Shown: piece after piece, positions 1-64,000 of the stretch | Layout: each line of letters begins with the position of its first letter | Position numbering within the stretch: position 1 is the first letter of the stretch | Translations under genes and position numbers: made by a program | Assembly (NCBI GenBank): GCA_019307135.1 | Contig: JAFDKF010000018.1 | Location: 11,321-75,320 of the forward strand | Length of the DNA: 64,000 nt | Origin: Deltaproteobacteria bacterium | Lineage (GTDB): Bacteria; Desulfobacterota; Desulfobacteria; Desulfobacterales; C00003060 | Direction: 5' to 3' | The notes under the pieces: generated by a model | The model's database searches: none | What the model saw: the letters and a program-made list of their open reading frames with translations, nothing else | Told to the model about the DNA's origin: nothing

Positions 1-1
1 T

Positions 2-2227
2 TTTGTCCTTGGACTGAAGGAGCTCGGGAAAGAGACCGTGGCCTCGGCTGGCGGCAAGCTTGCGCACATGGCAGAGCTTGCCAATGTTTTGGGCCTTCCT
101 GTTCCCCCCGGGTTCGTGGTGACGACCTATGCCTACCAGACCTTTGTCCGGCACAATCAGATCCAGGACGTCTTGAACGAAAGAACGAGTAAGCTTGACA
201 TCCGCAATTATGACGAATTGACGGCCGCAAGCCACGAAATGCAGCAACTGGTTAGAAACGGACAAATACCACAGGAGATTGAAAAAGCCATCCTTGATGC
301 ATACAGCGCCATGTGTCAAGAGGCGGGGGAGGAGAACCTGAGGGTGTCTGTTCGGAGCAGTGCACTTCACGAAGACATTATGGCCAGTTTTGCAGGCCAG
401 TATGAAACAGCCCTGAATGTGCCTGCGGAGGACCTTCTGGCCCAATACAAGAGCGTGTTGTCCAGCCAGTTTACCCCTCGAGCCCTGTTTTATTACAAAG
501 ATAAGGGGTTCCGTATCGAAGAAATGGCCATGGCGGTGGGTGTGGTTGCCATGATCCAGGCCAAGGCCAGCGGTATCATGTACTCCTGTGATCCTGGCAG
601 CCCACAAGAAAATGCCATATTGATTAATGCGGTGTGGGGGCTCGGGGCCTATGCTGTGGGAGGCGTGGTGCCCACAGATAACTACAGGGTTTTTGGAGAC
701 GGCGCAAGAAAGATCATACATGAAGAGATAGGCCACCAGGAAGTGATGTTGGTCGGGGGGGCAGAAGGTGACACTCATGAAGTCCCCGTACCCAAAGAAT
801 TGCTGGGAAAACCGTGCCTGAGCGATGAGCAGATCTATGAGCTTGCCTCCTATGCGCGCAAGGTGAAAGCCCACTTTGGCCAGCCCCAGGATATGGAGTG
901 GACCATGGACCAAAAGGGTCAATTGTATCTCCTCCAGTCCCGGCTGTTGCGTGTGGCTCCTGCAGGAGCCCTGGCCGACGAGAAACCGCCAATGGTGCCC
1001 AAGGGGTACAAGATTCTCCTGGATAAGGGAACCATTGCTTGCCGCGGCGTTGGGGCGGGGCCTGTGTATGTCGTCAACCGCGAAGAGGACCTGGCGGATT
1101 TTCCTGAGGGTGGCGTGCTGGTGGTGAGACACACTCACCCGCAGTTTGCGGTGGTGCTTGAAAAGGCATCTGCTGTTGTCTCGGACATCGGAACTCTCCT
1201 GGGGCACCTGGCCACGGTAGCCAGAGAGTACAGTGTGCCGGCCATTTTTAGTACTGAGAACGCCACCAAGGTCCTCAAGAATGGCATGCACGTGACCGTG
1301 GATGCAGTCTATGCCAATATCTACGAGGGGGTCGTGGAAGAATTGCTGAGGAAAAAAAAGACTGACGATAGCTTTAAGGCGTCTCCTGTCCTAAGGCAAC
1401 TTCGAGAGATATTGCAAATGATAACCCCTTTGAACCTGACAGATCCACGGAGCCCGGACTTTAGACCCACAGGATGCAAGACGCTCCACGATATTACGAG
1501 GTTTGCCCATGAAGTCTCTCTGGAGGCCATGTTTGATCTTAGCAAAAAGAGTCATTTTGCTGCTGAATCGACTAAACAATTGGTCTACAGGGTTCCTATG
1601 CAGTGGTGGGTTATTGATCTGGAAGATGGTATCAAAGAAGGTGCAAAAGGGAAAAAGGTCAGATATGAAGAGATCGTATCTATCCCTATGCGAGCCCTGT
1701 GGGAAGGTATGACAGCCATACCGTGGAAAGGCCCCCCACCGGTGGATACCAGGGGTTTCCTTTCGGTTATGTTAGCGGCCTCGACAGATCCCAGCATGGA
1801 TCCTGCGGTTCGGAAAGGATTTGCCGAGAAGAATTATATCATCATCTCCAAGCACTTTTGCAACTTGAGTAGCCGGCTGGGGTTTCACTTTTCAACAACG
1901 GAGGCGTATGTAGGTGACAACCCTAATGAAAACTATGTCAGCTTTATCTTCAAAGGTGGCGCGGCCAATGTTGACCGGAGGGTGAGAAGGGTCCAGTTGA
2001 TTGGAAAACTCCTGCAGCAGTTTGATTTTCGAACCGAGGTCAAGGAGGATTCACTCTTTGCTCGCCTGGAAGGCCACGATCAGGATTATGTGAAGGAGCG
2101 TCTAAAGATATTAGGACACATCATCATGCATACCAGACAACTCGACATGGGCATGTCGAATGTCGCCAGGGCTAACTGGTATTATGAAGACATATTGAAA
2201 GGGATCGAGTCGTTTATGAGGAAATAG
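2..2227 (+). CDS. PEP-utilising enzyme, PpsA/PPDK-like (ATP-grasp nucleotide-binding half plus swivelling phosphohistidine domain, non-canonical C-terminal domain); 5' end lies outside the window
   Basis: The frame is open from base 2, upstream of track ORF 38..2227. The residues before the first Met (FVLGLKELGKETV-ASAGGK) already resemble the conserved PpsA N-terminus. A swivel-domain His motif (TLLGHLATVAREYSVPA) is present. The last ~270 aa do not look like the usual PEP/pyruvate TIM barrel. Confidence 0.75.
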   Translation, partial: FVLGLKELGKETVASAGGKLAHMAELANVLGLPVPPGFVVTTYAYQTFVRHNQIQDVLNERTSKLDIRNYDELTAASHEMQQLVRNGQIPQEIEKAILDAYSAMCQEAGEENLRVSVRSSALHEDIMASFAGQYETALNVPAEDLLAQYKSVLSSQFTPRALFYYKDKGFRIEEMAMAVGVVAMIQAKASGIMYSCDPGSPQENAILINAVWGLGAYAVGGVVPTDNYRVFGDGARKIIHEEIGHQEVMLVGGAEGDTHEVPVPKELLGKPCLSDEQIYELASYARKVKAHFGQPQDMEWTMDQKGQLYLLQSRLLRVAPAGALADEKPPMVPKGYKILLDKGTIACRGVGAGPVYVVNREEDLADFPEGGVLVVRHTHPQFAVVLEKASAVVSDIGTLLGHLATVAREYSVPAIFSTENATKVLKNGMHVTVDAVYANIYEGVVEELLRKKKTDDSFKASPVLRQLREILQMITPLNLTDPRSPDFRPTGCKTLHDITRFAHEVSLEAMFDLSKKSHFAAESTKQLVYRVPMQWWVIDLEDGIKEGAKGKKVRYEEIVSIPMRALWEGMTAIPWKGPPPVDTRGFLSVMLAASTDPSMDPAVRKGFAEKNYIIISKHFCNLSSRLGFHFSTTEAYVGDNPNENYVSFIFKGGAANVDRRVRRVQLIGKLLQQFDFRTEVKEDSLFARLEGHDQDYVKERLKILGHIIMHTRQLDMGMSNVARANWYYEDILKGIESFMRK

Positions 2228-2230
2228 TCC

Positions 2231-3553
2231 TTGAAGAGATACTTCAAATACTTTGCCCGAAAACGGGGCCTGCGCCTTATGACTATCGTCATCCTGGTTC
2301 TCCTGGTCGGTGCAGCCATACACACCGTGTACGCGAGCCAATCTATGATACAGGGTGCATTCGTTGCTGCGGTGGTTATTGCATTAGTAGCCTTTTTCAT
2401 CGCAAACGAAAGGGCCTGGCAGCAAACCCTTGAAGAGGAGCTAAAAGAAAAGACCAAAGACCTTGAAGATTATGCTCAGATGCTAAAATGTTCTGAGGAA
2501 AAATGCTGCTCTCTGGTAGAGTCAGCCGATGACCTGATCTATACGATAGGCAAAGATTGTAATGTCTTGTCTGTCAATCAATATAGCAGGAAACTCATGG
2601 GACACCGGTCTGAGGACATCATCGGCAAGAATATAAGTAACTTTATCGAATATGAAGGCAATAATGGTGTCCATTCTATCGTTGCAAGGATTTTCGAAAC
2701 CTCGGAGACTATTCTGCGAGAAGAGAAGGTAAAGATAGGGGATAAGGGGTATTGGCTCGACACAAAATACAGGGCTGTGCGACCAGACCAGGGTGAGGTA
2801 AATGCGGTTCTTGTGATTTCACGGGATATCACGGAACAGAAGAGGATGGAAGAACAGTTCTTTCACACGGCAAAACTGGCATCTATGGGGTCCCTTTCGG
2901 CCGGCGTTGCCCATGAAATGAACAACCCGATTGCCATTATCCTGGGTTTTACGGAACTATTGCTGGAAAGGGCCCCTGAGAATTCCAAAGAGTATGAAAT
3001 TCTCAAGACCATTGAAAGGCAAGGAAACAACTGTAAAAGAATCGTCGAAAATCTCCTTGCTTTTGCCAGGATTCCCAAAAAGACCACCACAGAGACTGAT
3101 GTGGTTGACGACCTACAAAATGTTGTCAATGTGGTTATGAATACCCTGCTGACCAGGAAGGTAGACCTCAAGACCGACATAGAAGAAACTCTCCCCACAG
3201 TGAGAGCGGACGGCCGGCAGCTCGAACAGGTGTTCTTGAACATTATTAACAATGCGGTGGCAGCTATGGATGGCGGGGGAATCCTGACCATCTCAGCACA
3301 CCGTTCCGGCGATATGGTCAATATAGGCTTTACAGATACAGGCCATGGCATATCCCCGGAGAATATGGACAAGATATTTGAACCGTTCTTTACCACCAAA
3401 GGAGAGGGAACAGGGTTAGGCCTTTCTGTGAGCTACGACATTGTGAAAAAGTTTGGAGGCGATATTCTGGTCAAAAGCCAAACCAGAGAGGAAGGCAAGG
3501 AGGCCGGGACTACCTTTACGGTGTTACTACCTGTGGCCGATGGGGAAGATTGA
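2231..3553 (+). CDS. Membrane-anchored PAS sensor histidine kinase
   Basis: Track ORF of 440 aa with an N-terminal TM segment and a PAS-like region. It has an H-box (HEMNNPIAIILGF), N-box (NIINNAVAAM), G1 (DTGHGI) and G2 (GTGLGLS). The TTG start at 2231 is uncertain; ATG 2279 is an alternative. Confidence 0.85.
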   Translation: MKRYFKYFARKRGLRLMTIVILVLLVGAAIHTVYASQSMIQGAFVAAVVIALVAFFIANERAWQQTLEEELKEKTKDLEDYAQMLKCSEEKCCSLVESADDLIYTIGKDCNVLSVNQYSRKLMGHRSEDIIGKNISNFIEYEGNNGVHSIVARIFETSETILREEKVKIGDKGYWLDTKYRAVRPDQGEVNAVLVISRDITEQKRMEEQFFHTAKLASMGSLSAGVAHEMNNPIAIILGFTELLLERAPENSKEYEILKTIERQGNNCKRIVENLLAFARIPKKTTTETDVVDDLQNVVNVVMNTLLTRKVDLKTDIEETLPTVRADGRQLEQVFLNIINNAVAAMDGGGILTISAHRSGDMVNIGFTDTGHGISPENMDKIFEPFFTTKGEGTGLGLSVSYDIVKKFGGDILVKSQTREEGKEAGTTFTVLLPVADGED

Positions 3554-3645
3554 AAATTGAGAATTGGGAATTGAGGATTGAGAATTGAATAACCAATAAC
3601 CAATAACGGCCACTTCAACCTCTCTGTGTGAGTGGCATTGTTGCC

Positions 3646-3698
3646 TGTGGGAGCGGCTTTCCAGCCGCGATCATCGCGGCTGGAAAGCCGCTCCCACA
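3646..3698. repeat. Perfect 53-nt palindrome (26-nt arms around one central base) between the kinase and receiver genes
   Basis: tgtgggagcggctttccagccgcgat-c-atcgcggctggaaagccgctcccaca, read directly. The element is REP-like, and its translation creates the false N-terminal extension of track ORF 3628..4140. Confidence 0.8.
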
Positions 3699-3717
3699 AA
3701 CATCAAAGGAGAAGATC

Positions 3718-4140
3718 ATGCCACAAAAGATTCTAGTCATTGACGACGAACTCGATATGCTCATGCTGTTGAGGATGATCATTGAAGATAACACCGACTA
3801 TGAAGTGGAGACGACCAATAACCCGTCCGAAGCGCTGAAAATGGTCAGGGAAAACGATTATGACCTTGTCATTTCCGACCTCAAGATGCCTGGTATGGAC
3901 GGGTTAGAGCTCTGTGATGAAGTTAGAGAAATAAACCCGGATCTTCCTCTGATCATGATCACGGCCTATGGTTCCCTTGAAACAGCCGATGAGGCCATGA
4001 AAAAGGGGGTTGCTGACTTCATCACCAAACCTTTCAGGAAGGACGGTATCCTCTTTACCATAAACAGGGTCCTGGAACTTGCACGGGTAAAAAGGGAGAA
4101 CATAGAGCTCAAAGAGAAGTTAGGTAAACAGAGCACCTGA
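3718..4140 (+). CDS. Stand-alone CheY-like response-regulator receiver
   Basis: The ATG at 3718 is preceded by aaggag. Receiver motifs are present: ILVIDDE, VISDLKMPGMDG and ITKPF. There is no output domain. Confidence 0.85.
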   Translation: MPQKILVIDDELDMLMLLRMIIEDNTDYEVETTNNPSEALKMVRENDYDLVISDLKMPGMDGLELCDEVREINPDLPLIMITAYGSLETADEAMKKGVADFITKPFRKDGILFTINRVLELARVKRENIELKEKLGKQST

Positions 4141-4154
4141 ACGTAGGAAAGTTG

Positions 4155-4390
4155 CAACCTGTGCGGTTAGGTGATTCCTAAGCCTTTCAGAATGACCGGG
4201 GTTCCCGTAGGGGCGGCCCGCCCTGGCGCGACAGAGATTGGACAATACCCAGAGGTGAAAAACCCGGTCTGGGCCAGGGGTTTACCCCGCCCGAATCGAT
4301 TTGGTGGGCGGCATAAAGCCGCCCCTACGACGTCTCCTTCATAACCATTAACTCATTGACAAAACACTGTAAATGCTAACCGCACAGGCT
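4155..4390. mobile_element. MITE, family B (terminal inverted repeats cCACCTGTGCGGTTAG), copy B1, carrying a nested mini-hairpin insertion
   Basis: The ends are caacctgtgcggttag and ctaaccgcacaggct. The core is the reverse complement of copy B2 (26594..26780) plus an extra ~67 bp (gcccgccctggcgcgac...cccggtctgggccagggg) inserted in the central GTAGGGGCGG hairpin. The flanking 9-mers are degenerate (ggaaagttg / caaagcttg). Confidence 0.7.
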
Positions 4391-4623
4391 CAAAGCTTGT
4401 GGACTCCTGGTTCCAACGCTCTGCGTTGGAACCCATTCCACCGGACGCTCTGCGTCCTCTCTCAAAGACGCAGAGTGCCACGCAAAGTCCCAATCTTTCG
4501 TAATAGTGTACCCCCTACTCCTTTTTCTGTCATTTCGACCCCTTTGCCTCTGTCATTTCGAGCGAAGCTTTGCGATACAGCAGGGCCACTGAATGACCCT
4601 GCCACATATCGCAAGGTATTCCG

Positions 4624-5313
4624 TTAGTGTTCCAGCTTCATGCCCCATCCTTCAAACATGAACAAAATGGCAAAGCCGTACCAGACGGTGTAAACCACGT
4701 AAAAAATCAAGGAGAAGGTGACCATGCCAATACGGTCATCGATTTTTTGAGGTTCGATCTTGTAGTAGTTATAGGACGTCTCCACGGCCTTTTTCCTGAC
4801 CGTAGTAACCATCTTGGCCTCTTTAAACTTCTTCTGCGTCTTTAAGTTCTTATCCATCGCCTTCAGTGCGTTCCACCAGTTAAAAAGGACCCGCTTTTCG
4901 TCGTAGCCGTACTTGCCGGAGACCGCTTGCCCATTGTTTCTATACATGTCCTCTGCATCGGCAAGACAGTTTTCCAGGATCTTGGCCAGGTCACCGCTAA
5001 CCTTCAACTCTGCACCTGACGTGCTTACGGAGGCACCGCCGCTCTTAAAAAGTGGAGCGGTCTGCCCGGCCTGCTTCTCGTCCGCCATTTTTAAGGTCAC
5101 ATCCACAGAGTTCCCCTTGAACTTGTCTTCGACCCCTTTCTTGACCTCTGGAATATAATAGGCCGAGTTCTTTGATATGGTGTTATACAACTCGTCTAAG
5201 TATTCCAGACCGTTTTTGCCCTTGAAAATAGGCGCGAACATGATGAACAGCACCACGGTAAACGTCACCATCATGCCAAGGCCGCCATAAAACTCTTTTT
5301 TTCCCTCAATCAT
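4624..5313 (-). CDS. Bitopic membrane protein of unknown family (third gene of the CBS/TSUP operon, copy 1)
   Basis: Track ORF of 229 aa with hydrophobic helices at the N and C termini and a ~150-aa K/E-rich soluble middle. It overlaps the upstream permease stop by ATGA. Its paralogue is 7770..8456. Confidence 0.7.
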   Translation of the reverse strand: MIEGKKEFYGGLGMMVTFTVVLFIMFAPIFKGKNGLEYLDELYNTISKNSAYYIPEVKKGVEDKFKGNSVDVTLKMADEKQAGQTAPLFKSGGASVSTSGAELKVSGDLAKILENCLADAEDMYRNNGQAVSGKYGYDEKRVLFNWWNALKAMDKNLKTQKKFKEAKMVTTVRKKAVETSYNYYKIEPQKIDDRIGMVTFSLIFYVVYTVWYGFAILFMFEGWGMKLEH

Positions 5314-6611
5314 GATTTCGCCTCCTCTCCCTTAAGGACCCTAAGATTCCTGAAGAACGTGGCAGTCACCCAAATCGCAAACCCGCCGATAATAATGAAA
5401 AAGGCATAGATTCCGATCTGCTCCAGGACGTAGCACACCGTTTTTGATATGGTAATGACCTCCATGTCCTGCAACTTGGCCGGCAGGGCAAAGAACCGGT
5501 TGACAAAACCGGCTATAATGGCCATGGCGTAAAAGCCACGGATCGTGACACCCTTCACCACCTTTGTGACCATTGCGCCGACCTGGATACCGAGCAAGGA
5601 TCCTAAGAGCATGCCCGTGGCCAGGGTGTAGAAGATAAACCCGTAGATGGCGTACTGGCCTATCGCGGCATAGCTTGCCGTGAAGATGATCTGGAAGATG
5701 TCAGTTCCCACCGTGGTCATGGAGGAAACCCCCAGGACATAGACGAATATGGGAAAGGTCACAAAACCGCCGCCAACCCCCATAATCGCAGCCAGAAACC
5801 CGACAAAGAAACCGGCGAGGACCAAAAACACCCATGAAATCCCGCGTCCACCAGGGGTAAAGTCAAAATCGAACTTGACCATCGGAGGAAGCTTCATGGA
5901 CTGAAGCTTTTTGGGCAGATTACCCATCTCAACCCCTTCTTCTTTTCCACCATGGCCACCTGCTTCTGGTTCTGCTGCTGCTCCTGCCGCCTTCCTAGCC
6001 CTGAGAAAGTCGGTCCCCGCGTAGATTCCCAAAAACCCCAACATGATCGAGTAGACAACCGTAATAAATGCATCACTCATCACAGGATTGATCTCATAGA
6101 TCAAGCGATTAATGTACCCGCCCACTGTCGCTCCTGTGATGGAGCCGATCAAGAAGGTCACGGCCAGGGGCACGGACACGTTTCCTAACTTCCGGTGGAT
6201 CACGCTCCCCATGATCGCCTTGGCAAAGATGTGAAACAGGTCCGTTCCGACGACCAGGATGCCTTTGATGCCTGCGCTCATCAGGGCAGGAGTAATAACG
6301 AACCCGCCACCCGCGCCGATGCAGCCTGTGATCAGGCCCGCCATCGCACCGATAAGAATGGATATGATAAAGATACCGGTACCGTAAAACGCCGGGCTGT
6401 ACGCCTTCTTGCCGCCCAGGAATTGCGGCATGGCCCCGGCAATCTCATCAGCAAAAGCGACACCCAGGATTATAATGGGAACGATCAACAACCCGAGTGC
6501 AATCAGCCGCTTGCGGTCCCGAAGTATGGTGTTTGAGTTCTCGATTTCCCATTTGGCAAAGGATCTTGCCCCCATCATCATAAATTCGCCCCACTGTTTA
6601 AAAAAACTCAT
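5310..6611 (-). CDS. Double-length TSUP (TauE/SafE, DUF81) family anion permease, copy 1
   Basis: Two TSUP-like halves carry GxGGG motifs (GCIGAGGGFVITPALM, IMGVGGGFVTFPIF). I place the start at ATG 6611 (MSFFKQWGEF) because it aligns with the paralogue start MNFFRQWYEF. The track ORF extends to 6671 through a TTG. Confidence 0.8.
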   Translation of the reverse strand: MSFFKQWGEFMMMGARSFAKWEIENSNTILRDRKRLIALGLLIVPIIILGVAFADEIAGAMPQFLGGKKAYSPAFYGTGIFIISILIGAMAGLITGCIGAGGGFVITPALMSAGIKGILVVGTDLFHIFAKAIMGSVIHRKLGNVSVPLAVTFLIGSITGATVGGYINRLIYEINPVMSDAFITVVYSIMLGFLGIYAGTDFLRARKAAGAAAEPEAGGHGGKEEGVEMGNLPKKLQSMKLPPMVKFDFDFTPGGRGISWVFLVLAGFFVGFLAAIMGVGGGFVTFPIFVYVLGVSSMTTVGTDIFQIIFTASYAAIGQYAIYGFIFYTLATGMLLGSLLGIQVGAMVTKVVKGVTIRGFYAMAIIAGFVNRFFALPAKLQDMEVITISKTVCYVLEQIGIYAFFIIIGGFAIWVTATFFRNLRVLKGEEAKS

Positions 6612-6726
6612 GGCAAATCTCTCCTTTTCTGTATAGTTTTTGTGTATAGACCCAGTATCGTGTAGCAGCAACCTCTACCCCCCCCCCGTTACATCTGTTC
6701 ACACCCCCTTTCCATGCTTCGCAATT

Positions 6727-6800
6727 AGTCGAGTGGTCGAGTGGGAAAATGGTCAAGTGGTTGACGACTCGACTACTCAACGACTCGACTACTCAACCAA
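6727..6800. repeat. Hairpin repeat, family I (CGAGTGGTCGAGTGG / CGACTCGACTACTCAAC arms), between the CBS and permease genes
   Basis: The inverted arms were read directly. The same element lies at the equivalent place in the second operon copy (9861..9935), and a related copy is at 42363..42443. Confidence 0.6.
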
Positions 6801-6817
6801 CTAGGGCGCAGCCCCTT

Positions 6818-7087
6818 CTACTCCACTATGATCCTCCGACGCTGCATAACAACGCCTCGCCTCCCTTTTGAGTTCAGATTCCCTTCCAATCCGACTTGCT
6901 TCAGGGCATCCTCAAGCGTGATCATGCCCAAAACCTCCTTTCCCCGGGTTACGGCAACCCGCTTCAGGTCATTCTTGAGCATGACCTCGAGGGCCTCCAT
7001 GATCCTGTCTTCAGGACCAACAGAGGGTTTCAGCCCAACCTCTTCCTGGATCGGTATGATGATCGCTTTAACAGAAAGCCTTTTCAT
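6818..7087 (-). CDS. Single-CBS-domain protein (first gene of the CBS/TSUP operon, copy 1)
   Basis: The protein MKRLSVKAIIIPI...VLGMITLEDALKQ fits one CBS motif. I place the start at ATG 7087. The track ORF extension to 7186 is a translation of the sigma-54 promoter (see the rejected items). Confidence 0.75.
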   Translation of the reverse strand: MKRLSVKAIIIPIQEEVGLKPSVGPEDRIMEALEVMLKNDLKRVAVTRGKEVLGMITLEDALKQVGLEGNLNSKGRRGVVMQRRRIIVE

Positions 7088-7114
7088 GCCGGTCAGCGTC
7101 CTGCAGTAAAAAGA

Positions 7115-7129
7115 GCAATGGGTATGCCA
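7115..7129 (-). promoter_or_regulatory. Sigma-54 (-24/-12) promoter P1
   Basis: The minus strand reads cTTGGCATacccaTTGCTc, with GG and GC separated by exactly 10 nt. It lies ~28 nt upstream of ATG 7087. Confidence 0.8.
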
Positions 7130-7252
7130 AGACACATGATGACGGGGAATTGGACCAACTAGAAGGAAATAAAGAGGATTATTCAAAAGTGGATGGGCCT
7201 TTGGCTGTGGCCCAGGATAGATGTCTGTCAGGATTTTTTACAGATTGTAAAA
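7130..7252 (-). promoter_or_regulatory. Upstream activating region shared with the locus at 21947..22070
   Basis: This region is colinear with 21947..22070 on the opposite strand. Conserved blocks include the 15-bp palindrome TTTACAatcTGTAAA (~115 bp upstream of -24), CTGACAGACATCT, TGGGCCAC and CTTTTGAATAAT. Confidence 0.6.
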
Positions 7253-7277
7253 GATGGGCGTGAATCGAATGAGGAAT

Positions 7278-7628
7278 GACAAACGTCAAAGGCAACCGTT
7301 CACAGAGCAACCGTCTTTTGTCATTGCGAGGAGTCCCGAATGGATCGGGACGACGAAGCAATCTCCAGGGTTTGGGATTAGGAAAGTCGTAACTTCTCAA
7401 TAAGTTGGGGCAAATCATTTTTTGCGACTATTCACTGGATTCCCGCTTTCGCGGGAATGACAGGCACTTGCACCCAATCGTCATTCCCGCGAAGGCGGGA
7501 ATCCAGTAGCTATTACCCGGACTTTCTGAGAACTTACGGAAAGTCTTCCTACTAGCCTTTCAGAGATTGCTTCGCTTCGCTCGCAATGACCGTTCGGTGA
7601 ACGCCCCCGTGAATGGTTACCGTCAACT
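7278..7628. mobile_element. Palindromic element, family F (GTCATTGCGAGG ... CCTCGCAATGAC core), hosting a nested family-H MITE
   Basis: The imperfect inverted arms are ggcaaccgttcac...gtcattgcgagg and ctcgcaatgac...gtgaatggttacc. The outer borders are approximate. Confidence 0.5.
7389..7537. mobile_element. MITE, family H (termini GTAACTTCTCAATAAGTTGGGG / CCGGACTTTCTGAGAACTTAC), copy H1, nested in the family-F element
   Basis: It is flanked by a perfect 8-bp direct repeat, ggaaagtc (7381..7388 and 7538..7545). The interior contains the hairpin ctggattcccgc...gcgggaatccag. Confidence 0.75.
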
Positions 7629-7769
7629 TAAATGGGGAAAACATGGAAGTGAAAAAGAAGTGAAATGAATAGGGTTGGGGATGGGTTGGGATTTACGATA
7701 CGGCAAGACATTAGCGGCCCTGCCGTATCGCAAGGTATTGACTCACATAAAATCGCTTCGCGATCTTAG

Positions 7770-8456
7770 TTAATGACTCAGCTTCATACCCCATCCTTCA
7801 AACATGAACATGATGGCAAAGCCGTACCACAGGGTGTAAACCACATAAAAGATCAAAGAGAAGATCACAATGCCAATCTTGTCACCGATTTTTTGGGGCT
7901 CGATCTTATAGTAGTTATAAGACGACTCCACAGCCTTTTTCACCACCATGGCAATGATCTTGGCCTCCTTGAACTTCTTCTGCTTCTTCAGGTCCTTATC
8001 CATGGTCTTGGATGCCTTCCACCAGTTATAAAGGACCCGCCTCTCATCATAGCCGTATTTGCCCTTAACCTCTTCCCCTTTGTTATGATACATACTATCT
8101 GCATCAGCAAGGCAGTTTGCCAGAATCTTGCCCAGGTCGCCGGTGACCTTCAACTCTGCCGACGATGTGGTTACCGAGGCGCCGCCCTTCTCAAAGAGGG
8201 GAGCAGTCTGCCTGGCCTGTGTCTCATCCGCCATCTTCAAGGTCACAGTTACGGAGTTCCCGACAAACTCGTCGGTCGCTTCCTTGACCTTTGGAATGTA
8301 GTAGGCCGAGCCCTTGGATATGGAGTTATACAGGCTGTCCAGGTATTCCAAACCGTTCTGGCCCTTGAAGACAGGTGAAAATACGATAATCAGGACCACG
8401 ATAAAAGCCGCCATCATGCCAACGCCGCCATAAAATTCTTTCTTATGCTCAATCAT
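7770..8456 (-). CDS. Bitopic membrane protein of unknown family (copy 2)
   Basis: Track ORF of 228 aa, colinear with 4624..5313, with the same ATGA overlap with the permease gene. Confidence 0.7.
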   Translation of the reverse strand: MIEHKKEFYGGVGMMAAFIVVLIIVFSPVFKGQNGLEYLDSLYNSISKGSAYYIPKVKEATDEFVGNSVTVTLKMADETQARQTAPLFEKGGASVTTSSAELKVTGDLGKILANCLADADSMYHNKGEEVKGKYGYDERRVLYNWWKASKTMDKDLKKQKKFKEAKIIAMVVKKAVESSYNYYKIEPQKIGDKIGIVIFSLIFYVVYTLWYGFAIMFMFEGWGMKLSH

Positions 8457-9748
8457 GCTGTCACCTCCCCCTTAAGTGTTTTGATATTAAAGAGGAACGT
8501 CCCGATTACCCAGACCCCAAACCCGGCGATTACAATGAAGAAGGCCCAGACGCCAATGGTGTCTAGAATATCACCCGCCTGTTTTGATATCGGAATGTAA
8601 CCCAAGGCGCCCAACTTGCCTGGCAGGGCAAAGGCACGATTGACAAAACCGGCCAACACAGCCATGGCATAGAATCCACGGATCGTGATCCCCTTCACGA
8701 CCTTTGTGGTCATGGCCCCGACCTGGATGCCCAGCAAGGACCCCAGGAGCATACCCATTGCCAGGGTATAGAAAATAAAGCCGTAGATGGCGTACTGGCT
8801 GATTGCGGCATATCCTGCCGTGAAGACGATCTGGAAGATGTCCGTTCCCACTGTGGTCATGGACGAAACCCCCAGGACATAAACAAAGATAGGGAAGGTC
8901 AGAAAACCGCCGCCAACCCCCATGATGCCTGCTGCCATCCCCACGAGGCAACCGGCCAAGACCAGAAAGATCCACGAAATGCCGCGACCACCGGGCGTAA
9001 AGTCATAATCGAATTTGACCATGGGAGGAATCTTCATGGCCTGAAGCTTTTTCGGGAGATTTCCCATCTCCGCCCCTTCTTCTTTTCCACCATGGGCCCC
9101 TGTATCAACGGCTCCACCTGCCGCGGCCTTTCTTGCCTTGAGGAAGTCCGTCATGGCGTAGATCCCCAGAAAACCCAACATGCCAGAGTAGACCGTCGTA
9201 ATAAAGGCATCACTGAGCACCGGATTGATCTCATAAAAAAACCGGTTGATCACCCCGCCGAGTGTCGCCCCTATAATGGCGCCGATCAAGAAGACCGCGG
9301 CCAGAGGCACAGAGACGTTTCCTAACTTCCTGTGGATCACGCTCCCCATGATCGCCTTGGCAAAAATGTGAAAAAGGTCCGTTCCAACCGCTAGAATACC
9401 CTTGATGCCTGCGCTCATCAGGGCAGGAGCGATCACGAACCCCCCGCCTGCGCCGATGCAGCCTGTGATGAGCCCGGCGCCCATGCCTATGGCGATGGAT
9501 ACGATAAAGATAAAGGTATTGTAAAACGCCGGGCTATACGCCTTCTTGCCACCCAGCAAGTCCGGCAGGACCCCGCTAATCGGCTCAGCAAAAGCGACAC
9601 CCACGATTATAATGGGAACAATCAACAAGCCGAGTGCGATTAGCCTCTTGCGGTCGCCAAGTATGGTCTTCGAGTTGTCAATTTCCCACCTGGCAAAGGC
9701 TTTTGTCCCCATCATCATAAACTCATACCACTGTCTAAAGAAATTCAT
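8453..9748 (-). CDS. Double-length TSUP (TauE/SafE) family permease, copy 2
   Basis: Track ORF of 431 aa, colinear with copy 1, with the same GxGGG motifs and the same Gly/Glu-rich inter-half linker. Confidence 0.8.
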   Translation of the reverse strand: MNFFRQWYEFMMMGTKAFARWEIDNSKTILGDRKRLIALGLLIVPIIIVGVAFAEPISGVLPDLLGGKKAYSPAFYNTFIFIVSIAIGMGAGLITGCIGAGGGFVIAPALMSAGIKGILAVGTDLFHIFAKAIMGSVIHRKLGNVSVPLAAVFLIGAIIGATLGGVINRFFYEINPVLSDAFITTVYSGMLGFLGIYAMTDFLKARKAAAGGAVDTGAHGGKEEGAEMGNLPKKLQAMKIPPMVKFDYDFTPGGRGISWIFLVLAGCLVGMAAGIMGVGGGFLTFPIFVYVLGVSSMTTVGTDIFQIVFTAGYAAISQYAIYGFIFYTLAMGMLLGSLLGIQVGAMTTKVVKGITIRGFYAMAVLAGFVNRAFALPGKLGALGYIPISKQAGDILDTIGVWAFFIVIAGFGVWVIGTFLFNIKTLKGEVTA

Positions 9749-9860
9749 GGCAAATCTCTCCTTTTCTGTATACGTTTGTGTACAGGCTCAATATCCTGTG
9801 GAAAAAATATCTCCCCTCCTCGTTACGTCTATTCACACCCCCTTTCTATGCTTCGCAATT

Positions 9861-9935
9861 AGTCGAGTGGTCGAGTGGGAAAATGGTCAAGTGGTTAACG
9901 ACTCGACCACTCAACACACTCGACTACTCGACCAA
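9861..9935. repeat. Hairpin repeat, family I (copy in operon 2)
   Basis: It has the same sequence and position as 6727..6800. Confidence 0.6.
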
Positions 9936-9957
9936 CTGGGGCCAAGCCCCTGATTTC

Positions 9958-10227
9958 CTATTCCACCACAATCCTCCGGCCGTGAATAATAACGCTTCGA
10001 CTCTCTTTTGACTTCAGATCCCCTTCCAATCCGACTTGCTTCAGGGCATCCTCAAGCGTGATCATGCCCAGAACCTCCTTTCCACTGCTTACGGCAATCC
10101 GCTTCAGGTCATTCTTCAGCATCACCTCGAGGGCCTCTGTGATCCTGTCTTCAGGACCAACAGAGGGTTTGAGCCCAACATCTTCTTTAATCGGTATGAT
10201 GATCTCTTCAACAGCAAGCCGCTTCAT
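9958..10227 (-). CDS. Single-CBS-domain protein, copy 2
   Basis: MKRLAVEEIIIPIKED... aligns with copy 1. I prefer ATG 10227, because the track start at 10254 is a GTG inside the terminus of the adjacent MITE. Confidence 0.75.
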   Translation of the reverse strand: MKRLAVEEIIIPIKEDVGLKPSVGPEDRITEALEVMLKNDLKRIAVSSGKEVLGMITLEDALKQVGLEGDLKSKESRSVIIHGRRIVVE

Positions 10228-10242
10228 GCCGGTCCTTTCAGT

Positions 10243-10440
10243 GTAGGCGTTCACAGGTTCAGAGGTTCAGGGTTCACGGTTCACCGTTCAGAAGTCAGAG
10301 ATCAGAAGTCAGAGATCAGAAGTCAGAGATCAGAAGTCAGAGATCAGAAGTCAGAGATCAGAAGTCAGAGATCAGAAGTCAGAGATCAGAATTCTATTTT
10401 TTTAACTGCCCCCTGAACCTCTGAACCCGTGAACGGTTAC
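10243..10440. mobile_element. Hairpin MITE, family A (arms built of GGTTCAG heptads, termini GTAACCGTTCACGGG-like), copy A1
   Basis: The left arm is gtaggcgttcacaggttcagaggttcagggttcac and the right arm is ctgaacctctgaacccgtgaacggttac. The core is seven exact tandem copies of cagaagtcagagat (10289..10386). Confidence 0.8.
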
Positions 10441-10462
10441 GGGAGCGTTGCGTCCGTCAAGG

Positions 10463-10477
10463 GCAAGATACGTACCA
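10463..10477 (-). promoter_or_regulatory. Sigma-54 (-24/-12) promoter P3
   Basis: The minus strand reads tcTGGTACgtatcTTGCCc with GG-N10-GC spacing. It lies just downstream of the activator gene stop and ~235 nt upstream of ATG 10227, and MITE A1 fills the leader. Confidence 0.7.
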
Positions 10478-10664
10478 GAGACCAGCCGGGCATGGCTGAT
10501 TGTTCATAACATATTGATATTACAACAAAGCGAGCATTGCTGGCCTCAGCATATTTTTAAGGGGATAGCAGGCCTGTCAACTAATAGGTTACAGTTGAAG
10601 TGGATATCAGGAGGCGGGGACGGGGAAAGCGCTTGAAATTACTTGAGCTTGATGGGAGCAACTT

Positions 10665-12068
10665 TTAGGTTACATGCTTCTTGAATTCCTCTGCATCGAT
10701 CTTCTCGTGTTTCATTATTCTATGCAGGTATTGCCGCTGAACCCCTGCCTGGTCTGCGGCCCGGGAAATGTTGCCTCTGTTTTGCTGAAGAACGCCCTGA
10801 ATGTATTCTCTATGAAATGCCTTGATCACGGCCTCTTTGGCCTCCCTGAAAGGAAGCCCGTAAATGGCCTCGTTGAAATACGGCAGCGGCCTCGAGTCAG
10901 TCCTTTCAGGCATGAGATCTTCAAGCCTGATTCGATCAGACTGACACAGGATCACTCCACGCTCAATCACATTTTCTAACTGTCTGACATTTCCCGGCCA
11001 CTCCCGAGCCATGAGCATGGACATGGCCTTGGGCTCGATATCACGTATGTCTCTATTGTTGAGTTTGCTGTATTTTTCAACAAAGTGATGCACCAGAAGC
11101 GGTATATCCTCCCGACGCTCACGGAGTGCAGGCAGGCGAAAACAAATCACATTCAGCCGATAGAAGAGGTCCTCTCGGAATTTCTTCTCACCTATACGCT
11201 GCCTGAGATCATGGTTAGTGGCAGCCACAAACCGAATGTCAGCATCCCTGGTATTCAAGCCGCCCACCGGCTTGTACTCTCCCTCCTGGAGAAGGCGCAA
11301 AAGCTTCGCCTGCATGACCGTGTTCAGCTCTCCAACCTCATCCAGGAACAGGGTCCCCTTGTTGGCCTCCTCCACCAGGCCCTTCTTATCATTCCAGGCG
11401 CCGGTGAATGCGCCCTTCTTATGTCCAAAAAGCTCGCTTTCAATAATCTGTTCAGGGATGGCTGTGCAGTCGATGGTTACAAGAGGCTTGTCACGCCGGT
11501 CGCTGTAGGCATGGATCGCCTTGGCCACAACTTCTTTTCCGGTGCCACTCTCCCCTTGAATCAAGATCGTTGCCATCGATTTGGCCACCTGCTTTATCCT
11601 GCTTAGAATCGACATCATGGCCAGGCTGGACCCGACAATGGAAGGAAACGCCTTCTGCTGTTCAAGGGACTGGCGCAAGGCAACGTTCTCGCGGGCCAGT
11701 GCCTGCCAGTCTAAGGCCCTGCGAAGGGTCAACAGGATGCGTTCTTTTCGGAAGGGTTTTGCAATATAGTCAAAGGCCCCCTTTCGTGTGGCTTCTACCG
11801 CGGTTTCAATCGTTGCATAGGCAGTCATGATAATAACGTCCGAAGAAGGTTGAATCCTTTTGATCTCCTCAAGCAAGGCAATCCCATCCATCTTGGGCAT
11901 CTTCAGGTCGGTGATGATCAGGTTAAAGGGTTCTCTGTGGATCATTTCGATCGCCCTCAACGGGTCAGATTCTGTCATCACGTCATGTTCGGTCTTTCCG
12001 GTGATGATCCTCCTGAGAAGGGCCAGCATATCCTTTTCGTCATCAACAATCAAAATCCTACCCTTCAT
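10665..12068 (-). CDS. Sigma-54-dependent response regulator (NtrC family: REC + AAA+ + HTH)
   Basis: Track ORF of 467 aa with REC motifs (ILIVDDE, ITDLKMPKMDG), Walker A (GESGTGKE), the GAFTGA loop (GHKKGAFTGA) and a C-terminal HTH. Confidence 0.9.
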   Translation of the reverse strand: MKGRILIVDDEKDMLALLRRIITGKTEHDVMTESDPLRAIEMIHREPFNLIITDLKMPKMDGIALLEEIKRIQPSSDVIIMTAYATIETAVEATRKGAFDYIAKPFRKERILLTLRRALDWQALARENVALRQSLEQQKAFPSIVGSSLAMMSILSRIKQVAKSMATILIQGESGTGKEVVAKAIHAYSDRRDKPLVTIDCTAIPEQIIESELFGHKKGAFTGAWNDKKGLVEEANKGTLFLDEVGELNTVMQAKLLRLLQEGEYKPVGGLNTRDADIRFVAATNHDLRQRIGEKKFREDLFYRLNVICFRLPALRERREDIPLLVHHFVEKYSKLNNRDIRDIEPKAMSMLMAREWPGNVRQLENVIERGVILCQSDRIRLEDLMPERTDSRPLPYFNEAIYGLPFREAKEAVIKAFHREYIQGVLQQNRGNISRAADQAGVQRQYLHRIMKHEKIDAEEFKKHVT

Positions 12069-13272
12069 GACCCATCCCCTTCTTGGCTCTCAGCAAGACT
12101 GTAAACGTCGTTCCTCGGGGTCTCCGGTGCCCATCTTCGGTGCTGCTTTCACACGTAATAGTTCCTTCGTATTTCGTTACAATCCCGTGACTCACGAACA
12201 GCCCCAATCCTGTCCCCTCCCCTTCGCTCTTGGTCGTGAAGAAGGGGTCGAAGATATTCTCCACATGTTCTTCCTTGATGCCGTGTCCGTTGTCTCGGAC
12301 CGTGACGCGCACCTTCCCTGGCCCTGCATCCGGAGCTGTCTTGATTTCCAACATGCCTTCACCCTTCATAGCTGCGGCCGCATTGTTGATCAGGTTCAAG
12401 AAGACCTGTTGCATCTGGCGCAAATCCCCCTTTACCCTGGGAAGGCCGGAAGCCAGTTCCATCCGGAGTTCAACATTGTTCATCTCCAGAGAATGCTCTA
12501 CAACACCAATAATCTCATTAATAGCCTCATTGATGTCACAAGATTCAGACTCCCCCTCACCCTGTCGGGCAAAACTCAGGAGATTTTCCACCACTTGCTT
12601 GCAATGAAGGCTGTGGCGCTCAATGGTTTTCAAGTCCTGGTAGTTCTGGCTCTCTTTATCAAACTTCTCCAACAAAAGATCCGTAAAGCCAAGCATAACA
12701 CCTAAGGGATTGTTCAGTTCATGGGCCACGCCGGCAGCCAGGGTCCCCATTGAAGCCAGCTTTTCGGTATTGATGAGCTGGCTTTCGAGTTTTTTGTTTT
12801 CAGTAATGTCCCTGGCAATACATAGAACAGATACGACCCTTTCCTGCTCGTCTTTTAAGGGCATAAGGTTGGCGCTCAGCCATGTGTAATGCTCACCCGT
12901 CTTTACCATGAACTCATCCCGCACGCTTTTCCCAAACCGAAAGACCATGCGGATAAGCTTGAGCTGCTGAGATGCAACCTCTTCCGAGAAAAGGACAGAC
13001 AGCGGCTTGCCAAGAAACTGCGAAGGGGTCCCCCCGAAAAAATTAGCGGTAAAATTGTTCAAGGATTGAAAACGGCCGGATTTATCAACCGTAAAGATAA
13101 AGTCTTCTGTGCTTTCGATCAAACTACGGTACTTTTCTTCAGACTTCTTCAGTTCCTCAGTCTTCCCGGCGACCTGCTGCCGGAGACTGCGAACCCGCTT
13201 CTCTTCGTATAATAGAACAGCGCCTATACCTGTAACGATAAAAGCAATGCTTGTGCACAGTACCCAGAACAT
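12058..13272 (-). CDS. PAS sensor histidine kinase
   Basis: Track ORF of 404 aa with an N-terminal TM segment and a PAS region, plus the motifs HELNNPLGVMLGF, LINNAAAAM, DNGHGI and GTGLGLF. It overlaps the downstream regulator gene by 11 nt. Confidence 0.85.
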   Translation of the reverse strand: MFWVLCTSIAFIVTGIGAVLLYEEKRVRSLRQQVAGKTEELKKSEEKYRSLIESTEDFIFTVDKSGRFQSLNNFTANFFGGTPSQFLGKPLSVLFSEEVASQQLKLIRMVFRFGKSVRDEFMVKTGEHYTWLSANLMPLKDEQERVVSVLCIARDITENKKLESQLINTEKLASMGTLAAGVAHELNNPLGVMLGFTDLLLEKFDKESQNYQDLKTIERHSLHCKQVVENLLSFARQGEGESESCDINEAINEIIGVVEHSLEMNNVELRMELASGLPRVKGDLRQMQQVFLNLINNAAAAMKGEGMLEIKTAPDAGPGKVRVTVRDNGHGIKEEHVENIFDPFFTTKSEGEGTGLGLFVSHGIVTKYEGTITCESSTEDGHRRPRGTTFTVLLRAKKGMGHEG

Positions 13273-13297
13273 ACGGCTCTACCCTGCTTCGCCCATA

Positions 13298-13438
13298 AGA
13301 GATCAGAAGTCAGAAGTCAGAGGTCAGAGGTCAGAGGTCAGAGATCAAAAGCCAGAAGCCAGACCTCCGACCTCTGATCTCTGATCTCTATTTTTTCAAC
13401 TGACCTCTATTCTTTTAACTGAACCCGTGAACGGTTAC
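13298..13438. mobile_element. Family A element, copy A2 (core and right arm only)
   Basis: It contains cagaagt/cagaggt heptad runs, ccagacctccgacctctgatctctg, and the terminus ctgaacccgtgaacggttac. It lies 26 nt upstream of the kinase start at 13272. Confidence 0.7.
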
Positions 13439-13591
13439 GAAAGATCTTAATGCAACAAAACCAGCAAAGAGTCAACAAAGGAAAACTCGACCTTGCATGA
13501 AGGGCGATTGTGTCATAGTATGGCCGGACTCAGGGGCTTGGCCCCAATTGGAGTAATGGAGTGATGATGAAAGTGAACTTTTTTTGATATT

Positions 13592-15082
13592 TTGAGAATG
13601 TCGAACCGAATTAGTCTACGCGCCCGTCTGTTCTTGATCCTGGCCGCCCTGGTTGTCATCACGTCGGCTGGCGGGTCCGTCATGATGTGGCACACCTATC
13701 AGACAGACTCCCTTTTGAAGGGGATCATCGATAAGGACCTGGCTGCACTTCAGGCTGCCGAATGCTTGGAGAACGCTCTGGTGAACCAGAAGGGGTTTGT
13801 CTCCTATTACTTTCTCGACGGCAACCCGGACTGGCTCAAGAAATTGGGAGAGTACCGTGGGGCATTCAAGGAACGGCTCAGCGAGGTCAGGAAACTTGCT
13901 CGCACGCCGACTGACAGCGAAACCATAGATCAAATCGCGTCCGGCTATGCTGAGTACATAAGAGACAAAGATGAAGTGATCGCTTTGTACAAGGCTGGAG
14001 AGCGGGAATCCGGTGCCAGGCTCCATTGGAAGGTGCGCAGTCACTTTTTCAAAATCCTCGACCTGTGTGAGGAGTACAAGAATGTTTATAATAGAAGGAT
14101 TGACCTCGCCCGGACCAAGAGCGACACCCGGGCCAGGCAGCTCAGGCTCATTGCGGGCACAACCATATGGACGGCTATTCTTCTCGGCGTGCTATTGGCC
14201 TTTGTTCTGATGAGGCAAATCCTGAATCCGCTTCGCAGGCTGGCGTTGGACGGAGATGAAGCCGGAAGTACGGTCGCATCCGGGGATGAAGTCAAGGCCG
14301 TAAGCCGCCGTGTTCACAGCCTGATGGAAGACATGGGCCAAACCAGAATCCAGCTAGAACGAAGCCAGGAGCATCTGTTGCAGTCTGAGAAGCTGGCCCT
14401 TGTGGGTAGGCTGGCGGCAGGGATGGCTCACAGCATAAGGAATCCTTTGACATCCGTGAAGATGCGACTCTTTTCTATGGGACGAACGATGGAGCTGTCT
14501 GAAACCCAGAAAGACGACTTCGATGTGATTTCGGAAGAGATCCGCCATATTGATAACATCGTTCAGAATTTCCTCGAGTTTTCCCGGCCGCCCAAGCTAA
14601 AGATGCAGAAAGTGAGTCCTTCAGATGTGGTGGACATGGCACTCCAGCTTCTCCGGCACCGCCTCGAATCGTACGGTGCTGACGTCAAGCTTGAACGTCA
14701 ACGCCGGCTTCCCGAGATCGCGGCAGATCCGGAGCAGTTGAAAGAAGTCCTGGTCAACCTGCTGGTTAACGCGTGCGAAGCCATGGGAGGAGGTGGCCGG
14801 ATTGTAATATCCGAACAAGAGGGCATTATCGAACCACTGGGCAACGTAGTGGTCATCCAGGTGAAAGACAACGGCCCGGGGGTCCCTGAAACTATCCAGG
14901 ACACGTTGTTTGAGCCATTTTTTAGCACCAAAGAGGAAGGCACGGGGCTCGGCCTGAGCATCGCCGCACGAATCGTCGAAGACCACGGCGGCTGGCTGAA
15001 TCTCAGATCTCATAGAGGCAAGGGAGCAACCTTCACCATTACCCTTCCATGCAAGGAGGAACAGAGTTGGGTGAGATCCTGA
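13592..15082 (+). CDS. Sensor histidine kinase with a periplasmic helical sensor domain
   Basis: Track ORF of 496 aa. Two TM segments flank a ~170-aa extracytoplasmic region. Motifs are HSIRNPLTSV, LLVNACEAM, DNGPGV and GTGLGLS. Confidence 0.85.
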   Translation: MRMSNRISLRARLFLILAALVVITSAGGSVMMWHTYQTDSLLKGIIDKDLAALQAAECLENALVNQKGFVSYYFLDGNPDWLKKLGEYRGAFKERLSEVRKLARTPTDSETIDQIASGYAEYIRDKDEVIALYKAGERESGARLHWKVRSHFFKILDLCEEYKNVYNRRIDLARTKSDTRARQLRLIAGTTIWTAILLGVLLAFVLMRQILNPLRRLALDGDEAGSTVASGDEVKAVSRRVHSLMEDMGQTRIQLERSQEHLLQSEKLALVGRLAAGMAHSIRNPLTSVKMRLFSMGRTMELSETQKDDFDVISEEIRHIDNIVQNFLEFSRPPKLKMQKVSPSDVVDMALQLLRHRLESYGADVKLERQRRLPEIAADPEQLKEVLVNLLVNACEAMGGGGRIVISEQEGIIEPLGNVVVIQVKDNGPGVPETIQDTLFEPFFSTKEEGTGLGLSIAARIVEDHGGWLNLRSHRGKGATFTITLPCKEEQSWVRS

Positions 15083-16500
15083 TCGTTGATGACGATGCCC
15101 AGTTGCGGCAAAGCTTCGACAAACTCTTGACCGAAGAAGGCCACACCATACGCACCGCACCTAAAGGCGAGACGGCCATTGCTATGATTCGTGAGTGCGC
15201 GCCCGACATGGTCGTCATGGATGTGCGTTTGCCCGGAATGAGTGGACTTGAGACCTTTCGGGAAATACGCGAAATAGAGCCCAGGCTTCCCGTGATAGTG
15301 ATGACGGCCTTCGGCACTACTGAGACTGCCATCGAGGCTACCAAGTTAGGTGCCTTCGAGTATGTGCTCAAGCCGTTCGACATCCCAGACATCCTGGCCT
15401 TGATTGACCAGGCCCTCGAAGCGGGTCGATTCATGCGCGCAAGGGTGGAGATAGACGCAGTCCCGGAAGCGGGCTCTACCGAAGCAATTATTGGTCGAAG
15501 TAAGGCCATGCAGGAAGTCTACAAGGCCATTGGCCGGGTAGCTCCTACTGACGCTACAGTACTTATCCGTGGCGAGTCTGGCACCGGCAAGGAGCTGGTG
15601 GCTCGTGCAATATATCAGCACAGTCTCCGGCCAGACCAACCTTTTCTTGTGATCAACTGCGTGGCCATTCCCGAGACCCTGCTGGAAAGTGAGCTGTTCG
15701 GATATGAAAAAGGGGCCTTCACCGGTGCGGTGAGCCGCCGTGTGGGAAAGATCCAGCAAGCCCACAACGGAACGGTGTTCCTTGATGAAATCGGCGACAT
15801 GCCTTCCAGTATCCAGGCCAAGATCCTGCGCCTGCTCCAGGAAAAGAGTATAGAACGCCTCGGCGGCCGCGAGCCCATCCCGGTGGACGTAAGAATGATT
15901 GCGGCAACCAACCGGGACCTGGAAGCGGCCTTAACTGAGGGCCGGTTCCGAGAGGATCTCTATTATCGCCTCAAGGTGGTCACCCTCCGGCTTCCTCCGC
16001 TGCGCGATCGATTCGACGATATCCCTCTTCTTGCCGATTACTTCCTTGCCCGCTTCTCAAAAGAGATGAGCGCTGACAATCCGGGAATAACTAAGAAGGC
16101 CACGACCTTTCTTAGAGGTCATCATTGGCCGGGTAATGTCCGCGAATTGTCCAATACAATCCAAAAGGCATTGATTTTCAACCGAGGCGGCCCCATCAGT
16201 CTGGAGGATATGGCCCAGGCCATGGGCCGCGAGCGTGTCTCAGCGGGGGCAGAGAGCAACGCGAATGAGGCGATCCGTCAATGGGTTCGCGAAACACTCA
16301 CCTCCGGCACTGCAAAGGATACGTTTAACTCCCTGATGGATCACTTTGCCGCAGTGCTAATCAGTGAAGCCCTGGAACTCACTTCCGGCAACCGCACCCG
16401 TGCGGCCGAACTATTAGGAGTTTCCAGGCCCACCCTCCTGTCCAAAATCGAAAAATATCGCCTTAGGATAGAAACTTCGGTTAAAGGAGACTCGCCTTGA
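15067..16500 (+). CDS. Sigma-54-dependent response regulator (NtrC family)
   Basis: Motifs are REC (ILIVDDD), GESGTGKE, GYEKGAFTGA and a C-terminal HTH. I prefer the TTG start at 15067, 7 nt after aggagg. The track start at 15049 lies inside the kinase gene. Confidence 0.9.
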   Translation: MGEILIVDDDAQLRQSFDKLLTEEGHTIRTAPKGETAIAMIRECAPDMVVMDVRLPGMSGLETFREIREIEPRLPVIVMTAFGTTETAIEATKLGAFEYVLKPFDIPDILALIDQALEAGRFMRARVEIDAVPEAGSTEAIIGRSKAMQEVYKAIGRVAPTDATVLIRGESGTGKELVARAIYQHSLRPDQPFLVINCVAIPETLLESELFGYEKGAFTGAVSRRVGKIQQAHNGTVFLDEIGDMPSSIQAKILRLLQEKSIERLGGREPIPVDVRMIAATNRDLEAALTEGRFREDLYYRLKVVTLRLPPLRDRFDDIPLLADYFLARFSKEMSADNPGITKKATTFLRGHHWPGNVRELSNTIQKALIFNRGGPISLEDMAQAMGRERVSAGAESNANEAIRQWVRETLTSGTAKDTFNSLMDHFAAVLISEALELTSGNRTRAAELLGVSRPTLLSKIEKYRLRIETSVKGDSP

Positions 16501-16535
16501 TATTTGTGGCCATTCAGGATAATCCGTGAAAGGCT

Positions 16536-18479
16536 TTGTCTTTGGTCACGAACGAGTGGAATATTGTAATAGTGGAAGAGCTTGTTTTCGTCCTCATTGT
16601 TTTACCTTTTCTGGCGGCTATATGCTCTTATTTGATACGATCCGGTGCGGTTCGGTCTTTTATCGTTCTGGCCACAGGCTCCCTTATGGCCGCAAGCGCA
16701 TTGTTGCTTATCCCCCGTGTCCCTTTCGCCTTTTCGCCGAAAGCCCTTTTTGGCGTGGGTGTCCATGACATCATCCTGGCCGCGGATTTCTTCCTGCTGT
16801 TTCTTATCTTGTATTTCGGGTTCAAGCACCACAGCCTTGTGATAAAAATCCTGGCCCTTTTCCAGATCGTACTCATGGCCTATCTCGAGTTTTTCCTGAT
16901 CAGAGATGACGCTGCTTTCCTGACCATTTATTGCGACAATCTCACACTCATTATGGTCCTGATCATTTCCATCGTGGGCTCTATCATCTGCGTTCAGGCC
17001 ATCCCGTACATGAAAAACTACGAGGAGCACCTGGATCTGAAAAAGTCCCGGCAGCACCGGTTTTTCTTCGTTATGATACTCTTTTTGGGCGCCATGAACG
17101 GCCTGGTTCTCTCCAACGACATGGTGTTTTTCTATTTTTTCTTCGAGGTAACCACCCTCTGCTCGTTCTTACTCATCGCTCACGACGGGACCGAGACCGC
17201 CATAAAAAACGCGGTGCGGGCTTTGTGGATGAACAGCCTTGGGGGTGCGGCCTTCATCGTGGCTCTGGTCTTGATCTACAAAGAAATGGGCGCTCTGGAC
17301 ATGCAGCGAATTGTTCACACCAGTCCGGCGGCCGGACTCTGTCTTCTGGCGCTCGCGCTCCTTTGCTTTGCGGCCTTCACCAAGGCCGCCCAGTTTCCTT
17401 TCCAGGGCTGGCTGTTGGGTGCTATGGTCGCTCCGACGCCTGTCTCGGCCCTTCTGCACTCGAGCACCATGGTCAAGGTCGGCGTATATCTGGTTCTTCG
17501 GCTCGCCCCGGCTATGAACGGAACCTTTTTGAGCCAGTGCGTAGCCCTGTTTGGCGGGTTTACCTTTCTGGCCGCAGCCGCGCTGGCAGTCGGGCAGAGC
17601 AACGGCAAGAAGGTTCTGGCCTATTCCACCATCAGCAACTTAGGTCTAATCTTTGCCTGCGCGGGACTGAACATCCCTGAAGCCATCACTGCCGCGATTT
17701 TGCTTGTCATCTTCCACGCCGTGATCAAGGCGCTTCTCTTTCTCTGTGTGGGAACCATAGAGCAACATATTGAAAGCCGCGATATCGAGGATATGCGCGG
17801 CCTGTACGCCCAGATGCCCCTGACGGCCCTGACCACCGTCATGGGCGTCATTATGATGATCATGCCACCCTTTGGCGTGCTCTTGGGCAAATGGATGGCC
17901 ATGGAGGCGGCCGCCAGGAACCTTTATGTGATCATCATGATCGCCTTAGGCAGTGCGCTGACAGTCATGTACTGGGCCCGGTGGGCCGGTACCCTGATGA
18001 GCGACCCGTTCGCGGGGAGGTTCAGGCCGGAAAGACAACCGTTGCTGACCTGGGCTGCCCTGGCCTCGCTCTGCGCGGGCGGGGGAGTCCTGAGCATTGC
18101 CGCGCCGTGGCTCTACTCGCGGATGATCATCCCTGCCTTGAATGGAAACTACGTTCCGCCTTACACGGTGCATGTCGGGATTCTGGAGAATTCCTTTGGG
18201 GTGTTCCCGGTTTTGCCGCTCTGTCTGGTCGCGGCTCTCGGGTTCGTCATCTCCATCTGGGCGGTGAGAAGGGCGGCGCGCGCACGCATCATTGCACCCT
18301 ACTTGAGTGGCTTGCAGACAGCCGAACCTGGCGTCTTCAGGGGGCCTATGAACCGGCTCGTGAAAGCTGAAGCCAGAAACTACTATCTCTCGTCTATATT
18401 TGGTGAGGAAAGGCTGACTACCTGGATCAACCTCGGCGCGGCAGTGCTGCTAACCCTCCTGGTGGGAGGAGCGTTATGA
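16536..18479 (+). CDS. echA: Ech hydrogenase membrane subunit A (NuoL/HyfB-like antiporter-type subunit)
   Basis: Track ORF of 647 aa, polytopic, with conserved proton-pump subunit blocks (FPFQGWLLGAMVAPTPVSALLHSSTMVKVG). The start is uncertain, at TTG 16536 or GTG ~16572. Confidence 0.8.
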   Translation: MSLVTNEWNIVIVEELVFVLIVLPFLAAICSYLIRSGAVRSFIVLATGSLMAASALLLIPRVPFAFSPKALFGVGVHDIILAADFFLLFLILYFGFKHHSLVIKILALFQIVLMAYLEFFLIRDDAAFLTIYCDNLTLIMVLIISIVGSIICVQAIPYMKNYEEHLDLKKSRQHRFFFVMILFLGAMNGLVLSNDMVFFYFFFEVTTLCSFLLIAHDGTETAIKNAVRALWMNSLGGAAFIVALVLIYKEMGALDMQRIVHTSPAAGLCLLALALLCFAAFTKAAQFPFQGWLLGAMVAPTPVSALLHSSTMVKVGVYLVLRLAPAMNGTFLSQCVALFGGFTFLAAAALAVGQSNGKKVLAYSTISNLGLIFACAGLNIPEAITAAILLVIFHAVIKALLFLCVGTIEQHIESRDIEDMRGLYAQMPLTALTTVMGVIMMIMPPFGVLLGKWMAMEAAARNLYVIIMIALGSALTVMYWARWAGTLMSDPFAGRFRPERQPLLTWAALASLCAGGGVLSIAAPWLYSRMIIPALNGNYVPPYTVHVGILENSFGVFPVLPLCLVAALGFVISIWAVRRAARARIIAPYLSGLQTAEPGVFRGPMNRLVKAEARNYYLSSIFGEERLTTWINLGAAVLLTLLVGGAL

Positions 18480-19327
18480 TCAACACCTGCGCTCTCATCC
18501 TCGCCGGCCTTGTCGCCGCCCCCTTAGCCGGGGGTCTTGTAAACGGCCTGGACAGGATTCTCACCGCCCGCTTTCAGGCGCGCGTGGGCCCGCCCGTTGT
18601 GCAACCGTTTTATGATGTGGTCAAGCTCCTGGGCAAGGAAAAGACGGTCGTCAACGTCTGGCAGGCGTTTTGCGCATACTGCTATCTGGCGGCAACCGCC
18701 ATCTCGGTGGTTCTTTTTTTCCTGCAATCCGACCTCTTACTCATCTTATTCATTCAGGCCGTAGGCGCGGTCTTCTTGGTCATCGGAGCACTTTCTTCGA
18801 CCTCGCCTTACAGCCAGGTCGGTGCCCAACGCGAGCTTTTACAGATTCTCTCTTACGAGCCGTTGCTTGTCCTCGTCACCGTAGGCATCTATCTTGAGAC
18901 AGGCAGTTTCAAGATCGGACAGGTCTACGCCTGGGATGAGCCGCTTCTTCTGAAGCTCCCGTTTCTGTTCGTGGTTCTCGGTTACGCCCTCACCATCAAG
19001 CTTCGAAAATCGCCTTTTGATTTGTCCACCTCGCATCACGGCCACCAGGAGCTCGTCAAAGGGTTGCTCACTGACTACTCCGGGCCTTTCCTGGCTCTCA
19101 CCGAGATTGGCCACTGGTTTGAGGTCGTGCTGATCCTTGGCCTTTGCTCCCTGTTTTGGGCCACGAGCTGGATAGGCATGATCATAATTGTAGCGACAAC
19201 GTATTTTCTGGAAATCGTGATCGATAACGTTTCGGCCCGCATGAACTGGCGATGGATGCTCGGTTACGTATGGGCCATGGGACTGACCCTGTCCGTGGTG
19301 AATCTTGTCTGGTTGTACGTACGGTAA
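18476..19327 (+). CDS. echB: Ech hydrogenase membrane subunit B (NuoH/HycD-like)
   Basis: Track ORF of 283 aa, polytopic, with a 4-nt overlap with echA. Confidence 0.8.
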   Translation: MINTCALILAGLVAAPLAGGLVNGLDRILTARFQARVGPPVVQPFYDVVKLLGKEKTVVNVWQAFCAYCYLAATAISVVLFFLQSDLLLILFIQAVGAVFLVIGALSSTSPYSQVGAQRELLQILSYEPLLVLVTVGIYLETGSFKIGQVYAWDEPLLLKLPFLFVVLGYALTIKLRKSPFDLSTSHHGHQELVKGLLTDYSGPFLALTEIGHWFEVVLILGLCSLFWATSWIGMIIIVATTYFLEIVIDNVSARMNWRWMLGYVWAMGLTLSVVNLVWLYVR

Positions 19328-19332
19328 AGGGT

Positions 19333-19405
19333 ATCCGTTCACGGTTTCTTTTAACCCTGAACCCTGAACCCTGAACCTCTGAACCGTGAACCCATGAACG
19401 GTTAC
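19333..19405. mobile_element. Short family A element, copy A3, inside the ech operon
   Basis: The sequence tccgttcacgg...ccctgaaccctgaaccctgaacctctgaaccgtgaacccatgaacggttac fills almost the whole echB-echC spacer and ends 5 nt before the echC ATG. Confidence 0.7.
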
Positions 19406-19410
19406 TCGAC

Positions 19411-19842
19411 ATGTTCAAAAGAATGATAACAGAGTCTCGGATCAAGTCGCCGTGGCTGCTGCACTACGATTGCGGCAGTTGCAACGGCTGCGACATCGAG
19501 GTCTTGGCCTGCCTGACGCCGGTCTATGACATTGAGCGGTTCGGCATCGTCAATGTGGGCAACCCCATGCACGCCGATATCCTGCTCGTTACCGGCACGG
19601 TCAATCATAGGAACAAAAAGGTGCTGGTCAATCTGTACGATCAGATGCCGCACCCCAAGGTGGTCGTGGCCATCGGCTCCTGCGGCCTGTCGGGTGGTAT
19701 TTTTCGGGAGGCATACAATGTGGTTGGCGGCGTGGACAAGGTCATTCCGGTGGACGTTTACGTCCCCGGCTGCCCGGCAAAGCCCGAGGCCATCATCGAT
19801 GGTGTGGTCATAGGTTTGCAAAAATTCCATGAAAAGATGTGA
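19411..19842 (+). CDS. echC: Ech hydrogenase small subunit (NuoB-like, one [4Fe-4S])
   Basis: Track ORF of 143 aa with the Cys pattern CGSCNGC ... GSCGLSGG ... PGCPAKP. Confidence 0.85.
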   Translation: MFKRMITESRIKSPWLLHYDCGSCNGCDIEVLACLTPVYDIERFGIVNVGNPMHADILLVTGTVNHRNKKVLVNLYDQMPHPKVVVAIGSCGLSGGIFREAYNVVGGVDKVIPVDVYVPGCPAKPEAIIDGVVIGLQKFHEKM

Positions 19843-19848
19843 GGGATA

Positions 19849-20241
19849 ATGACCATGAAAGGTGAAATGATTTCCGTCAGCATTGATACTGTGGTGGGGG
19901 AGACCGCGAAAATCAAAGTCGAAGGTTACAGGTTTGTCACCATGTCTTGCGCAGAGCTGGATCAGACCATGATAGACATCCTGTACCATTTCGATAAGGA
20001 TCTCGAACTGAAACATTTGCGACTGACAGTGCTCCGGGATACCCCGGTGCCGAGCGTTTCCCCGGTTTATTTCGCCGCCTTCCTGGTCGAAAACGAGATA
20101 CAGGACCTGTTTGCCGTCCGCTTCAAAGGGCTGGCTATCGATTACGAGCGCACCCTGTACCTGGACGAGGAAGTAAAGGTCACGCCCTTTTGCAAGTACA
20201 CGGTGGAGAAAACGGGGTGGGGAGTAGGGAGTAAGCAGTAA
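19849..20241 (+). CDS. echD: Ech hydrogenase subunit D (NuoC-like)
   Basis: Track ORF of 130 aa. Its position between the small and large subunits is as in six-gene ech operons. Confidence 0.7.
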   Translation: MTMKGEMISVSIDTVVGETAKIKVEGYRFVTMSCAELDQTMIDILYHFDKDLELKHLRLTVLRDTPVPSVSPVYFAAFLVENEIQDLFAVRFKGLAIDYERTLYLDEEVKVTPFCKYTVEKTGWGVGSKQ

Positions 20242-20267
20242 GCAGTAGGGAGCGAGGAGAACCTGCT

Positions 20268-21341
20268 ATGCCCCAGATAATACCGTTCGGACCACAACAC
20301 CCGGTGTTGCCCGAACCGATTCATTTGAAACTGAGCGTGGTGGACGGGATCATCACGGAGGCTGTTCCAGCCTTCGGGTTTGTCCACAGGGGGCTTGAGA
20401 AACTCGCAGACATCCGGGATTTCCACCAGATGATCCAGGTGGTGGAGCGAGTTTGCGGCATCTGCTCGATGATGCACGCCATGTGCTACGCTCAGGGCAT
20501 CGAGGAGATCATGGGCGTTGAAGTGCCGCCCAGGGCAAGGTTCCTGCGCGTCATCTGGGCCGAATTGCACCGGATGCACAGCCATCTCTTGTGGCTTGGC
20601 CTGTTTGCCGACAGCTTTGGCTTTGAAAGCCTGTTCATGCAGATCTGGAGAATCCGTGAAAAAGTCCTGGACATCAACGAGGCCACCACAGGGAACAGGA
20701 TTATCGTCGCGGTCAACGTCATCGGCGGCGTCAGAACGGATTTGAACCAGGAGCAGATGCGCTGGATCCTCTCTGAGCTTGCGGAGGTAGAAAAGGAAAT
20801 CAGGCGATTGGAAACCACCTTGATGGATGACTACACCGTCAAGAAGCGGACCGTGTGTAAGGGCGTCTTAACACGTAGCCAGGCATTTGAGTTGGGTCTT
20901 GCCGGTCCGACGCTGCGGGCCAGCGATGTTGCCCAGGACATGCGCATGCTCGGGTACGCTGCCTACAACGAGCTGGACTTTGAGCCGGTGGTGGAAAAGG
21001 ACGGTGATTGCTATGCCCGTTGCAAGGTCCGCTTTCGCGAAACCCTGCAGAGTATTGACATCATCAGACAGGCCGTCTCCAAGATACCCGAGGGTGAGTT
21101 AAGCGCAAAGGTCAAGTGCAGGCCCGATGGTGAGTCCGTTTCCCGGGTGGAACAGCCCAGGGGCGAATGCTTTTATTATATCAAGGCAAACGGCAAGAAG
21201 AACCTGGACAGGCTGCGGATCAGGACACCGACGTTTGCCAACGTCCCGGCGATTCTCGCCATGCTGCCCGGCATGTGGCTGTCCGACGTGCCAGTGATCG
21301 TCCTGTCCATTGACCCGTGCATTGCCTGCACGGAAAGGTAA
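20268..21341 (+). CDS. echE: Ech hydrogenase [NiFe] large subunit (group 4, NuoD-like)
   Basis: Track ORF of 357 aa with the N-terminal Ni-binding motif RVCGICS and the C-terminal motif DPCIACTER. Confidence 0.9.
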   Translation: MPQIIPFGPQHPVLPEPIHLKLSVVDGIITEAVPAFGFVHRGLEKLADIRDFHQMIQVVERVCGICSMMHAMCYAQGIEEIMGVEVPPRARFLRVIWAELHRMHSHLLWLGLFADSFGFESLFMQIWRIREKVLDINEATTGNRIIVAVNVIGGVRTDLNQEQMRWILSELAEVEKEIRRLETTLMDDYTVKKRTVCKGVLTRSQAFELGLAGPTLRASDVAQDMRMLGYAAYNELDFEPVVEKDGDCYARCKVRFRETLQSIDIIRQAVSKIPEGELSAKVKCRPDGESVSRVEQPRGECFYYIKANGKKNLDRLRIRTPTFANVPAILAMLPGMWLSDVPVIVLSIDPCIACTER

Positions 21342-21354
21342 GGGGGTATGGACT

Positions 21355-21702
21355 GTGTTCAAAATGACCCCGAACATAATCAGAAACTTCGTCACCAAAA
21401 GGGCCACGAGGCGCTATCCCCATGAGGTAAGAGCGCCCTTTGAAGGCGCGCGGGGCGAGCTGTATAACGAAATCGAAAAATGCACGTTTTGCAGGATTTG
21501 CGCTGTCAAGTGCCCTTCACAATGCATCACGGTGGACAAAAAGACGGCCACATGGGAATGCAACCCCTTTGCCTGCGTGTATTGCGGCATATGCGTGGAT
21601 GTCTGCCGGGAAAAATGCCTGCACCAGAAATGCCAGTACCGGCCTCCGGTTTGCGAACGGGAGATTATTTTCATGAAGGGCAAGACCAAAAAAACGGGGT
21701 AG
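21355..21702 (+). CDS. echF: Ech hydrogenase 2x[4Fe-4S] ferredoxin subunit (NuoI-like)
   Basis: Cys motifs are CTFCRICAVKCP and CVYCGICVDVC. The track ORF begins at 21310, but a GTG at 21355 or ATG at 21364 after aaggggg is more likely. The stop codon lies inside the first bases of MITE A4. Confidence 0.8.
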   Translation: MFKMTPNIIRNFVTKRATRRYPHEVRAPFEGARGELYNEIEKCTFCRICAVKCPSQCITVDKKTATWECNPFACVYCGICVDVCREKCLHQKCQYRPPVCEREIIFMKGKTKKTG

Positions 21703-21932
21703 GCGTTCACAGGTTCAGAGTTCACCGTTTCAGCCGTCGTAGCCTACGGCTACTTTCAGCCGTCGTAGCTGCGCTACTATGGCGAAGTCGGCATGGCGAA
21801 GTCGGCTCAGGGTTACCTTTCCTTTGTTCGGTCAACCCTGAACCCGTGAACCCTGAACCTCTGAACCCGTGAACCCTGAACCTCTGAACCCTGAACCCTG
21901 AACCTCTGAACCGTGAACCCGTGAACGGTTAC
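21699..21932. mobile_element. Family A MITE, copy A4, with an 8-bp target duplication
   Basis: It is flanked by aaaacggg (21691..21698 and 21933..21940). The arms are gtaggcgttcacaggttcag and ctgaaccgtgaacccgtgaacggttac. The core carries the sub-repeat cagccgtcgtagc...ctatggcgaagtcggc, which is also seen in 23253..23551. Confidence 0.8.
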
Positions 21933-21946
21933 AAAACGGGTTTTCA

Positions 21947-22070
21947 CTTTTACAATCTGTAAAGAATACTGACAGACATCTTTGATGGGCCACGGGCAAA
22001 GTTCCGTCCTCTTTTGAATAATATTACCTGTTTTCAACTACTTGTTCCGATTACCGGTCATCATTTGTCT
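21947..22070 (+). promoter_or_regulatory. Upstream activating region, paralogous to 7130..7252
   Basis: It has the same ordered blocks, including the palindrome TTTACAatcTGTAAA at its 5' end. Confidence 0.6.
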
Positions 22071-22085
22071 TGGCACACCCATTGC
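22071..22085 (+). promoter_or_regulatory. Sigma-54 (-24/-12) promoter P2
   Basis: cTTGGCACacccaTTGCTc matches the consensus with exact GG-N10-GC spacing, ~37 nt upstream of GTG 22122. Confidence 0.85.
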
Positions 22086-22121
22086 TCTTTCTCACTCCAA
22101 ACGACTGAGAAGGTAAATGCC

Positions 22122-22523
22122 GTGACCGAACAATTCACTATATTGATCGCAGACCGCAACCCCCACGTTCGGGAGTTTTTGCGTCGCGAGTTCATGGCAG
22201 AGGGCTACCGCGTCCGGACCGCCAAGGATGGCCGCGAGGTGGTGAGGATGACTCATGCTGATGAGCCTCCGGAGCTCCTGATCTTAGACCTGGACATGCC
22301 TTATGTGAGCGGACTGGCAATATTGGAGGAACTCCAGAACCGGAAGTCTCCTCTACCAGTAGTGGTCCACACTTTCCTTACGGAGCATGCAAAGCACCCC
22401 GCGGTCCAAAGGGCGGCAGGTTTTTGGGAGAAGCGCGGCAATAATATTGACGGCTTTAAGGCAACTGTCGCACAGGTGCTGAGAAAGTGCTATCCTCATC
22501 AGTTTGAGGCGGAGTTTCGTTAG
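22122..22523 (+). CDS. Stand-alone response-regulator receiver
   Basis: The in-frame GTG at 22122 follows gagaagg. Motifs are ILIADRN and LILDLDMPYVSG. The track ORF start at 22014 reads through the promoter. Confidence 0.75.
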   Translation: MTEQFTILIADRNPHVREFLRREFMAEGYRVRTAKDGREVVRMTHADEPPELLILDLDMPYVSGLAILEELQNRKSPLPVVVHTFLTEHAKHPAVQRAAGFWEKRGNNIDGFKATVAQVLRKCYPHQFEAEFR

Positions 22524-22728
22524 AAAACACATGTTGATTTCTCTGTGGGTAACCCCTTCCCAAAATATGAATTGTTTTTTTCTCTTGATTAGGGTAATAG
22601 ATGCACGTACAGACAATTCGGGAAGGGAGGTGGGAAAGATCAGGACTGGAGGCGGCTATGAGGAGGGGGATCATGCCCTGGCAAACCGAAACACATAAAG
22701 AACCAAACAAAAAAAGGAGGTGCAAGCG

Positions 22729-23181
22729 ATGGCGGAAATAAAGAAGATTCTTTTCCCTTGTGATTTGACAGAAAACTCGTCAAAGATTCTCCCCTATGTT
22801 TTGTCGGTTTCTGAGAAATGCAACAGCATGATTTATCTGCTTCATGTTGTACAAGACCTTCACAGGTGGGGCAAAGTGTATATTCCCCATGCTTCCATGA
22901 ATACGTTTCAAAACGAAGCCCTGGAAGGAGCTGAAAAGGCCCTGGACAGGGTTTGCGACGAACAGTTGGAAAGCTGTCCCAACTTTCAAAGAAGGATCGT
23001 TTCCGGGGACCCGGCCACGGAAATTCTGAAGACTATTGATACCGAAGATATAGACCTGGTAATCATGGGAACACACGGCCGCAAGGGATTGGAGCACACG
23101 ATCTTTGGGAGCGTGGCCGAGAATGTGGTGAAGAAATCCCCCGTTCCTGTGATGACTGTTAATCCTTATAAGGTCAAATAA
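22729..23181 (+). CDS. Universal stress protein (UspA family)
   Basis: The ATG at 22729 lies 9 nt after aggagg. The C-terminal ATP-binding motif is VMGTHGRKGLEHTIFGSVAENVV. Confidence 0.85.
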   Translation: MAEIKKILFPCDLTENSSKILPYVLSVSEKCNSMIYLLHVVQDLHRWGKVYIPHASMNTFQNEALEGAEKALDRVCDEQLESCPNFQRRIVSGDPATEILKTIDTEDIDLVIMGTHGRKGLEHTIFGSVAENVVKKSPVPVMTVNPYKVK

Positions 23182-23252
23182 CTCTTTGTCCAAATGGGCA
23201 TGATCTTGTGTAACCACTTTCAACGATTGAAATCCGAACATGTAAAAAAATG

Positions 23253-23551
23253 CCACCTGTGCGGTTAGGATGTCGGCCATTTGAGCCCTTTTGCCTGTTG
23301 AGTATGCCTCGGACATCCGCACCCGGTAGCGTGCCCCCTCCCCGCCTGCCAACGCCTGGGTCGCACCGAGGTTACAATTCAGCCGTCGTAGCTGACGCTA
23401 CTATGGCGAAGTCGGCTGCCCACACACAAGGCAACCTGCCCGCCATTGCCAGAGATGCCAGCATATAAGCTCAATGCTGTCTCAGGCGTTGGCAGGCGGG
23501 TGGCGGGCAGGTGTGGGGCACATATTGTGGTTTCAAGTAACCGCACAGGTC
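23253..23551. mobile_element. Family B MITE, copy B3
   Basis: The termini are ccacctgtgcggttag and gtaaccgcacaggtc. The flanking 9-mers are aaaaaaatg and gaaaaaatg (8 of 9 identical). Confidence 0.75.
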
Positions 23552-23581
23552 GAAAAAATGTGATACGTCAGGAGGTATACG

Positions 23582-23908
23582 ATGAAAAAGGCGAGCTGTT
23601 TCACAGTGATCTTCTTAACCGTCGTTTTGACCATCTGTCTGTTTGGTACGCAAGGCACAGCAGGTGAGAAGATCTACCAAATGAAGGGTGAAATAACGGC
23701 TATTGAGTCGGCTTACAACACGGTGGTCATCGAGGTCCCCATGGGAAAAAGGATGTTTACGGTAGCCGGGCCACTCTCGTCCGAGGCTATTTTGAAAAGG
23801 GGTGGACAGTGTGCAGGCTTGACAGATTTTGTGGTGGGTGATCAGGTCACGGTCAAATGGAGAGGTACAGATAAAGGGCACATCATTGAAATGCTCAAAG
23901 GCAATTAG
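23582..23908 (+). CDS. Small secreted protein of unknown function
   Basis: Track ORF of 108 aa with aggagg upstream and a signal-peptide-like N-terminus (MKKASCFTVIFLTVVLTICLFGTQGTAG). Confidence 0.6.
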   Translation: MKKASCFTVIFLTVVLTICLFGTQGTAGEKIYQMKGEITAIESAYNTVVIEVPMGKRMFTVAGPLSSEAILKRGGQCAGLTDFVVGDQVTVKWRGTDKGHIIEMLKGN

Positions 23909-23935
23909 ACAAAAAAGCAAAACAAGGAGGTCATC

Positions 23936-24391
23936 ATGAAAGCATTTAAGCAGATACTTTTCCCGATTGACTTTTCAGAATGTTCCGAAAAGGTTTTCCC
24001 CTTTGCGCTCGAAATGGCTCAAAAATTTGATGCAAAACTTCATATCCTATTCGTGGCAAGGGATATATCTTACCTGACAATGCTTGCCATTCCGCGCGAT
24101 CGGTTGATGAATACCTCGACCGAAATCGCCAGCGCAGGAGAAAACCAGATGAAGGCGTTTTGCGACAAACAGTTGAGCGGTTTTCCCAACCATGAGACCA
24201 AAGTGGTGATCGGGGACCCCGCAGAGGAAATTGTGAAATTTGCCGATGAACAGGGCATTGACATGATCGTCATGGGTACCCACGGCAGAAAGGGCCTGGA
24301 CCGCACTTTGATGGGCAGTGTTGCCGATCATGCAATCAAGAATGCCGCTATGCCGGTCTTGACCATCAATCCCTACAGGCTCAAAGTATAA
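23936..24391 (+). CDS. Universal stress protein (UspA family)
   Basis: Track ORF of 151 aa with aaggagg upstream and the motif VMGTHGRKGLDRTLMGSVADHAI. Confidence 0.85.
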   Translation: MKAFKQILFPIDFSECSEKVFPFALEMAQKFDAKLHILFVARDISYLTMLAIPRDRLMNTSTEIASAGENQMKAFCDKQLSGFPNHETKVVIGDPAEEIVKFADEQGIDMIVMGTHGRKGLDRTLMGSVADHAIKNAAMPVLTINPYRLKV

Positions 24392-24414
24392 TAGGTGTAT
24401 ACGTAGGGAAAACA

Positions 24415-24512
24415 GTAACCGTTCATGGGTTCAATGGTTCAGTTAAAAGAATAGAGGTCAGAGGTCAGAGGTCTGATCTGATCTCTGATCTCTGCTTTGT
24501 CAGATTTGATCT
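24415..24512. mobile_element. Family A element, copy A5 (left arm and core)
   Basis: gtaaccgttcatgggttcaatggttcagttaaaagaatagaggtcagaggtcagaggtctgatctgatctctgatctct. Confidence 0.65.
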
Positions 24513-24708
24513 CTCGTTCCAATCGGGCGGGGATAAACCCCGTTCCTACGTAGGGTCGGGATTTACTCCCGACCGAAAAGCACCACAAAGTCCCCCTTTT
24601 TTAAAGGGGGATTTAGGGGGATTTTAGAAAAAAAAAGGGGGGGGGATTTTCTCCCACATAGGCACAGAAGCGAGAAAACAGAATAATGTGATGAAGTAAA
24701 CCTAGTTA

Positions 24709-24857
24709 GTGCTTGAACGAAAACCCCCTAAATTACATTTTTCCTGTCATTGCGAGGGAGGCACGACCGAAGCAATCTCCTGGAAATAAAGAGATTGCCA
24801 CGTCGTTCGTTCCTCACTCCTCGCAATGACAGCTCGCAATTAAGGGTTTTCGTTCAG
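24709..24857. mobile_element. MITE inserted in the 5' region of hsp20 copy 1 (absent from copy 2)
   Basis: Alignment with 41390..41420 shows an extra ~150 bp bounded by the direct repeat aacctagtta (24699..24708 and 24858..24867). The ends are ttgaacgaaaaccc and gggttttcgttcag. The core is gtcattgcgaggg...cctcgcaatgac. Confidence 0.8.
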
Positions 24858-24889
24858 AACCTAGTTATCAGGTGAAAGGAGTGATGACT

Positions 24890-25336
24890 ATGGCAGACAT
24901 GATTCCATGGACAACCGGAGAGTTAAGTCGGATGAGGCAAGAGATGGACAATCTCTTTGAGAGATTCTTTGAAGGTTTCCCGCGCCTTGGCTTGACCAGG
25001 AGAACGGGGCTAACACCATCGATCGATCTTTCTGAGACCAAGGACGACATTATCGTGAAGGCTGAAATCCCCGGGATAGATAGCAAGGACGTCGATATTT
25101 CCCTGTATGGCAATGTTTTGAGCATCAAGGGAGAAAAGAGGCAAGAAAAAGTAGACGAAGATGAGGACTTTCACCGCATTGAACGGTCCTATGGAGCCTT
25201 TTCCCGTAGCGTGAGTCTCCCGTGTGAGGTAGAAGAAACAAAGATAACCGCAACGTATGAAAAGGGCGTGCTGAAGATCAGGCTTCCAAAATGCGAGCCG
25301 ACCAAACCAAGACGGATCAAGATTGATGTCAAGTAG
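24890..25336 (+). CDS. Small heat-shock protein (Hsp20/alpha-crystallin), copy 1
   Basis: The alpha-crystallin core is PSIDLSETKDDIIVKAEIPGI...GVLKIRLPK. I prefer ATG 24890, 8 nt after aaggag; ATG 24884 is also possible. Confidence 0.9.
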   Translation: MADMIPWTTGELSRMRQEMDNLFERFFEGFPRLGLTRRTGLTPSIDLSETKDDIIVKAEIPGIDSKDVDISLYGNVLSIKGEKRQEKVDEDEDFHRIERSYGAFSRSVSLPCEVEETKITATYEKGVLKIRLPKCEPTKPRRIKIDVK

Positions 25337-25380
25337 CTATAACTAGCTTGGACCTGGCCTACCGAAAGGCGAGATTTCAA

Positions 25381-25412
25381 AGGGCGGGCTGTTTGTCCCG
25401 CCCTTTCTGTCC
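25381..25412 (+). terminator. Putative intrinsic terminator after hsp20 copy 1
   Basis: The GC-rich hairpin agggcggg-ctgtttgt-cccgccct is followed by ttctgtcc, a weak U-tract. Confidence 0.45.
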
Positions 25413-25439
25413 GTATCGGTTGTCGAGCAAATTGTGGAC

Positions 25440-25580
25440 ACTAACCCGACCTGCCCGCCATCCAGGCGTTGGCAGGCGGGTTCTCAGGTTTTATTTCGTG
25501 TTTTGCGGCGTTCGCCTTGAGAACATTACGTACTTTCGTGTTTTCGTGATTAGTTTTGTATAGTTTCTTAACCGCACAGG
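25440..25580. repeat. Partial family B element (right terminus only)
   Basis: It ends in cttaaccgcacaggtgg and contains ccaggcgttggcaggcgg, which is also present in copy B3. Confidence 0.45.
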
Positions 25581-25623
25581 TGGAAAAATTGAGAGCGACT
25601 GGAACACAACCCGGGAGGAGAGT

Positions 25624-25854
25624 ATGAGAGAAGGAGAAGTCGAAAAACAACTCAAGGCGCTTCAGCAGGAAATCGCTCTGGCTGGAGAGGAGGTGGAAGC
25701 TCTCAGGCGTGACCAGCGGGCAGGGATAGATGGGTTACGCCTCGAACTGGAAGCCCTCCGGCAGTGTCTGGTACGGCTCAATCCCGATTATGAGGAGTGC
25801 TTTGCTGAGGTGTGGGCTACCGTGATGCAGGAGACAGATCCGGAAGCACTGTAG
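25624..25854 (+). CDS. Small coiled-coil protein, hypothetical
   Basis: Track ORF of 76 aa with gggaggag upstream and a heptad-like E/L/R-rich sequence. Confidence 0.4.
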   Translation: MREGEVEKQLKALQQEIALAGEEVEALRRDQRAGIDGLRLELEALRQCLVRLNPDYEECFAEVWATVMQETDPEAL

Positions 25855-25860
25855 AAAAAT

Positions 25861-26031
25861 GGTAGCCGTTCACGGGTTCAGGGTTCAGAGGTTCAGGGTT
25901 CAGTTAAAAGAATAGAGGTCAGAGATCAAAGGTCGGAGGTCTGGCTTCTGATTTCTGACTTCTGATCTCTGACTTCTGATCTCTGACTTCTGAACGGTGA
26001 ACTCTGAACCTGTGAACGCTTACGCTAAAGG
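25861..26031. mobile_element. Family A MITE, copy A6, with a 10-bp target duplication
   Basis: It is flanked by gtagaaaaat (25851..25860 and 26032..26041). The arms are ggtagccgttcacgggttcagggttcag and ctgaacctgtgaacgcttac. Confidence 0.75.
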
Positions 26032-26071
26032 GTAGAAAAATAAGGGGATTGCAAAAAACGGAGGAACACGT

Positions 26072-26554
26072 ATGGATAAAAGCCAATACAGTAGAAGGGA
26101 CAGAATGATCCAGGAAAAACGGCACGATACGTACAGAGAGCGGGGCAAGTGGCCGGAGCCCACTGTATGTAGCGAATGCGGCTCTTTGTTTCAAGACGGA
26201 CGTTGGTCCTGGAACAAGCCAACAAAGGAGGCTAATAAAGTCGTCTGTCCCGCCTGTCAGCGGATTGCTGATAACTGCCCGGCAGGGTATGTTGAGATTA
26301 GAGGGGGGTTTTTCGAGAGACACCGTGAAGAGCTTTTGAATCTTATCCGCCGTGAGGAGGAGTTAGAGAAGGGGGAACATCCAATGGAAAGGATCATTTC
26401 AATTGTTGATGAAGAGAACCACACTCTTGTGACGACAACCGGGGTTCACATAGCTGGGCGCATTGGAAAAGTCTTATCACGGGCCTGTCAGGGTAATTTA
26501 TCCATTCAGTACGGTGACGATGAAAAGAGCATAAGGGTTTATTGGAGTCGATAG
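26072..26554 (+). CDS. Conserved hypothetical zinc-ribbon protein (CxxC ... CxxC)
   Basis: Track ORF of 160 aa with CSECG...CPACQ and a conserved-looking tail ending in IRVYWSR. Confidence 0.6.
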   Translation: MDKSQYSRRDRMIQEKRHDTYRERGKWPEPTVCSECGSLFQDGRWSWNKPTKEANKVVCPACQRIADNCPAGYVEIRGGFFERHREELLNLIRREEELEKGEHPMERIISIVDEENHTLVTTTGVHIAGRIGKVLSRACQGNLSIQYGDDEKSIRVYWSR

Positions 26555-26593
26555 CGTTGTCCATTTAGCTCACTTCACTCCCCCGAACTTTTT

Positions 26594-26780
26594 CCACCTG
26601 TGCGGTTAGCATTCACCGTGTTTTGTCAATGAGTTGATGGTTATGAGGGAGACGTCGTAGGGGCGGCTTTACGCCGCCCGCCAAATCAATTCGGGCGAGG
26701 TAAACTCGCCCCTACGGGAAGCCGCCGATCAGAATTAGATCATTCGGAAGGGCTCAAGAATCACCCTAACCGCACAGGTC
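26594..26780. mobile_element. Family B MITE, copy B2, with a perfect 9-bp target duplication
   Basis: The termini are ccacctgtgcggttag and ctaaccgcacaggtc, flanked by gaacttttt on both sides (26585..26593 and 26781..26789). Confidence 0.85.
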
Positions 26781-26823
26781 GAACTTTTTGAGAAGTTACG
26801 AATTTTAGAACTAAGCGACTAAT

Positions 26824-27462
26824 ATGTTTTTCCCACACAAATTGAAGATATTTGACGAATTGCTTAAACAATCTTCAATCGTTAAAGAAGCGACCCAGCT
26901 ATTTCACAACATCACGCGTGACTGGGGGCAGTTAAAAAACGGGGCTCTCGCATTGCAAACACTGGAACGACAAGCGGACGAATTAGTCCACAGAATTACG
27001 CATGATATCGAAAAAACCTTTATTCTACCATTAGACAAAGAGGATATTGCAGATTTAACAGAGTCTTTAGATGATGTGGTCGACAACGTAGAAGAGGCTG
27101 CGAACCGTCTCAATATCTACAAGATTTCTAAAGGCAACGAGGCACTCGGGGATTTTTCGGAATTGATAAAACAAGCTGCTGCTCAGATTCACGAAGGGAT
27201 ATCGATGCTTAAAGAACGCAAAATGGCCTCAGAAGAGTTTGCTTCCTGTGGTAAGACGCTTGGTGATCTCGAAAGCCGAGGAGATAGAGTACATAGAAAA
27301 GTGTTGGAAAATCTGATGGCTAACCGCTCCTCCTTCGTTAATAGGGATGACTTCCTCTCCATACTTAAGTGGAAAGAAATCTTTCAAACCCTTGAGGACA
27401 CATTGGACAAATGTGACAATATTGGTAAACTTTTTGCGAGATTAAGGATAAAGTATATCTAG
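26824..27462 (+). CDS. DUF47 / PhoU-like accessory protein of PiT transporters
   Basis: Track ORF of 212 aa, helical, lying immediately upstream of a PiT gene as in the conserved DUF47-PiT pairs. Confidence 0.7.
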   Translation: MFFPHKLKIFDELLKQSSIVKEATQLFHNITRDWGQLKNGALALQTLERQADELVHRITHDIEKTFILPLDKEDIADLTESLDDVVDNVEEAANRLNIYKISKGNEALGDFSELIKQAAAQIHEGISMLKERKMASEEFASCGKTLGDLESRGDRVHRKVLENLMANRSSFVNRDDFLSILKWKEIFQTLEDTLDKCDNIGKLFARLRIKYI

Positions 27463-27467
27463 CGGCT

Positions 27468-28460
27468 ATGGAGTTAGGATTCATTGTATTTTTACTTGCC
27501 GTTCTCCTCTCTTACATATATGCCTTTGTCGGCGGCTTTACTGACGCTGCCAATGCCATTGCCACATCCGTTGGGTCCCGCGCCCTCTCCCCCATGACTG
27601 CAGTCCTGATGGCTGGCGTTCTGGAAATTCTCGGTGCCTTGACCGGTACCGCAGTTGCTCTAACCATCGGTAAGAGTATCGTAGCATTAGATTTGATTTC
27701 TCTTTCTACCGTTATCGCAGCCCTCATGGGGACAATGGTTTGGAGTTTATTCACCTATTATCTAGGCATTCCAGTCAGCGAAACGCACGGATTGATTGGA
27801 GCTATTGTTGGTGCAGCGCTAGCGATGGCAGGTATTAAGGTCGTTCTTTGGGCGGGATTGACAAAAGCCTTGATTGCGATTGTTGCCTCACCATTGTTAG
27901 GTTTTGCAGGTGGAGCAGTGTTAATGCATATGATCTATTTTTGCTGCAGTTCCGGTCCTGCACGAAAAATGACCTTGATCTTCAAAAATCTTCAGCGCTT
28001 TTCTGCCGCTTTTATGGCTTTTAGCCATGGCCGAAACGATGCTCAAAAACCAATGGGTATTTTGGTCATGGCGCTGGCACTTCATTTCGGATGGAAAGAT
28101 CCAGGCGTACCTCTTTGGGTTATTCTGAGCATCGGATTAACTGCCGGGCTTGGGGTGGCATATGGAGGGTGGCGAATTATTAAGACTTTAGGTATGAAGC
28201 TTGCCCCGTTGGCACCTGAACAAGGTTTTGCAGCGGAAACCTCCGCAGCTTGTGGGTTACAGTTGGCTTCTATTTTTGGCATTCCGGTTTCTACAACGCA
28301 CGTAATTACTTCATCTATTGTGGGGGCCGGAGTAGCTCGTCGATTCTCGAGTGTACGCTGGGGTATTGCTGTTGATATTCTACTTTCCTGGGTTTTGACG
28401 CTGCCAGCAACTGTAGCCCTTGGGTGGCTTTTCAAGAAACTGTTTGGCTTGATATTTTAG
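27468..28460 (+). CDS. PiT family inorganic anion (phosphate or sulfate) transporter
   Basis: Track ORF of 330 aa, polytopic, with duplicated PiT signatures (GGFTDAANAIATSVGS and HGRNDAQKPMG). Confidence 0.85.
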   Translation: MELGFIVFLLAVLLSYIYAFVGGFTDAANAIATSVGSRALSPMTAVLMAGVLEILGALTGTAVALTIGKSIVALDLISLSTVIAALMGTMVWSLFTYYLGIPVSETHGLIGAIVGAALAMAGIKVVLWAGLTKALIAIVASPLLGFAGGAVLMHMIYFCCSSGPARKMTLIFKNLQRFSAAFMAFSHGRNDAQKPMGILVMALALHFGWKDPGVPLWVILSIGLTAGLGVAYGGWRIIKTLGMKLAPLAPEQGFAAETSAACGLQLASIFGIPVSTTHVITSSIVGAGVARRFSSVRWGIAVDILLSWVLTLPATVALGWLFKKLFGLIF

Positions 28461-28546
28461 CGTCAAGGCCCTTTCCGGCAAAGGGTGACGCGGGAGTTGA
28501 CAAAAAGGAATCCTAAAGATATAAGTCCAATTTTCAAAGAGTTATA

Positions 28547-28917
28547 CCTAAAGTGATCGGTTCAAGGTTCAGGGTTCAAGGTTCAAAGGTTATAGTCTAC
28601 TGATATCCTTAACTTTATAACAGAATGCTCAGATTAGCCTCTTTCACCCATCAGGTGTCAGGTGTCAGGTGTCAAAACCCTGAACACTGAAACCTGAACA
28701 CTGAAACCTGAACACTGAAACCTGAACTTTGCTAACAGCCAGTTAGGCCTGCCCTGCCCGCCCTGGCGCGACAGCCTTGGACAGATGTGTCATCCCTCTC
28801 ATCCCGGTCTGGGCCAGGGGCGCGACATCCCAAGATGATTTTGGTGCCCATGTAGTCCCGGTCTGGGCCAGGGGCTCTTCAACCGGGAACCGTGAACGTT
28901 GAACCGCTCAACCCAGG
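28547..28917. mobile_element. Composite MITE, family C (termini CCTAAAGTGATCGGTTC... / ...GAACCGCTCAACCCAGG), copy C1, with nested heptad and hairpin inserts
   Basis: The flanking 5-mers are ttata and tttta. The interior has caggtgt x3, gaacactgaaacct repeats and two gcccgccctggcgcgac/cccggtctgggccagggg units. Confidence 0.7.
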
Positions 28918-29043
28918 TTTTATGCAAACCATATAAATTCAACTAATGATAACCACTTAACTAATCAACTACTCAACCACTTAACGAGGTCTGTACTGAG
29001 AAGTAACGTCATTTGTTGTTAAGGCCAACGGGAGGGCGTTGGA

Positions 29044-30249
29044 ATGCAGAAAAAGCCAACCTATGAAGAATTGGAACAAAGGGTCAAGGAGTTAGAGAAA
29101 GAAGCCCTTAGGCGCAAGAAGACGGAAGAGACGCTCGAAGAATTACACCGATACACAAGGGAACTAATCGAAGTCAGTCTGGATCCCTTAGTGATGATTT
29201 CCTCTGAGGGCAAGATTACAGACGTGAATCATGCAACGGAGTTGGTCACCGGATATCCCAGGGACAAGCTCATAGGGACGCGTTTCTCAGTGTATTTCAC
29301 TGAACCCCGGAAAGCACGCCAGGGCTACCTGGATGTACTGAGGCATGGACATGTCCGTGATTATCCATTGGAGATTAGACATCGTGACGGAAAAGTCACC
29401 CCTATACTTTATAACGCCTCGGTTTACTGTGACGCGAAAGGAGGTGTAGCCGGGGTCTTTGCCGCTGCGCGGGACATCACCAGGCGCAGGGAGGCGGAGG
29501 AAAGGTTACGAAAAAACGAAAAGAAACTGAAGGCCATGCTTGCCGAGCTCACTGCCAAGAGCGAAGAGCTTGACTCCTTTGTTTATAGGGTCTCCCATGA
29601 TCTCAAGAGCCCCATCGTCACCATTGAAGGTTTCGTTGGCGCCTTGAAAGAAGATTTTGGGGACGTCCTCCTAAAAGACGGAGAGAAATACCTCAGGTAC
29701 ATAAGCGATGCCGCCCGAAAAATGGAGCTTTTGATCAATGACCTGCTCGATCTTTCCCGCATCGAGCGCGTAACCCGAAAAAAGAGAGAGTTCCCTTTTG
29801 CCAGGCTCGTAGAAGATGTCCTGAAAGCGCTTCAACCTCAAATCAAGGCGCAAGGTATTGTAGTTGAGATCCAGGGAGATCTCCCGGTCATCTACGGTGA
29901 AAGAAGGCGGTTAGGCCGGGTAGTGGATAACCTATTGACAAACGCGATTAAATATATTGGAAAAGAGAATCCCTCCCCCCGCATTGATGTAGGAGTTGAA
30001 GAACAGGATGGCCAAAAGGCATTTTTTGTCCGTGACAACGGTATTGGCATTGACGAAAGGGATTTTGATAAGATTTTCCAGGTCTTCCAGCGGCTCCCGT
30101 CCGCAAAAAAACAGATTGGAGAGGGCACCGGAGTCGGCCTGACAATTGTGAAGCGAATCATCGAACACCATGGAGGAAAAATCTGGCTTATATCAGAGCC
30201 CGGGAAAGGAAGCACATTTTACTTCACACTTAAAGACAAGGAGGCTTGA
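29044..30249 (+). CDS. Cytoplasmic PAS sensor histidine kinase
   Basis: Track ORF of 401 aa with coiled-coil and PAS regions, plus the motifs HDLKSPIVTIEGF, LLTNAIKY, DNGIGI and GTGVGLT. Confidence 0.85.
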   Translation: MQKKPTYEELEQRVKELEKEALRRKKTEETLEELHRYTRELIEVSLDPLVMISSEGKITDVNHATELVTGYPRDKLIGTRFSVYFTEPRKARQGYLDVLRHGHVRDYPLEIRHRDGKVTPILYNASVYCDAKGGVAGVFAAARDITRRREAEERLRKNEKKLKAMLAELTAKSEELDSFVYRVSHDLKSPIVTIEGFVGALKEDFGDVLLKDGEKYLRYISDAARKMELLINDLLDLSRIERVTRKKREFPFARLVEDVLKALQPQIKAQGIVVEIQGDLPVIYGERRRLGRVVDNLLTNAIKYIGKENPSPRIDVGVEEQDGQKAFFVRDNGIGIDERDFDKIFQVFQRLPSAKKQIGEGTGVGLTIVKRIIEHHGGKIWLISEPGKGSTFYFTLKDKEA

Positions 30250-30251
30250 AC

Positions 30252-30701
30252 ATGGATTATGAACCTTCCAACATTTTGCTTGTAGAAGATGATGAAGCAC
30301 ATGCTGAACTGACCGAACGAGCGATTCGAAAGGCAGGCAATGCAAACCGGATTGATGTTCTGACTGACGGAGAAGACGCGCTCGAATATGTTTTCAACCG
30401 TGGCAAATACGCTGATAAGGCAAAGTATCCCCTCCCGGGCCTGATCCTGCTCGACATCAAACTCCCCGGCATTGACGGGATAGAAGTATTGACGCAGATT
30501 AAGGAACATCCCATTGTGAAGAAGATCCCTGTAATCATGCTCACGACCTCGGAACGAGAAGAAGACATTTGCCAATCCTATAGCCACTATGCGAATAGCT
30601 ATCTGACCAAGCCGGTGGGATTCAAGGAGTTTGAGGAAAAGATTATGCAAATCGATTTTTACTGGATGCTCCTCAACAAACCGCCTTCCCTGGAAACGTG
30701 A
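30252..30701 (+). CDS. Stand-alone response-regulator receiver
   Basis: The ATG at 30252 lies 8 nt after aaggagg. Motifs are ILLVEDDE, ILLDIKLPGIDG and YLTKPV. Confidence 0.85.
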   Translation: MDYEPSNILLVEDDEAHAELTERAIRKAGNANRIDVLTDGEDALEYVFNRGKYADKAKYPLPGLILLDIKLPGIDGIEVLTQIKEHPIVKKIPVIMLTTSEREEDICQSYSHYANSYLTKPVGFKEFEEKIMQIDFYWMLLNKPPSLET

Positions 30702-30743
30702 GCATTTTGCGGGACGCGTAATGCATCCCAAAGGATTTAGGAG

Positions 30744-32189
30744 ATGAAACCATTAAAGGTTGTGATTATTGATGATGAAGAGGCGCACTTTCGGCTCATG
30801 AAACGGGCCATTAGTAAGGAATTCCCGCTTGCCTCGGTCGATTACTTTGAGGATGCCAAGTCCTGCCTTGAAAGGCTCCATGAGATTAGCCCGGATGTCA
30901 TCATCCTCGATTACCTCATGCCCGTCATGAACGGTATCGAGTTTTTAGCAGCTTTAAAGCGAGAGGGCAGCGATATTATCCCGGTCATCATGATCACCGG
31001 CCAGGGGGATGAGAGTATTGCTGTCCAGGCCATGAAACTGGGGGCCTGGGATTATTTGGTGAAGTCTCCGAATTTCTTTGACCTGCTTCCCAGTATCATT
31101 GAGAAGGTGGTTCGCGAACGGAAACTTAAGGAGACACTGCGCGAATCTGAAGAAAGATACAGAGCCTCATTTGACAATTCTGTAGATGCAATAAACATTT
31201 TCTCTGAAGATAGAAGATTTTTAGATGTGAACAAAAAGCTGATTCAATTCAGCGGGTACTCGAAAGAAGAGATTCTCTCTATGAAGCTGGAAGATCTATA
31301 CCCAGAAAGTGTCAAACCCGCGACAAAAGAAAGAATCCAGAAGATGTTACAAGGAGAAGAAGTCTCTGTCTTTGAAACCTACCTTCTTACAAAAAAACAA
31401 GAGAAGATACCTGTTGAGGTAGGCGTTACTGCATTAAAAGACTGCTACGGCCAAAAAATTGTCTTTCAAGGCAACATAAGAGACATCACCGAACGGAAGC
31501 GGGCTCAAGAGCATGTTCATACTCTTTCCCAACAACTAATGAAGGCACAAGAAAACGAGCGGCAAAGGCTTTCTCGTGACCTGCACGACCTGGTGGGGCA
31601 AGACCTTTCCGCCTTAAAAATCGGCCTTGACACCCTTTTTGATGATCAAGCGGAAGTCCCTCCTGGCAAGAGGCAAAGGGTAGCCGAACTCTCCAAAACG
31701 GTTCAGGGAACTATAATATCTGTCAGGGATCTGGCCTATGGCTTACGTCCCACCAGCCTGGATCAGTTCGGGTTTGCCAAGACTATCCTCCGGTATTGCG
31801 AAGAGTTCTCTGCCAGGACAGGAGTCAAGGTTGACTTCTTTGCCGCAGGTCTGGACGATCTAAAATTCGATTCTGATACTGAGATTACCCTGTACCGCCT
31901 GATTCAAGAAGGGTTCAACAACGTTAAGAAACATGCTGACGCCACCGAAGTGACCATCCGGTTGGTCGCCTCTTTCCCTGACATTATTCTTCGCATCGAA
32001 GACAATGGCAAAGGTTTTGACATTCAGAATCGGCTGGTTTCAGCAGTCGATGAAAAACGTATGGGACTTCGGAGCATGGAAGAAAGGGTGGCGCTGCTTG
32101 GCGGAAAAATGAGTATCGAATCCCGCGTCATGCAGGGCACAAAAATTCTTATAGAGATCCCTATCAAGGGCAAAAAGAGTGGCCAATAA
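30744..32189 (+). CDS. Hybrid sensor kinase (REC + PAS + HisKA_3 + HATPase_c, NarX/DegS-type)
   Basis: Track ORF of 481 aa with REC (VVIIDDEE, IILDYLMPVMNG), the HisKA_3 box ERQRLSRDLHDLVGQ, and NNVKKHA...DNGKGF. Confidence 0.85.
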   Translation: MKPLKVVIIDDEEAHFRLMKRAISKEFPLASVDYFEDAKSCLERLHEISPDVIILDYLMPVMNGIEFLAALKREGSDIIPVIMITGQGDESIAVQAMKLGAWDYLVKSPNFFDLLPSIIEKVVRERKLKETLRESEERYRASFDNSVDAINIFSEDRRFLDVNKKLIQFSGYSKEEILSMKLEDLYPESVKPATKERIQKMLQGEEVSVFETYLLTKKQEKIPVEVGVTALKDCYGQKIVFQGNIRDITERKRAQEHVHTLSQQLMKAQENERQRLSRDLHDLVGQDLSALKIGLDTLFDDQAEVPPGKRQRVAELSKTVQGTIISVRDLAYGLRPTSLDQFGFAKTILRYCEEFSARTGVKVDFFAAGLDDLKFDSDTEITLYRLIQEGFNNVKKHADATEVTIRLVASFPDIILRIEDNGKGFDIQNRLVSAVDEKRMGLRSMEERVALLGGKMSIESRVMQGTKILIEIPIKGKKSGQ

Positions 32190-32856
32190 GAAAACCGTTC
32201 TGATTGTTGACGACCATCCCCTTTTCAGGGAGGGTCTCAAGTCCCTTATATCCCGCAACCCAAGGTTCGAGGTGGTTGGGGAAGCCGGAAATGGACGTGA
32301 AGGGCTCCGGATGAGCAAGCGACTCAAGCCGGACCTGGTGGTGATGGACCTATCCCTGCCGGATAAAAGCGGCATTGACGTTACCCGCAACATACGAGGC
32401 CTTTTGCCAGAGACACGTGTCATGATTGTCAGCATGCACTCCAAAATCGATTATATCACCGAGGCATTTCAGGCAGGGGCTACTGGATATGTGGTGAAGG
32501 AATCAGCCACTGACAGACTCGTGCAGGGGCTGGAAGCCGTGTCAAAGGGCGAGTATTTCCTGGACACTTCGCTTTCCCATAAGGTGGTGAACAAGCTCAT
32601 GGAATTCCCTGAAAAGGAGGCAAAGATCACGGATGCAAGATATGAGACCCTGACTTCTCGCGAGCAACAGGTCATGCGTCTGCTGGCCGAAGGGTTTTCC
32701 TCCAAAAAGATCGCTGAAAAGCTTTTCATCAGCCGCAAGACCGTTGAGAACCACCGGGCCAACATTATGAACAAACTTGACCTTCACAGCACCATGGAAC
32801 TGGTTCGATATGCGGTCAGGCTCGGCCTGATCGATGTGGACCTCTGGAAGGGTTAG
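32179..32856 (+). CDS. NarL/FixJ-family response regulator (REC + LuxR-type HTH)
   Basis: Track ORF of 225 aa with a GTG start overlapping the kinase stop. Motifs are VLIVDDHPLFREG and the HTH LTSREQQVMRLLAEGFSSKKIAEKLFISRKTVENHR. Confidence 0.9.
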   Translation: MANKKTVLIVDDHPLFREGLKSLISRNPRFEVVGEAGNGREGLRMSKRLKPDLVVMDLSLPDKSGIDVTRNIRGLLPETRVMIVSMHSKIDYITEAFQAGATGYVVKESATDRLVQGLEAVSKGEYFLDTSLSHKVVNKLMEFPEKEAKITDARYETLTSREQQVMRLLAEGFSSKKIAEKLFISRKTVENHRANIMNKLDLHSTMELVRYAVRLGLIDVDLWKG

Positions 32857-33131
32857 ACCTGCCTACAGAAATCCTCCTCATTGGTTATTTTTCCCACTTT
32901 TCCTTGGGACAAACTCCCACCAACTAGGGGTTTCCCTCATAAAAATGAGCGCCTTCCTCTATGGACAAATCTTATGGAAATACATATACAAATAAGAAAC
33001 TCCTACGGCTGGGATGAAACCAGCATGGGCGAGAACGCGCCATCCAAAGAAAGGCGAGGAGAGTTCGGATTTCCCTGGGGAGCATAGGCAACCAACAACA
33101 TGCAGAAGCATGAAGAGACGGGGGAAAAGAC

Positions 33132-33323
33132 TTGGTTTTAAAAGAGAATTTCTTGGATGTGATAGAGCTGATCAGGAGCATTCAGCGTGCCGAGGGAAAC
33201 CCTGATTGCTTCGGCACAGCACAGGAGTATTGTGACCAGCTTGACTGTGCCTGGCGTGCCTACTGTCTGGAAAACCACAGCATTTCCCGCATGAAGGGGA
33301 ACAAGACTCATGAAGAGGGATAA
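33132..33323 (+). CDS. Cys4 mini-protein of unknown function, copy 1
   Basis: Track ORF of 63 aa with a TTG start 6 nt after ggggga. An in-frame TGA lies 8 codons upstream. It is paralogous to 39401..39619, with the conserved core ELIRSIQRAxGNPxCFGTAQxYCDQxxCAWRxYCLE. Confidence 0.6.
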   Translation: MVLKENFLDVIELIRSIQRAEGNPDCFGTAQEYCDQLDCAWRAYCLENHSISRMKGNKTHEEG

Positions 33324-33361
33324 AGAAGACATATGGCCACAAAATCGAGGTTAAAAACCAA

Positions 33362-33477
33362 GTAACCGTTCACGGGTTCAATGGTTCAGGGTTCAGTTAA
33401 AAGAATAGAGGTCAGAGATCAGAGGTCGGAGGTCTGACTTCTGATCTCTGACTTCTGAACTCTGAACCTGTGAACGC
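33362..33477. mobile_element. Family A MITE, copy A7
   Basis: gtaaccgttcacgggttcaatggttcagggttcag ... tctgaacctgtgaacgc. It occupies the position where the paralogous locus (39620..39866) has unrelated sequence. Confidence 0.75.
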
Positions 33478-33515
33478 CTGCCAGGACCGTTTAAGACTGA
33501 CACAACACGGAGGGC

Positions 33516-33935
33516 ATGATGGCGAAGATTCTGATTGTCGATGACCAGGCGTGCGTTCGGGAACTCCTTTCCGAAGAACTGATCTCTGATGGGTACCGGG
33601 TTGCAACGGCAGGCGATGCCGAATCAATCAGCGGACACATGAGATTTTCAGAACCGGATTTGGTGCTTCTCGACCTTTACCTGGATGGGGCTGAGGGATT
33701 TAGGATTTTGCGTGATATCAAGGGGCAAAATCCCGATCTGCCGGTCATTATCTTTACCGCTTACGACAGCTACTGGGAGGACCCGCGCTTGTCTCAGGCC
33801 GATGGGTACGTGATCAAGAGTATTGATCTTGGTGAACTAAAAGGGAAGATAGCCGATATCCTCAGCCGCAAACCAGCGCCTCAAGAGCTCGAGGTAAAGA
33901 CGCACTTCCCCGAATCTAGTATGGCCTATGGCTAA
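33516..33935 (+). CDS. Stand-alone response-regulator receiver (paralogue of 39867..40292)
   Basis: Track ORF of 139 aa with the motifs ILIVDDQ, VLLDLYLDG and YVIKS. Confidence 0.85.
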   Translation: MMAKILIVDDQACVRELLSEELISDGYRVATAGDAESISGHMRFSEPDLVLLDLYLDGAEGFRILRDIKGQNPDLPVIIFTAYDSYWEDPRLSQADGYVIKSIDLGELKGKIADILSRKPAPQELEVKTHFPESSMAYG

Positions 33936-33997
33936 TGGCCTTGTAATGCACCGTGCCACGGCTGACAGGGTACCGTGCCAATGAAATAGAGGTGTAG

Positions 33998-34444
33998 ATG
34001 AAAAAAAACAAAATACTATTTGTAGATGACGATCCCAAGATCCTGACAGTAATTGCCTCCGTCCTGGAGCATCGGGGCTACCACGTCACCACAGCTTCAG
34101 GCGGTGAGGCCGCCATTGACGCACTGTGTATGAAGGACTTCGATCTGGTAATCACCGACCTGAACATGCCAGAGATAGACGGTATCGCCGTCGTGAAGAA
34201 AGCCAAAGAGCTAAACCGCGATCGTGGCGTCATGATATTGACCGGTAGTCATGACGCGGCTCTGATTACCGAAGCCCTTCGAGTTGGCGCTGATGACTAT
34301 GTGTTGAAGCCGTGCAAGATGACCGAACTCTGGAGGAGGGTAGACAATTGCCTTGAGAGATCGGAAGTTAGACGAAAGGAGGTATCCTCATGGCATCAAA
34401 TTTCAGAATCTCCATTCACCGAAACAGCGACAACCTGGACCTAA
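33998..34444 (+). CDS. Stand-alone response-regulator receiver
   Basis: Track ORF of 148 aa with the motifs ILFVDDD, VITDLNMPEIDG and YVLKPC. Confidence 0.85.
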   Translation: MKKNKILFVDDDPKILTVIASVLEHRGYHVTTASGGEAAIDALCMKDFDLVITDLNMPEIDGIAVVKKAKELNRDRGVMILTGSHDAALITEALRVGADDYVLKPCKMTELWRRVDNCLERSEVRRKEVSSWHQISESPFTETATTWT

Positions 34445-34683
34445 AACTAATGGGGGATTTCGATGGCACCTCGGCATGCGAGCTCCTCAATGCCATGGAG
34501 GAAAATTGTGACGGCGTCGCAAGGATTTTCGTCAATACCAGTGGTCTGAAGCACATTTATCCTTTTGGCCAGGATACGTTTCAAAATAGTCTTTACCTCC
34601 TTAAGGACCGACCGTTTCGCCTTGTATTTACAGGAGAGAATGCCGGCAGCATAGCACCGGAACGGAACAAGTTCTTCACATGA
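34390..34683 (+). CDS. Hypothetical protein, possibly STAS-like
   Basis: Track ORF of 97 aa with a strong SD (aaggagg) 7 nt upstream. It overlaps the tail of the preceding receiver gene by 55 nt. The pattern LKLMGDFDGTSACELL resembles STAS/anti-sigma-antagonist N-termini, but this is a weak call. Confidence 0.5.
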   Translation: MASNFRISIHRNSDNLDLKLMGDFDGTSACELLNAMEENCDGVARIFVNTSGLKHIYPFGQDTFQNSLYLLKDRPFRLVFTGENAGSIAPERNKFFT

Positions 34684-35012
34684 ACCTGCGCGAAGTAAAT
34701 AGAAGGGAAACTGACCACTTTAGATAAGCACCTAAGGCCTTGGTCAGAAATAACTTGCCATTTTGGCATCTCAGCTTCAGGCCATCTTTGGCTGATTTTC
34801 ATTCGCAAAATCCTCGAAATAGCTGGCTATTCCTGTGGTTTTGCTCAATCAGATCGGCCAATTCTAACCCAAATCTGAGCGCCAGTTCTGCCAAGTTATT
34901 TTTGGCCAAGCCCTAAACCGTTCAAGCATATCGGCTCACGAGTTGGTTCGTTAGCTTGAGGAGCTATATAGGGCAACGTAAAGTTTTCTTCCATTAATAA
35001 GGAGAAACCAAC

Positions 35013-35210
35013 ATGGATCTGTATTACGAAAACGCGGAAGACCTGGGGAGGACCCAGTGGCACGAGGAAACAAGCAACGACGTCGACCAATGGCAACGTT
35101 GGGACGAAGAGCTTGTCGAACAGTTTGGTCGCTGGCTTAGCATTCTTGCGAAGGCATTCGCCGTCTTGCTACTTGCTATTTCTGCTGCAGTTCTTATTCG
35201 ATGGTTCTAA
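35013..35210 (+). CDS. Hypothetical tail-anchored small protein
   Basis: Track ORF of 65 aa with aaggag upstream and a single C-terminal hydrophobic helix. Confidence 0.3.
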   Translation: MDLYYENAEDLGRTQWHEETSNDVDQWQRWDEELVEQFGRWLSILAKAFAVLLLAISAAVLIRWF

Positions 35211-35374
35211 CCGATTCTATGCCGTTCCATGCCAATATGGCTTTGAGAATTGTGGTTTGTGCCGTCGGCTCCGGGAGGCACGGATTGTATCTCAAGAAGC
35301 GGAAAAGATGGCCAAAAAGTGTGAGGATATCTTCAGGCGGATCATGTCAAAGTGAGAAGTAAGAAGGAGGTGAG

Positions 35375-35812
35375 GTGCCCGTATCCCCAGATCTTGTTGC
35401 GGATTCATTGCGAGAAGAAATAACCATTGAAAAACCAGGGGGTGTCATGACAGATTTGGAAAAAGAGATGCCGATCAGGCTCGAGGATATCATCAGTTGG
35501 GCAAAGGCAGGGAAGACGGTCAAGGCGGACGTGGAATTGGCAAAGGAAGACATCGTTCAAAAGGTGCTTGTAGAGGCGGGCGATGTTGAGGAAATATACG
35601 CTTATCTCCTCGGAGGCAATTTCACGTTCGATGTCGACGGTAAGATGTACAAGGTATCAAAGACGTACCTGAGAGGCTATGCTTCTGAATCCATTGAAGT
35701 TGCGGCTGCAAATAGGAACATTGCAAGTGCCAGGTTGAAGATGGATTACGACCGCCTCATGGAAAGTGGAATCGGGTTGGAAGAAAAATACTTCGAAAAG
35801 ATGAGACTTTAG
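35375..35812 (+). CDS. Hypothetical protein
   Basis: Track ORF of 145 aa with a GTG start after aaggagg. I recognised no family. Confidence 0.45.
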   Translation: MPVSPDLVADSLREEITIEKPGGVMTDLEKEMPIRLEDIISWAKAGKTVKADVELAKEDIVQKVLVEAGDVEEIYAYLLGGNFTFDVDGKMYKVSKTYLRGYASESIEVAAANRNIASARLKMDYDRLMESGIGLEEKYFEKMRL

Positions 35813-35958
35813 CCTAAAGTGATCGGTTCCAGGTTCAGGCCCGCCCTGGCGCGACGTGCTTAAATTAATCTACTAAGCTCATAATCCCGGTCTGGGCCAG
35901 GGTCTGGGCCAGGGGTTCTTCAACCGGGAACCGTGAACGTTGAACCGCTCAACCCAGG
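35813..35958. mobile_element. Family C MITE, copy C2, with a 5-bp target duplication
   Basis: It runs from cctaaagtgatcggttccaggttcagg to gaaccgctcaacccagg and is flanked by tttag (35808..35812 and 35959..35963). Confidence 0.75.
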
Positions 35959-36017
35959 TTTAGAGCCGCTTGTCAGACACATAGCACATCCGTTTTCATC
36001 AGGCGAGTTGGATACCA

Positions 36018-36248
36018 ATGTGGTACTACGAGACAAAAGTCGGCACGTTTTCCATTCGCCGGGATCCCAATAAGCCGGGTAGCTGGCTTTTATGTATGGA
36101 CGCTGTGGAACTCGGTTCTTATGCCTCTCCTGAGTTGGCTGCTAGCGATGTATACAAGCAATCTACTGCATGGGATGAATGGGACACGCTTGAAGATGTC
36201 ACCATTCCAACGGACCTGGATGAATGGGTGATAAGTAAGCCCTATTAA
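36018..36248 (+). CDS. Hypothetical small protein
   Basis: Track ORF of 76 aa. I recognised no family. Confidence 0.45.
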   Translation: MWYYETKVGTFSIRRDPNKPGSWLLCMDAVELGSYASPELAASDVYKQSTAWDEWDTLEDVTIPTDLDEWVISKPY

Positions 36249-36355
36249 TCGGGAAACGTTGAATTGCGTAAGCAACCTGTGCATCCCTCAAGATTTCAGC
36301 CTACCCTAACATGTCAGCAACATCAAACACATCGACATAACCGCGTTCTTGACGA

Positions 36356-36538
36356 TCAGCGTCTCGACCTACGAGACACTTCCTTCTTCAACAGTTTTGA
36401 AGCTTCCTCACCTAGGGCCGCAAAGCGCTCCTCGATGCATTCGGTGATAATCCGCAGCATGGACTTTCCTTCGAGCGCTGAAAGGATTTTCAATTTTGCG
36501 TGGGCCTCATCACTGAGCCTTGCTGTCATCTTTTTCAT
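36356..36538 (-). CDS. Ribbon-helix-helix (CopG/Arc-like) protein, orphan antitoxin-like
   Basis: The ATG at 36538 lies 5 nt after aaggagg. MKKMTARLSDEAHAKLKILSALEGKSM fits the RHH beta-strand plus helix pattern. No adjacent toxin ORF is present. Confidence 0.6.
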   Translation of the reverse strand: MKKMTARLSDEAHAKLKILSALEGKSMLRIITECIEERFAALGEEASKLLKKEVSRRSRR

Positions 36539-36614
36539 ACCATACCCCTCCTTGCCGTAATATCGGCAAGACGGCAAACATCCTTTACAACAAAAATCTA
36601 TTTGGCGTATTTCA

Positions 36615-36792
36615 GTAACTTCTCAATAACTTCGGGCTTAGGGCTCACCCTGCCCTCTCCCCCGTGGGGGAGAGGGTTTAGCCTGCCCTAGTGCGACAGG
36701 CATAAATCAAGCTCTAACCCGTCCAAACCAGGTCTGGGCCAAGGGTGAGGGGGGATCAACAAATACACGGACTTTTTGAGAAGAGAAGTCAC
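36615..36792. mobile_element. Family H MITE, copy H2
   Basis: The termini are gtaacttctcaataacttcggg and cggactttttgagaagagaagtcac. The flanking 8-mers are gtatttca and ctatttca (7 of 8 identical). Confidence 0.7.
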
Positions 36793-37011
36793 CTATTTCA
36801 TGAATTCTTATGTGAATTTATTGCATTTTCGTGTGGCGGGCGGTTCGCTTTGACAGCTTGCCGTCTTTATGATATATGGGCTTAACCTTTACGTATTGTA
36901 AAAAAAAATGACACAGATAGGCGCTCTATCCTTTTCAAAGCCTACCCTTCTATTCACTTAATATCAATTATATGAATAACCTGCTGCAATTTTATCGACA
37001 GCATCGTATCT

Positions 37012-37026
37012 TGGTACACCCTTTGC
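37012..37026 (+). promoter_or_regulatory. Sigma-54 (-24/-12) promoter P4
   Basis: cTTGGTACaccctTTGCCa has GG-N10-GC spacing. MITE C3 begins 10 nt downstream. Confidence 0.65.
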
Positions 37027-37036
37027 CACTTAATTA

Positions 37037-37202
37037 CCTAAAGTGATCGGTTCCAGGTTCAGGGTTCAAGGTTCAGGGTTGACAACCTTTGAACCTATAA
37101 ACTTTGAACGGTGAACTTTCTTTATTGACGCGTCATCCTTTTGTTAACAGCCAGTTAGGGCTCTTCAACCGGGAACCGTGAACGTTGAACCGCTTAACCC
37201 AG
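37037..37202. mobile_element. Family C MITE, copy C3, with a 5-bp target duplication
   Basis: It is flanked by aatta (37032..37036 and 37203..37207), with termini as in C1 and C2. Confidence 0.8.
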
Positions 37203-37332
37203 GAATTAGTAAAGCCCTTTTCGTGGCACCGAGAAACCTTGGACATTTTCAACGACGAATTGTGGTGTTTTTGAAAAACCGTAAGGGCAAAAGTTTCGTA
37301 AAAGTTTCATCAGTCTCTTGTGGACCAATCTT

Positions 37333-38586
37333 ATGAATTTAGCGCTCAAGACCGCTGATACGGCTATACCTTATGATCCGCGCAAAATTTTGATAGTCGA
37401 CGATGAACCTCGCATGTGTGACAGCCTGAAGGCTTTGTTAAGCAGTGAGGGCTATGAAATACACATATATAATAGTGGCAAAGAGGCTATAAAGCACCTA
37501 GAAAAGAATCGTGTCGACTTGGTTCTTCTGGATATAGTTATGCCGGAAATAGATGGGCACCGGGTCATGGATTACATAAATAGTCAGGACACAGAGACCT
37601 TAGTCATTTTCATAACGGGGTACGCTTCCGTAGAATCAGCCATAGAGGCTCTTAGGGGTAGGGCCTACGATTACCTGAAAAAGCCGTTTGAGTATGAGGA
37701 ATTGTTAAAGGCAGTCAAAAATGCTCTTGATGAAAAAGCGTTAAGAAGTGAACGGAAGCGAGTCGAGGAGGCACTTCGCAAAGCTCGGGATGAACTGGAA
37801 CTCAGGGTGAAGGAGGAAACTGCGGAACTGACAAGGACTAATGAACTACTTCACCAGGAGATCATAGGGCGCAAGCGGGCGGGGGATCAGATTCGCAGGC
37901 TGAGCCACGAGCTTTTAGTGGCGCAAGAAAGTGAGCGGCAAAGGATTTCTCGTGAGTTGCACGACGTGTTGGGGCAAGAGCTTTCTGCCTTGAAAATCGG
38001 CCTTGACACCTTTATTGATAATCAAGCGGAAGTGCCTCCTGGCACAAGACAAAGGCTGGCCGAACTTTCCAAAACGGTTCGGGGAACTATAATGTCTGTC
38101 AGAGATCTGGCCTATAACTTACGGCCGCCCAGTCTGGATCAGCTCGGACTTGGTCAGACGATTCTCCAGTGTTGCGAAGAGTTCTCCGCCAAGAGCGAAG
38201 TAAAGGTTGACTTTTTTGCCACCGGCATAGATAAGTCAACACTCGATTTTAATACGAAAATTAACCTGTACCGCCTGATTCAAGAAGGGCTCAACAACGT
38301 TAAGAAACATGCTGACGCCACCGAAGTGACCATCCGGTTGGTCGCCTCTTTTCCTGACATTATTCTTCGCATCGAAGACAATGGCAAAGGTTTTGACATT
38401 CAGAATCGATTGGCCTCAGCACTTGATGAAAAACGTATGGGACTTCGGAGCATGGAAGAAAGGGTGGCGCTGCTTGGCGGAAAAATGAGGATCGAATCCC
38501 GCGCCATGCAGGGCACGAAAATTCTTATAGAGATCCCTATCAAGGACAAAAAGAGCGGCCAAAAAGAAAACCGTTCTGATTGTTGA
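37333..38586 (+). CDS. Hybrid sensor kinase (REC + coiled coil + HisKA_3 + HATPase_c), paralogue of 30744..32189
   Basis: The track ORF begins at 37318 (TTG), but ATG 37333 is more likely. Motifs are ILIVDDEP and [15 protein letters not shown]. The 3' third is nearly identical in DNA to copy 1. The stop is displaced 7 codons because the ancestral TAA is now AAA. Confidence 0.85.
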
Positions 38587-38751
38587 CGGCCATCCCCTTT
38601 TCAGGGAGGGTCTCAAGTCCCTTATATCCCGCAACCCAAGGTTCGAGGTGGTTGGGGAAGCCGGAAGAGGCATTCCAGGCATGGGCTACTGGATATGTGG
38701 TGAAAGAATCAGCCACTGACAGGCTGGTGCAGGCGCTGGAAGCCGTGTCAA
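38555..38751 (+). pseudogene. Remnant of a NarL-family response regulator (paralogue of 32179..32856)
   Basis: The GTG start is changed to GCG. A 170-bp internal deletion (equivalent to 32291..32460) shifts the frame. A second deletion removes everything after the equivalent of ~32546, including the LuxR HTH. Track ORF 38580..38828 is a chimeric reading of this remnant. Confidence 0.8.
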
Positions 38752-38955
38752 TAGAAACCCTTCTTATTGGTTATTTCTGCCACCTGTCCTTAGGACAAAT
38801 TCCCATCTACTGGGGATTTCCCTCATAAAAATGAGTGCCTTCCCCTATGGACAAATCATACAAAAACCGTCATACGATGCAGAAACGCTCCGGAAAATAG
38901 CAAGGGATGAGAAAACGTACAGGCAACCAAAAGCCCATTGCTAGGGAGGAACAAA

Positions 38956-39360
38956 ATGAACAACATCTTAATCGTCGATGACGTAGAGTGCGTTTCTGCT
39001 GTGCTTCAACAAATTTTGTCCCGGTCTGGTTATCATGCCGAGATCGCGGCCGGAGGTCACGAAGGCATCCAAATGTTTGATACTACACCCTTTGATTTAG
39101 TCATAACAGACATCAAGATGCCTGGTATTGACGGGTATGGGGTGGCTCGACACATTCGCAAATCTCACAGATCCTCCACACCAATTATAGGCATTTCGGG
39201 CACGCCATGGCTTTTGGATGGCGATGAATTTGACTGGGTCATACCAAAACCTTTTGGGCTCCAGGCCCTCTTGGACGCTGTGGAAAACCTGATAGGTCAC
39301 ACAGTGACTTCTTGCCAAGATTCCCCCGACAGCGTGAACCAACCTACTCAAAACGTTTAA
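38956..39360 (+). CDS. Stand-alone response-regulator receiver
   Basis: The ATG at 38956 follows gggagga. Motifs are ILIVDDV, VITDIKMPGIDG and IPKPF. Confidence 0.85.
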   Translation: MNNILIVDDVECVSAVLQQILSRSGYHAEIAAGGHEGIQMFDTTPFDLVITDIKMPGIDGYGVARHIRKSHRSSTPIIGISGTPWLLDGDEFDWVIPKPFGLQALLDAVENLIGHTVTSCQDSPDSVNQPTQNV

Positions 39361-39400
39361 GAGGCTTCGGACTTGCCTCTGAGAAATAGGGGACAAAAAC

Positions 39401-39619
39401 ATGTCAAAGCCTCAACAGGCGACAAAATCGTTGGATTTCAAAAATAGTTTTTTGGATATGACAGAGCTGATCAGAAGCATACAGCGTGCTGATGGAAACC
39501 CTGCTTGCTTCGGCACAGCACAGGGGTATTGTGACCAGGTCAATTGCGCCTGGCGCCGCTACTGCCTCGAAAAGCCACAGCAGTTTCTGAACGGGGGCAA
39601 GACTCATGAAGATGAATAG
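39401..39619 (+). CDS. Cys4 mini-protein of unknown function, copy 2
   Basis: Track ORF of 72 aa with the same C-x7-C-x4-C-x5-C core and the same ggggaCAAAAAC-start context as copy 1. Confidence 0.6.
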   Translation: MSKPQQATKSLDFKNSFLDMTELIRSIQRADGNPACFGTAQGYCDQVNCAWRRYCLEKPQQFLNGGKTHEDE

Positions 39620-39687
39620 AGAGGAAGTTAGCCGCACCGCAATTGCAATATTGCAATGGTGGAATGATGGGTTGAAAGGAGGAAGCC

Positions 39688-39861
39688 TTGGAGAAAATAG
39701 TGATTGTAACCAGCCAACCAAAGCCTGATTATGGTTTACTTGAATTAGTCAGTACAGCGTTCCCTGACTGCGAGATCCAAATTGTTTTCAGGGGGATTGA
39801 AACCTTTGAGCAGTTTCAGGCCAACTGCTTTTCAGGACCGTTTACGACTGACACAACATAG
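39688..39861 (+). CDS. Possible 57-aa ORF (below the track threshold)
   Basis: A TTG start lies 6 nt after aaaggagg, and the frame is open to TAG 39859..39861 (LEKIVIVTSQPKPDYGLLELV...). Only its last ~30 nt are retained at the paralogous locus. Confidence 0.25.
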   Translation: MEKIVIVTSQPKPDYGLLELVSTAFPDCEIQIVFRGIETFEQFQANCFSGPFTTDTT

Positions 39862-39866
39862 GGGGC

Positions 39867-40292
39867 ATGATGACCAAGATTCTGATTGTCGATGACCAGC
39901 CGTGCGTTCGGGAACTCCTTTCCGAAGAACTGATCTCTGAGGGGTACCAGGTTGCAATGGCAGGCGATGTCGAATCAGTCAGGGGACATTTGAGATTTTC
40001 AAAACCGGATTTGGTGCTTCTCGACCCGTACCTGGATGGGGCTGAGGGATTTGGGGTGTTGCGTGATATCAAGGGGCAAAACCCTAATCTGCCTGTTATT
40101 ATCTTTACCGCCTACGATAGCTATGTAGATGACCCGCGGCTATCTCAGACCGATGGCTACGTGATCAAAAGTATTGTCCTTGATGAATTAAAAGGAAAGA
40201 TAGCCGATGTCCTCAGGCGGAAACCGTCGCTTCAAGAGGAGGTCGACTCGAAGATACATTTCCCCCAATTTAGCGCGGCGCATGGATTTTGA
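39867..40292 (+). CDS. Stand-alone response-regulator receiver (paralogue of 33516..33935)
   Basis: Track ORF of 141 aa, colinear with 33516..33935. Confidence 0.85.
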   Translation: MMTKILIVDDQPCVRELLSEELISEGYQVAMAGDVESVRGHLRFSKPDLVLLDPYLDGAEGFGVLRDIKGQNPNLPVIIFTAYDSYVDDPRLSQTDGYVIKSIVLDELKGKIADVLRRKPSLQEEVDSKIHFPQFSAAHGF

Positions 40293-40360
40293 TGAGATCT
40301 GGAGCAATTGAGGAAGGGGTATAGGTTTTAAGAAAATCTTTTTGGGGATACAGACTTACA

Positions 40361-40628
40361 GTAACTTCTCAATAGGTTCGGGGAAGTTACCTGAAATCAA
40401 GCCCGCGGACAGGGAATTAAATTTGAAAACGTCTGAAACTCGCTTATAAGTGAGCCTAAAGAAAAAAGAGTATTGATGACGTTAAAACACATGTCCTTAG
40501 ACTTGAAATTCATATGTGCTAACGAAAGGATCAGAAAGCCGCCTCTTTTTTCTTAAGGCTCACTAATGCGTTCAGACAGTCAGACGTTTTCAAATTTAAC
40601 CCCCCTGTTGGCTCAGGTTATTGAGAAG
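40361..40628. mobile_element. Family H-like palindromic MITE, copy H3
   Basis: The long inverted arms are gtaacttctcaataggttc...aaatttgaaaacgtctga and tcagacgttttcaaattt...ggttattgagaag. There is a second inner inverted repeat, gtgagcctaaagaaaaaagag / ctcttttttcttaaggctcac. Confidence 0.7.
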
Positions 40629-40718
40629 ATATGATTTACACGGATAAGCACAGATCATCATAGTATATTAAAATCCGTGTTAATCCGTGTCCAAATTCTT
40701 TTTCTGAAAGGCTATACC

Positions 40719-41159
40719 ATGACAAAAATCCTTGTTGTAGACGACGAGAACGTGCTCTGCCAGCTTTATGCTGAAGAGCTCAGCAGCGAAGACTACGAAG
40801 TCATCTCCACCAGTGACTGCGAAGGACTCATGGAGATGATTGAGCAACAGAGGCCGGACCTCATCGTGTTAGACATTAGAATGGGCGAATATGACGGACT
40901 TGATCTCCTCCAGGATATTCGAAATACATACTATAACATGCCAGTGATTCTGTGCTCGGCGTATTCTTCTTTCAAACATGATCTGAAGTCCATTGCTGCC
41001 GACTCCTATGTTGTCAAGAGTGCGGATTTAACCGAATTAAAAGTCAAGATTAACACGGCCCTGGAAGGGCACCGCATCAGTGCTGACAGCAAAGCGTGCG
41101 AAGAAAATGGGGGGCAAGGCAATGAAAAAAGCTACGGAAGCCCTTCGACTTGGTGGTGA
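40719..41159 (+). CDS. Stand-alone response-regulator receiver
   Basis: ATG 40719 starts MTKILVVDDE. Further motifs are IVLDIRMGEYDG and YVVKS. Confidence 0.8.
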   Translation: MTKILVVDDENVLCQLYAEELSSEDYEVISTSDCEGLMEMIEQQRPDLIVLDIRMGEYDGLDLLQDIRNTYYNMPVILCSAYSSFKHDLKSIAADSYVVKSADLTELKVKINTALEGHRISADSKACEENGGQGNEKSYGSPSTWW

Positions 41160-41182
41160 TGACTACATGTTGAAGGCATAGA
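41108..41182 (+). pseudogene. Possible relic of the 3' end of another receiver domain
   Basis: In another frame the sequence reads MGGKAMKKATEALRLGGDDYMLKA-stop, which is the alpha4-beta5 signature of REC domains with no upstream REC sequence. It abuts a repeat element. Confidence 0.3.
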
Positions 41183-41228
41183 GGTCGGAGGTCAGAGGTC
41201 AGAGGTCGGAGGTCAGATTTGATCTCTC
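41178..41228. repeat. Family A core fragment (A8) at the border of the hsp20 duplication
   Basis: catagaggtcggaggtcagaggtcagaggtcggaggtcagatttgatctct. Confidence 0.5.
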
Positions 41229-41436
41229 GTTCCAATCGTGCGGGGATAAACCCCGCCCCTACGTAAGGTCGGGATTTACTCCCGGAGCGAAAAGCACCAC
41301 AAAGTCCCCCTTTTTTAAAGGGGGATTTAGGGGGATTTTAGAAAGGGGGGCATTTTCTCCCACACAGGCACAGAAGCGAGGAAACAGAATAATGTGGGGA
41401 AGTAGACCTAGTTATCAGGTGAAAGGAGTGATGATT

Positions 41437-41883
41437 ATGACAGACATGATTCCATGGACAACCGGAGAGTTAGGCCGATTGCGGCAAGAGATGGACAGTC
41501 TCTTTGAGAGATTCTTTGAAGGTTTCCCGCGGCTTGGCTTGACCAGGAGAACGGGGCTAACACCATCGATCGATCTTTCTGAGACCAAGGACGACATTAT
41601 CGTGAAGGCTGAAATCCCTGGGATAGATAGCAAGGATGTCGATATTTCCCTGTATGGCAATGTCTTGAGCATCAAGGGAGAAAGGAGGCAAGAAAAAGTG
41701 GACGAAGATGAGGAGTTTCATCGTATTGAACGGTCCTATGGAGCCTTCTCCCGCAGCGTGAGCCTCCCGTGTGAGGTAGAAGAAAAGAATATAACAGCGA
41801 CATATGAAAAGGGCGTGCTGAAAATCAGGCTTCCGAAATGCGAGCCGTCCAAGCCAAGACGGATCAAGATTGACGTCAAGTAG
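41437..41883 (+). CDS. Small heat-shock protein (Hsp20/alpha-crystallin), copy 2
   Basis: It is colinear with copy 1 with only a few substitutions, and about 190 bp of upstream sequence is duplicated as well. Confidence 0.9.
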   Translation: MTDMIPWTTGELGRLRQEMDSLFERFFEGFPRLGLTRRTGLTPSIDLSETKDDIIVKAEIPGIDSKDVDISLYGNVLSIKGERRQEKVDEDEEFHRIERSYGAFSRSVSLPCEVEEKNITATYEKGVLKIRLPKCEPSKPRRIKIDVK

Positions 41884-42362
41884 CTATTATCCCCACTTTG
41901 GGGGAGAGTAATTTTTCCTTTTGTCTGCTGTGTTCGTTGTAAGGCTGTACCTGACAGCAAGTTTCTTCACTCAAAAGGCCCCTTGAGAAACTGCCTTCAG
42001 CCCTGGCGGCACAAGCGGATAGTGTAAGCCCCCTGCATGTAAGGGGGCTTACACATATCAGGAGTAGAACTCATAAAATCGCTGGGCGATTTTATGACTC
42101 AAAGTAAGGAAGAAGTTGCCATACCCACATCTCCCCTCCCCTGGCGGCCTACGCCTCGTAGAGCCTACTCCGCTACCTTTGCCCGATACTCATTATGGTC
42201 AAAATTAGAATTGCTGTGTCTGATTTTTCTTGGAATCGGAGCCCTTTGACTACAAGCTCAAAACCCTGTATTGTTGTTATACGACTCTGCGAGACGGACA
42301 CAAATCACGGGGTTGCGAAACTAGCAGAGTTCAAATGAACTTAGTTCGCTTCGCTCACAATT

Positions 42363-42443
42363 GGTCGAGTAGTTGAGTAGTTAAGTGGTTGAGTGGTCCA
42401 ACGACCTCACAACTTAACCACTCGACCACTCGACCACTCAACT
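42363..42443. repeat. Hairpin repeat, family I
   Basis: ggtcgagtagttgagtagttaagtggttgagtgg pairs with ccactcgaccactcgaccactcaac. Confidence 0.6.
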
Positions 42444-42465
42444 AAAGTCGCAGGAATTTCAATAG

Positions 42466-42490
42466 GTTGTAGAAATTCCGAGACGTTGAG
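42466..42490 (+). promoter_or_regulatory. Conserved 25-nt leader motif GTTGTAGAAAYTCCGAGASGTYKAR (copy 1 of 3)
   Basis: gttgtagaaattccgagacgttgag ends 10 nt before ATG 42501. Confidence 0.45.
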
Positions 42491-42500
42491 CACCAGAGGA

Positions 42501-43340
42501 ATGAAAAACCCGATAGCTCAAGGATTCTCACCAGAGAGGTGCGTCGCCATATGCATTTTGTTCGTCGGAGCCCTCGCCGGAGCGGTCATCTATTTCGACG
42601 CGCAATCCCACCTGTTGAGGTTCTTTGATTGGCTTGAGGAGATTGGCGCATGGGCTCCACTTCTGTTCATTCTTATCGACATGTTAGTCGTGGTCTTTGT
42701 CTTGCCAGGGGTCATGCTGACGCTTGGCGCCGGATTTATGTTCGGTGTTCTAAAAGGCTCCTTGTACGTTGTCATCGGCACAACTCTTGGGGCGACGATC
42801 GCATTCATGATCGCGCGCCATTTTTTCGGCGAAAAGACCTCAAGATTCGTCCTGGCCCACTCAAAGTTGAAGCTGGTTAATGACGAGTTTACACGCAAGG
42901 GTTGGAAGATCGTTCTGCTAACGCGCCTTGTGCCGTTCTTTCCCTTCAAGCTCTCCAATTACTTTTTCGGGCTCATGCAAATCTCTCTGCGGCATTTCAT
43001 CTTAGGAGTTTTCTTCGGAATCTGGCCAATCACGATCAACAACGTTTATATCGGTTCTCTTGCTGCTGACCTCGCAACGCTTGGCTCGCGCAGCTCTTCA
43101 AGATCGCAGGCGGAATGGGCCATGTATGGCATCGGCCTTATCATAACAATCGCAGCGGTTGTTTACATCACTCGCCTGGCCCGCAGAGCGCTGGATGACT
43201 ATGGTCTGGAGGCGTTGACAGGTTCAGAGTTCACCGTTCAGAAATCAGAGATCAGAAATCAGAAGTCAGAGATCAGAAATCAGAAGTCAGAGATCAGAAA
43301 TCAGAAATCAGAAGCCAGACCTCCGACCTCTGATCTCTGA
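42501..43340 (+). CDS. TVP38/TMEM64 (DedA-related) family membrane protein
   Basis: The characteristic block is FVLPGVMLTLGAGFMFG. I prefer ATG 42501, because the track start at 42393 reads through a hairpin repeat. The last ~44 codons are encoded by MITE A9. Confidence 0.75.
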   Translation: MKNPIAQGFSPERCVAICILFVGALAGAVIYFDAQSHLLRFFDWLEEIGAWAPLLFILIDMLVVVFVLPGVMLTLGAGFMFGVLKGSLYVVIGTTLGATIAFMIARHFFGEKTSRFVLAHSKLKLVNDEFTRKGWKIVLLTRLVPFFPFKLSNYFFGLMQISLRHFILGVFFGIWPITINNVYIGSLAADLATLGSRSSSRSQAEWAMYGIGLIITIAAVVYITRLARRALDDYGLEALTGSEFTVQKSEIRNQKSEIRNQKSEIRNQKSEARPPTSDL

Positions 43341-43388
43341 CCTCTATTCTTTTAACCGACCCCTGAACCTGGAACCGATCACTTTAGA
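43208..43388. mobile_element. Hybrid family A/C MITE, copy A9
   Basis: The left end is A-type (ggaggcgttgacaggttcagagttcaccgttcag). The core is made of cagaaat/cagaagt/cagagat heptads. The right end is C-type (ctgaacctggaaccgatcactttag). Confidence 0.7.
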
Positions 43389-43401
43389 TTTGAGGTGAGC
43401 G

Positions 43402-45642
43402 ATGGTGTGGCTGAAATGGTTGCCTTGGAAATTCATCATTCGTCGTGCGGCCAGGGCCCACGGGTTCCTTGACCCGATCGCCCTGCTGGCCCACCTCCAT
43501 CGCTTCGCCCAACCCTCCGAGGTTGCCGAGCCGATCGAGTTGCTGCGCGCAGGCGTGGTGCTTCATGCCCGGGGCCTGATCAATAGCCGGGTCATACAGC
43601 ACAACCTGGATTGGGTTTGGCCCTACTGGATCGAGCGCCAATTCGACCCCAAAGACGACTCTTTTGTTCCTCGGGCCTTCTCCATCACCCACATCAATCT
43701 CACGCATCGCAACTGGACGGCCATCGGTTTGCCTGACTGTCCGGAACTGCCCATCGTCGATCCTCGGGGTTTAGTCACACCCCTTTTCGACGGCTGGTCC
43801 CTCGATGGATGGATTCTTGCTGAAGACGGACGCGTGTTGCTTCCTTCGCGCTTGCAATCGTGTCTCCAGAAACTTCATTTTGGCAATAGTCTTGCCGTTA
43901 AGACCGAAACTCATCAGGATGCCTTTTCTCTGATCACTCATGCGGAGGTTCAACTGGAAGCCCACACACCGGTCTGCCGAATGAGACTGATTGCGTGCGC
44001 CGGCACTGAAGCCTGGGCCGTTGTTGCGCTCCGTCCCTACAACCCCGAAGGGGTAAGCTTTATCCACAAGGTGGTCCTTTCGCCCGACCGAACGACCTGG
44101 ACGATCGACGGGCGCTGCGCCGTCGAATTCAGCGCTCCGGCAGAGCGCCACCATGTTTCCCATTATCGAACCGGAGACGTTCATATCCATTTGCGTGACC
44201 TCGACGACGAAAGCGCGGGGGCGTGTGACGTGGGCATGGCCACGGCGGCCGCGCTCTTCAAGCTTGAATCAAACAAACCCCGAGAAATCGTCGCCAGCGT
44301 CCCGCTCAAGAGCGATCAGGCCACAACGGACATTCCAATTGCTGCATGGCAAGAAAGCTTGAGAAACCACTGTGAACTTCGCGTTCCCGATGAACGTCTT
44401 CAGTTTCTCTACGACGCGGCCTTAAGGACCCTGGTCCTGCACTCGCCTGGCGACGTCTACCCGGGTCCCTATACGTACAAACGGTTCTGGTTCCGCGACG
44501 CGGCCTTTATCATTCACGCCTTACTTTGCGCCGGTTTGATCGATCGCGCTGAACGGGCCCTGGACCGTTTCCCTGCCCGCCAGAATGCTCTGGGATATTT
44601 TCATTCCCAGGACGGTGAATGGGATTCAAATGGCGAGGCGCTCTGGATCATGCGCCGGTTTTGCGAGCTTACCGGCTGGTCGGCCAAGAGTGACTGGTGG
44701 CATTCCATTCATCGTGGCGCTCGCTGGATTTATAAGAAACGCCTCCCCGACGATCATGATGCCTTTCATTCGGGTTTGCTGCCCCCGGGCTTCAGTGCCG
44801 AGCATCTCGGCCCCAACGACTACTACTACTGGGATGACTTCTGGGGGATCGCCGGTTTACAAGCCGCGGCCTATCTCGCTGAATCCTTGGGCAATAAGGA
44901 GGCGAGCAAGAAGTTCCTTCGTGAGGCCGACGCATTCTCGCGCGCCATTGATCGCAGCCTCGGCAAGGTGTCCGAGCGCCTTGGCCGGCACGCCATCCCG
45001 GCTTCCCCGTACCGCCGGCTTGATGCCGGAGCGATCGGGTCCCTGGCGGCTGGTTATCCACTCAGGCTCTGGCCTTCGGATGATCCCCGCTTGCTCGATA
45101 CCGTCGACTTCCTCCTCTCTAATTGCTTCGTTAAAGGGGGGTTCTTTCAGGATATGATCCACTCCGGGATTAATGCTTACCTGACGTTACATGTCGCTCA
45201 GGTTTTGCTTCGGGCAGGCAATCCATGCTATATTGAATTGATGACCTCGGTCGCGGAACTGGCGTCGCCAACAGGGCAGTGGCCCGAGGCGATTCACCCC
45301 TGCACCTGTGGCGGGTGCATGGGTGATGGCCAACACGTTTGGGCGGCGGCCGAGTGGGTCCTTATGATAAGGAATTGTTTTGTGCGCGAGGAAGGAGATC
45401 GCTTGATCATAGCTTCCGGGATTCCGCGATCCTGGTTAAGAGGCAGGGAGACGCTCTCCTTCGGCCCCGCGCCGACTTCCTTTGGCACTGTCTCGCTCTC
45501 CATCGAATCCGAAAGGAATAAGATCGTTATTTCCTGGAAAGGGGCATGGCACGCTGAACCGCCTTGCATTGAAGTGCGCGTTCCAGGGTTTGATCCCTGT
45601 ATTGCCAGGCCGGATCAACATGCCATCGAGTTATCCCTATGA
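43402..45642 (+). CDS. Six-hairpin (alpha/alpha)6 glycosidase-like protein (GDE_C / GH15-like)
   Basis: Track ORF of 746 aa. The block YKRFWFRDAAFIIHALL...GYFHSQDGEWDSNGEALW resembles the catalytic-domain signature of debranching-enzyme/glucoamylase-like folds. The family assignment is by eye only. Confidence 0.5.
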   Translation: MVWLKWLPWKFIIRRAARAHGFLDPIALLAHLHRFAQPSEVAEPIELLRAGVVLHARGLINSRVIQHNLDWVWPYWIERQFDPKDDSFVPRAFSITHINLTHRNWTAIGLPDCPELPIVDPRGLVTPLFDGWSLDGWILAEDGRVLLPSRLQSCLQKLHFGNSLAVKTETHQDAFSLITHAEVQLEAHTPVCRMRLIACAGTEAWAVVALRPYNPEGVSFIHKVVLSPDRTTWTIDGRCAVEFSAPAERHHVSHYRTGDVHIHLRDLDDESAGACDVGMATAAALFKLESNKPREIVASVPLKSDQATTDIPIAAWQESLRNHCELRVPDERLQFLYDAALRTLVLHSPGDVYPGPYTYKRFWFRDAAFIIHALLCAGLIDRAERALDRFPARQNALGYFHSQDGEWDSNGEALWIMRRFCELTGWSAKSDWWHSIHRGARWIYKKRLPDDHDAFHSGLLPPGFSAEHLGPNDYYYWDDFWGIAGLQAAAYLAESLGNKEASKKFLREADAFSRAIDRSLGKVSERLGRHAIPASPYRRLDAGAIGSLAAGYPLRLWPSDDPRLLDTVDFLLSNCFVKGGFFQDMIHSGINAYLTLHVAQVLLRAGNPCYIELMTSVAELASPTGQWPEAIHPCTCGGCMGDGQHVWAAAEWVLMIRNCFVREEGDRLIIASGIPRSWLRGRETLSFGPAPTSFGTVSLSIESERNKIVISWKGAWHAEPPCIEVRVPGFDPCIARPDQHAIELSL

Positions 45643-46928
45643 ATATCCTCATGATGACCAATACGTTCACCCCCCATGTCGGCGGAGTATCTCGCTCGGT
45701 CGAAGCCTTCACGGCCGCGTATCGGAAGCGTGGCCACCGGGTGCTGGTGGTGGCTCCCGTGTTTGAAAACATGCCGGAAGACGAGATGGATGTGGTCCGC
45801 ATCCCGGCCATCCAGCATTTCAATGGCAGCGATTTTTCGGTCGTTTTGCCGATCCCCGGATTTGTCACCTTGGCTGTCGAGGCATTCAAACCGGATATTG
45901 TCCACTCCCATCATCCTTTTCTCGTCGGTAGAACGGCACTGCGGATGGCCCGTCGCCATGAGCTTCCGCTTGTCTTCACACACCACACCATGTACGAACA
46001 ATACACCCACTATGTTCCGGGAGACTCAAAAGCACTCAAGCGCTTCGTTATCAAGCTCTCGACCAGCTATGGCAATATCTGCGACCAGGTCTTTGCCCCG
46101 AGCGAAAGCGTGGCTTCGGTACTGCGGGAGCGCGGGGTCGAGGCCCCGATCGATGTCGTTCCCACCGGCGTTCAGTTGCAGCGATTCGCCCGAGGCAGCG
46201 GCCCGGGCTTTCGGTCGGCCATGGAGATCCCCGAAGATGCCTTTGTCATCGGTCACCTGGGCAGGCTTGCCCCGGAAAAAAACCTCGAGTTCCTGGCCAA
46301 AGCCATCACCGCATTTCTTAAAAGCGAAAAACGAGCCCATTTCCTCGTTGTTGGAAGGGGGCCTTCGGAGAAAGCCATCCGGGATTTCTTCATTGGGAAA
46401 GGAATGGCCGATCGCTTGCACGTCGCAGGTATTCTTGAGCATCCTCTGCTTGCGAGCGCCTATCGCGCCATGGATGTGTTTGCATTTGCGTCAAAGAGCG
46501 AGACACAGGGCATGGTCTTGACAGAAGCCATGGCGGCCGGGGTTCCTGTGGTGGCCCTTGATGCGCCCGGGGTACGCGAGGTCGTGGTAGATCACCGCAA
46601 CGGCAGGCTCCTGCATTCTGAGACCATCGCGGAATTCTCATCTGCCTTGCAGTGGGTTGCCTCGCTTACCCCTGAACAAATGCAACAACTCAGGGAGGGC
46701 GCCAAAAATACCGCCGAACAATTCTCCATAGGCCGCTCGGCCGATAAGGCCCTGGTTTTGTACGAGTATCTCCGGAAAAGGGAATTTGTTCACCGGCATG
46801 CGGAGTACAACGTGTGGACGACCGTCCTGCGTCTGATCAAAACCGAGTGGGACGTGCTAAAAGGTTTAGCCGAAGCGGCTGGCGCTGCATTTAAGGTTCA
46901 CAAGCCGGGAGGTGAAACGCAACCATGA
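45639..46928 (+). CDS. GT4-family glycosyltransferase (GT-B fold)
   Basis: Track ORF of 429 aa. The N-terminus is MNILMMTNTFTPHVGGVSRSV. The C-terminal EX7E-type region is SETQGMVLTEAMAAGVPVVA. It overlaps the upstream gene by 4 nt. Confidence 0.8.
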   Translation: MNILMMTNTFTPHVGGVSRSVEAFTAAYRKRGHRVLVVAPVFENMPEDEMDVVRIPAIQHFNGSDFSVVLPIPGFVTLAVEAFKPDIVHSHHPFLVGRTALRMARRHELPLVFTHHTMYEQYTHYVPGDSKALKRFVIKLSTSYGNICDQVFAPSESVASVLRERGVEAPIDVVPTGVQLQRFARGSGPGFRSAMEIPEDAFVIGHLGRLAPEKNLEFLAKAITAFLKSEKRAHFLVVGRGPSEKAIRDFFIGKGMADRLHVAGILEHPLLASAYRAMDVFAFASKSETQGMVLTEAMAAGVPVVALDAPGVREVVVDHRNGRLLHSETIAEFSSALQWVASLTPEQMQQLREGAKNTAEQFSIGRSADKALVLYEYLRKREFVHRHAEYNVWTTVLRLIKTEWDVLKGLAEAAGAAFKVHKPGGETQP

Positions 46929-49333
46929 TCTGTCGGCTTGAAGTGCTTCTACGAAAGGTGCGCCGCCGCGTCAGCCGCAGTGAGTGGTTGATCCGTTTGT
47001 TTCGCCTCCCAAAGTCGAAGGAAACAGCCACGACTCCCGGTCTCGTCATGATCCAGATTGACGGCCTCTCCCATACGCAATTGAACCGTGCCCTTGAAAA
47101 CGACAGGATGCCTTCCCTTCGCAACCTCCTCGGGCGCGAGCGATATTGCCTGCACACGCTTTACTCTGGCATGCCTTCGAGCACGCCGGCCGTGCAAGGT
47201 GAACTCTTCTATGGCGTCAAATGTGCTACCCCGGCCTTCAGCTACATGGATCGGGAATCCGGTCAGGTGATGCAAATGTTCGATCCTGCCTCGGCCGCCG
47301 GCGTTGAGCACAAACTTGAGAAAAAAGGCGAGGCCCTCCTCAAAGGTGGAAGCGCTTACACAGATATCTACACCGGCGGCGCGGCTGAGGCCCACTTCTG
47401 CCCGTCGTCTCTCGGCTGGGGATCGCTTCTCCGGGTGGCCAATCCCCTTGCTTTAAGTTTTTTTATCCTCTCGAATGCTTACAGTTTCGTGCGCACGGCT
47501 GTTCTCCTGGTCATCGAGTTCTTCCTGGCTATTGTTGACTGCCTCCGCGGTCTGATCAATGGCCACGATCTGGTAAAAGAACTCAAATTCGTGCCGACTC
47601 GCGTGGCCATTTGCATTCTGCTGCGTGAATTGGTCACGATTGGGACAAAGATCGATATGGCAAGAGGGTTGCCCGTCCTCCACCTCAACTTCATCGGCTA
47701 CGACGAGCAGGCTCATCGCCGAGGCCCCTCATCAAAATTCGCCCATTGGACCCTTAAGGGGATCGATGACGCTATCGCCCGAATCTGGCGCGCGGCAAAA
47801 CGCTCGGCTCGTCGCGATTACGATGTCTGGGTCTACTCTGACCACGGGCAGGAAAAAACACTCCCCTATCCCAACCAACACGGCCGGACCATAGAAGAGG
47901 CCGTGGCCGACGTGTTTGAGCATTTGGAGGACGAGCGTACTGATGTCCGGCCCGACGATCGCCCGGGCATCCAGTACCAACGTGCACGCCATCTCGGTGG
48001 CAAGAAGATTCAAAAGCTCTTCCCCGTCCACCGTGAAGCTGAAGAAAAACCGAAAAGCTCCAAGCTTGCCGTGACAGCAATGGGCCCTCTGGGCATGGTT
48101 TACGCTTCCCCTGAACTTGCGCCGGCGGAACGTGACCGTCTGGCCAGGCAACTCGTGGACTCCGCAAAGGTCCCTCTTGTGCTGGTGACCGACGGGCCCG
48201 TAAAACTACGGGCCTGGACCGAAGAAGGTGAGTTTGTGTTACCCGAACAAAAAGAAAAGATCCTCGGTCCTGACCATCCCTTCCTTGAGGAGGTCACCCG
48301 CGATTTGATCGCATTGTGCCAGCATCCCGACGCCGGAGACTTTGTGATCTGCGGATGGCGAGCCGGCGCCGAACCCTACAGCTTTCCCATAGAGAACGGT
48401 TCCCATGCAGGGCCGGGACCCGAGGAAACAAAAGCTTTCGCGTTGCTACCTGCTGATACGCCTCTTCCCGAGCGCCACCGCGATTACCTCCGCCCCATGG
48501 ATCTTCGCCACGCCGCCTTCCACGCCCTTGGCCGATCCGAAGGCAGGATTTCCATGAAACCGAATCGGAAGACCGCCGCAGACCAAACGCTTCGCATCAT
48601 GACCTACAACGTCCACAGTTGTATCGGGATGGATGGCAAGATTCTACCCGAGCGGATCGCACGGGTAATCGCCCAACACGCCCCTGACATCGTTGCGCTT
48701 CAGGAACTGGACGTGGGCAGGTCGCGCACCAATGGTGTTGACCAGGCCTGTCTCATCGCGCGATCCCTCGAGATGGAATTTCACTTTCATCCGTCAATCC
48801 GCATGGAAAAAGGTCTTTACGGCAACGCCATCCTGACCCATTTTCCCATGCGTCCGGTCAGGGCTGACAAGTTGCCCGGGCTGCCCAACAAGCCGCACCT
48901 TGAACCCCGAGGAGCGCTCTGGGCCGCCATCGACGTGCACGGAACTGAGATCCAGTTCATCACCACCCATCTGGGGCTTAGGATGAATGAACGGAGGGTG
49001 CAGGCTGACGCGCTGCTTAACGCCGACTGGCTATCCCATCCCGATTGTCGCGAGCCGATTATTCTATGTGGCGACTTCAACGCCCTCCCGTCTGCACCCG
49101 TGTGCCTCCGGCTCCGAGGCCGTCTCCACGATGCACAGATCAAGATAGACAACCACCGCCCGAAAAACACCTGGTTCGGGCGGTATCCATCGGCTCGCAT
49201 TGATCACGTCTTTGTGGACGTCAGTGTCGAGGTGGTCCACGTCGAGGTGCCAAGCACCGAGCTTACGCGCGTTTCTTCTGACCATCTACCGCTGATTGTT
49301 GACGTTCGAATACCCAGGGAAAGAGCGATATGA
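46925..49333 (+). CDS. Fusion protein: alkaline-phosphatase-superfamily phosphodiesterase/pyrophosphatase-like N-half plus endonuclease/exonuclease/phosphatase (EEP) C-half
   Basis: Track ORF of 802 aa. The N-half has IQIDGLS, MPSSTPAVQ (nucleophile-like Thr), GYDEQAHRRGP and SDHGQE. The C-half has LRIMTYNVHS, DIVALQELD and SDHLPLIVDV. Confidence 0.7.
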   Translation: MICRLEVLLRKVRRRVSRSEWLIRLFRLPKSKETATTPGLVMIQIDGLSHTQLNRALENDRMPSLRNLLGRERYCLHTLYSGMPSSTPAVQGELFYGVKCATPAFSYMDRESGQVMQMFDPASAAGVEHKLEKKGEALLKGGSAYTDIYTGGAAEAHFCPSSLGWGSLLRVANPLALSFFILSNAYSFVRTAVLLVIEFFLAIVDCLRGLINGHDLVKELKFVPTRVAICILLRELVTIGTKIDMARGLPVLHLNFIGYDEQAHRRGPSSKFAHWTLKGIDDAIARIWRAAKRSARRDYDVWVYSDHGQEKTLPYPNQHGRTIEEAVADVFEHLEDERTDVRPDDRPGIQYQRARHLGGKKIQKLFPVHREAEEKPKSSKLAVTAMGPLGMVYASPELAPAERDRLARQLVDSAKVPLVLVTDGPVKLRAWTEEGEFVLPEQKEKILGPDHPFLEEVTRDLIALCQHPDAGDFVICGWRAGAEPYSFPIENGSHAGPGPEETKAFALLPADTPLPERHRDYLRPMDLRHAAFHALGRSEGRISMKPNRKTAADQTLRIMTYNVHSCIGMDGKILPERIARVIAQHAPDIVALQELDVGRSRTNGVDQACLIARSLEMEFHFHPSIRMEKGLYGNAILTHFPMRPVRADKLPGLPNKPHLEPRGALWAAIDVHGTEIQFITTHLGLRMNERRVQADALLNADWLSHPDCREPIILCGDFNALPSAPVCLRLRGRLHDAQIKIDNHRPKNTWFGRYPSARIDHVFVDVSVEVVHVEVPSTELTRVSSDHLPLIVDVRIPRERAI

Positions 49334-49366
49334 TATTTACATTTCCAAACAGTGTGTGATAAATTT

Positions 49367-49543
49367 GTAACATGGGTTCAGGGTTCACCGTTCAGAAGTC
49401 AGAGATCAGAAGTCAGAGATCAGAAGTCAGAGTCAGAGATCAGAAGTCAGAAGTCAGAAGTCAGAAGTCAGACCTCCGACCTCTGATCTCTGACCTCTAT
49501 TCTTTTAACTGAACCCATGAACGGTGAACCCGTGAACGGTTAC
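49367..49543. mobile_element. Family A MITE, copy A10, ending 10 nt before atpD
   Basis: It runs from gtaacatgggttcagggttcaccgttcag through cagaagtcagagat and cagaagt runs to ctgaacccatgaacggtgaacccgtgaacggttac. Confidence 0.75.
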
Positions 49544-49550
49544 GGTTTGA

Positions 49551-51328
<1,778 letters not shown>

Positions 51329-51336
51329 ACAAGCCC

Positions 51337-51666
51337 GTGAAAAAAAAGCGTTACCGAACATGCGAAGAACTGAGCGAGACGGTAGGGGCCAAAGAAGCCC
51401 GCAAGATAAGGGCGCGTCGTCAAAAACACGAGGGTGTCTGGTTCGGACTCGGCATGTTTGGCCTCGTGGGATGGTCGGTGGCCATCCCCACATTGGTAGG
51501 CATAGCATTAGGGATCTGGATAGATCTGAAATGGCCAGGCCGCTATTCGTGGACTCTTATGCTACTCATCATCGGCATCATGCTTGGTTGCCTGAATGCT
51601 TGGTTCTGGATTGCGCGTGAGCGAAACATGATTGGGGAGGACAAAGAGGAGCAGGGGTGTGGGTGA
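51337..51666 (+). CDS. atpQ: N-ATPase AtpQ (AtpI/ATPase_gene1-like small membrane protein)
   Basis: Track ORF of 109 aa with a basic N-terminus and two TM helices. It occupies the third position, as in N-ATPase operons. Confidence 0.7.
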   Translation: MKKKRYRTCEELSETVGAKEARKIRARRQKHEGVWFGLGMFGLVGWSVAIPTLVGIALGIWIDLKWPGRYSWTLMLLIIGIMLGCLNAWFWIARERNMIGEDKEEQGCG

Positions 51667-51979
51667 TCTCTTATCGCTTGTGCTGGCTCTTGCGGCAGGC
51701 ATCGGACTCGGGATGTTTTACTTCGGTGGCCTGTGGTTGACGGTCCGGCGGCTCCCCACAGTGCGATGGCCGGCCTTTTTGAGTCTGTTGAGTTTCTTTG
51801 CGCGCTTGGGGGTGGTTCTGTTTGGGTTTTATCTCGTCATGGGCGGTCACTGGGAACGACTTCTCGTTTGTCTGTTCGGTTTTCTAGCGATCCGGATCAT
51901 CCTTGTGCGTCTGTGGGGACCTGATAGAACCAGTCGCAGTAAAAGGATGGCTGAAGTTAAGGATTTTCGTCATTTCTAA
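51632..51979 (+). CDS. atpR: N-ATPase AtpR (membrane protein with conserved intramembrane Arg)
   Basis: The motif FYFGGLWLTVRRL is typical of AtpR. The real start is probably GTG 51659, which overlaps the atpQ stop. Confidence 0.7.
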   Translation: MGRTKRSRGVGDLLSLVLALAAGIGLGMFYFGGLWLTVRRLPTVRWPAFLSLLSFFARLGVVLFGFYLVMGGHWERLLVCLFGFLAIRIILVRLWGPDRTSRSKRMAEVKDFRHF

Positions 51980-51981
51980 TT

Positions 51982-52017
51982 TTAGGCACTTTAGCTCACT
52001 TTAGGCACTTTAGCTCA
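51982..52017. repeat. Tandem 18-mer x2 in the atpR-atpB spacer
   Basis: ttaggcactttagctcac is repeated twice without a gap. Confidence 0.7.
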
Positions 52018-52033
52018 CTCAAATCGGTTTCCT

Positions 52034-52750
52034 ATGCGTATAAGTCCTGATGCCGTAGTCTTCTTTCAATGGGGACCCATTTCCCTGAATGCAACGATCC
52101 TTTTTACCTGGTGCGTGATGGCGCTCATGGTCCTTGGCTCCTGGCTGGTAACCCGAAGGCTCTCGACAGAGACCAGGCTGTCTCGATGGCAGAACCTCAT
52201 GGAAGTTCTGGTGACCGGTATAAGAGATGAGATCCGCGAGATCAGTGGCCAGGTTCCAGGCCGATACTTGCCTTTTGTGGGTACGCTCTTTCTATTCATT
52301 GCGGTGTCAAATCTTTTGAGCATCGTTCCTGGCTATGAGCCACCCACGGGCTCTCTCTCAACCACAGCAGCACTGGCTGGGTGTGTCTTTGTGGCGGTTC
52401 CCCTATACGGCATTGCCGAGAATGGTCTCTCCTACTTCGGGCAGTATATCAAGCCTTCGGTGTTCATGTTGCCGTTCAATATCATGGGAGAGTTATCGCG
52501 CACCCTGGCACTGGCCGTTCGACTTTTTGGAAACGTCATGAGCGGCACTATGATCGTTGCCATCCTGCTTGGCCTTGCACCTCTTATCTTTCCCGTTGTC
52601 ATGCAGGCCTTGGGGCTCTTAACCGGAATGATCCAGGCGTATATTTTTGCAATCCTGGCCATGGTATATATCGCTGCCGCGACTCGCGCCCACCGCCAGG
52701 AAGGACAAGCCAACCAGCAAGCTAAGAAAGGAGATCTGTCAGATGGATAA
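52034..52750 (+). CDS. atpB: N-type F-ATPase a subunit
   Basis: Track ORF of 238 aa, polytopic, with the essential Arg context LAVRLFGNVMSG. Confidence 0.85.
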   Translation: MRISPDAVVFFQWGPISLNATILFTWCVMALMVLGSWLVTRRLSTETRLSRWQNLMEVLVTGIRDEIREISGQVPGRYLPFVGTLFLFIAVSNLLSIVPGYEPPTGSLSTTAALAGCVFVAVPLYGIAENGLSYFGQYIKPSVFMLPFNIMGELSRTLALAVRLFGNVMSGTMIVAILLGLAPLIFPVVMQALGLLTGMIQAYIFAILAMVYIAAATRAHRQEGQANQQAKKGDLSDG

Positions 52751-53021
52751 CATTGGTCTCATTGGTACGATATCCGTAATTGCCTCGGGACTGACCATGG
52801 CCATAGGTTCGATCGCTCCCGCACTGGGAGAGGCGCGGGCATTGGCCCAGGCGTTGAGCTCCATTGCTCAACAGCCGGATGAAGCCAATACCATTACACG
52901 AACCCTCTTTGTGGGTTTGGCCATGGTGGAGTCTACCGCCATTTACTGCTTTGTGGTGGCCATGATTCTGATCTTTGCCAACCCCTTCTGGGAACACGTG
53001 GTATCTAAGGTCCGTCCGTAA
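52743..53021 (+). CDS. atpE: N-type F-ATPase c subunit
   Basis: ATG 52743 starts MDNIGLIG and overlaps the atpB stop (ATGGATAA). The protein is a two-helix hairpin with the loop QQPDE, helix-2 motif VESTAIY and helix-1 motif ALGEA. Confidence 0.85.
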   Translation: MDNIGLIGTISVIASGLTMAIGSIAPALGEARALAQALSSIAQQPDEANTITRTLFVGLAMVESTAIYCFVVAMILIFANPFWEHVVSKVRP

Positions 53022-53033
53022 ATACGCCAAATT

Positions 53034-53085
53034 TCCTTCCCCCAACTCCTATTCTTAGGAGGGAGTTGGGGGAAGGAGTTTATCT
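53034..53085 (+). terminator. Strong hairpin (16-bp stem) plus a U-rich tail directly after atpE; terminator, attenuator or mRNA stabiliser
   Basis: tccttcccccaactcc pairs with ggagttgggggaagga and is followed by gtttatct. Confidence 0.4.
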
Positions 53086-53234
53086 ATAGTGTCCATCCAG
53101 AAATGGTAGATTTTGTCCCGAGACAAGGCCGCACAAAGGTTTCTACCGCAGATGTAGCAGCGCTACTTCGAGGATAGGAACCTGCGGAGAACGCTGTATC
53201 GGGGCAAAAGATGCCGTTTCTGGATGGACACTAT
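53086..53234. mobile_element. MITE with ~20-bp terminal inverted repeats (ATAGTGTCCATCCAGAAA) in the atpE-atpF spacer
   Basis: The left end is atagtgtccatccagaaatgg and the right end is ccgtttctggatggacactat. I could not define a clear target duplication. Confidence 0.7.
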
Positions 53235-53254
53235 CTAAGGCTGGAGGATGGTCC

Positions 53255-54031
53255 ATGCTCATTGATTGGTTTACAGTGGCCGCCCAGGTCATCAATTTCC
53301 TGGTGCTTGTCTACTTGCTCAAGCGTTTTCTTTATGGTCCAATTATCAAGGCCATGGACAAGCGAGAGAAAAGGATCGCTTTCCGCCTGGAAGAGGGCCA
53401 GAAGAAGAAGGAGGAAGCTGAGCGGGAGGTGGAACGCTATCTGAAAAAAAACAGGGACCTTGATAACCGGCGTGAAGCCTTGCTATCCGAGATCAAGGGA
53501 GAAGCGGACGCTCGCCGAAAAGAACTTGTGAGCGAGGCACGCAACGAGGTTGAGGTGATCAGGACTAACTGGTATGAGGCGATCCAGCGGGAGAAAGATG
53601 CCTTCCTTCAGGACCTTCGCCAGCGTGCTGGCAAGCAGACTTGCGCCATTGCCCGCCGGATCCTCAGGGACCTGGCAAATGTGGATCTTGAACATCACAT
53701 CATCCGTGTGTTCATCGAACGTCTCCGGAATCTGGGCAAGGAGGAACTGGGCGCTCTCAACGAATCCATTCTGAAATCAGGACGAAGAATCAACCTGCGG
53801 AGCGCTTTTGAAATCCCGCAGGAAATGGCCCGGCAAATTGCGGAAGTCTTGCAGAACCACGGGGCCGATCCTGTTGATTTGCAGCTTGAGATTTCATCGG
53901 ACGTTATATGTGGCATTGAATTGAACGTCCATGGGCGCAAGATTGCGTGGAGCCTGGAGGACTATCTGGAGACCCTGGAAGAAGCGTTGGCCGAAGCGCT
54001 TGAGGGAAAGAGAATTGAATCAACGGATTGA
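53255..54031 (+). CDS. atpF: N-type F-ATPase b subunit
   Basis: Track ORF of 258 aa with ggagga upstream, one N-terminal TM helix, and then a long charged coiled coil. Confidence 0.8.
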   Translation: MLIDWFTVAAQVINFLVLVYLLKRFLYGPIIKAMDKREKRIAFRLEEGQKKKEEAEREVERYLKKNRDLDNRREALLSEIKGEADARRKELVSEARNEVEVIRTNWYEAIQREKDAFLQDLRQRAGKQTCAIARRILRDLANVDLEHHIIRVFIERLRNLGKEELGALNESILKSGRRINLRSAFEIPQEMARQIAEVLQNHGADPVDLQLEISSDVICGIELNVHGRKIAWSLEDYLETLEEALAEALEGKRIESTD

Positions 54032-54042
54032 GGGATTGGGGG

Positions 54043-54436
54043 TCCGCAGATTACGCAGATTACATGGATTACATGGAATTGTTGGCATCCTTCATTCCTC
54101 GGTTTACACTTTTCAAGAATGCGGGCGCCAAGAGATAAATTCTTTTGTTCGTACTTTTTGGTGTCAGGTGTCAGGTGTCAGGAGCAAGAAACGCAAGATC
54201 TGTACTGTTCTCAAGGCGTAAGCCGCAAACCCGAACACTGAAACCAGGCACCAGGTGTCAGGTGTCAGGTGTCAGGTGTCAGAAACTGAAAAAGCAAGAC
54301 CTGTACTGTTCTCAAGGCGTAAGCCGCAAACCTGAACACTGAAACCTGAACACTGGTCAATAGGTGTAAACTACAAAATGAAGGATGCCGAATTGTTCTT
54401 TAATAATCTGCGAGAATCGGTGAAATCTGTGGATGG
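54043..54436. mobile_element. Composite ~390-bp insertion with ~60-bp imperfect terminal inverted repeats in the atpF-atpA spacer
   Basis: The arms are cgcagattac...ggcatccttcattcctcggtttacac and ggtgtaaactacaaaatgaaggatgcc...aataatctgcg. The interior holds two ~100-bp tandem units with caggtgt heptads and gaacactgaaacct. The flanking ~18-mers are ggattgagggattggggg and ggattgagaaattgggga. Confidence 0.7.
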
Positions 54437-54461
54437 GATTGAGAAATTGGGGAATTAGGGA

Positions 54462-55991
54462 ATGGAAGAAAATGCAGTACTGAAAACCTTTCTGGATGAT
54501 ACGTTCACGGCTTTTGATGGCGTGTTGGAGGGCTACAGGGCTGAGCTGAAGGGCCGGGAGGTCGGCACGATAAACTATATTGGCCAAGGGATCGCACGGT
54601 TAGAAGGATTGCCTGGCGTTAAATCGGAGGAGCTTGTCCGCTTTCACGGAGACGTATTTGGAATGGTTTTCAACGTGGATCCTTCTGAGGTAGGAGTCAT
54701 TCTGCTGGGCGAGAGCCAAATGCTGAAGGCTGGCACCGAGGCACGACGAACGGGACGGGTCCTGGACGTGCCGGTGGGTGACGCACTGATTGGCCGGGTT
54801 TTGGACCCCATGGGGCGTCCCCTGGACGACCTTGGCCCGGTGCGCACTTCAGAGCGACGTCCTGTCGAACGGGAAGCTCCTGAAATCATGGATCGCGATC
54901 CTGTCACCGTTCCCCTTCAGACAGGGCTCAAGGTGGTGGACGCCTTGATTCCCATTGGCAGGGGCCAGCGAGAGCTCATCCTTGGCGACCGGCAAACTGG
55001 CAAGACCGCTATCGCGCTGGATACAATGATCAACCAGCGAGATAAAGATGTACTTTGTGTCTATTGTGCTATCGGGCAGCGAAGCTCGTCTGTGGCAAAG
55101 TTCATCGAGGACCTCCGGAGGTACGGTGCCATGGGCTACTGTATCGTCATGGTAGCTGGGGGAGAAAATCCCCCTGGCTTGCAGTTCATTGCGCCATACG
55201 CAGCGACCACCATGGCAGAGTATTTTATGGAACAGGGACGGGACGTATTGATCGTGTATGACGATCTGACGCGCCATGCCCAGGCATATCGGGAGCTTTC
55301 ACTCCTGCTGCGTCGCCCTCCCGGCAGGGAAGCTTTTCCGGGCGACATATTCTATATCCATTCCCGACTCCTTGAGCGGGCCACCCATCTCCGAGAAGAA
55401 CTGGGGGGTGGCTCTTTGAGCGCCATGCCGATCGTGGAGACAGAGGCTCAAAACATATCGGCATATATTCCAACAAATATCATCTCCATCACTGATGGTC
55501 AGATCTATCTTGCCCCGGATCTATTTCAAAAAGGGGTGCTCCCGGCCGTGGACGTTGGCAAATCCGTGTCCAGGGTTGGGGGAAAAACACAGCTTGCCGC
55601 ATATCGCACCGTTGCCGGCGATTTGCGCCTTTCCTACTCGCAGTTTGAGGAACTGGAGACATTCTCCCGTTTTGGGACGCGTCTCGATGAGGAAACGCGC
55701 AAAACGCTGGATCATGGCCGCCGCGTCCGAGAGATTCTTAAACAGCCACAATATCAACCCATGTCGGTTTCCGATCAGATTGCTGTTCTTCTAACTGTGA
55801 CAGAGGGCGTCTTTGATCAGCTTCCACCGGATCAGATCGTGGGGGCCGAGCAGGTGGTACGCAAGGCTGTTACCAAAGAGCTGCCCGATCTTTGCACACG
55901 AATCCAATCCGGGGAGAAACTCAACGAGATGGATCGGGATGCCATTGTGGGCACCGCTGGGAAAGCGATCACCAACCATGCAAACGATTGA
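54462..55991 (+). CDS. atpA: N-type F-ATPase alpha subunit
   Basis: Track ORF of 509 aa with Walker A GDRQTGKT. Confidence 0.9.
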
Positions 55992-56865
55992 GTCACTGAA
56001 ACGCAAGATTAAGAGTGCGGAAGACTTGCACTCTGTGGTGAAGACAATGAAGGCCCTTGCTGCTGTGAGTATCCGGCAGTACGAGAAGGCCGTAGAATCC
56101 CTTGCCGAATACAACCGAACGGTTGAGATGGGTTTTCAGATCATTCTTAAACAGAAACCCCGGGGGGTCTCAATGGCCCAACCTGTGCTGAACGGACGCC
56201 TTGGCGCCGTGGTCTTTGGTTCGGACCAGGGCATGGTGGGACAGTTTAATGAAGTGATAGCCCGCTATGCGGCCAATAAAATGGATAAACTCCGGATCAG
56301 GGAAGAAAACCGTGCGGTGCTGGCCGTGGGTCTGCGAGTTTTTGCACGCCTTGAAGAGGCCGGACACCCGGTTGAAGGCCACGTTTCTCTGCCGGACTCC
56401 CTGGCTGCCATTACGCCCATCGTGCAGGACATGGTGCTGAAAATAGAGGCGTGGCGCTCCGAGCGTGAAATCGATCAGTTTGTCCTTTTTTATAACAGAC
56501 CGATCTCGGGTGCCTCCTATCGCCCCAACACCCTCTATCTTCTGCCGGTGGACCTGGGGTGGTTTCAAGACCTGGAACACAAACCATGGCCCTGCCGCTG
56601 CCTCCCTTTCTTTACCATGGATTGGAACAAGCTTTTTTCCTCATTGATTCGAGAATATCTCTTTGTATCCCTCTACCGCGCCTTTGCCGAGTCACTGGCC
56701 AGCGAAAATGCCAGCCGGCTCGCATCGATGCAGGCCGCTGAGAGAAATATCGAAGATCGTTTGGAAGAACTCAAAACTCAATTCCACCAACAGCGGCAGA
56801 GCTCCATTGACGAAGAACTCTTTGACCTGGTGGCTGGCTTCGAGGCGGTCACACAGGCAGGATAG
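55978..56865 (+). CDS. atpG: N-type F-ATPase gamma subunit
   Basis: The in-frame ATG at 55978 ([29 protein letters not shown]) overlaps the atpA end by 14 nt. The track ORF start at 55813 lies inside atpA. Confidence 0.85.
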
Positions 56866-56946
56866 TATTTCTTTTTGTTCCGAAATACTGTAGAGAGGCT
56901 GTATTAGCGAGGACTTTGGCGTTCTTGAGCACTGAGAGAGGATGGC

Positions 56947-58017
56947 ATGATGGTTACTTTATACATTACCTCCATTGAGAGGTACACCGGCAAGGATTTA
57001 ATTACCATTGGGTTAATGGACCGGCTGAGACGAGATGGCTTTGAAGTCGGCTATTTCAAGCCTATGGGGCATTTTCCCGTAAAGGTGGAAAACATTGTCA
57101 CCGATAAAGACGCTTGGCTCATTCACAGGCTCTTTGAGATGAAGGATGCCATTGAACTCATATGCCCTGTCATCATCACCCAGGACCTGATCATGCAAAA
57201 CTATGAGAAAGATATCACAGGGTTAGGGAAAAAAATAGAAGGGGCCTTTAAGAAAATATCGGAGCAAAAGGATATTGTGGTAGTAAGCTGTGACACCAAT
57301 CTCAGCGATGGGAGCTGCCTGGGGCTGTCAGGCTCACAACTCATCAAACTATTGAACGCCTATACCCTGTTCGTGGAGCGGTATGAAACTCATTCTTCTA
57401 TCGACTTTGTCTTGGAAATCAAGAAGGTCCTGGGCGAGCCTATGATAGGCGTCGTATTCAATAAGATTGAAGCCGTGGATCTGGAGGAGCTCAAGGAATT
57501 TGTTACACCTTTCCTGCATCGGAGGGATGTGGAGGTATTCGGCTGCTTGCCCAGGGATACGTTGGTAGGGTCTATTGAGGTAAGGGAACTTGTGGACCAT
57601 CTGGGTGCTGATGTGGTGTGTGGCAAGGATAGGCTCGATCCCTTGGTGGAAAACTTCCTGGTGGGTGCCATGCAGGTAGACAAGTTCATAACGTACTTGC
57701 TGAAGAGCCCTTCCTCGGCGGTTATTGTGGGTGGTGATCGCACAGAGATCCAGCTTGTTGCCATAGAAAATGAAGTGAGATGCCTTATCCTATCCGGAAA
57801 CCTCTACCCCAATGAAATCATCATGGCAAGGGCTGAGGCAAAGGGTGTGCCTATTCTGGTAGTCAGAAATGATACCTACACAATAGCAAAAAATGTGGAG
57901 GCCATGGTTGGAAAGTTTAGCCTGGGGAAAAGAGAAAAGATAGCCCACGGGATCAAGCTGGTAGATGAGACCTTCGATTTTAGGAAGCTTTACAAGCGCC
58001 TCAACCTTGAGCCCTAA
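56947..58017 (+). CDS. Phosphotransacetylase-N-terminal-like protein (BioD/CobQ-like P-loop-fold domain plus DRTGG domain)
   Basis: Track ORF of 356 aa. The N-terminus is LYITSIERYTGKDLITIGL...GYFKPMG. A DRTGG-like block (VIVGGDRTEIQLVA) is present. Confidence 0.6.
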   Translation: MMVTLYITSIERYTGKDLITIGLMDRLRRDGFEVGYFKPMGHFPVKVENIVTDKDAWLIHRLFEMKDAIELICPVIITQDLIMQNYEKDITGLGKKIEGAFKKISEQKDIVVVSCDTNLSDGSCLGLSGSQLIKLLNAYTLFVERYETHSSIDFVLEIKKVLGEPMIGVVFNKIEAVDLEELKEFVTPFLHRRDVEVFGCLPRDTLVGSIEVRELVDHLGADVVCGKDRLDPLVENFLVGAMQVDKFITYLLKSPSSAVIVGGDRTEIQLVAIENEVRCLILSGNLYPNEIIMARAEAKGVPILVVRNDTYTIAKNVEAMVGKFSLGKREKIAHGIKLVDETFDFRKLYKRLNLEP

Positions 58018-58025
58018 GTTTAGCT

Positions 58026-58181
58026 GTAAGCGTTCAGAGGTTTAGAGTTCACCGTTCAGGGTTACCTTTCTTTCGTTGACCTTGCTCGTAGGCTAGCAAA
58101 TACTTGATGAAACCTCGAATCAACGGTTTAGATTTTTGGTAAACCCTGAACCCTTGAACCTCTGAACCCGTGAACGGTTAC
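58026..58181. mobile_element. Family A MITE, copy A11, with a perfect 8-bp target duplication
   Basis: It is flanked by gtttagct (58018..58025 and 58182..58189). The arms are gtaagcgttcagaggtttagagttcaccgttcagg and cctgaacccttgaacctctgaacccgtgaacggttac. Confidence 0.85.
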
Positions 58182-58206
58182 GTTTAGCTTTTGCCCAAGG
58201 GGTGGA

Positions 58207-58231
58207 GTTGTAGAAATTCCGAGACGTCTAG
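58207..58231 (+). promoter_or_regulatory. Conserved 25-nt leader motif (copy 2 of 3)
   Basis: gttgtagaaattccgagacgtctag ends 16 nt before ATG 58248. Confidence 0.45.
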
Positions 58232-58247
58232 TTAAGGGAGGGCATCC

Positions 58248-58946
58248 ATGTTAGTAAAAGGCTGGATGACTGATGATGTCATAACTGCGGGTGAAGACAC
58301 CACCATGATGAAGGCTTTTATCATCATGAAGGAGAAAAAGATCCGCTCCTTGCCAGTTGTGAACAAAAAGGGTAGACTGTTAGGGATCGTTACCGACAGG
58401 GACTTGAGAGACGCTTCACCATCCAAGGCAACGACCCTGGACGTGTATGAACTGAATTACCTGATCTCTACCATTAAGATCAAGGATCTTATGACCAAAA
58501 ATCTGGTGTTTGTCAGGCCCGATGAGACAGTGGAATTCGCTGCAATCTTGATGCTCGAAAACAAGATCTCATCACTTCCTGTCATCAATGACAAGGATTC
58601 CTTGATCGGCATTATCACGCAAACCGACATTTTCAAGGTGCTGATCAATATTACAGGGGTTTACACCGGGGGCATTCAGTTTGCGTTCAGTCTGGAGGAT
58701 CGCCCGGGTTCGATCAGAGAAGTAACCGATGTGATCCGGTCCTATGGTGGGCGAGTGGCGAGCCTCTTATCTACACGCGAAACCGCTGAAGAGGGTTGCC
58801 ATAATGTTTACATACGCACCAGCCCCTTGCCAGAAGACAAGCTGAGAGGTTTGGTCAAAGAACTGGAAGAGAAGTTTGTGGTCCTTTACACGTCCAAGGA
58901 CTTACTCGGCGAGGTTGAGAGTCGTCGCATTCGAATTCCGGGATAG
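58248..58946 (+). CDS. CBS-pair plus ACT domain protein (AcuB-like)
   Basis: Track ORF of 232 aa with two CBS motifs (LLGIVTDRDL and LIGIITQTDIF) and a C-terminal ACT-like region. Confidence 0.75.
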   Translation: MLVKGWMTDDVITAGEDTTMMKAFIIMKEKKIRSLPVVNKKGRLLGIVTDRDLRDASPSKATTLDVYELNYLISTIKIKDLMTKNLVFVRPDETVEFAAILMLENKISSLPVINDKDSLIGIITQTDIFKVLINITGVYTGGIQFAFSLEDRPGSIREVTDVIRSYGGRVASLLSTRETAEEGCHNVYIRTSPLPEDKLRGLVKELEEKFVVLYTSKDLLGEVESRRIRIPG

Positions 58947-58982
58947 CCCATTCGCTCCGCTTCCTTAAAATCCCCCCTTTAA

Positions 58983-59096
58983 CCTAAAGTGATCGGTTCA
59001 AGGTTCAGGGTTCAAGGTTCAAGGTTCAGGGTTCAGGGTTCAGGGTTCAGGGTTCAAGGTTCAAAGGTTCAAAGGTTATAGTCTACTTTACAAGGG
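58983..59096. mobile_element. Family C element, copy C4 (left part with an expanded GGTTCAG/GGTTCAA heptad run)
   Basis: cctaaagtgatcggttc is followed by about 11 heptads and then aaaggttatagtctac, as in the left part of C1. Confidence 0.65.
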
Positions 59097-59149
59097 GTGT
59101 GAATCACAGCTGTTGGCAATGAGAAAATCCATGTCCGTCTGGAAACGTT

Positions 59150-59208
59150 GTAGGGGCGGCTTTACGCCGCCCACCAAATCGATTCGGGCGGGGTAAACCC
59201 GCCCCTAC
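59150..59208. repeat. GTAGGGGCGG double-hairpin unit (the core of family B elements) without the B termini
   Basis: gtaggggcggctttacgccgcccaccaaatcgattcgggcggggtaaacccgcccctac matches the B1/B2 interior. Confidence 0.65.
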
Positions 59209-59324
59209 GGGAACTGGAATATTGGGTTATTTTTTTCTGCTTCTCACTCCCATTATTCCAATATTCCAACATTCCATTTTCATGCCACAGAAAACTGTTG
59301 CTGAAAGATAAATAATTACAGCGA

Positions 59325-59349
59325 GTTGTAGAAACTCCGAGAGGTTGAA
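59325..59349 (+). promoter_or_regulatory. Conserved 25-nt leader motif (copy 3 of 3)
   Basis: gttgtagaaactccgagaggttgaa ends 17 nt before ATG 59367. Confidence 0.45.
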
Positions 59350-59366
59350 TTAGGGTATGAGTCGTC

Positions 59367-60629
59367 ATGGTAGTCGATAAAAAGTATATATCGACCAAAT
59401 TTAGCCACACCAAGCTTAAAAGGAGGCATAAGGAGCTTGCCGTCCTGTATGACATTAGCAGCGACCTGACGAGCTCTCTTGGCCTTACAGAGGTTTTGGA
59501 TAGAGCGATCCTGAAAGTTCTGGAACACTTTAAGGTAGATACTGTCAGGATTTATTTAATGGATCAAACCGAGCAGTGCCTTGAACTCGTTGCCTATAAA
59601 GGGATTGCAAAGAACCAGGTGAAGGAGTTACGCAAAATCCGTATAAGTGAGGGCTTTTCAGGCAAAGCGGCTCGAACCAAAAGCTTTATCGCTCAGAAGG
59701 TTGCGGACCTGGAAAACAAGGAAAGAGCAGCCCTTCTGCAAAGGAAGGGATTCAAAGTTGTCATATGTGTGCCTCTCATCTTAAGGGACAAAGTGGTAGG
59801 CGTCATGAATCTGGGTTCAAAACGGATGATTTCACTAACTGAAGCAAAGATTGATCTGTTAGTCGCCATAGGAAGCCAGATCGCCATTGCAATCAACGTA
59901 GCCAGACTTTATGAGGATATCCGGAAAAAAGCAGAAGAGATCAGGAAGACAAAAGAGGAGTTGGAATTGTTTGCCTATACGATCTCACACGATCTCAAGA
60001 ATCCGGCTATCGGCGTCTCGGGGTTTGCCAGATTACTCGCTGAAAAATATGAACATAGCCTGAACGAAAAAGGGAAAAGATACTGCAATCAAATCAGGAA
60101 GGCAGCCGAACAGATCGAGATATTCACTCAAGACATCAATGAGTACATCAAGTCCAGGAGAGTCTCTTTCAACATCAAAAAGACCAATATCAAAAAGATC
60201 ATAGGGCACATCAGGAATGAAGTGTTACATGTTTTGAAGGAGCGGAATATAAAATGGTCGGAACCCGACACCATTCCCCAGGTCATGGCAGACCAGTTGG
60301 CCATAACCCGAGTTTTTAGAAACTTGATCGATAACGCGCTGAAACACGCCGGAGAAAATCTTACCAAGATTGCCATAGGCTATGACGAGGACAAGGACTT
60401 CCATATATTTTCGTTTAGCAATGACGGTGTGGCTATGAAAAAGAAGAATTCCGAGGTGATCTTTCAAATGTTCCAAAAACTTCCAGCATCGGAGCAAACA
60501 GATGGCTCGGGCCTGGGTTTAACCATTGTGAAAGAAATCGTGGAAGCCCACAAGGGCAAAGTCTGGTGTGAATCCGGGCCCAAAAAGGGTACAACCTTTT
60601 ACGTAGCTATTTCAAAGGACCTCGGATAA
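59367..60629 (+). CDS. GAF-domain sensor histidine kinase
   Basis: Track ORF of 420 aa with a GAF-like N-half and the motifs HDLKNPAIGVSGF, LIDNALKHA and GSGLGLT. Confidence 0.85.
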   Translation: MVVDKKYISTKFSHTKLKRRHKELAVLYDISSDLTSSLGLTEVLDRAILKVLEHFKVDTVRIYLMDQTEQCLELVAYKGIAKNQVKELRKIRISEGFSGKAARTKSFIAQKVADLENKERAALLQRKGFKVVICVPLILRDKVVGVMNLGSKRMISLTEAKIDLLVAIGSQIAIAINVARLYEDIRKKAEEIRKTKEELELFAYTISHDLKNPAIGVSGFARLLAEKYEHSLNEKGKRYCNQIRKAAEQIEIFTQDINEYIKSRRVSFNIKKTNIKKIIGHIRNEVLHVLKERNIKWSEPDTIPQVMADQLAITRVFRNLIDNALKHAGENLTKIAIGYDEDKDFHIFSFSNDGVAMKKKNSEVIFQMFQKLPASEQTDGSGLGLTIVKEIVEAHKGKVWCESGPKKGTTFYVAISKDLG

Positions 60630-60650
60630 TCTTCTGGGGGGAAGTTTGGG

Positions 60651-60759
60651 GTAAGTTCTCAAAAAGTTCGGGTAAGACCATTTCTCGTAGGGGCGGGTTT
60701 ATCCCGCCCGTAAGAGCTTTGCGCCGCAATGAACACAGGCGGGATAAACCCGCCCCTAC
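60651..60759. repeat. H-type terminus followed by a GTAGGGGCGGG hairpin unit
   Basis: gtaagttctcaaaaagttcggg is followed by gtaggggcgggtttatcccgccc...ggcgggataaacccgcccctac. Confidence 0.55.
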
Positions 60760-60869
60760 TTTAAGAATATGCGGGTTTGGGCACTGGCATCGCATTGAGA
60801 TCCATAGCGCTTACATTGAAGCCGTCCCGAATCTATTGAGTTACAGTTTGGGCAGATAAGGGACCGATC

Positions 60870-61955
60870 TCAACCATTTTTTTGGGCAAATTCGTCCATG
60901 AAATCTACCAGTGCTTTTACTGCCTCCAGGGTTGTGGCATTGTAGATCGAGGCCCGACACCCTCCGACCGAACGGTGACCCTTGAGCCCGCCCAGGCCAT
61001 GCTCAAGGGCCTGCTGCACGAATTCTTTTTCCAGATCCTTGCCAGGAAGGCGAAAGGTCACATTCATCACAGACCGGCTCTCCTTTTCCGCGGTTCCTCG
61101 GTAGAACTCGGACTCATCAATTGTGCGATAAAGGAGACCAGCCTTCTCTCGGTTGACTCCTTCCATTTTCTCAAGCCCCCCAATGGTCTCCTCCAGCCAT
61201 TTTAGCACCAGTTGAATGGTGTAAACCGCAAAACAGGGTGGTGTGTTGAACATCGAGTTGTGATCGACAAACGTGGTATACTTGAGCATGGTAGGAAGCT
61301 CCTTGGGCACACGCTCCAGCATGTCCTCGCGAATGATCACCAGGGTGGCTCCTGCCGGCCCGAGGTTCTTTTGAGCCCCGGCATAGATCAAGCCAAAAGG
61401 AGAAACGTCAATAGACCGGCTCATTATGTCTGAAGACATGTCACATATAAGAGGGACCCCGTCTGTATCAGGAAAAGATACCCACTGAGTACCCTTGATC
61501 GTATTGTTCGAAGTGATGTGAGCATAGGCAGCGTCAGAGCTGAAGGAAATCCCCTTGGGAATATAGGAAAAGTTCTTATCTTCAGATGAGGCGACCACCT
61601 TGACCGCCTTTCCCTGGATCCTGGCCTCCTTGATCGCCTTGGTGGCCCAGGTGCCCGTGTTTACATAATCGGCCGAGTGGCCCTCGGGCAGCAAGTTCAT
61701 GGGAATCATGCAAAACTGCAAGCTTGCACCACCTTGAAGGAAGAGCACGTGGAAGCTCTCATCGAACTTAAGGAGCCGCCTGATACGCACTGCGGCATCC
61801 TCAATAACCTCTTCAAACCATTTTGATCGATGGCTTACCTCAGTGATAGACATGCCTGACCCTTTGAAATCTAGAAGTTCTGCCTGAATCTCCTCCAGAA
61901 CCGGCAACGGCAGAACTGCCGGCCCTGCATTGAAGTTATGGATTCTCCCTTTCAT
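60870..61955 (-). CDS. serC: Phosphoserine aminotransferase
   Basis: ATG 61955 lies 6 nt after aggagg and starts MKGRIHNFNAGPAVLP. The protein is a class-V aminotransferase throughout. The 71-aa N-terminal extension in the track is unsupported. Confidence 0.9.
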   Translation of the reverse strand: MKGRIHNFNAGPAVLPLPVLEEIQAELLDFKGSGMSITEVSHRSKWFEEVIEDAAVRIRRLLKFDESFHVLFLQGGASLQFCMIPMNLLPEGHSADYVNTGTWATKAIKEARIQGKAVKVVASSEDKNFSYIPKGISFSSDAAYAHITSNNTIKGTQWVSFPDTDGVPLICDMSSDIMSRSIDVSPFGLIYAGAQKNLGPAGATLVIIREDMLERVPKELPTMLKYTTFVDHNSMFNTPPCFAVYTIQLVLKWLEETIGGLEKMEGVNREKAGLLYRTIDESEFYRGTAEKESRSVMNVTFRLPGKDLEKEFVQQALEHGLGGLKGHRSVGGCRASIYNATTLEAVKALVDFMDEFAQKNG

Positions 61956-62232
61956 TTGAACCTCCTGACGTATCTTCTTCAAATTGCATGTTAGCCCAGA
62001 TAAATGCTCCTTGTTTATGGAATGATGGAGTGACCAGTTACCCATCAAGTGTGAAGAGCCTACCTCCTGACTTTTTTTCGGCGACGCTATAGGCAAAGGC
62101 CCGTGGGTGTCAAGGGGAATTCCATCGAAATTCTTATTGACGTATATGATACTCAGAACCGGATTCATATCTTTTTTCCGTTTCTTGTTATGCTCGGGAC
62201 TATGGAGGTGGGAATATGGCCGGATTAACCAT

Positions 62233-62631
62233 TTACTCGGGAGTCAACACCTTCAAGGAAAGATGTGATACCATTGGTTCAAAGTCACTGTCATTATGTA
62301 ACAACGTGATGCCTTCAGAAATGCAAAAAGTACCAATAATGACATCGATAGTCTTTCTGACAGTTATTCCTTTTTTCCGCAGCAACCTGTAATTTTGGGC
62401 ACTCCGCAAAGCAATTTCATATCCTCCAATTTCTCGAAACGGGATGATACTCAGGCAGGTTTTTGCAGCTTCAAAGTCATCATCGGAACGAAACCCCTGT
62501 AGAACCTCAGTTAAGATCAAGTCGCCAATCAGAATAGGAACGTTTGAAAGCAGATCATCAAGCATATCGGTTTGCCAGGTACTTAGTCCGTTGAAATAAT
62601 CGATCCAAACGGAGGAGTCGACTAATATCAT
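62233..62631 (-). CDS. vapC: PIN-domain toxin VapC
   Basis: Track ORF of 132 aa starting MILVDSSVWIDYF, with acidic PIN residues. It overlaps the antitoxin gene by 4 nt. Confidence 0.85.
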   Translation of the reverse strand: MILVDSSVWIDYFNGLSTWQTDMLDDLLSNVPILIGDLILTEVLQGFRSDDDFEAAKTCLSIIPFREIGGYEIALRSAQNYRLLRKKGITVRKTIDVIIGTFCISEGITLLHNDSDFEPMVSHLSLKVLTPE

Positions 62632-62822
62632 TGATCGAGCCTCATGTTTTCGAGATCACCATCCCATTTTAGCTTGCCGCGTAAGTTTTTTATGCGCTCT
62701 TGTTTTTTGATTTGGATTAAAAGGCGTAACCCGCTTTCGACCACGGCTTTTTTTGTTTTCAATGCGCTGACTTTCATGGCTTCAGCCATTAATGTGTCAT
62801 CAATGACAATATTGGTTCGCAT
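62628..62822 (-). CDS. vapB: VapB-type antitoxin
   Basis: Track ORF of 64 aa starting MRTNIVIDDTLMAEAMK, typical of the antitoxins paired with PIN toxins. A candidate promoter/operator is described in the vapBC finding. Confidence 0.8.
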   Translation of the reverse strand: MRTNIVIDDTLMAEAMKVSALKTKKAVVESGLRLLIQIKKQERIKNLRGKLKWDGDLENMRLDQ

Positions 62823-63145
62823 AGCACCTCCTATGTGTATCTTATTAAAAGAACATACACATTATCAACTTAAAATGCAATGCAAAATTCATCAGAAAAT
62901 CGCTCAAGTCGTCTTCCCCTTACTTTTTAAAGGAGTACTCCTCTATAAACTCCTGGGGACGGAAAAGCATAAAAATGACCAAGTTTTTTCCTCTGGGTTT
63001 CTTTCCAATGAAACTATTCATCTGACACAATAAGCCTGATTCGTGTTGGGCTTCAACATTTCTTCTTGACATAGGGAAGAGGAATGAATTAAATTGAATT
63101 CAAGTGAGCGCTCAGTCGATACTCATTCACAGGACACCCCCAACA

Positions 63146-63733
63146 ATGTCGAAAAAAGACGCCATACTTCAAGTCGCCACCAAGCTCTTCTCCGAAAAGG
63201 GCTTCAAAGAGACCCGGATGTCAGAGCTCTCCAAGATGACGGGTGCGGCTGAAGGAACCATCTTCTATCACTTTAAGAACAAAGAGGAGATATTTCTTGC
63301 CATTCTCGAACACTTCAAGGGGGATATTGTTAAAGAATTCCAGCAGTATATTGCAGAGAGAAACTTTGGCACCGGCCTGGAGATGATGGAGGGGGCTATA
63401 TCCTTCTATCTTCATCTGGCCAGTGCCATGGAGGACCGATTCCTCCTGTTACACCGCCACGACGCATACGAACTGGCCAGAGTCAATCCAGTTTGCAGAG
63501 AACAGCTTGAAACGATTTACAATTGTTTTCTGGATATTTTCGAGCAGGCCATCCTACTGGGACAGCAGGACGGGTCCATAGCTCCCATGCCCGCGAGAAA
63601 GACGGCGCTGATTCTCTTTTCCATGGTGGACGGCCTCGTGAGGTTCAACACCTACGACCTCTACGATGCCGGGGCTCTTTATAACGAACTCATAGAGGCA
63701 TGTCGCAGGATGCTGAAAACCCCACAATCTTAG
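63146..63733 (+). CDS. TetR/AcrR-family transcriptional regulator
   Basis: ATG 63146 starts the protein. The N-terminal HTH is ILQVATKLFSEKGFKETRMSELSKMTGAAEGTIFYHFKNKEEIF. A candidate sigma-70 promoter, TTGACA-17-TTAAAT, lies at ~63066..63094. Confidence 0.85.
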   Translation: MSKKDAILQVATKLFSEKGFKETRMSELSKMTGAAEGTIFYHFKNKEEIFLAILEHFKGDIVKEFQQYIAERNFGTGLEMMEGAISFYLHLASAMEDRFLLLHRHDAYELARVNPVCREQLETIYNCFLDIFEQAILLGQQDGSIAPMPARKTALILFSMVDGLVRFNTYDLYDAGALYNELIEACRRMLKTPQS

Positions 63734-63754
63734 CTTTAGCGAGAGGTGTAAAGA

Positions 63755-64000
63755 ATGCTGAGCCGAATTTTCCCTTTTCTTGATTGGTTTAGGAAGTATG
63801 ATCTTGGTAGTTTCAGGGTTGATGCCATTTCTGGGGTGACTGTGGCGCTGGTCCTCATCCCTCAGTCCATGGCGTACGCCCAGTTGGCTGGTCTACCGCC
63901 TTACTATGGCCTCTATGCATCGTTCCTGCCCCCCATGATTGCGGCCCTGTTCGGTTCGAGCCGTCAGCTGGCCACGGGCCCGGTGGCCGTGGTTTCGCTT
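63755..64000 (+). CDS. SulP-family anion (sulfate/bicarbonate) permease, 3' end outside the window
   Basis: This gene is not in the ORF track because there is no stop before the window end. ATG 63755 follows gagagg. My translation is [82 protein letters not shown], the canonical SulP N-terminus. Confidence 0.85.

Follow-up and report, generated by a model that had tools for sequence, protein, structure and literature searches.

The intergenic DNA of the window, the whole 64,000-nt stretch analysed here, carries short repeats built of 7-nt units, and this raises the question of whether they are mobile elements, regulatory sites or RNA genes. A preliminary description had seen in them a single superfamily of hairpin MITEs saturating the intergenic space. 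The heptad repeats are clearly present: GGTTCAGGGTTCA with at most one mismatch has 36 matches in the window against 0.11 expected, lag-7 self-similarity marks 37 segments (1913 nt) compared with 0–1 segments at each of lags 4–6 and 9–13, and TRF reports arrays of period 7, 14 or 21 at every listed site. "Saturated" is too strong a word, with intra-window repeats making up 4,469 nt, or 34%, of the 13,244 nt of non-coding DNA (20.7% of the window). Nor did the single superfamily hold up, given that families A, C and G differ in their termini (GTAA, CC and GGCATCC ends, respectively) and in target-site duplication (TSD; 8, 5 and 8 bp). They are separate families with a common heptad-armed architecture, presumably served by different transposases. 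The elements are true MITEs, non-autonomous DNA transposons belonging to three or more families, and in this Desulfobacterales-type genome they represent an unusual-looking but familiar kind of non-coding selfish DNA.

Family A has the left end GTAACCGTTCACGGGTTCA and the right end ...TGAACCTGTGAACGCCTAC (general form ...CTGAACCTGTGAACGC(C/T)TAC). The two ends are consistently unlike each other (GTAACCGTTCACGGG versus GTAGGCGTTCACAGG), and both continue into 2–14 units with a GTTCA core at a spacing of 7–8 nt, the mode being four units per end (125 ends). Its targets are AT-rich and the duplication is 8 bp. For the 49 copies that are complete, collected from the window and from 60 MAG species, the flanks at offset 0 match at 8/8 positions in 18 copies and at 7/8 in another 10, whereas sliding the flanks to six other offsets gave an 8/8 match in 1 of 294 comparisons. 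Hence the flanking repeats, with 7–8/8 matches in 28 of the 49 copies, are beyond chance.

Family A motifs occur at all 11 sites originally assigned to it, but only seven copies are complete; two are one-ended, one is a fragment and one a chimera. TSDs had been read at A4, A6 and A11, and two of them are exact 8-bp repeats abutting the termini: AAAACGGG (21691–21698 and 21933–21940) at A4 and GTTTAGCT (58018–58025 and 58182–58189) at A11. A4 (21699..21932, minus strand) is complete; one of its ends has 13 GTTCA units, and it holds a nested hairpin insert, GCCGACTTCGCC...CGACGGCTGA, also found in L095 and L032; A11 (58026..58181, minus) is complete from GTAAGCG... to ...GGTTAC. The duplication of A6 (25862..26023, plus), a complete copy with the best hairpin, is not clean, as its flanks match at 5/8 positions only and the 10-nt repeat GTAGAAAAAT sits 1 nt and 8 nt off the element ends, which is not a canonical TSD. 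The reported variation in heptad copy number is confirmed by TRF: the complete A1 (10243..10440, minus; no TSD) holds a one-sided array of the 14-mer TCAGAAGTCAGAGA at x7.4 (10288–10391), against x2.4 (33433–33465) in the complete A7 (33362..33477, plus). A3 (19331..19405, minus) is a 75-nt minimal copy with both termini and heptads only, showing neither hairpin nor TSD, and A10 (49367..49543, minus) is complete with an inner heptad module.

The one-ended copies are A2 (13298..13438, minus), with only a GTAACC-type terminus (at 13438) and an inner AGAGGTC/TCTGAYC hairpin module, and A5 (24415..24500, plus), which has the GTAACC-type terminus and inner module but is missing its right end. A5 lies in an hsp20 upstream region that is duplicated in the window (24410–24708 resembling 41133–41887). 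The (AGAGGTC)x5 array fragment A8 (41178..41217, plus), a paralogue of the A5 region, falls within this duplication and is therefore rejected as an independent insertion. The junction of A-type and C-type ends described for A9 (43208..43388, minus) is real: this chimera pairs a degenerate A end, GGAGGCGTTGACAGG, with a C end, TCTAAAGTGATCGGTTCC, and has no TSD. An ORF at 42393–43340 runs into A9.

Family C elements are non-coding, measure 93–371 nt, run from CCTAAAGTGATCGGTTC... to ...GAACCGCTCAACC(C/T)AGG (CCTAAAG.../CCTAGG...) and duplicate 5 bp of AT-rich target. Three of the four reported copies, all on the plus strand, are complete, namely C1 (28547..28917), with nested CCCGCCCTGGCGCGAC...GGTCTGGGCCAGGG elements as well as a hairpin of CAGGTGT/CTGAACA heptads, C2 (35813..35958) and C3 (37037..37203), but C4 (58983..59077) consists of a left end and a (GGTTCAG/A)x11.6 array, its right end lost. 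The 5-bp TSDs claimed for C1–C3 are exact for C2 (TTTAG, 35808–35812 and 35959–35963) and C3 (AATTA, 37032–37036 and 37204–37208), but the flanks of C1 (TTATA/TTTTA) match at 3/5 positions only. The third MITE family, G (54084..54389, no strand assigned), has the terminal inverted repeat (TIR) GGCATCCTTCATT...AATGAAGGATGCC, the 8-bp TSD GAATTGTT (54076–54083 and 54390–54397) and an interior 101-nt x1.9 tandem of the CAGGTGT/CTGAACA heptad unit. A second G copy, in L200, has the exact 8-bp TSD CTCTGAAT.

The proposed mobility is supported by insertion polymorphism between related strains. Sister strain L207 has clean empty sites for A11 (GAGCCCTAA-GTTTAGCT-TTTG, against GTTTAGCT[A11]GTTTAGCT in the window) and for G (GGAATTGTTCTTTAAT, against GAATTGTT[54084-54389]GAATTGTT), and the relative L211 has one for C2 (GACTTTAGAGCAGC, against TTTAG[C2]TTTAG). 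Hence these three elements were inserted recently.

Heptad number is hypervariable between orthologous copies. The C4 array has 11.6 units in the window, four of another unit (GGTTCAC) in L207, where the orthologue is a complete C element of ~93 nt, and ~30 in L002, sizes of arrays longer than the reads not being reliable. In L001 the array at 54236–54263 lacks four heptads (28 nt), the A10 orthologue in L001 differs in one array unit, and the A11 orthologue in L002 lacks the inner 67 nt. Interiors are also swapped at identical sites: the A7 orthologue (L211 8241–8417) has the same termini and a different interior, and the A10 orthologue in L207, a 51-nt minimal form, also differs in its interior. 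Overall, the same ends enclose about 16 interior types, and elements occur nested in one another or joined as chimeras. Assembly errors may account for some of the indels between assemblies, for example a 67-nt deletion in L203 that breaks a PHO4 gene.

The 19-nt A end was located in 60 assemblies, on at least 112 stretches, chiefly of Desulfobacterales, Desulfobacteraceae, Desulfatiglandales and Syntrophobacterales, which spreads family A over at least 60 species-level MAGs; 2.9 M viral contigs gave 0 matches. No prior description was found in Rfam, the literature on the sequences, plasmids or viral contigs, a scope outside ISfinder, Repbase and the MITE databases.

As stated in the preliminary description, the 64 kb hold no transposase: Pfam scans of the 50 window ORFs found no transposase, integrase or RAYT. 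No autonomous partner turned up in the window or the fetched loci. A tblastn search for IS66 TnpA/B/C, covering the window and about 200 loci, gave no match, about 1.9 Mb of fetched DNA yielded no IS66 homologue, no TIR pairs 1–3.5 kb apart had a matching TSD, and no recurrent transposase-like ORF adjoined the solo ends. We therefore infer the partners from the elements themselves, and the IS66 and IS1380 assignments rest on 4–7 terminal bases and the TSD length.

The GTAAGCG/GTAAC termini and 8-bp duplication of family A are an IS66-family signature, and an IS66-family transposase most likely mobilised it. IS66 elements have, as family A does, inverted repeats of 20–30 bp; theirs begin GTAAGCG and come with 8-bp direct repeats (DRs) (PMC11946415), ISDge4 has the TIR GTAACTGCTCAGCA and an 8-bp DR (PMC12898284), and an annotated Bradyrhizobium IS66 element (L204) reads GTAAGCGCTGTTCAGCGG... 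/ ...GCTTAC with TCGAGAAG on both flanks. Unlike IS66, family A lacks tnpA/B/C, its ends are dissimilar, and these run into GTTCA units that the Bradyrhizobium element does not have. By its ends and 5-bp AT-rich duplication, family C resembles the IS1380 family (ISEcp1/ISEc9), sharing the CCTA start; ISEcp1 has the IRL CCTAGATTCTACGT and AT-rich DRs of 5 bp (PMC6061673), and DRs in the family are 4–5 bp (PMC12116815). However, family C is short and non-coding, and the remainder of its repeat (GTGATCGGTTCAAGGTTCA) is like the heptads of family A and unlike ISEcp1.

We consider it quite probable that A, C and G are MITEs moved in trans by transposases encoded elsewhere, with heptad arms remodelled by slippage and recombination. 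Movement would be by cut-or-copy-and-paste, and the partner gene, elsewhere in the genome, would bear GTAACCGTTCAC-type or CCTAAAGTGATCGG-type ends. The heptad arms are probably a tandem multiplication of a motif already in the terminal repeats, in which slipped-strand mispairing would make arrays expand, contract and diverge, and they would offer homology for recombination between copies, producing interior swaps, nesting and A/C chimeras. A Porphyromonas gingivalis MITE with an internal minisatellite (PMC4596501) is likewise a bacterial MITE with a variable tandem repeat, whereas in the window the repeated unit is a heptad that comes from the element's own terminal repeat and the arrays are complementary on both arms and common to several families. 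The GTTCA-type heptads shared by families with differing termini and TSD lengths have no explanation within the MITE reading.

Each element had been said to be able to fold into a long hairpin; most copies have strong hairpin potential (A6 −97.7 kcal/mol, z −14.8; A10 −93.8; A7 −67.6; computed with RNA parameters), but A3 does not fold and A1 has its long array on one side only. On the GTAACC-first strand most arm mismatches are G:T, and this strand, through G:U pairs, gives the more stable fold in 8 of 10 copies. This asymmetry could hint at strand-specific selection or reflect just a few inherited events.

The heptad arrays might instead be functional cis-elements, iterated sites at which a host protein binds RNA or DNA, as has been proposed for TAACTGA repeats in Beggiatoaceae and cyanobacteria; the MITEs would just spread these sites, rewiring expression. 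GTTCA/TCAG-type heptads common to three families with different ends, the conserved modal unit number of A ends, the G:T-versus-A:C strand asymmetry in folding energies and several copies ending 10–50 nt upstream of start codons would fit, and the TAACTGA heptamer direct repeats of Beggiatoaceae, cyanobacteria and Bacteroidetes, for which a post-transcriptional role was proposed, are similarly intergenic, tandem, variable in copy number and phylogenetically patchy (PMC4679880). The reverse complement TCAGTTA shares a TCAG core with TCAGAAG/TCAGAGA/TCAGGGT in the window. However, the window heptad is not TAACTGA, and those repeats are direct, lie just upstream of start codons and lack TIR or TSD (PMC4679880), whereas the window arrays are inverted pairs inside transposons, in mixed orientation to flanking genes (8 sense versus 5 antisense) and with no consistent position by start codons. 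Given also several-fold copy-number differences between near-identical strains, and whole elements missing at orthologous sites in sister strains with intact genes, we regard this explanation as unlikely.

Structured non-coding RNA genes or terminators/attenuators, under selection on RNA structure, would account for the very stable folds, strongly negative z-scores and the more stable GTAACC-first strand, but are most improbable given that no Rfam family matched the elements at threshold, orientation is unbiased, copies with the same ends have unrelated interiors, orthologous sites show swapped interiors, and the scan for terminators shows no enrichment and fails to single out the elements. 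Promoter- and terminator-like sites were not above shuffles either, which with the unbiased orientation and the Rfam result speaks against a function as RNA or in regulation; the MITEs probably have no host function.

Spread of A, C and G as REP/REPIN-type palindromes by a RAYT (Y1 HUH transposase) via single-strand hairpin intermediates has a very slim chance: they are short, high-copy intergenic repeats that also occur in doublets, with long hairpins and with GTAG/GTAA starts like REP heads (PMC3116915, PMC3333891), but their interiors vary, the window has no Y1 transposase, and their exact 8- or 5-bp TSDs and clean empty sites contradict it, indicating DDE-type staggered-cut insertion, not the IS200/IS605 or RAYT type. 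The REPIN pattern fits only separate GC-rich doublets, GTAGGGGCGG...CCGCCCCTAC, at 4207–4328, 59150–59208 and 60687–60759, hairpins that look like REP/REPIN doublets and are a different kind of element from A, C and G.

Families A, C and G are MITEs by their terminal inverted repeats (TIRs), fixed-length target-site duplications (TSDs), small size and precise empty sites. The elements are non-coding and multi-copy (11 family A and 4 family C sites in the 64 kb), and overall they measure 64-371 nt. The two ends of family A are well defined and differ slightly from each other, GTAACCGTTCACGGGTTCA... on one side and ...CTGAACGGTGAACTCTGAACCTGTGAACGC(C/T)TAC on the other (alternative form of the pair, GTAACCGTTCAC.../...GTGAACGC(C/T)TAC); reverse-complemented, the second end reads GTA(A/G)GCGTTCACAGGTTCAGAGTTCACCGTTCAG, also given as GTA(A/G)GCGTTCACAGGTTCA. 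The end GTAAGCGTTCA lies at 58026, at 26023 (reverse complement) and in loci L006, L009, L028, L056 and others from further assemblies, and the other family A end begins GTAACCG. From both ends, units with a GTTCA core continue inward at a spacing of 7-8 nt. By pairing inward-facing ends we obtained 49 complete family A elements of 64-348 nt among the matches listed. Their 8-nt flanks agree at 8/8 in 18 and at 7/8 in 10 (at least 7/8 in 28/49), against 8/8 in just 1/294 comparisons after shifting the right flank 1-3 nt in either direction. The family A flanking repeats read in the preliminary description are thus beyond chance, and those at A4 (21699) and A11 (58026) prove to be exact 8-bp TSDs abutting the ends (AAAACGGG and GTTTAGCT, respectively). 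The one proposed for A6 (25862) departs from the canonical form, in that the 10-nt repeat there is offset from the ends. Family C pairs the TIR CCTAAAGTGATCGGTTC with the reverse complement CCTGGGTTGAGCGGTTC (alternative form of the ends, CCTAAAGTGATCGG.../...CCCAGG); its ends start CCTAAAG... and CCTGGG/CCTAGG..., and its TSDs are TTTAG, AATTA and TTTAA-type. The 5-bp duplication attributed to C1-C3 (28547-28917, 35813-35958 and 37037-37203) is exact in two of the three copies, the flanks of C1 agreeing at 3/5. Family G has the TIR GGCATCCTTCATT at each end and an 8-bp TSD, with flanks matching at 8/8, 8/8 and 6/8.

Empty sites come from sister-strain contigs that were retrieved by exact-protein look-ups. 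Four of these contigs (L207, L208, L209 and L210) are 96-99% identical to window 48389-62947. At the A11 site L207 reads GAGCCCTAAGTTTAGCTTTTG, against ...TAAGTTTAGCT[58026-58181]GTTTAGCTTTTG in the window, a clean insertion. At a second site it reads ATGGAATTGTTCTTTAAT, against GAATTGTT[54084-54389]GAATTGTTCTTTAAT with an 8-bp TSD, which reveals G as a third family; another copy of G, found in L200, is flanked by the exact TSD CTCTGAAT. The C2 site is empty in L211, a contig 93-98% identical to window 26819-36249, which reads GAGACTTTAGAGCAGCTTGTCAGACAC against TTTAG[35813-35958]TTTAGAGCCGCTTGTCAGACAC, again clean and with a 5-bp TSD. L207 in turn carries heptad hairpins at 935-1190 and 3710-4048 that are absent from the window. 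The mobility proposed earlier is therefore borne out by insertion polymorphism between related genomes, and it is recent and ongoing in this population. For C4 (58983-59077) the CBS-HK spacer has diverged too far in 88-98% relatives for an empty site to be defined, and a metagenome scan with the N-ATPase alpha subunit returned relatives of 63-70% at best, of no use for empty sites.

Several other differences were seen in the same comparisons. The N-type ATPase operon (window 49554-56865) has MITEs or other repeats upstream and in internal spacers (49367-49543, 53024-53230 and 54084-54389), and its L207 counterpart has different insertions, at 3710-4048 and 5100-5460. An extra hairpin element of ~290 nt with arms of AAATCCGAAATTCGAA-type units is found at L001:920-1215, relative to window 45629-45647, in an otherwise identical contig; it lies between two genes that overlap in the window, and the end of the upstream gene is altered, with a 35-nt tandem duplication inside it. 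L207:13539-14311 has, relative to window 62171, an extra HTH_3 gene beside a PIN-domain gene (window 62233-62631), probably the antitoxin of a toxin-antitoxin pair; in the window this gene is missing or replaced.

Among 50 ORFs of the window scanned with Pfam are sigma-54 activators, many histidine kinases and response regulators, TauE exporters, complex-I-like subunits and the N-type ATPase operon with AtpR and ATPase_gene1. Records of identical proteins carry the name "MAG: Deltaproteobacteria bacterium", those of 86-89% relatives "Desulfobacterales bacterium". Its non-coding DNA amounts to 13,244 nt (~21% of 64,000). Over the window, the period of 7 nt stands out: lag-7 self-similarity yields 37 segments covering 1913 nt, against 0-1 segments at lags 4-6 and 9-13, and GGTTCAGGGTTCA (at most 1 mismatch) has 36 matches in the window against 0.11 expected. 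The heptads, the 7-nt units of the hairpin arms, were correctly placed in the preliminary description; TRF finds arrays of period 7, 14 or 21 at every one of the sites, and the 14-mer said to vary in number between copies is repeated x7.4 in A1 (10243) and x2.4 in A7 (33362). The arrays form inverted pairs, with unit types GGTTCAG, TCAGAAG, AGAGGTC and CAGGTGT. Folding of each element into a long hairpin holds for most copies, but A3 (19331) does not fold and the long array of A1 is one-sided. With RNA parameters and z-scores from mononucleotide shuffles, folding energies reach -97.7 kcal/mol in A6 (z -14.8), -93.8 in A10 (49367) and -67.6 in A7. The GTAACC-first strand folds more stably in 8/10 copies, its arm mismatches being mostly G:T; since arrays multiply a few ancestral changes, this is weak evidence for strand-specific selection. 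Short heptamer arrays also lie outside the MITEs, at 3549-3607 (ATTGAGA x5.7 then AATAACC x2.9) and 20220-20252 (GGGAGTA x4.7). A TauE-exporter gene pair is segmentally duplicated (4633-7253 and 7779-10442), and each copy is followed by a hairpin with arms of 8-nt units (GTCGAGTG / CGACTCGA; 6728-6797 and 9862-9934); a similar octamer hairpin is present at 42362-42439, so periodic arms are not confined to period 7.

Each family A end has 2-5 GTTCA units (mode 4), with up to 13 in A4 and 14 in L042. In the window subfamily the right arm passes in a single register from TCTGATC/TCTGACT through TCTGAAC to GGTGAAC, and the left arm from GGTTCAG to AGGTCAG/AGATCAG; this series of units suggests that the inner arrays derive from the terminal unit by amplification and divergence. 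Heptad number differs between orthologous copies: the C4 array is made up of x11.6 GGTTCAG/A units in the window, x4 GGTTCAC units in L207 and ~30 units in L002, and L001 departs from the window at A10 by a single array unit and is shorter at 54236-54263 by 28 nt (4 heptads). In contigs of the same or of sister samples (L001, L002 and L203), indels are the sole departures from the window, with zero substitutions. These indels are at 49300-49317, 23267-23287, 23530, 23798-23825, 27716-27782 and 58077-58143; two are exactly 67 nt, and one disrupts a PHO4 gene. They represent either real structural heterogeneity or assembler artefacts, and hence some of the array-length differences may be artefacts of assembly. 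The heptads themselves are not, as independent assemblies from JGI, ENA and NCBI contain these same elements.

The same family A ends enclose ~16 interior types among the copies listed. Two of these groups are large (19 and 11 copies) and four have 2-3 copies each; a further ten types are singletons, among them minimal forms with little or no interior. At the A7 site the window has a heptad module and L211 a GATTGATGATTGA/CAATCGACAATC interior at the identical site, and for A10 the orthologous copy in L207 is reduced to a minimal form of 51 nt. A hairpin nested in A4 has the same internal position as in L095 and L032. An element of ~60 nt with ends CCCGCCCTGGCGCGAC...GGTCTGGGCCAGGG is always nested within other repeats: in the window at 4217-4279 (a REP loop), 28757-28819 (plus 28860-28873; both in C1), 35840-35902 (C2) and 36682-36744, and within heptad arrays in L017 and at L207:3806-3868. 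A9 (43208-43388) does link the families as described, with an A end joined to a C end and no TSD; this chimera probably arose by recombination between heptad arrays. The ORF of a VTT-domain membrane protein (42393-43340), whose domain ends at residue 222, runs ~130 nt into A9, which may therefore supply its C-terminus and stop codon. A8 (41178) sits in a segmental duplication and was rejected as an independent copy.

No transposase was found by Pfam over 50 window ORFs, in agreement with the earlier claim. The IS66 family is characterized by inverted repeats starting GTAAGCG and 8-bp direct repeats (PMC11946415), as in ISDge4 (TIR GTAACTGCTCAGCA, 8-bp direct repeat; PMC12898284), and we confirmed this signature in an annotated Bradyrhizobium IS66 element (L204; GTAAGCGCTGTTCAGCGG... 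/ ...GAACGACGCTTAC, with TCGAGAAG flanking both sides). Family A matches this signature in its GTAAGCG/GTAACCG ends and 8-bp duplications. Family C, with its CCTAAAG/CCTAGG ends and 5-bp AT-rich duplications, resembles ISEcp1 of the IS1380 family (left inverted repeat CCTAGATTCTACGT, 5-bp AT-rich direct repeats; PMC6061673), a family with direct repeats of 4-5 bp (PMC12116815). Judged by ends and TSD length, A elements are putative IS66-type and C elements putative IS1380-type derivatives. An autonomous partner with matching ends was found neither in the window (Pfam) nor in the fetched loci, and tblastn with Bradyrhizobium and E. albertii TnpA/B/C gave no match in either. End pairs 1-3.5 kb apart (found at 1.4-3.3 kb) had no TSD, ORFs adjoining ends clustered into kinase and regulator families only, and ORFs inside solo ends were ordinary genes. 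MAG contigs often terminate within these repeats, so autonomous copies are probably unassembled.

Scanning one genome per GTDB species with the 19-nt family A end returned at least 112 stretches in at least 60 assemblies. The carriers listed are nearly all Desulfobacterales, Desulfobacteraceae, Desulfatiglandales, Syntrophobacterales or unclassified "Deltaproteobacteria"/Thermodesulfobacteriota MAGs; a few short contigs in unrelated bins are probably binning errors. Both family A ends had 0 matches in viral contigs, and blastn of two element types had none in plasmids.

An RNA or regulatory role of the elements has no support. Rfam covariance models at gathering score gave 0 matches over both strands of the window, orientation in co-directional spacers is 8 sense to 5 antisense, promoter- and terminator-like sites show no excess over shuffles, and the terminator scan does not pick out the elements; in sister strains, genes are intact where an adjoining whole element is missing. 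Assignment of A, C and G to REP/REPIN-RAYT (insertion with no TSD plus a Y1 transposase) was rejected on the exact TSDs and the lack of Y1_Tnp in the window. TAACTGA-type repeats, direct arrays just upstream of start codons, were dismissed on their different units and on the inverted pairs and mixed orientation seen here.

MITEs and heptamer arrays are already known, as are MITEs with internal minisatellites. The novelty lies in their combined features: iterated heptads on both arms that run on from the ends, a heptad design common to three families that differ in termini and TSD length, cassette-like interior exchange, and spread across at least 60 species of one phylum. We found no earlier match in Rfam, viral contigs, plasmids or the literature, with ISfinder, Repbase and MITE databases outside the comparison; literature string searches for the motifs returned unrelated primer matches only, and no paper on IS66-derived MITEs was found. 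A speculative and rather improbable reading makes the GTTCA/TCAG heptads a functional "currency" of this clade: multimerised sites, bound by a transposase domain or by some host nucleic-acid-binding protein, that MITE families with different transposases (IS66-like, IS1380-like and a third) adopted. Conserved ends and heptads would together form a platform for interiors that are swapped as cassettes and spread over at least 60 Desulfobacterota species. If true, the elements would amount to more than IS deletion derivatives in ordinary decay. The elements account for the unusually large, hypervariable intergenic space (~21% non-coding) of abundant uncultured sulfate-reducer-type bacteria, for fragmentation of such MAGs and for erroneous gene predictions, one being a 109-aa "ORF" in L002 composed of GGTTCAG units. 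One repeat architecture in three MITE families, with array lengths that shift between near-identical strains and interiors replaced at fixed sites, is a natural system for studying the evolution of MITE ends and whether iterated end motifs raise mobilisation, and empty or filled sites and array lengths offer strain markers for metagenomes.

Two further repeats in the window are separate from the heptad MITEs. GC-rich inverted doublets GTAGGGGCGG...CCGCCCCTAC are REP/REPIN-like pairs at 4207-4328, 59150-59208 and 60687-60759, also seen at 26657-26666 and 41253-41262; no RAYT gene is present in the window, and the doublet at 60687-60759 is absent from the orthologous spacer of L207, L196 and L199. 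The 18-mer GTTGTAGAAAYTCCGAGA has three copies against 0.08 expected (42466-42483, 58207-58224 and 59325-59342), at least two of them preceding a start codon by 25-40 nt. Relatives L196, L201 and L207 have it conserved ahead of the CBS and kinase genes, and it is probably a promoter or operator.

Follow-up and report, generated by a model that had tools for sequence, protein, structure and literature searches.

An IS66-type MITE in the leader of a predicted sigma-54-dependent transporter operon from an uncultured sulfate-reducer lineage

Among the systems with which the locus described here can be compared, the Correia element located downstream of the mtrCDE promoter of Neisseria gonorrhoeae is co-transcribed, and its inverted repeats are cut by RNase III (PMC10969869). 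The locus studied is operon 2 of the window, a term used below for the whole 64-kb stretch of DNA that was analysed. As in the Correia/mtrCDE case, a MITE of ~150-200 bp lies between the promoter and the first start codon and is co-transcribed, which for operon 2 is a prediction, and the duplex formed in the RNA by the inverted repeats would have the length that RNase III requires, a feature that two reports describe for the gonococcal element (PMC10969869; PMC2649163). In other respects the two elements differ. Correia elements have TA target duplications, no known transposase partner, sigma-70 promoters of their own and an IHF site, whereas the leader element is characterised by IS66-type ends, the 8-bp duplications of its family, heptamer arms, a 14-mer array and a sigma-54 promoter, with no predicted promoter of its own. 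Moreover, RNase III processing is documented for Correia, whereas the leader element is a plausible candidate for it.

Regarding its ends, the leader element resembles the single-ORF (ISBst12-like) group of the IS66 family. Published IS66-family ends begin GTAAGCGTCC... and GTAACCGTCC..., that is, with GTAAGCG... or GTAACCGT... (PMC12888890). The likeness to the single-ORF group comprises these terminal repeats, the 8-bp duplications found in the family, and the presence of a DDE_Tnp_IS66 transposase gene in 1.5-kb elements whose ends are the same. In contrast, the window copy has 198 bp and is non-coding, and its arms contain expanded GGTTCAG heptamers that are absent from the transposase-encoding copies.

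Two other kinds of repeat have to be considered. BOX, ERIC and RUP-type repeats are likewise dispersed, intergenic and modular, with an internal tandem unit in variable number and an RNA structure predicted to be strong; however, their sequences are unrelated to the GGTTCAG family, and BOX has none of the terminal inverted repeats, target duplications or transposase partner that the family has. Heptamer simple-sequence repeats, among them the TAACTGA repeats of Beggiatoaceae, are concentrated intergenically and frequently stand just a few nucleotides ahead of a start codon (PMC4679880), and six copies of the GGTTCAG family in the window similarly end 11-50 nt before a start codon. Unlike the TAACTGA repeats, GGTTCAG heptamers are sub-terminal in a transposable element, are arranged in inverted sets, have a different unit and belong to another host phylum, and the family showed no preference for start codons in the metagenome sample.

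Paralogous operons and their promoters

All the features under study are on the minus strand, at the coordinates that the initial annotation had given them. Upstream of the promoter P3 there is a regulatory pair, whose first gene (12058..13272) encodes a sensor histidine kinase of PAS-HisKA-HATPase architecture (Pfam PF08448, PF00512, PF02518) and whose second gene (10665..12068) encodes an NtrC/AtoC-type sigma-54-dependent response regulator (Pfam PF00072, PF00158; E = 2.9e-68). In this regulator, HTH_8 (PF02954) is matched weakly and below the threshold (E = 1.5e-4; score of 21.9 bits, cutoff of 22 bits), the matches to the NCBIfam AtoC/NtrC families lie below the equivalog cut-offs, and a look-up of the exact protein returned no record. 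An intergenic region of 437 nt separates the regulator gene from the first gene of operon 2, which encodes a CBS-domain protein of 89 aa (9958..10227, ATG at 10227; Pfam PF00571). This is followed by a TauE/SafE-family membrane transporter of 431 aa (8453..9748; Pfam PF01925, E = 2.5e-34) and by a conserved 228-aa protein (7770..8456), for which searches of Pfam and NCBIfam gave no matches and whose paralog, encoded at 4624-5313, shows 75% identity to it.

The latter belongs to operon 1 (7087..4624), a paralogous CBS-TauE-229aa set placed after operon 2. The two operons are 75-79% identical in their proteins and about 80-81% in their DNA, in agreement with the duplication of coding regions that had been proposed for this locus, and both are also found in tandem in the related genomes L001, L002 and L008. 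Taking into account this degree of protein identity and the presence of the tandem pair in related genomes, the duplication must be old.

Operon 1 is preceded by the promoter P1 (TGGCATACCCATTGC, 7115..7129), located by motif scan and by comparison of ortholog loci, about 27 nt from its ATG at 7087, whereas P3 is 236 nt away from the ATG at 10227. The upstream DNA of P3 and P1 has in common a single 9-mer, attributable to chance, as against the 30 common 9-mers, arranged in blocks, between P1 and P2 (22071, plus strand). The long blocks shared by P1 and P2 (TTTTACAATCTGTAAA, CTGACAGACATCT and CTTTTGAATAAT) do not occur at P3, and the operon 1 orthologs are preceded by another motif, TGGCAYACCCATTGC. 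Thus, the initial annotation was right in placing the paralogous operons under unrelated sigma-54 promoters with unrelated upstream sites, in describing P3 as devoid of the P1 enhancer blocks, and in contrasting the proximity of P1 to its start codon with the distance of P3. The difference is less remarkable than it implied, since the duplication is old and other genomes also keep each promoter type together with the operon copy to which it belongs. These comparisons would reflect two old paralogous transporter operons answering to two different activators, rather than the recent replacement of a promoter.

P3 (TGGTAC-N5-TTGC at -24/-12; TGGTACgtatcTTGC, 10463..10477) was identified by pattern scan and ortholog conservation. 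Its motif, TGGTACGTATCTTGC read from 10477 to 10463 on the minus strand, has GG at -24 and GC at -12 with the spacing of TGGCAC-N5-TTGC-like promoters. The pattern TGGYAYN5TTGC occurs four times in the window compared with 0.62 expected, a number reached in 0 of 100 shuffles. From the usual sigma-54 spacing, transcription would start near 10451. The region upstream of the CBS gene was compared in 80 related loci from species-representative genomes, all of them Desulfobacterales or Desulfobacteraceae MAGs and isolates. The closest have transporters 88-89% identical to that of the window, and the closest MAGs place its organism in Desulfobacterales or Desulfobacteraceae. TGGTAY-N5-TTGC is present upstream of the operon 2 CBS ortholog in eight of these loci (L001-L005, L011, L014 and L076).

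Two candidate upstream activator sites accompany this promoter. Site 1 (TGTAACCTAAAAGTTGCTC, 10656..10674) overlaps the stop codon of the activator gene, and its position and half-sites are kept in L002-L005, L011, L014 and L076. Site 2 is a palindrome (TGTAACCTATTAGTTGACA, 10575..10593) conserved in orthologs, whose pattern has one match in the window against 0.04 expected. In the orthologs, the palindrome has the form TGTAACCT-N4-GTTnACA about 100 nt upstream of the P3-type motif, and a second one, about 180 nt upstream, overlaps the activator gene's stop codon. An IHF-like site (TATCAATATGTTA, 10507..10519; consensus WATCAANNNNTTR) is placed between these two sites and the promoter, as part of an AT-rich block, TAATATCAATATGTTA, which fits the IHF consensus and is identical in L002-L004. 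The activator protein would bind both palindromes, and IHF the IHF-like site.

Since the conserved motif, the palindromes and the IHF-like block make up a classical activator-dependent sigma-54 architecture, with the activator gene adjacent, P3 can be taken from these comparisons as the real, ancestral sigma-54 promoter of operon 2, and the neighbouring NtrC-type regulator as its likely activator. A putative sigma-54 regulatory unit is thereby delimited in an uncultured sulfate-reducer lineage, comprising a kinase, an activator, two candidate sites, an IHF-like site and a -24/-12 promoter.

The leader element and its family

The leader of operon 2 contains a 198-bp element with the characteristics of an IS66-family-type MITE (10243..10440; 'A1' in the initial annotation), recognised by the family termini and by alignment of the copies. 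It is bounded by the termini GTAGGCGTTCACAGGTTCA and GTAACCGTTCACGGGTTCA, and its terminal 19 nt have no mismatches to the family pattern at either end. The arms (10243-10272 and 10411-10440) have 30 nt each and are 90% complementary. In the sense of the RNA, the 5' arm (10411..10440) consists of the terminal inverted repeat followed by GGTTCAG heptamers, and the 3' arm (10243..10272) ends 15 nt before the ATG. Between the arms there is a tandem array (10288..10391) of a 14-mer, TCAGAAGTCAGAGA, with 7.4 copies that are 100% identical over 104 nt; CAGAAGTCAGAGAT occurs in it exactly seven times. In RNA sense the unit reads CUUCUGAUCUCUGA and the array is composed of 29 C, 45 U, 15 G and 15 A (71% C+U). 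The only ORF across the element is a repeat-driven artefact on the opposite strand. Just past the element, a Shine-Dalgarno-like GAAAGGA (10233..10239), in or beside the target ACTGAAAG, has been kept from the ancestral leader, which in the absence of 10243-10440 would read ...CTCCCTTTGACTGAAAGG....

The complementary GGTTCAG arms and the seven exact repeats were thus correctly recognised by the initial annotation, as was the presence of a MITE filling the leader between P3 and the ATG, now also sustained by the family termini, the further copies and the transposase partners. With a predicted start at 10451 and the element beginning at 10440, it also follows that, if P3 is used, every P3 transcript would contain the hairpin. 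The proposal of a very stable, extended hairpin needs one correction. The leader RNA folds with -80 kcal/mol (z = -5.9 against shuffles), and the only robust part of this fold is the outer stem, of about 25-30 bp and a duplex energy of -50.5 kcal/mol. The term 'extended' is an overstatement, since the 138 nt between the arms show no robust pairing, the array included, and are unpaired in the centroid structure.

The Shine-Dalgarno GAAAGGA is 3 nt past the stem. In partition-function folding its mean unpaired probability is 0.67, compared with 0.41-0.67 in orthologs with an empty site; for this reason, occlusion of the ribosome-binding site is not predicted. A conserved leader structure was not found among the orthologs, in which the structure is absent or different. 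In Rfam, the whole window gave no match at the gathering score and the region 9800-10700 gave only chance-level matches at E ≤ 1, which rules out a riboswitch or other known leader RNA. A scan of 9900-10750 revealed no intrinsic terminator in the sense of the leader.

In the window, 16 instances of the family's 19-nt terminus GTARSCGTTCAYRGGTTCA were counted, as against none in shuffles, and at least 120 public metagenome contigs contain an exact match to GTAACCGTTCAYGGGTTCA. Among the matches listed, many are at contig ends, as would be expected of a repeat that breaks assemblies. The copies share a common plan, namely a terminal repeat, GGTTCAR heptamers, a variable core, complementary heptamers and a second terminal repeat. 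The flanking 8-bp direct repeats are perfect in 10 of 26 complete copies and have one mismatch in another four, whereas in a shifted control using the next 8 bp none of 25 had two mismatches or fewer. CRISPR-like and REP/BIME-like repeats were considered and rejected on account of the terminal inverted repeats, target duplications and transposase partner. A strand-specific G·U pairing, as a sign of RNA-level selection in the inner hairpin, was rejected by eye, since copies occur in both orientations with respect to the genes downstream of them.

In the window, the ends of the family are GTAACCG, GTAGGCG or GTAAGCG. Ends of the family (GTAACCGTTCAC...) match those of 1.5-kb elements carrying an IS66-family transposase gene. 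Contig L110 contains an element of 1,546 bp (816-2361) that is bounded by GTAACCGTTCACGGGTTCA and, on the opposite side, by the complement of GTAACCGTTGACGGGTT, and its ORF of 488 aa matches PF03050, DDE_Tnp_IS66 (E = 1.4e-26). L145 and L115 are similar, with the terminus next to the transposase gene, which makes three metagenome contigs in all. An 8-bp target duplication is typical of IS66 according to ISfinder descriptions. No IS66 transposase gene was found within the 64-kb window. Given the ends shared with DDE_Tnp_IS66 elements, the 8-bp duplications and the GTAA-type ends, sequence comparison identifies the family as non-autonomous derivatives of single-ORF IS66-family insertion sequences, or as elements mobilised by them. 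It has to be noted that the leader copy has no target duplication of its own, its flanks being CTTTCAGT and GGGAGCGT, so that its assignment as a MITE would rest on the family and on the orthologous copy of L003 described below.

Literature searches with the sequences of the GGTTCAG family returned coincidental primer matches and no description of it, searches on MITEs in sulfate reducers and on heptanucleotide repeats in Desulfobacteraceae did not find the family described, and IS66 is not mentioned in a 2024 review of prokaryotic MITEs. The family therefore appears to be undescribed, and abundant in metagenomes of Desulfobacterales.

Insertion history and possible effects on operon 2

The search for an empty site proposed by the initial annotation was successful in three relatives. 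The promoter is 56 nt from the start codon in L004 and L005 and 65 nt in L014, leaving leaders of about 30-40 nt, and these align with the flanks of the window element (in L005, for example, ...GCAAAACGCTCCTTGTAACTGAAAGGGCCGACGTG). L003 has a family member at the same site with ACTGAAAG on both flanks, although its core is unlike that of the leader copy and resembles instead the window copy at 21699-21932. A left junction lacking TTTGACTGAAAG is common to the window and L002, and accounts for the missing target duplication of the window copy. In L002 this junction is followed by only the first 12 nt of the element and then by about 200 nt of unrelated, palindrome-rich sequence. The organism of the window is present in the samples JGI 3300033148 and 3300033153. 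The metagenome contig L001, another assembly of this locus and essentially identical to the window elsewhere, lacks 58 nt including the 5' arm, has an in-frame deletion of 102 nt in the activator gene and has lost the octamer hairpin, differences which may be real variants or assembly artefacts, and it has seven 14-mers; in L202, a further assembly of the locus from another sample, the contig breaks exactly at the array, so that its seven units are a minimum. This break makes assembly artefacts a real concern and, for this reason, L001 was not relied on. Alignment with canonical copies of the family, from the window and from L089, shows that GGTCAGAGATCAGAGGTCGGAGGTCTG, the 5' half of the inner hairpin, is missing from the leader copy, where additional 14-mers stand in its place. 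In the more distant L011, a related element follows immediately after the -12 of the same promoter with its own duplication, GCCCATTG, and its sequence indicates an independent insertion.

The simplest account of these sequences would be one insertion in the ancestor of the window, L002 and L003 lineages, with later deletion, core turnover and slippage. The presence of different cores at one site in the three carriers could also be read as independent insertions into a hot spot.

As for the operon itself, comparison of the window with L002 or L003 gives a dN/dS of 0.10-0.30 in all three genes, with dS of up to 0.52 and without stop codons. Operon 2 is under continued purifying selection. It has stayed functional in the lineages with an insert in the leader, which argues against its silencing.

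The reading that we consider probable is a joint one, in which P3 is a genuine promoter and a remodelled IS66-type MITE in its leader is a tolerated, co-transcribed passenger. P3 would probably be driven by the upstream-encoded PAS kinase and NtrC-type regulator, with activation through the two TGTAAC...GTTACA-type sites and a bend introduced by IHF. An IS66-family MITE would have entered a leader of originally ~30-40 nt in the ancestor of the window, L001, L002 and L003 lineage, its target being ACTGAAAG, immediately 5' of the Shine-Dalgarno. The promoter-side target duplication would then have been deleted together with 4 nt more, the inner hairpin typical of the family would have lost its 5' half, and the 14-mer unit would have been amplified by slippage to seven identical copies, presumably in this order. 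As a result, P3 transcripts would have a 5' UTR of ~224 nt, with the element extending from about +12 to 15 nt before the ATG. A stem of ~30 bp (about -50 kcal/mol) would close a 138-nt loop holding the pyrimidine-rich array, and the native ribosome-binding site would stay free 3 nt after the stem.

An RNA duplex of 30 bp is a plausible substrate for RNase III, and an unstructured array of 104 nt with more C than G is a plausible loading site for Rho. The use of P3, its start site and all the effects of the element on the RNA are predictions. If expression is modified at all, be it by RNase III cleavage, by altered 5'-end-dependent decay or by Rho loading, this would be a side-effect and not a selected design. 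Should the leader copy affect the fate of the mRNA, the Correia/mtrCDE precedent would be joined by a case that involves sigma-54.

The alternative that survives best, although we regard it as unlikely, is the idea of the initial annotation, a domesticated leader in which the MITE hairpin would have been retained to set the half-life or the translation of operon 2 mRNA apart from those of operon 1, and which could act through protection of the 5' end or as an RNase III processing site. A stem of -50 kcal/mol reaching from ~12 nt after the predicted 5' end to 3 nt before the Shine-Dalgarno would be well placed for such a role, an insert at the site persists in four related sequences whose genes are at a dS of about 0.5, related inserts are found in other leaders (the independent one of L011 and a GGTTCAG hairpin at 37012), and the RNase III-cleaved Correia element of the gonococcal mtrCDE leader offers a precedent (PMC10969869). 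Nevertheless, the pairing is not conserved among the carriers, L002 having only the 12-nt end, L001 lacking the 5' arm and L003 possessing another core; L004, L005 and L014 do without the element, and the predicted accessibility of the Shine-Dalgarno is unchanged. The placement of the other copies also counts against it. Window copies of the family lie upstream of genes in both orientations, and the 27 complete metagenome copies, in distances to ORFs that are noisy, abut gene ends as often as gene starts, so an insertion preference for the 5' side of genes is likewise unsupported. Taking into account that the hairpin is not conserved in the carriers, that empty sites work, that both orientations occur and that gene ends are abutted as often as starts, the comparative data lean against a selected regulatory role of the hairpin. 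From the comparison with relatives, which give no sign of the hairpin as a regulatory device, the event in the leader seems to be a MITE insertion of an ordinary kind.

A second alternative, that P3 is disused, with transcription starting at a promoter made by or lying within the element or with the operon decoupled from its activator, is in our opinion improbable. In its favour, outward promoters can be present in MITEs, as in Correia (PMC10969869), and the promoter scan was limited to the sigma-70 consensus. Against this, the scan of 9900-10750 found no sigma-70-like promoter inside or after the element, there is no second sigma-54-like site between 10227 and 10462, and the element ends just 15 nt short of the ATG. 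In addition, the promoter, the activator sites and the regulator gene are intact and conserved in the carrier lineages (92-93% identity), which would be unexpected if they were disused, and the genes are under purifying selection.

Scarcely more can be expected of a broader proposal, which goes beyond this locus and to which we give slightly less credit than to the disuse of P3. In it, GGTTCAG-heptamer MITEs would be an undescribed and very widespread IS66-derived family of Desulfobacterales that has repeatedly entered short sigma-54 leaders and been co-opted as exchangeable 5'-UTR modules. Inserts in sigma-54 leaders have been seen in three cases, namely at the P3 site, independently in L011, and behind the promoter at 37012, where a hairpin is found. 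If it were true, the arm duplex and the pyrimidine-rich core would serve as entry sites for RNase III and Rho, and paralogous operons would have different post-transcriptional set-points.

The least credible reading takes the seven 14-mers as a hypermutable 5'-UTR tract that tunes or switches expression, comparable to the AGAT repeats of the Moraxella catarrhalis uspA2 leader; the 100% identity of the units, which implies recent slippage, the variation of unit number in other family copies and the known modulation of expression by 5'-UTR tandem repeats (PMC4679880) would be in its favour, but both L001 and L202 have seven units (a minimum in L202), no phase-dependent read-out is obvious for a 14-nt period located in a loop that is non-coding and unpaired, and an environmental anaerobe is not known to require a contingency locus for the control of a transporter operon.

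Apart from the leader copy, the analysis documents a MITE family with IS66-type ends, whose dispersed copies are common in sediment metagenomes and cause short-read assemblies to break. Elsewhere in the window, a GGTTCAG hairpin is also found after the sigma-54-like promoter at 37012, the fourth of its kind. A second case of presence and absence is provided by the window copy at 25862-26023, whose flanking genes abut in L012.

Upstream DNA of the sigma-54 promoters

The promoter at 22071 (TGGCACACCCATTGC, + strand), located 5' of a gene encoding a 169-aa receiver-domain protein, has long upstream blocks (21933-22086, +) in common with those of P1, the promoter of operon 1 (7130-7330, - strand), including the palindrome TTTTACAATCTGTAAA. 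This sharing suggests that P1 and the 22071 promoter belong to one regulon, under the control of another activator. In three related loci (L012, L038 and L063), a promoter of this P1/22071 type is followed by a receiver gene and then by a CBS gene.

A fourth sigma-54-like motif, TGGTACACCCTTTGC, was found at 37012-37026 (+), and the DNA upstream of it (about 36885-36935) is similar to the P1/P2 enhancer block, P2 being the 22071 promoter. Within about 10 nt after the motif there is a GGTTCAG/TGAACC hairpin (37036-37115) with the alternative end CCTAAAGTGATCGGTTC, and the next gene (37318-38586) encodes a hybrid response-regulator/HisKA_3 kinase.

Further MITE copies and their insertion sites

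A 234-bp member of the MITE family is present at 21699-21932, with a different core (CAGCCGTCGTAGCC..., with ATGGCGAAGTCGGC repeats) and a perfect 8-bp target duplication, AAAACGGG; it was inserted right next to the enhancer of the 22071 promoter, on its upstream side. A second presence/absence case is given by the comparison of 25862-26023 with the related locus L012 (about 9500-9520), in which the flanking genes abut (TAGAATG), whereas in the window the same gene pair is about 230 nt apart, with a canonical MITE copy (25862-26023) within the gap and a new ribosome-binding-site context, GGAGGAACACGTATG, for the downstream gene. In the related locus L011, the -12 element of the orthologous sigma-54 promoter is followed at once by a related MITE (658-900), an independent insertion that carries the target duplication GCCCATTG and is bounded by GTAATTAGTCAGGTTCA on one side and the complement of GTAACTACTCAGGTTG on the other.

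Divergence along operon 2 and the CBS-TauE gap

When the window is compared with the related loci L002 and L003, the neighbouring CBS (9958-10227) and TauE (8453-9748) genes differ about fourfold in synonymous divergence, with the lower values for CBS (dS 0.12-0.14, against about 0.52 for TauE), and the promoter region is also 92-93% identical. This low divergence of CBS and promoter could mark a recombination boundary, or could mean that the 5' part of operon 2 is under additional constraint.

The CBS-TauE gap of both operon copies contains a hairpin of octamer tandem repeats, (GTCGAGTG)n...(CACTCGAC)n, at 9862-9934 and 6728-6797. The hairpins found there in L003 (GGAGTGAT and CGTAACC units) and L002 (GAGCTAAAGT and GGAATTCAG units) are also built from short tandem repeats, unlike the window octamers, and the gap of some relatives is devoid of any tandem-repeat hairpin. 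Just 3' of the octamer hairpin, both paralogs have a block, GGAAAGGGGGTGTRAAYAGAYGTAAC (about 9819-9848), that is kept in close orthologs and is partly diverged yet recognisable in remoter orthologs.

Near-identical contig and other repeats

The metagenome contig L001 is about 100% identical to the window outside several differences, which are either true variants within the population or errors of assembly. The activator gene lacks 102 nt, in frame, in its AAA+ lid region (window 10923-11024; REWPGNVRQLENV... removed), the MITE 5' arm (10383-10440) is absent, the octamer hairpin is missing and the CBS protein is shortened to 75 aa (about 9845-10009), and an ATTGAGA heptamer array (3549-3580) differs by 31 nt.

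Period-7 repeats are unusually abundant in the window, for which TRF returned 97 rows over the 64 kb. Further heptamer arrays (GGTTCAA x11.6, CAGGTGT, TCAGAAA x10.9 and AACACTGAAACCTG), together with a 101-bp tandem duplication, are located at 28559-28727, 54160-54355, 58995-59077 and 43238-43313. Short GC-rich palindromes of several other families, such as GTAGGGGCGGGTTTATCCCGCCC...CTAC and GTCATTCCCGCGAAGGCGGGAATCCAGT, occupy intergenic positions (7434-7507, 24523-24576, 26656-26716, 59150-59208, 60687-60759 and 3638-3706), and the same families are nested inside MITE copies of metagenome contigs.

Follow-up and report, generated by a model that had tools for sequence, protein, structure and literature searches.

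The same intergenic sequence stands in front of two gene clusters in the window, which is the whole 64,000-nucleotide stretch of DNA analysed here, from a genome of the sulfate-reducer type. This raises the question of what the sequence does and which regulator acts on it. The answer we favour, with a probability of about 80%, is that this 140-bp unit is a complete sigma-54 module, and that the sensor kinase HK2 and the activator EBP2, both encoded in the window, act on it at the targets called A and B and probably also at a third, C. The interpretation given in the initial annotation is supported, with the amendments described below.

A repeated promoter cassette

Of the inverted repeats that a search of the window found, the longest has its arms at 7110-7253 (-) and 21947-22090 (+), with 144 nucleotides at 81% identity. 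These two copies, cassettes A and B, align without gaps across all 144 nucleotides and have in common the dyad TTTACAatcTGTAAA, a CTGACA located 3' of the dyad, and a consensus -24/-12 promoter. The two regions had been described as colinear, and every block named in that description is indeed present in both, namely TTTACAATCTGTAAA, CTGACAGACATCT, TGGGCCAC, CTTTTGAATAAT and GTCATCATnTGTCTTGGCAyACCCATTGCTCTTT. The similarity begins 2 nucleotides 5' of the dyad and ends about 8 nucleotides past the -12 element. The palindrome had been placed some 115 bp upstream of the -24 element; the dyad is perfect as claimed and the distance requires amendment, in that the dyad starts 122 nucleotides before the TGG and its centre lies 116 nucleotides before the GG. 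The elements of the two cassettes are as follows.

21949..21963, + strand: cassette B dyad TTTACAATCTGTAAA, perfect, 15 bp, upstream activating sequence (UAS) half-sites 1 and 2 (from the sequence)
21958..21974, + strand: cassette B 17-mer TGTAAAGAATACTGACA, half-sites 2 and 3, matching 14/17 positions of the published DVU0110/DVUA0057 site TGTAAAAAAAGCTGACA
22032..22044, + strand: cassette B IHF-like site TTTCAACTACTTG, 12/13 to WATCAANNNNTTR, starting 39 nucleotides upstream of the TGG
22071..22085, + strand: cassette B sigma-54 -24/-12 promoter TGGCACACCCATTGC (pattern search)
7237..7251, - strand: cassette A dyad TTTACAATCTGTAAA, perfect and identical to the B dyad (from the sequence)
7226..7242, - strand: cassette A 17-mer TGTAAAAAATCCTGACA, matching 15/17 positions of the DVU0110/DVUA0057 site upstream of the Desulfovibrio TSUP operon
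7115..7129, - strand: cassette A sigma-54 -24/-12 promoter TGGCATACCCATTGC (pattern search)

Both promoters are intergenic and face a gene start across a short leader. The TTGC of cassette B ends at 22085, which is 36 nucleotides ahead of a GTG at 22122, and that of cassette A ends at 7115, which is 27 nucleotides ahead of an ATG at 7087. When compared with TGGCAC-N5-TTGCW, wherein GG and GC are exactly 10 nucleotides apart, B (TGGCACACCCATTGCT) has no mismatches and A (TGGCATACCCATTGCT) has one. There are four matches to TGGYAYN5TTGC in the 64 kb, against 0.62 expected, and none of 100 shuffles gave four. These are the sole consensus sigma-54 promoters of the window, and all are intergenic and correctly oriented. 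Similarly, there are three perfect matches to TTTAC-N5-GTAAA-N7-GACA, against an expectation of 0.25 even when two mismatches are allowed. The gene rpoN is not among the genes of the 64-kb window, and two GAFTGA activators are encoded there.

Two further scans gave matches that we judge to be meaningless. A sigma-70 scan returned one weak match overlapping the dyad in B and none in A, and a terminator scan returned a 5-bp terminator-like hairpin within cassette B.

The cassette had been reported at two loci. The A and B pair stands, and the window holds in addition a third, more diverged copy, cassette C, at 36888-37026 (+).

36888..36913, + strand: cassette C diverged UAS TTTACGTATTGTAAAAAAAAATGACA, whose 17-mer is 15/17 to the DVU0110/DVUA0057 site
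37012..37026, + strand: cassette C sigma-54 promoter TGGTACACCCTTTGC (pattern search)

The promoter of cassette C is followed by a leader of about 290 nucleotides containing heptamer repeats, and then by a gene for a receiver-HisKA_3 kinase (37318-38586). The fourth sigma-54 promoter, at 10463-10477 (-), is associated with a different UAS.

Perhaps A and B resemble each other as copies of a dispersed repeat, or through a duplication that was recent and neutral, with no regulatory meaning in common. Intergenic repeats abound in the genome, and the spacers of A and B are 75% identical, which is about 4.8 SD over a background of 52.4+-4.7% and more than function alone explains in other genomes. 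This identity is the same as that of orthologous pairs, and therefore A and B do descend, over the full length of the cassette, from a common ancestor. However, there are only three copies in the 64 kb and all are located at promoters, which is not the distribution of a dispersed repeat or MITE. Moreover, in a metagenome scan for the lineage-specific core, each match that belonged to a cassette preceded a receiver or CBS ortholog, the others being chance occurrences that lack a cassette. In relatives, the B-type cassettes are gap-free and about 70% identical, although the receiver is only 67% identical. Neither an Rfam search at gathering thresholds nor a tRNA scan gave a match anywhere in the window, the repeat included. 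We consider a meaningless repeat to be extremely improbable.

Conservation of the module across genomes

One genome of each species was scanned with a pattern that required both the dyad and the promoter, such that only the GACA, the spacing, the IHF site, the taxonomy, the gene content and the adjacency to an activator gene are independent of the search. The architecture of the module was found at 120 or more loci, nearly all of them from Desulfobacterota, and within this phylum it precedes genes at no fewer than 115 loci. Five of the loci listed are clearly not from this phylum by name (L036, L072, L113, L114 and L116), and the GACA is absent from all five; the others mostly carry names of Desulfobacterota or delta-proteobacteria, with a few names that are uninformative or different. 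About 113 foreign loci among those listed have the dyad together with the same conserved features that the pattern did not specify.

The GACA located 7 nucleotides past the dyad is one such feature, and it carries 1.2-1.7 bits (124 sites). The length of the module is 135-138 nucleotides in 73 of 125 sites, and side peaks at 126 and at 148-150 nucleotides are about one helical turn off. An IHF consensus is present in 15 of 114 spacers, against 0.8+-1.0 expected, and 12 of these 15 are located at -38 to -40 from the TGG. The IHF-type site is near-consensus in B (12/13) and weak in A. No match to the strict E. coli IHF consensus was found around CTTTTGAATAAT in A and B, and the IHF-like element lies further downstream. 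None of the 17-mer sites in these loci lacks the TTTAC half, and the 103/103 sites with a full dyad constitute weak evidence because the loci were pre-selected for the dyad. The recurrence of this architecture with an unspecified GACA, helical phasing and an IHF-like site supports the earlier proposal of an enhancer joined to a sigma-54 promoter. In keeping with a UAS, the dyad-symmetric site falls within the range of 80-150 bp upstream of the -24 element that is expected of such sites, and it is conserved in both orthologous and paralogous promoters.

Genes located behind the cassettes

The genes immediately downstream of cassettes B and A are listed here.

22122..22523, + strand: single-domain receiver of 133 amino acids, first gene behind B (Pfam Response_reg; D11, D56 and K104 conserved)
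22720-23181, + strand: USP of the B cluster (Pfam Usp)
23582-23908, + strand: 108-amino-acid protein with a signal peptide, B cluster (translation)
23936-24391, + strand: second USP of the B cluster (Pfam Usp)
6818-7087, - strand: CBS protein of operon A (Pfam)
5310-6671, - strand: TauE/TSUP permease of operon A (Pfam)
4624-5313, - strand: 229-amino-acid membrane protein with two TM segments, operon A (translation)

In many loci the motif is followed first by an ortholog of the receiver, at 35-48% identity, and orthologs of the rest of the B cluster (22720..24391) are found in L123 and in L128/L129. Operon A (4624..7087, -) is copy 1 of a tandem duplication (duplication families D11-D16). Its TauE gene and the gene for the 229-amino-acid partner occur behind the motif in L002, L017, L022, L070, L073 and L117. 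Gene types that are divided between A and B can also share one cassette elsewhere: a USP gene and a TauE gene stand behind one and the same cassette in L007, L017, L050, L062 and L117, and a receiver and a TauE operon do so in L002. Among the loci listed, the genes behind the motif include receivers (42 sites), dCache kinases (24), TauE (18), USPs (16), DASS transporters (13) and CBS-pair proteins (10). The repeated appearance of TauE/TSUP, USP, CBS and receiver genes downstream of the motif in other genomes argues for the suggestion that one activator may govern both a transporter and a stress cluster.

A candidate activator and its kinase

There are two genes in the window that are associated with this motif.

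13592..15082, + strand: sensor kinase HK2, partner of EBP2, with a 4HB_MCP/CHASE3-type sensor, HisKA and HATPase (Pfam)
15049..16500, + strand: EBP2, an NtrC-type activator with a receiver, an AAA+ domain with GAFTGA, and HTH_8 (Pfam; the database copy starts at 15067)

Orthologs of EBP2 (58-75% identity) are present in at least 27 foreign loci among the 120 listed. In 26 of these, the ortholog is on the same strand and upstream of the motif, and in 23 it ends 15-270 bp before the dyad. By our estimate, any single-copy gene of a genome of about 6 Mb would fall within an 8-kb locus by chance at a rate of about 0.1%. An ortholog of HK2 (41-63% identity) precedes that of EBP2 in every locus where this is checkable, and the recognition helix SRPTLxSKIxKY is near-invariant among the EBP2 orthologs. 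The initial annotation had named the activator at 15067..16500 as a plausible binder, and the position of its orthologs, which directly precede the motif in 26 foreign loci, points to the same candidate. The reason offered there, that the ech operon shows no sigma-54 promoter, is not the evidence that matters.

In the relatives L128/L129, the genes are contiguous in the order HK2 (73%), EBP2 (77%), cassette, receiver (67%), USP (81%) and USP (73%), with the cassette directly after the EBP2 stop codon. In the window, the ech operon sits inserted between EBP2 and cassette B. The gene order in L128/L129 indicates that locus B is the home promoter of EBP2. The description of A and B as unlinked loci needs amending: the gene of the candidate activator lies 5.4 kb upstream of B, and in relatives B directly adjoins it. 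EBP2 does not reach the cutoff of any NCBIfam equivalog, its closest solved structures are Aquifex NtrC1/NtrC4, and the 120 matches listed from a homolog search are all close relatives with generic names.

The other GAFTGA activator, EBP1 (10665-12068), might instead bind the palindrome and drive A. Because it is directly upstream of the tandem CBS/TSUP operons, it could perhaps also drive B. EBP1 is on the same strand as cassette A and 3.4 kb upstream, an arrangement that is kept in the close relative L020, and its own likely site is built from the same words, GTAAC/GTTKAC. In addition, the targets of DVU0804 and DVU0110 overlap in Desulfovibrio (PMC3333781), and an EBP1-like gene is found behind a cassette in L075. 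However, L020 and, as a target, L075 are the only ones among the listed loci in which an EBP1 ortholog accompanies the motif, versus at least 27 for EBP2, and the HTH of EBP1 is different, with the recognition helix QRQYLHRIMKHE. The stop codon of EBP1 is followed directly by a sigma-54 promoter of its own, the one at 10463-10477, with a different, everted site (GTAACCTATTAGTTGAC), and the L020 version of this site matches 15/17 positions of the DVU0804 site published for D. alaskensis G20. Control by EBP1 is therefore quite unlikely.

Another possibility is that at least two paralogous activators share the site, namely EBP2 and a DVUA0057-like protein encoded outside the window, with the cassette integrating several signals. 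A second activator from elsewhere in the genome could act in this manner because two Desulfovibrio paralogs share a site: the DVU0132 site of D. vulgaris is attributed jointly to DVU0110 and DVUA0057 (PMC4641369). Desulfobacteria have 50-70 EBPs (PMC12316311), and the three half-sites amount to two overlapping dyads. On the other hand, only the EBP2 family is enriched beside the motif, other EBP matches in the loci being to the receiver only, and a second EBP2-like HTH was not found among the genes of the window. Shared use of the site is unlikely, albeit somewhat less so than control by EBP1.

Proposed mechanism and significance

We return to HK2 and EBP2 as the preferred regulators. The proposed mechanism is that of a conventional NtrC/IHF/sigma-54 promoter. 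The UAS of the module has three half-sites (TTTACA-N3-TGTAAA-N5-CTGACA) and is separated from the -24/-12 promoter by a spacer whose length is fixed, with a putative IHF-type bending site about 39 nucleotides upstream of the -24 element. The kinase encoded at 13592-15082 would phosphorylate EBP2, which would oligomerise on the half-sites and be brought by DNA looping to the closed complex of the sigma-54 holoenzyme, where it would open the promoter with ATP. At least three transcription units would be switched on in this way. The receiver/USP/secreted protein/USP cluster at B would be the ancestral 'home' target of EBP2; copy 1 of the CBS/TSUP/membrane-protein operon at A would be another, and the receiver-kinase cluster at 37318 (C) is probably a third. 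The gene for the single-domain receiver opens the home target, and its product could plausibly serve as a phosphate sink or provide feedback.

A more ambitious reading can be offered only tentatively. The unit might be a rigid, portable combination of UAS, IHF site and promoter belonging to a phylum-wide HK2/EBP2 regulon, which would unite TSUP and DASS candidate anion transporters, USP, CBS and PPDK_N-like nucleotide-sensing stress proteins, and second-tier two-component systems, with the receiver as built-in feedback. Perhaps the whole unit has been copied or homogenised between operons in this lineage, leaving one tandem TSUP copy under EBP2 and the other under the DVU0804-like EBP1. If true, this would illustrate cleanly how the exchange of promoter modules can lead to regulatory subfunctionalisation.

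To our knowledge, almost none of the sigma-54 activators of Desulfobacteria have an assigned motif or regulon. The analysis yields an assignment that can be tested, in which a widespread kinase/activator pair goes with a precisely defined site, a promoter of fixed geometry and a set of genes that recurs (receivers, USPs, CBS proteins, TSUP transporters and DASS transporters). Through the site match, the pair also appears to be tied to the experimentally studied DVU0110/DVUA0057 system of Desulfovibrio. The motif provides a handle for regulon prediction in uncultured sulfate reducers known only from metagenomes, and the regulon suggests conditions under which the poorly understood function of TSUP transporters could be probed.

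Comparison with known systems

Apart from unrelated papers, a literature search with the palindrome words and sigma-54 turned up only the TyrR box, TGTAAA-N6-TTTACA (PMC4894688). The hexamer words of this box are identical and TyrR is also a member of the EBP family. We reject it as the counterpart because the order and spacing are opposite (TTTACA-N3-TGTAAA), and the context here is a sigma-54 promoter and a response-regulator EBP. NmpR of Myxococcus xanthus (PMC11841059) and DVU3305 were considered because both control USP and CBS genes; they are NtrC-like and act from dyads upstream of sigma-54 promoters. Both were rejected, NmpR for its different motif (GCGCA-N5-TGCGC) and the DVU3305 general-stress regulon for its motif (TGTTGC..GCAACA), its GAFSGA and its Lon-RR partner. 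A comparative paper on sulfate transporters (PMC5840216) makes no statement on regulation.

The DVU0804 regulon (GTAAAC-N5-GTTTAC; target DVU0805-0806) employs the same pentamer words as A and B, but its half-sites have the opposite arrangement, GTAAA...TTTAC rather than TTTAC...GTAAA. There, the regulator gene is followed directly by the target promoter, which matches site D behind EBP1 (10576-10592) and not A or B.

The classical NtrC/IHF/sigma-54 promoters (glnAp2, nifH and dctA) resemble the module in having a dyad UAS about 100-140 bp upstream with a bending site between (a putative one in the module), a -24 GG/-12 GC promoter, and a phosphorylated receiver-AAA+-HTH activator, which is predicted here. 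They differ in their half-sites (TGCACC/GGTGCA, versus TTTAC/GTAAA plus GACA) and in serving nitrogen metabolism, whereas the gene content here suggests stress and transport.

The closest system is the DVU0110/DVUA0057 regulon of D. vulgaris Hildenborough (Rajeev 2011, PMC3333781; Kazakov 2015, PMC4641369), for which DAP-chip binding is reported (Rajeev 2011, PMC3333781). Its regulators are likewise NtrC-type two-component activators with GAFTGA. The published 17-bp site TGTAAAAAAAGCTGACA lies upstream of the Desulfovibrio TSUP operon DVU0132-0133 (PMC4641369 Additional file 4) and is matched at 15/17, 14/17 and 15/17 positions by cassettes A, B and C, respectively. The DVU0132 sigma-54 promoter TGGCACACCCGTTGC (PMC4641369 Additional file 6) is 14/15 to the cassette B promoter. 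DVU0132-0133 encodes a TSUP permease and a small membrane protein, as does operon A, which also includes CBS. In contrast to D. vulgaris Hildenborough, the sites here have an extra half-site before the 17-mer that creates the perfect dyad TTTACA-N3-TGTAAA, and the distance from site to promoter is about 107 nucleotides, fixed and phased, rather than about 210. The regulon also appears to be much wider, with receivers, USPs, CBS proteins, DASS transporters and dCache kinases as predicted members. Thus, given the phylum-wide conservation, the adjacency to the activator gene and the site type already published for DVU0110/DVUA0057 and DVU0132-0133, the module is a real, fairly ordinary member of a regulon.

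Anatomy of the cassettes and their surroundings

The regions 7110-7253 (cassette A, - strand) and 21947-22090 (cassette B, + strand) form the longest inverted repeat found by a repeat search of the window (144 nt, 81% identity). They align without gaps from 2 nt 5' of the dyad TTTACAATCTGTAAA to approximately 8 nt beyond the -12 element, and the alignment contains every block named in the initial annotation, which had described this two-region repeat. The sequence TGGCAC-N5-TTGCW is found at 22071-22086 (+) with no mismatches and at 7114-7129 (-) with one. There are four matches to TGGYAYN5TTGC in the 64 kb, compared with 0.62 expected, and none of 100 shuffles gave four. All four (A-D) are intergenic and directed toward genes. 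Pfam agrees with the gene calls of the initial annotation.

Promoters and genes around the cassettes
7115-7129 (-), sigma-54 promoter A, precedes CBS/TSUP operon copy 1
22071-22085 (+), sigma-54 promoter B, precedes the receiver/USP cluster
37012-37026 (+), sigma-54 promoter C, precedes a receiver-kinase gene
10463-10477 (-), sigma-54 promoter D, precedes CBS/TSUP copy 2
6818-7087 (-), CBS protein (Pfam), operon behind A
5310-6671 (-), TauE/TSUP protein (Pfam), operon behind A
Operon behind A, 229-aa protein with two TM helices, the TSUP partner
22122-22523 (+), receiver (Pfam), behind B
22720-23181 (+), USP (Pfam), B cluster
23582-23908 (+), signal-peptide protein, B cluster
23936-24391 (+), USP (Pfam), B cluster
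10665-12068 (-), EBP1, NtrC-type activator with GAFTGA
12058-13272, PAS kinase alongside EBP1
13592-15082 (+), HK2, 4HB_MCP/CHASE3-type kinase alongside EBP2
15049-16500 (+), EBP2, NtrC-type activator with GAFTGA

The upstream site TTTACGTATTGTAAAAAAAAATGACA is also found at C, and therefore C is a third, diverged cassette. There are exactly three perfect matches to TTTAC-N5-GTAAA-N7-GACA in the window (A, B and C), compared with 0.25 expected. An IHF-like sequence, TTTCAACTACTTG (12/13), is located at exactly -39 in B, and A is a poor match there. Within B (21992-22007, +), CTCTTTTGA comes after a weak terminator-like hairpin, and a different small hairpin (TGGGCC...GGCCCA) occupies the equivalent position in A; these could be chance or a structural spacer element. 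Neither EBP1 nor EBP2 meets any NCBIfam equivalog cutoff, and the nearest solved structures to these activators are Aquifex NtrC1/NtrC4.

Several other repeats are present in the window. Tandem heptamers (GTTCAGG, TCAGAGA and CCTGAAC types) occupy many intergenic regions (10256-10400, 13285-13385, 19342-19405, 21824-21932, 25881-26010, 28546-28727, 33374-33466, 37036-37212, 43206-43370, 49360-49545, 54157-54351 and 58982-59068). One array stops 15 nt 5' of cassette B, and the long leaders 3' of promoters C and D also contain them. A GC-rich, hairpin-containing repeat (60-110 nt, 93-95% identity) that resembles a REP-like element is found three times between genes (4278-4388, 26597-26705 and 59141-59200), with both strands represented. 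The EBP2-type clusters B and C each have an HSP20-type gene just 3' of them (24872-25336 and 41392-41883, respectively), and these two genes are 95% identical over 300 nt (24859-25158 versus 41406-41705). The receiver-HisKA_3 kinase and the small receiver genes of cluster C (37318-40292) have paralogous copies in the upstream block 30744-34444 (79-89% DNA identity in stretches), which lacks a cassette.

Distribution of the motif and its gene associations

There are at least 120 loci that match TTTACRNNNYGTAAA-N{95,125}-TGGYAYN5TTGC when one genome per species is scanned. Most titles among the matches listed are Desulfobacterota or delta-proteobacteria, with named carriers including Desulfobacterales, Desulfomonile, Syntrophobacterales, Desulfatiglandales, Desulfarculia, NaphS2, Desulfosarcina alkanivorans and Desulfatitalea. 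A few differ or are uninformative (bacterium, Proteobacteria, Pseudomonadota, Acidobacteriota), and five clearly lie outside the Desulfobacterota (Bacteroidales, Flavobacteriaceae, cyanobacterium, Bacillus, Vulcanimicrobiota). The sequence AAAt.ctGACA 3' of the dyad is conserved though absent from the search pattern, and its GACA carries 1.2-1.7 bits. GACA is matched at three or more of its four positions in 113/124 foreign sites among the matches listed and in none of the five outsider sites, which are therefore usable as an internal chance control.

Among the matches listed, module length peaks at 135-138 nt (73/125 sites), and the side peaks at 126 and 148-150 nt lie about one helical turn to either side. 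An exact match to the IHF consensus WATCAANNNNTTR is present in 15/114 listed spacers, compared with 0.8+-1.0 in shuffles, and 12 of these 15 begin 38-40 nt 5' of TGG. The remaining spacers share an A/T pattern around the -38 to -40 position.

ORFs located 3' of the 113 GACA-bearing foreign sites were clustered, and representatives were scanned with Pfam.

Genes behind GACA-bearing foreign sites (numbers of sites, among the matches listed)
Single-domain receivers, 42
dCache_1 kinases, 24
TauE/TSUP, 18
USP, 16, plus 3 tandem USP
DASS (Na_sulph_symp), 13
CBS-pair proteins, 10
99-aa protein family, 9
229-aa TSUP partner, 6
PPDK_N-like, 6
Cytidylate_kin2, 5
PBP_like_2, 3

In the receiver cluster, 57 of 59 scanned members are true Response_reg proteins, and the first gene behind many cassettes is 35-48% identical to 22122-22523. 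A single cassette precedes both USP and TauE in five foreign loci (L007, L017, L050, L062 and L117), and the row in L002 comprises a receiver, a receiver-like gene, TauE (67%), the partner protein (59%) and PPDK_N. Thus, the transporter/stress association is recurrent and phylum-wide, which is consistent with the proposal in the initial annotation that the transporter and the stress cluster are co-regulated. A PPDK_N/PEP-utilizer gene (38-2227, +) is convergent to TSUP operon copy 1, and genes of this type are co-operonic with TauE and the partner behind the cassette in L002, L070 and L073.

Candidate activator and home locus

Both activators were compared with the foreign loci by tblastn. Among the matches listed, 27/120 loci carry a full-length EBP2 ortholog (58-75% identity). 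For any one single-copy gene, we estimate a chance rate of ~0.1% per 8-kb locus when the genome is ~6 Mb. The ortholog is on the cassette strand in 26 loci and ends 15-270 bp 5' of the dyad in 23. Where this can be checked, an HK2 ortholog precedes it (41-63% identity, sensor domain included). The EBP2 helix-turn-helix, GNR[ST]xAAxLLGxSRPTLxSKIxKY, is nearly invariant.

The alternative that EBP1 binds the upstream site is disfavoured by these adjacency statistics, by its different helix and by its own distinct site (D). Among the foreign loci listed, only two have an EBP1 ortholog: L020, a close relative that shares the tandem arrangement, and L075, where the EBP1-type gene is downstream of the cassette.

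When metagenomes were scanned for the lineage-specific core of A and B, it was seen only upstream of receiver (B type) or CBS (A type) orthologs; other matches were due to chance and lacked the cassette. A meaningless dispersed repeat, an alternative raised by the initial annotation, is rejected on the context and conservation of the cassettes. In L128/L129, HK2 (73%), EBP2 (77%), the cassette, the receiver (67%) and two USP genes (81% and 73%) are contiguous, an order that marks locus B as the predicted home promoter of the HK2/EBP2 system. We regard the scan as decisive on this point, and adjacency, helix and gene order together favour EBP2, as initially suggested, as the candidate activator. 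An ech/Mbh-like membrane hydrogenase operon (16536-21702, +) separates EBP2 from cassette B, as in L001 and L131. L128/L129 lack this operon and have the cassette directly after EBP2, and the operon thus represents an insertion, specific to the lineage, into the regulatory locus.

Across all 8128 cassette pairs, spacer identity (GACA to -24) is 52.4+-4.7%. The A and B spacers are 75% identical, which ranks them among the six most similar pairs and is the same value as between A and its L020 ortholog, and common spacers are not seen at the paralogous sites of L041, L081 and L111. B-type cassettes of relatives are gap-free and ~70% identical even though identity of the receiver protein is just 67%, and therefore the whole unit is under constraint, at least on length. 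The likeness of A and B reflects common descent or homogenisation besides shared functional elements; its source may be an old duplication under constraint or gene conversion.

We consider it quite probable (roughly 80%) that this is a conventional NtrC/IHF/sigma-54 module recognised by HK2/EBP2 at its home target B, at TSUP copy A and probably at cluster C. The anatomy of the module, its conservation, its genomic association and its literature match are direct observations. By inference, EBP2 would bind the cassettes and activate the promoters in an ATP-dependent manner via looping, the operons behind the cassettes would be co-expressed, and the receiver might act as a feedback element.

Comparison with known systems

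In D. vulgaris, D. piger and D. magneticus, the TSUP operon DVU0132-0133 is preceded by the DVU0110/DVUA0057 site, TGTAAAAAAAGCTGACA (PMC4641369, Additional file 4; Kazakov et al. 2015), and binding was observed by DAP-chip (PMC3333781). The two 3' half-sites of the window's upstream sites match it at 15/17 (A), 14/17 (B) and 15/17 (C) positions, and promoter B matches the DVU0132-0133 sigma-54 promoter, TATGGCACACCCGTTGCTT (PMC4641369, Additional file 6), at 14/15. These matches imply that cassette A is the Desulfobacteria counterpart of the published regulatory region and that DVU0110 probably has its counterpart in EBP2. By analogy with the pairing of DVU0110 with DVUA0057, a further paralog might share control of the cassette with EBP2.

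Site D, GTAACCTATTAGTTGAC, is everted (10576-10592, -) and lies behind EBP1. It is followed by an exact IHF consensus, TATCAATATGTTA (10507-10519), and by promoter TGGTACGTATCTTGC, directly 3' of the EBP1 stop and 5' of CBS/TSUP copy 2. The L020 version, GTAACCTATTTGTTTAC, matches the DVU0804 site of D. alaskensis G20 (PMC4641369) at 15/17 positions. The tandem TSUP copies therefore seem to be wired to two different activators, an arrangement that echoes the reported overlap of DVU0804 and DVU0110 targets in D. vulgaris (PMC3333781).

The TyrR box TGTAAA-N6-TTTACA (PMC4894688) uses the same words as the window dyad but in the opposite arrangement. NmpR (GCGCA-N5-TGCGC) and DVU3305 (TGTTGC..GCAACA) control USP and CBS genes, but their motifs are unlike the window's upstream site. 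Relative to the published sites, several features appear to be new: an extra 5' half-site that gives a perfect TTTACA-N3-TGTAAA dyad, the fixed and phased spacing between site and promoter, the presence of an IHF element, the home locus and the wide predicted regulon.
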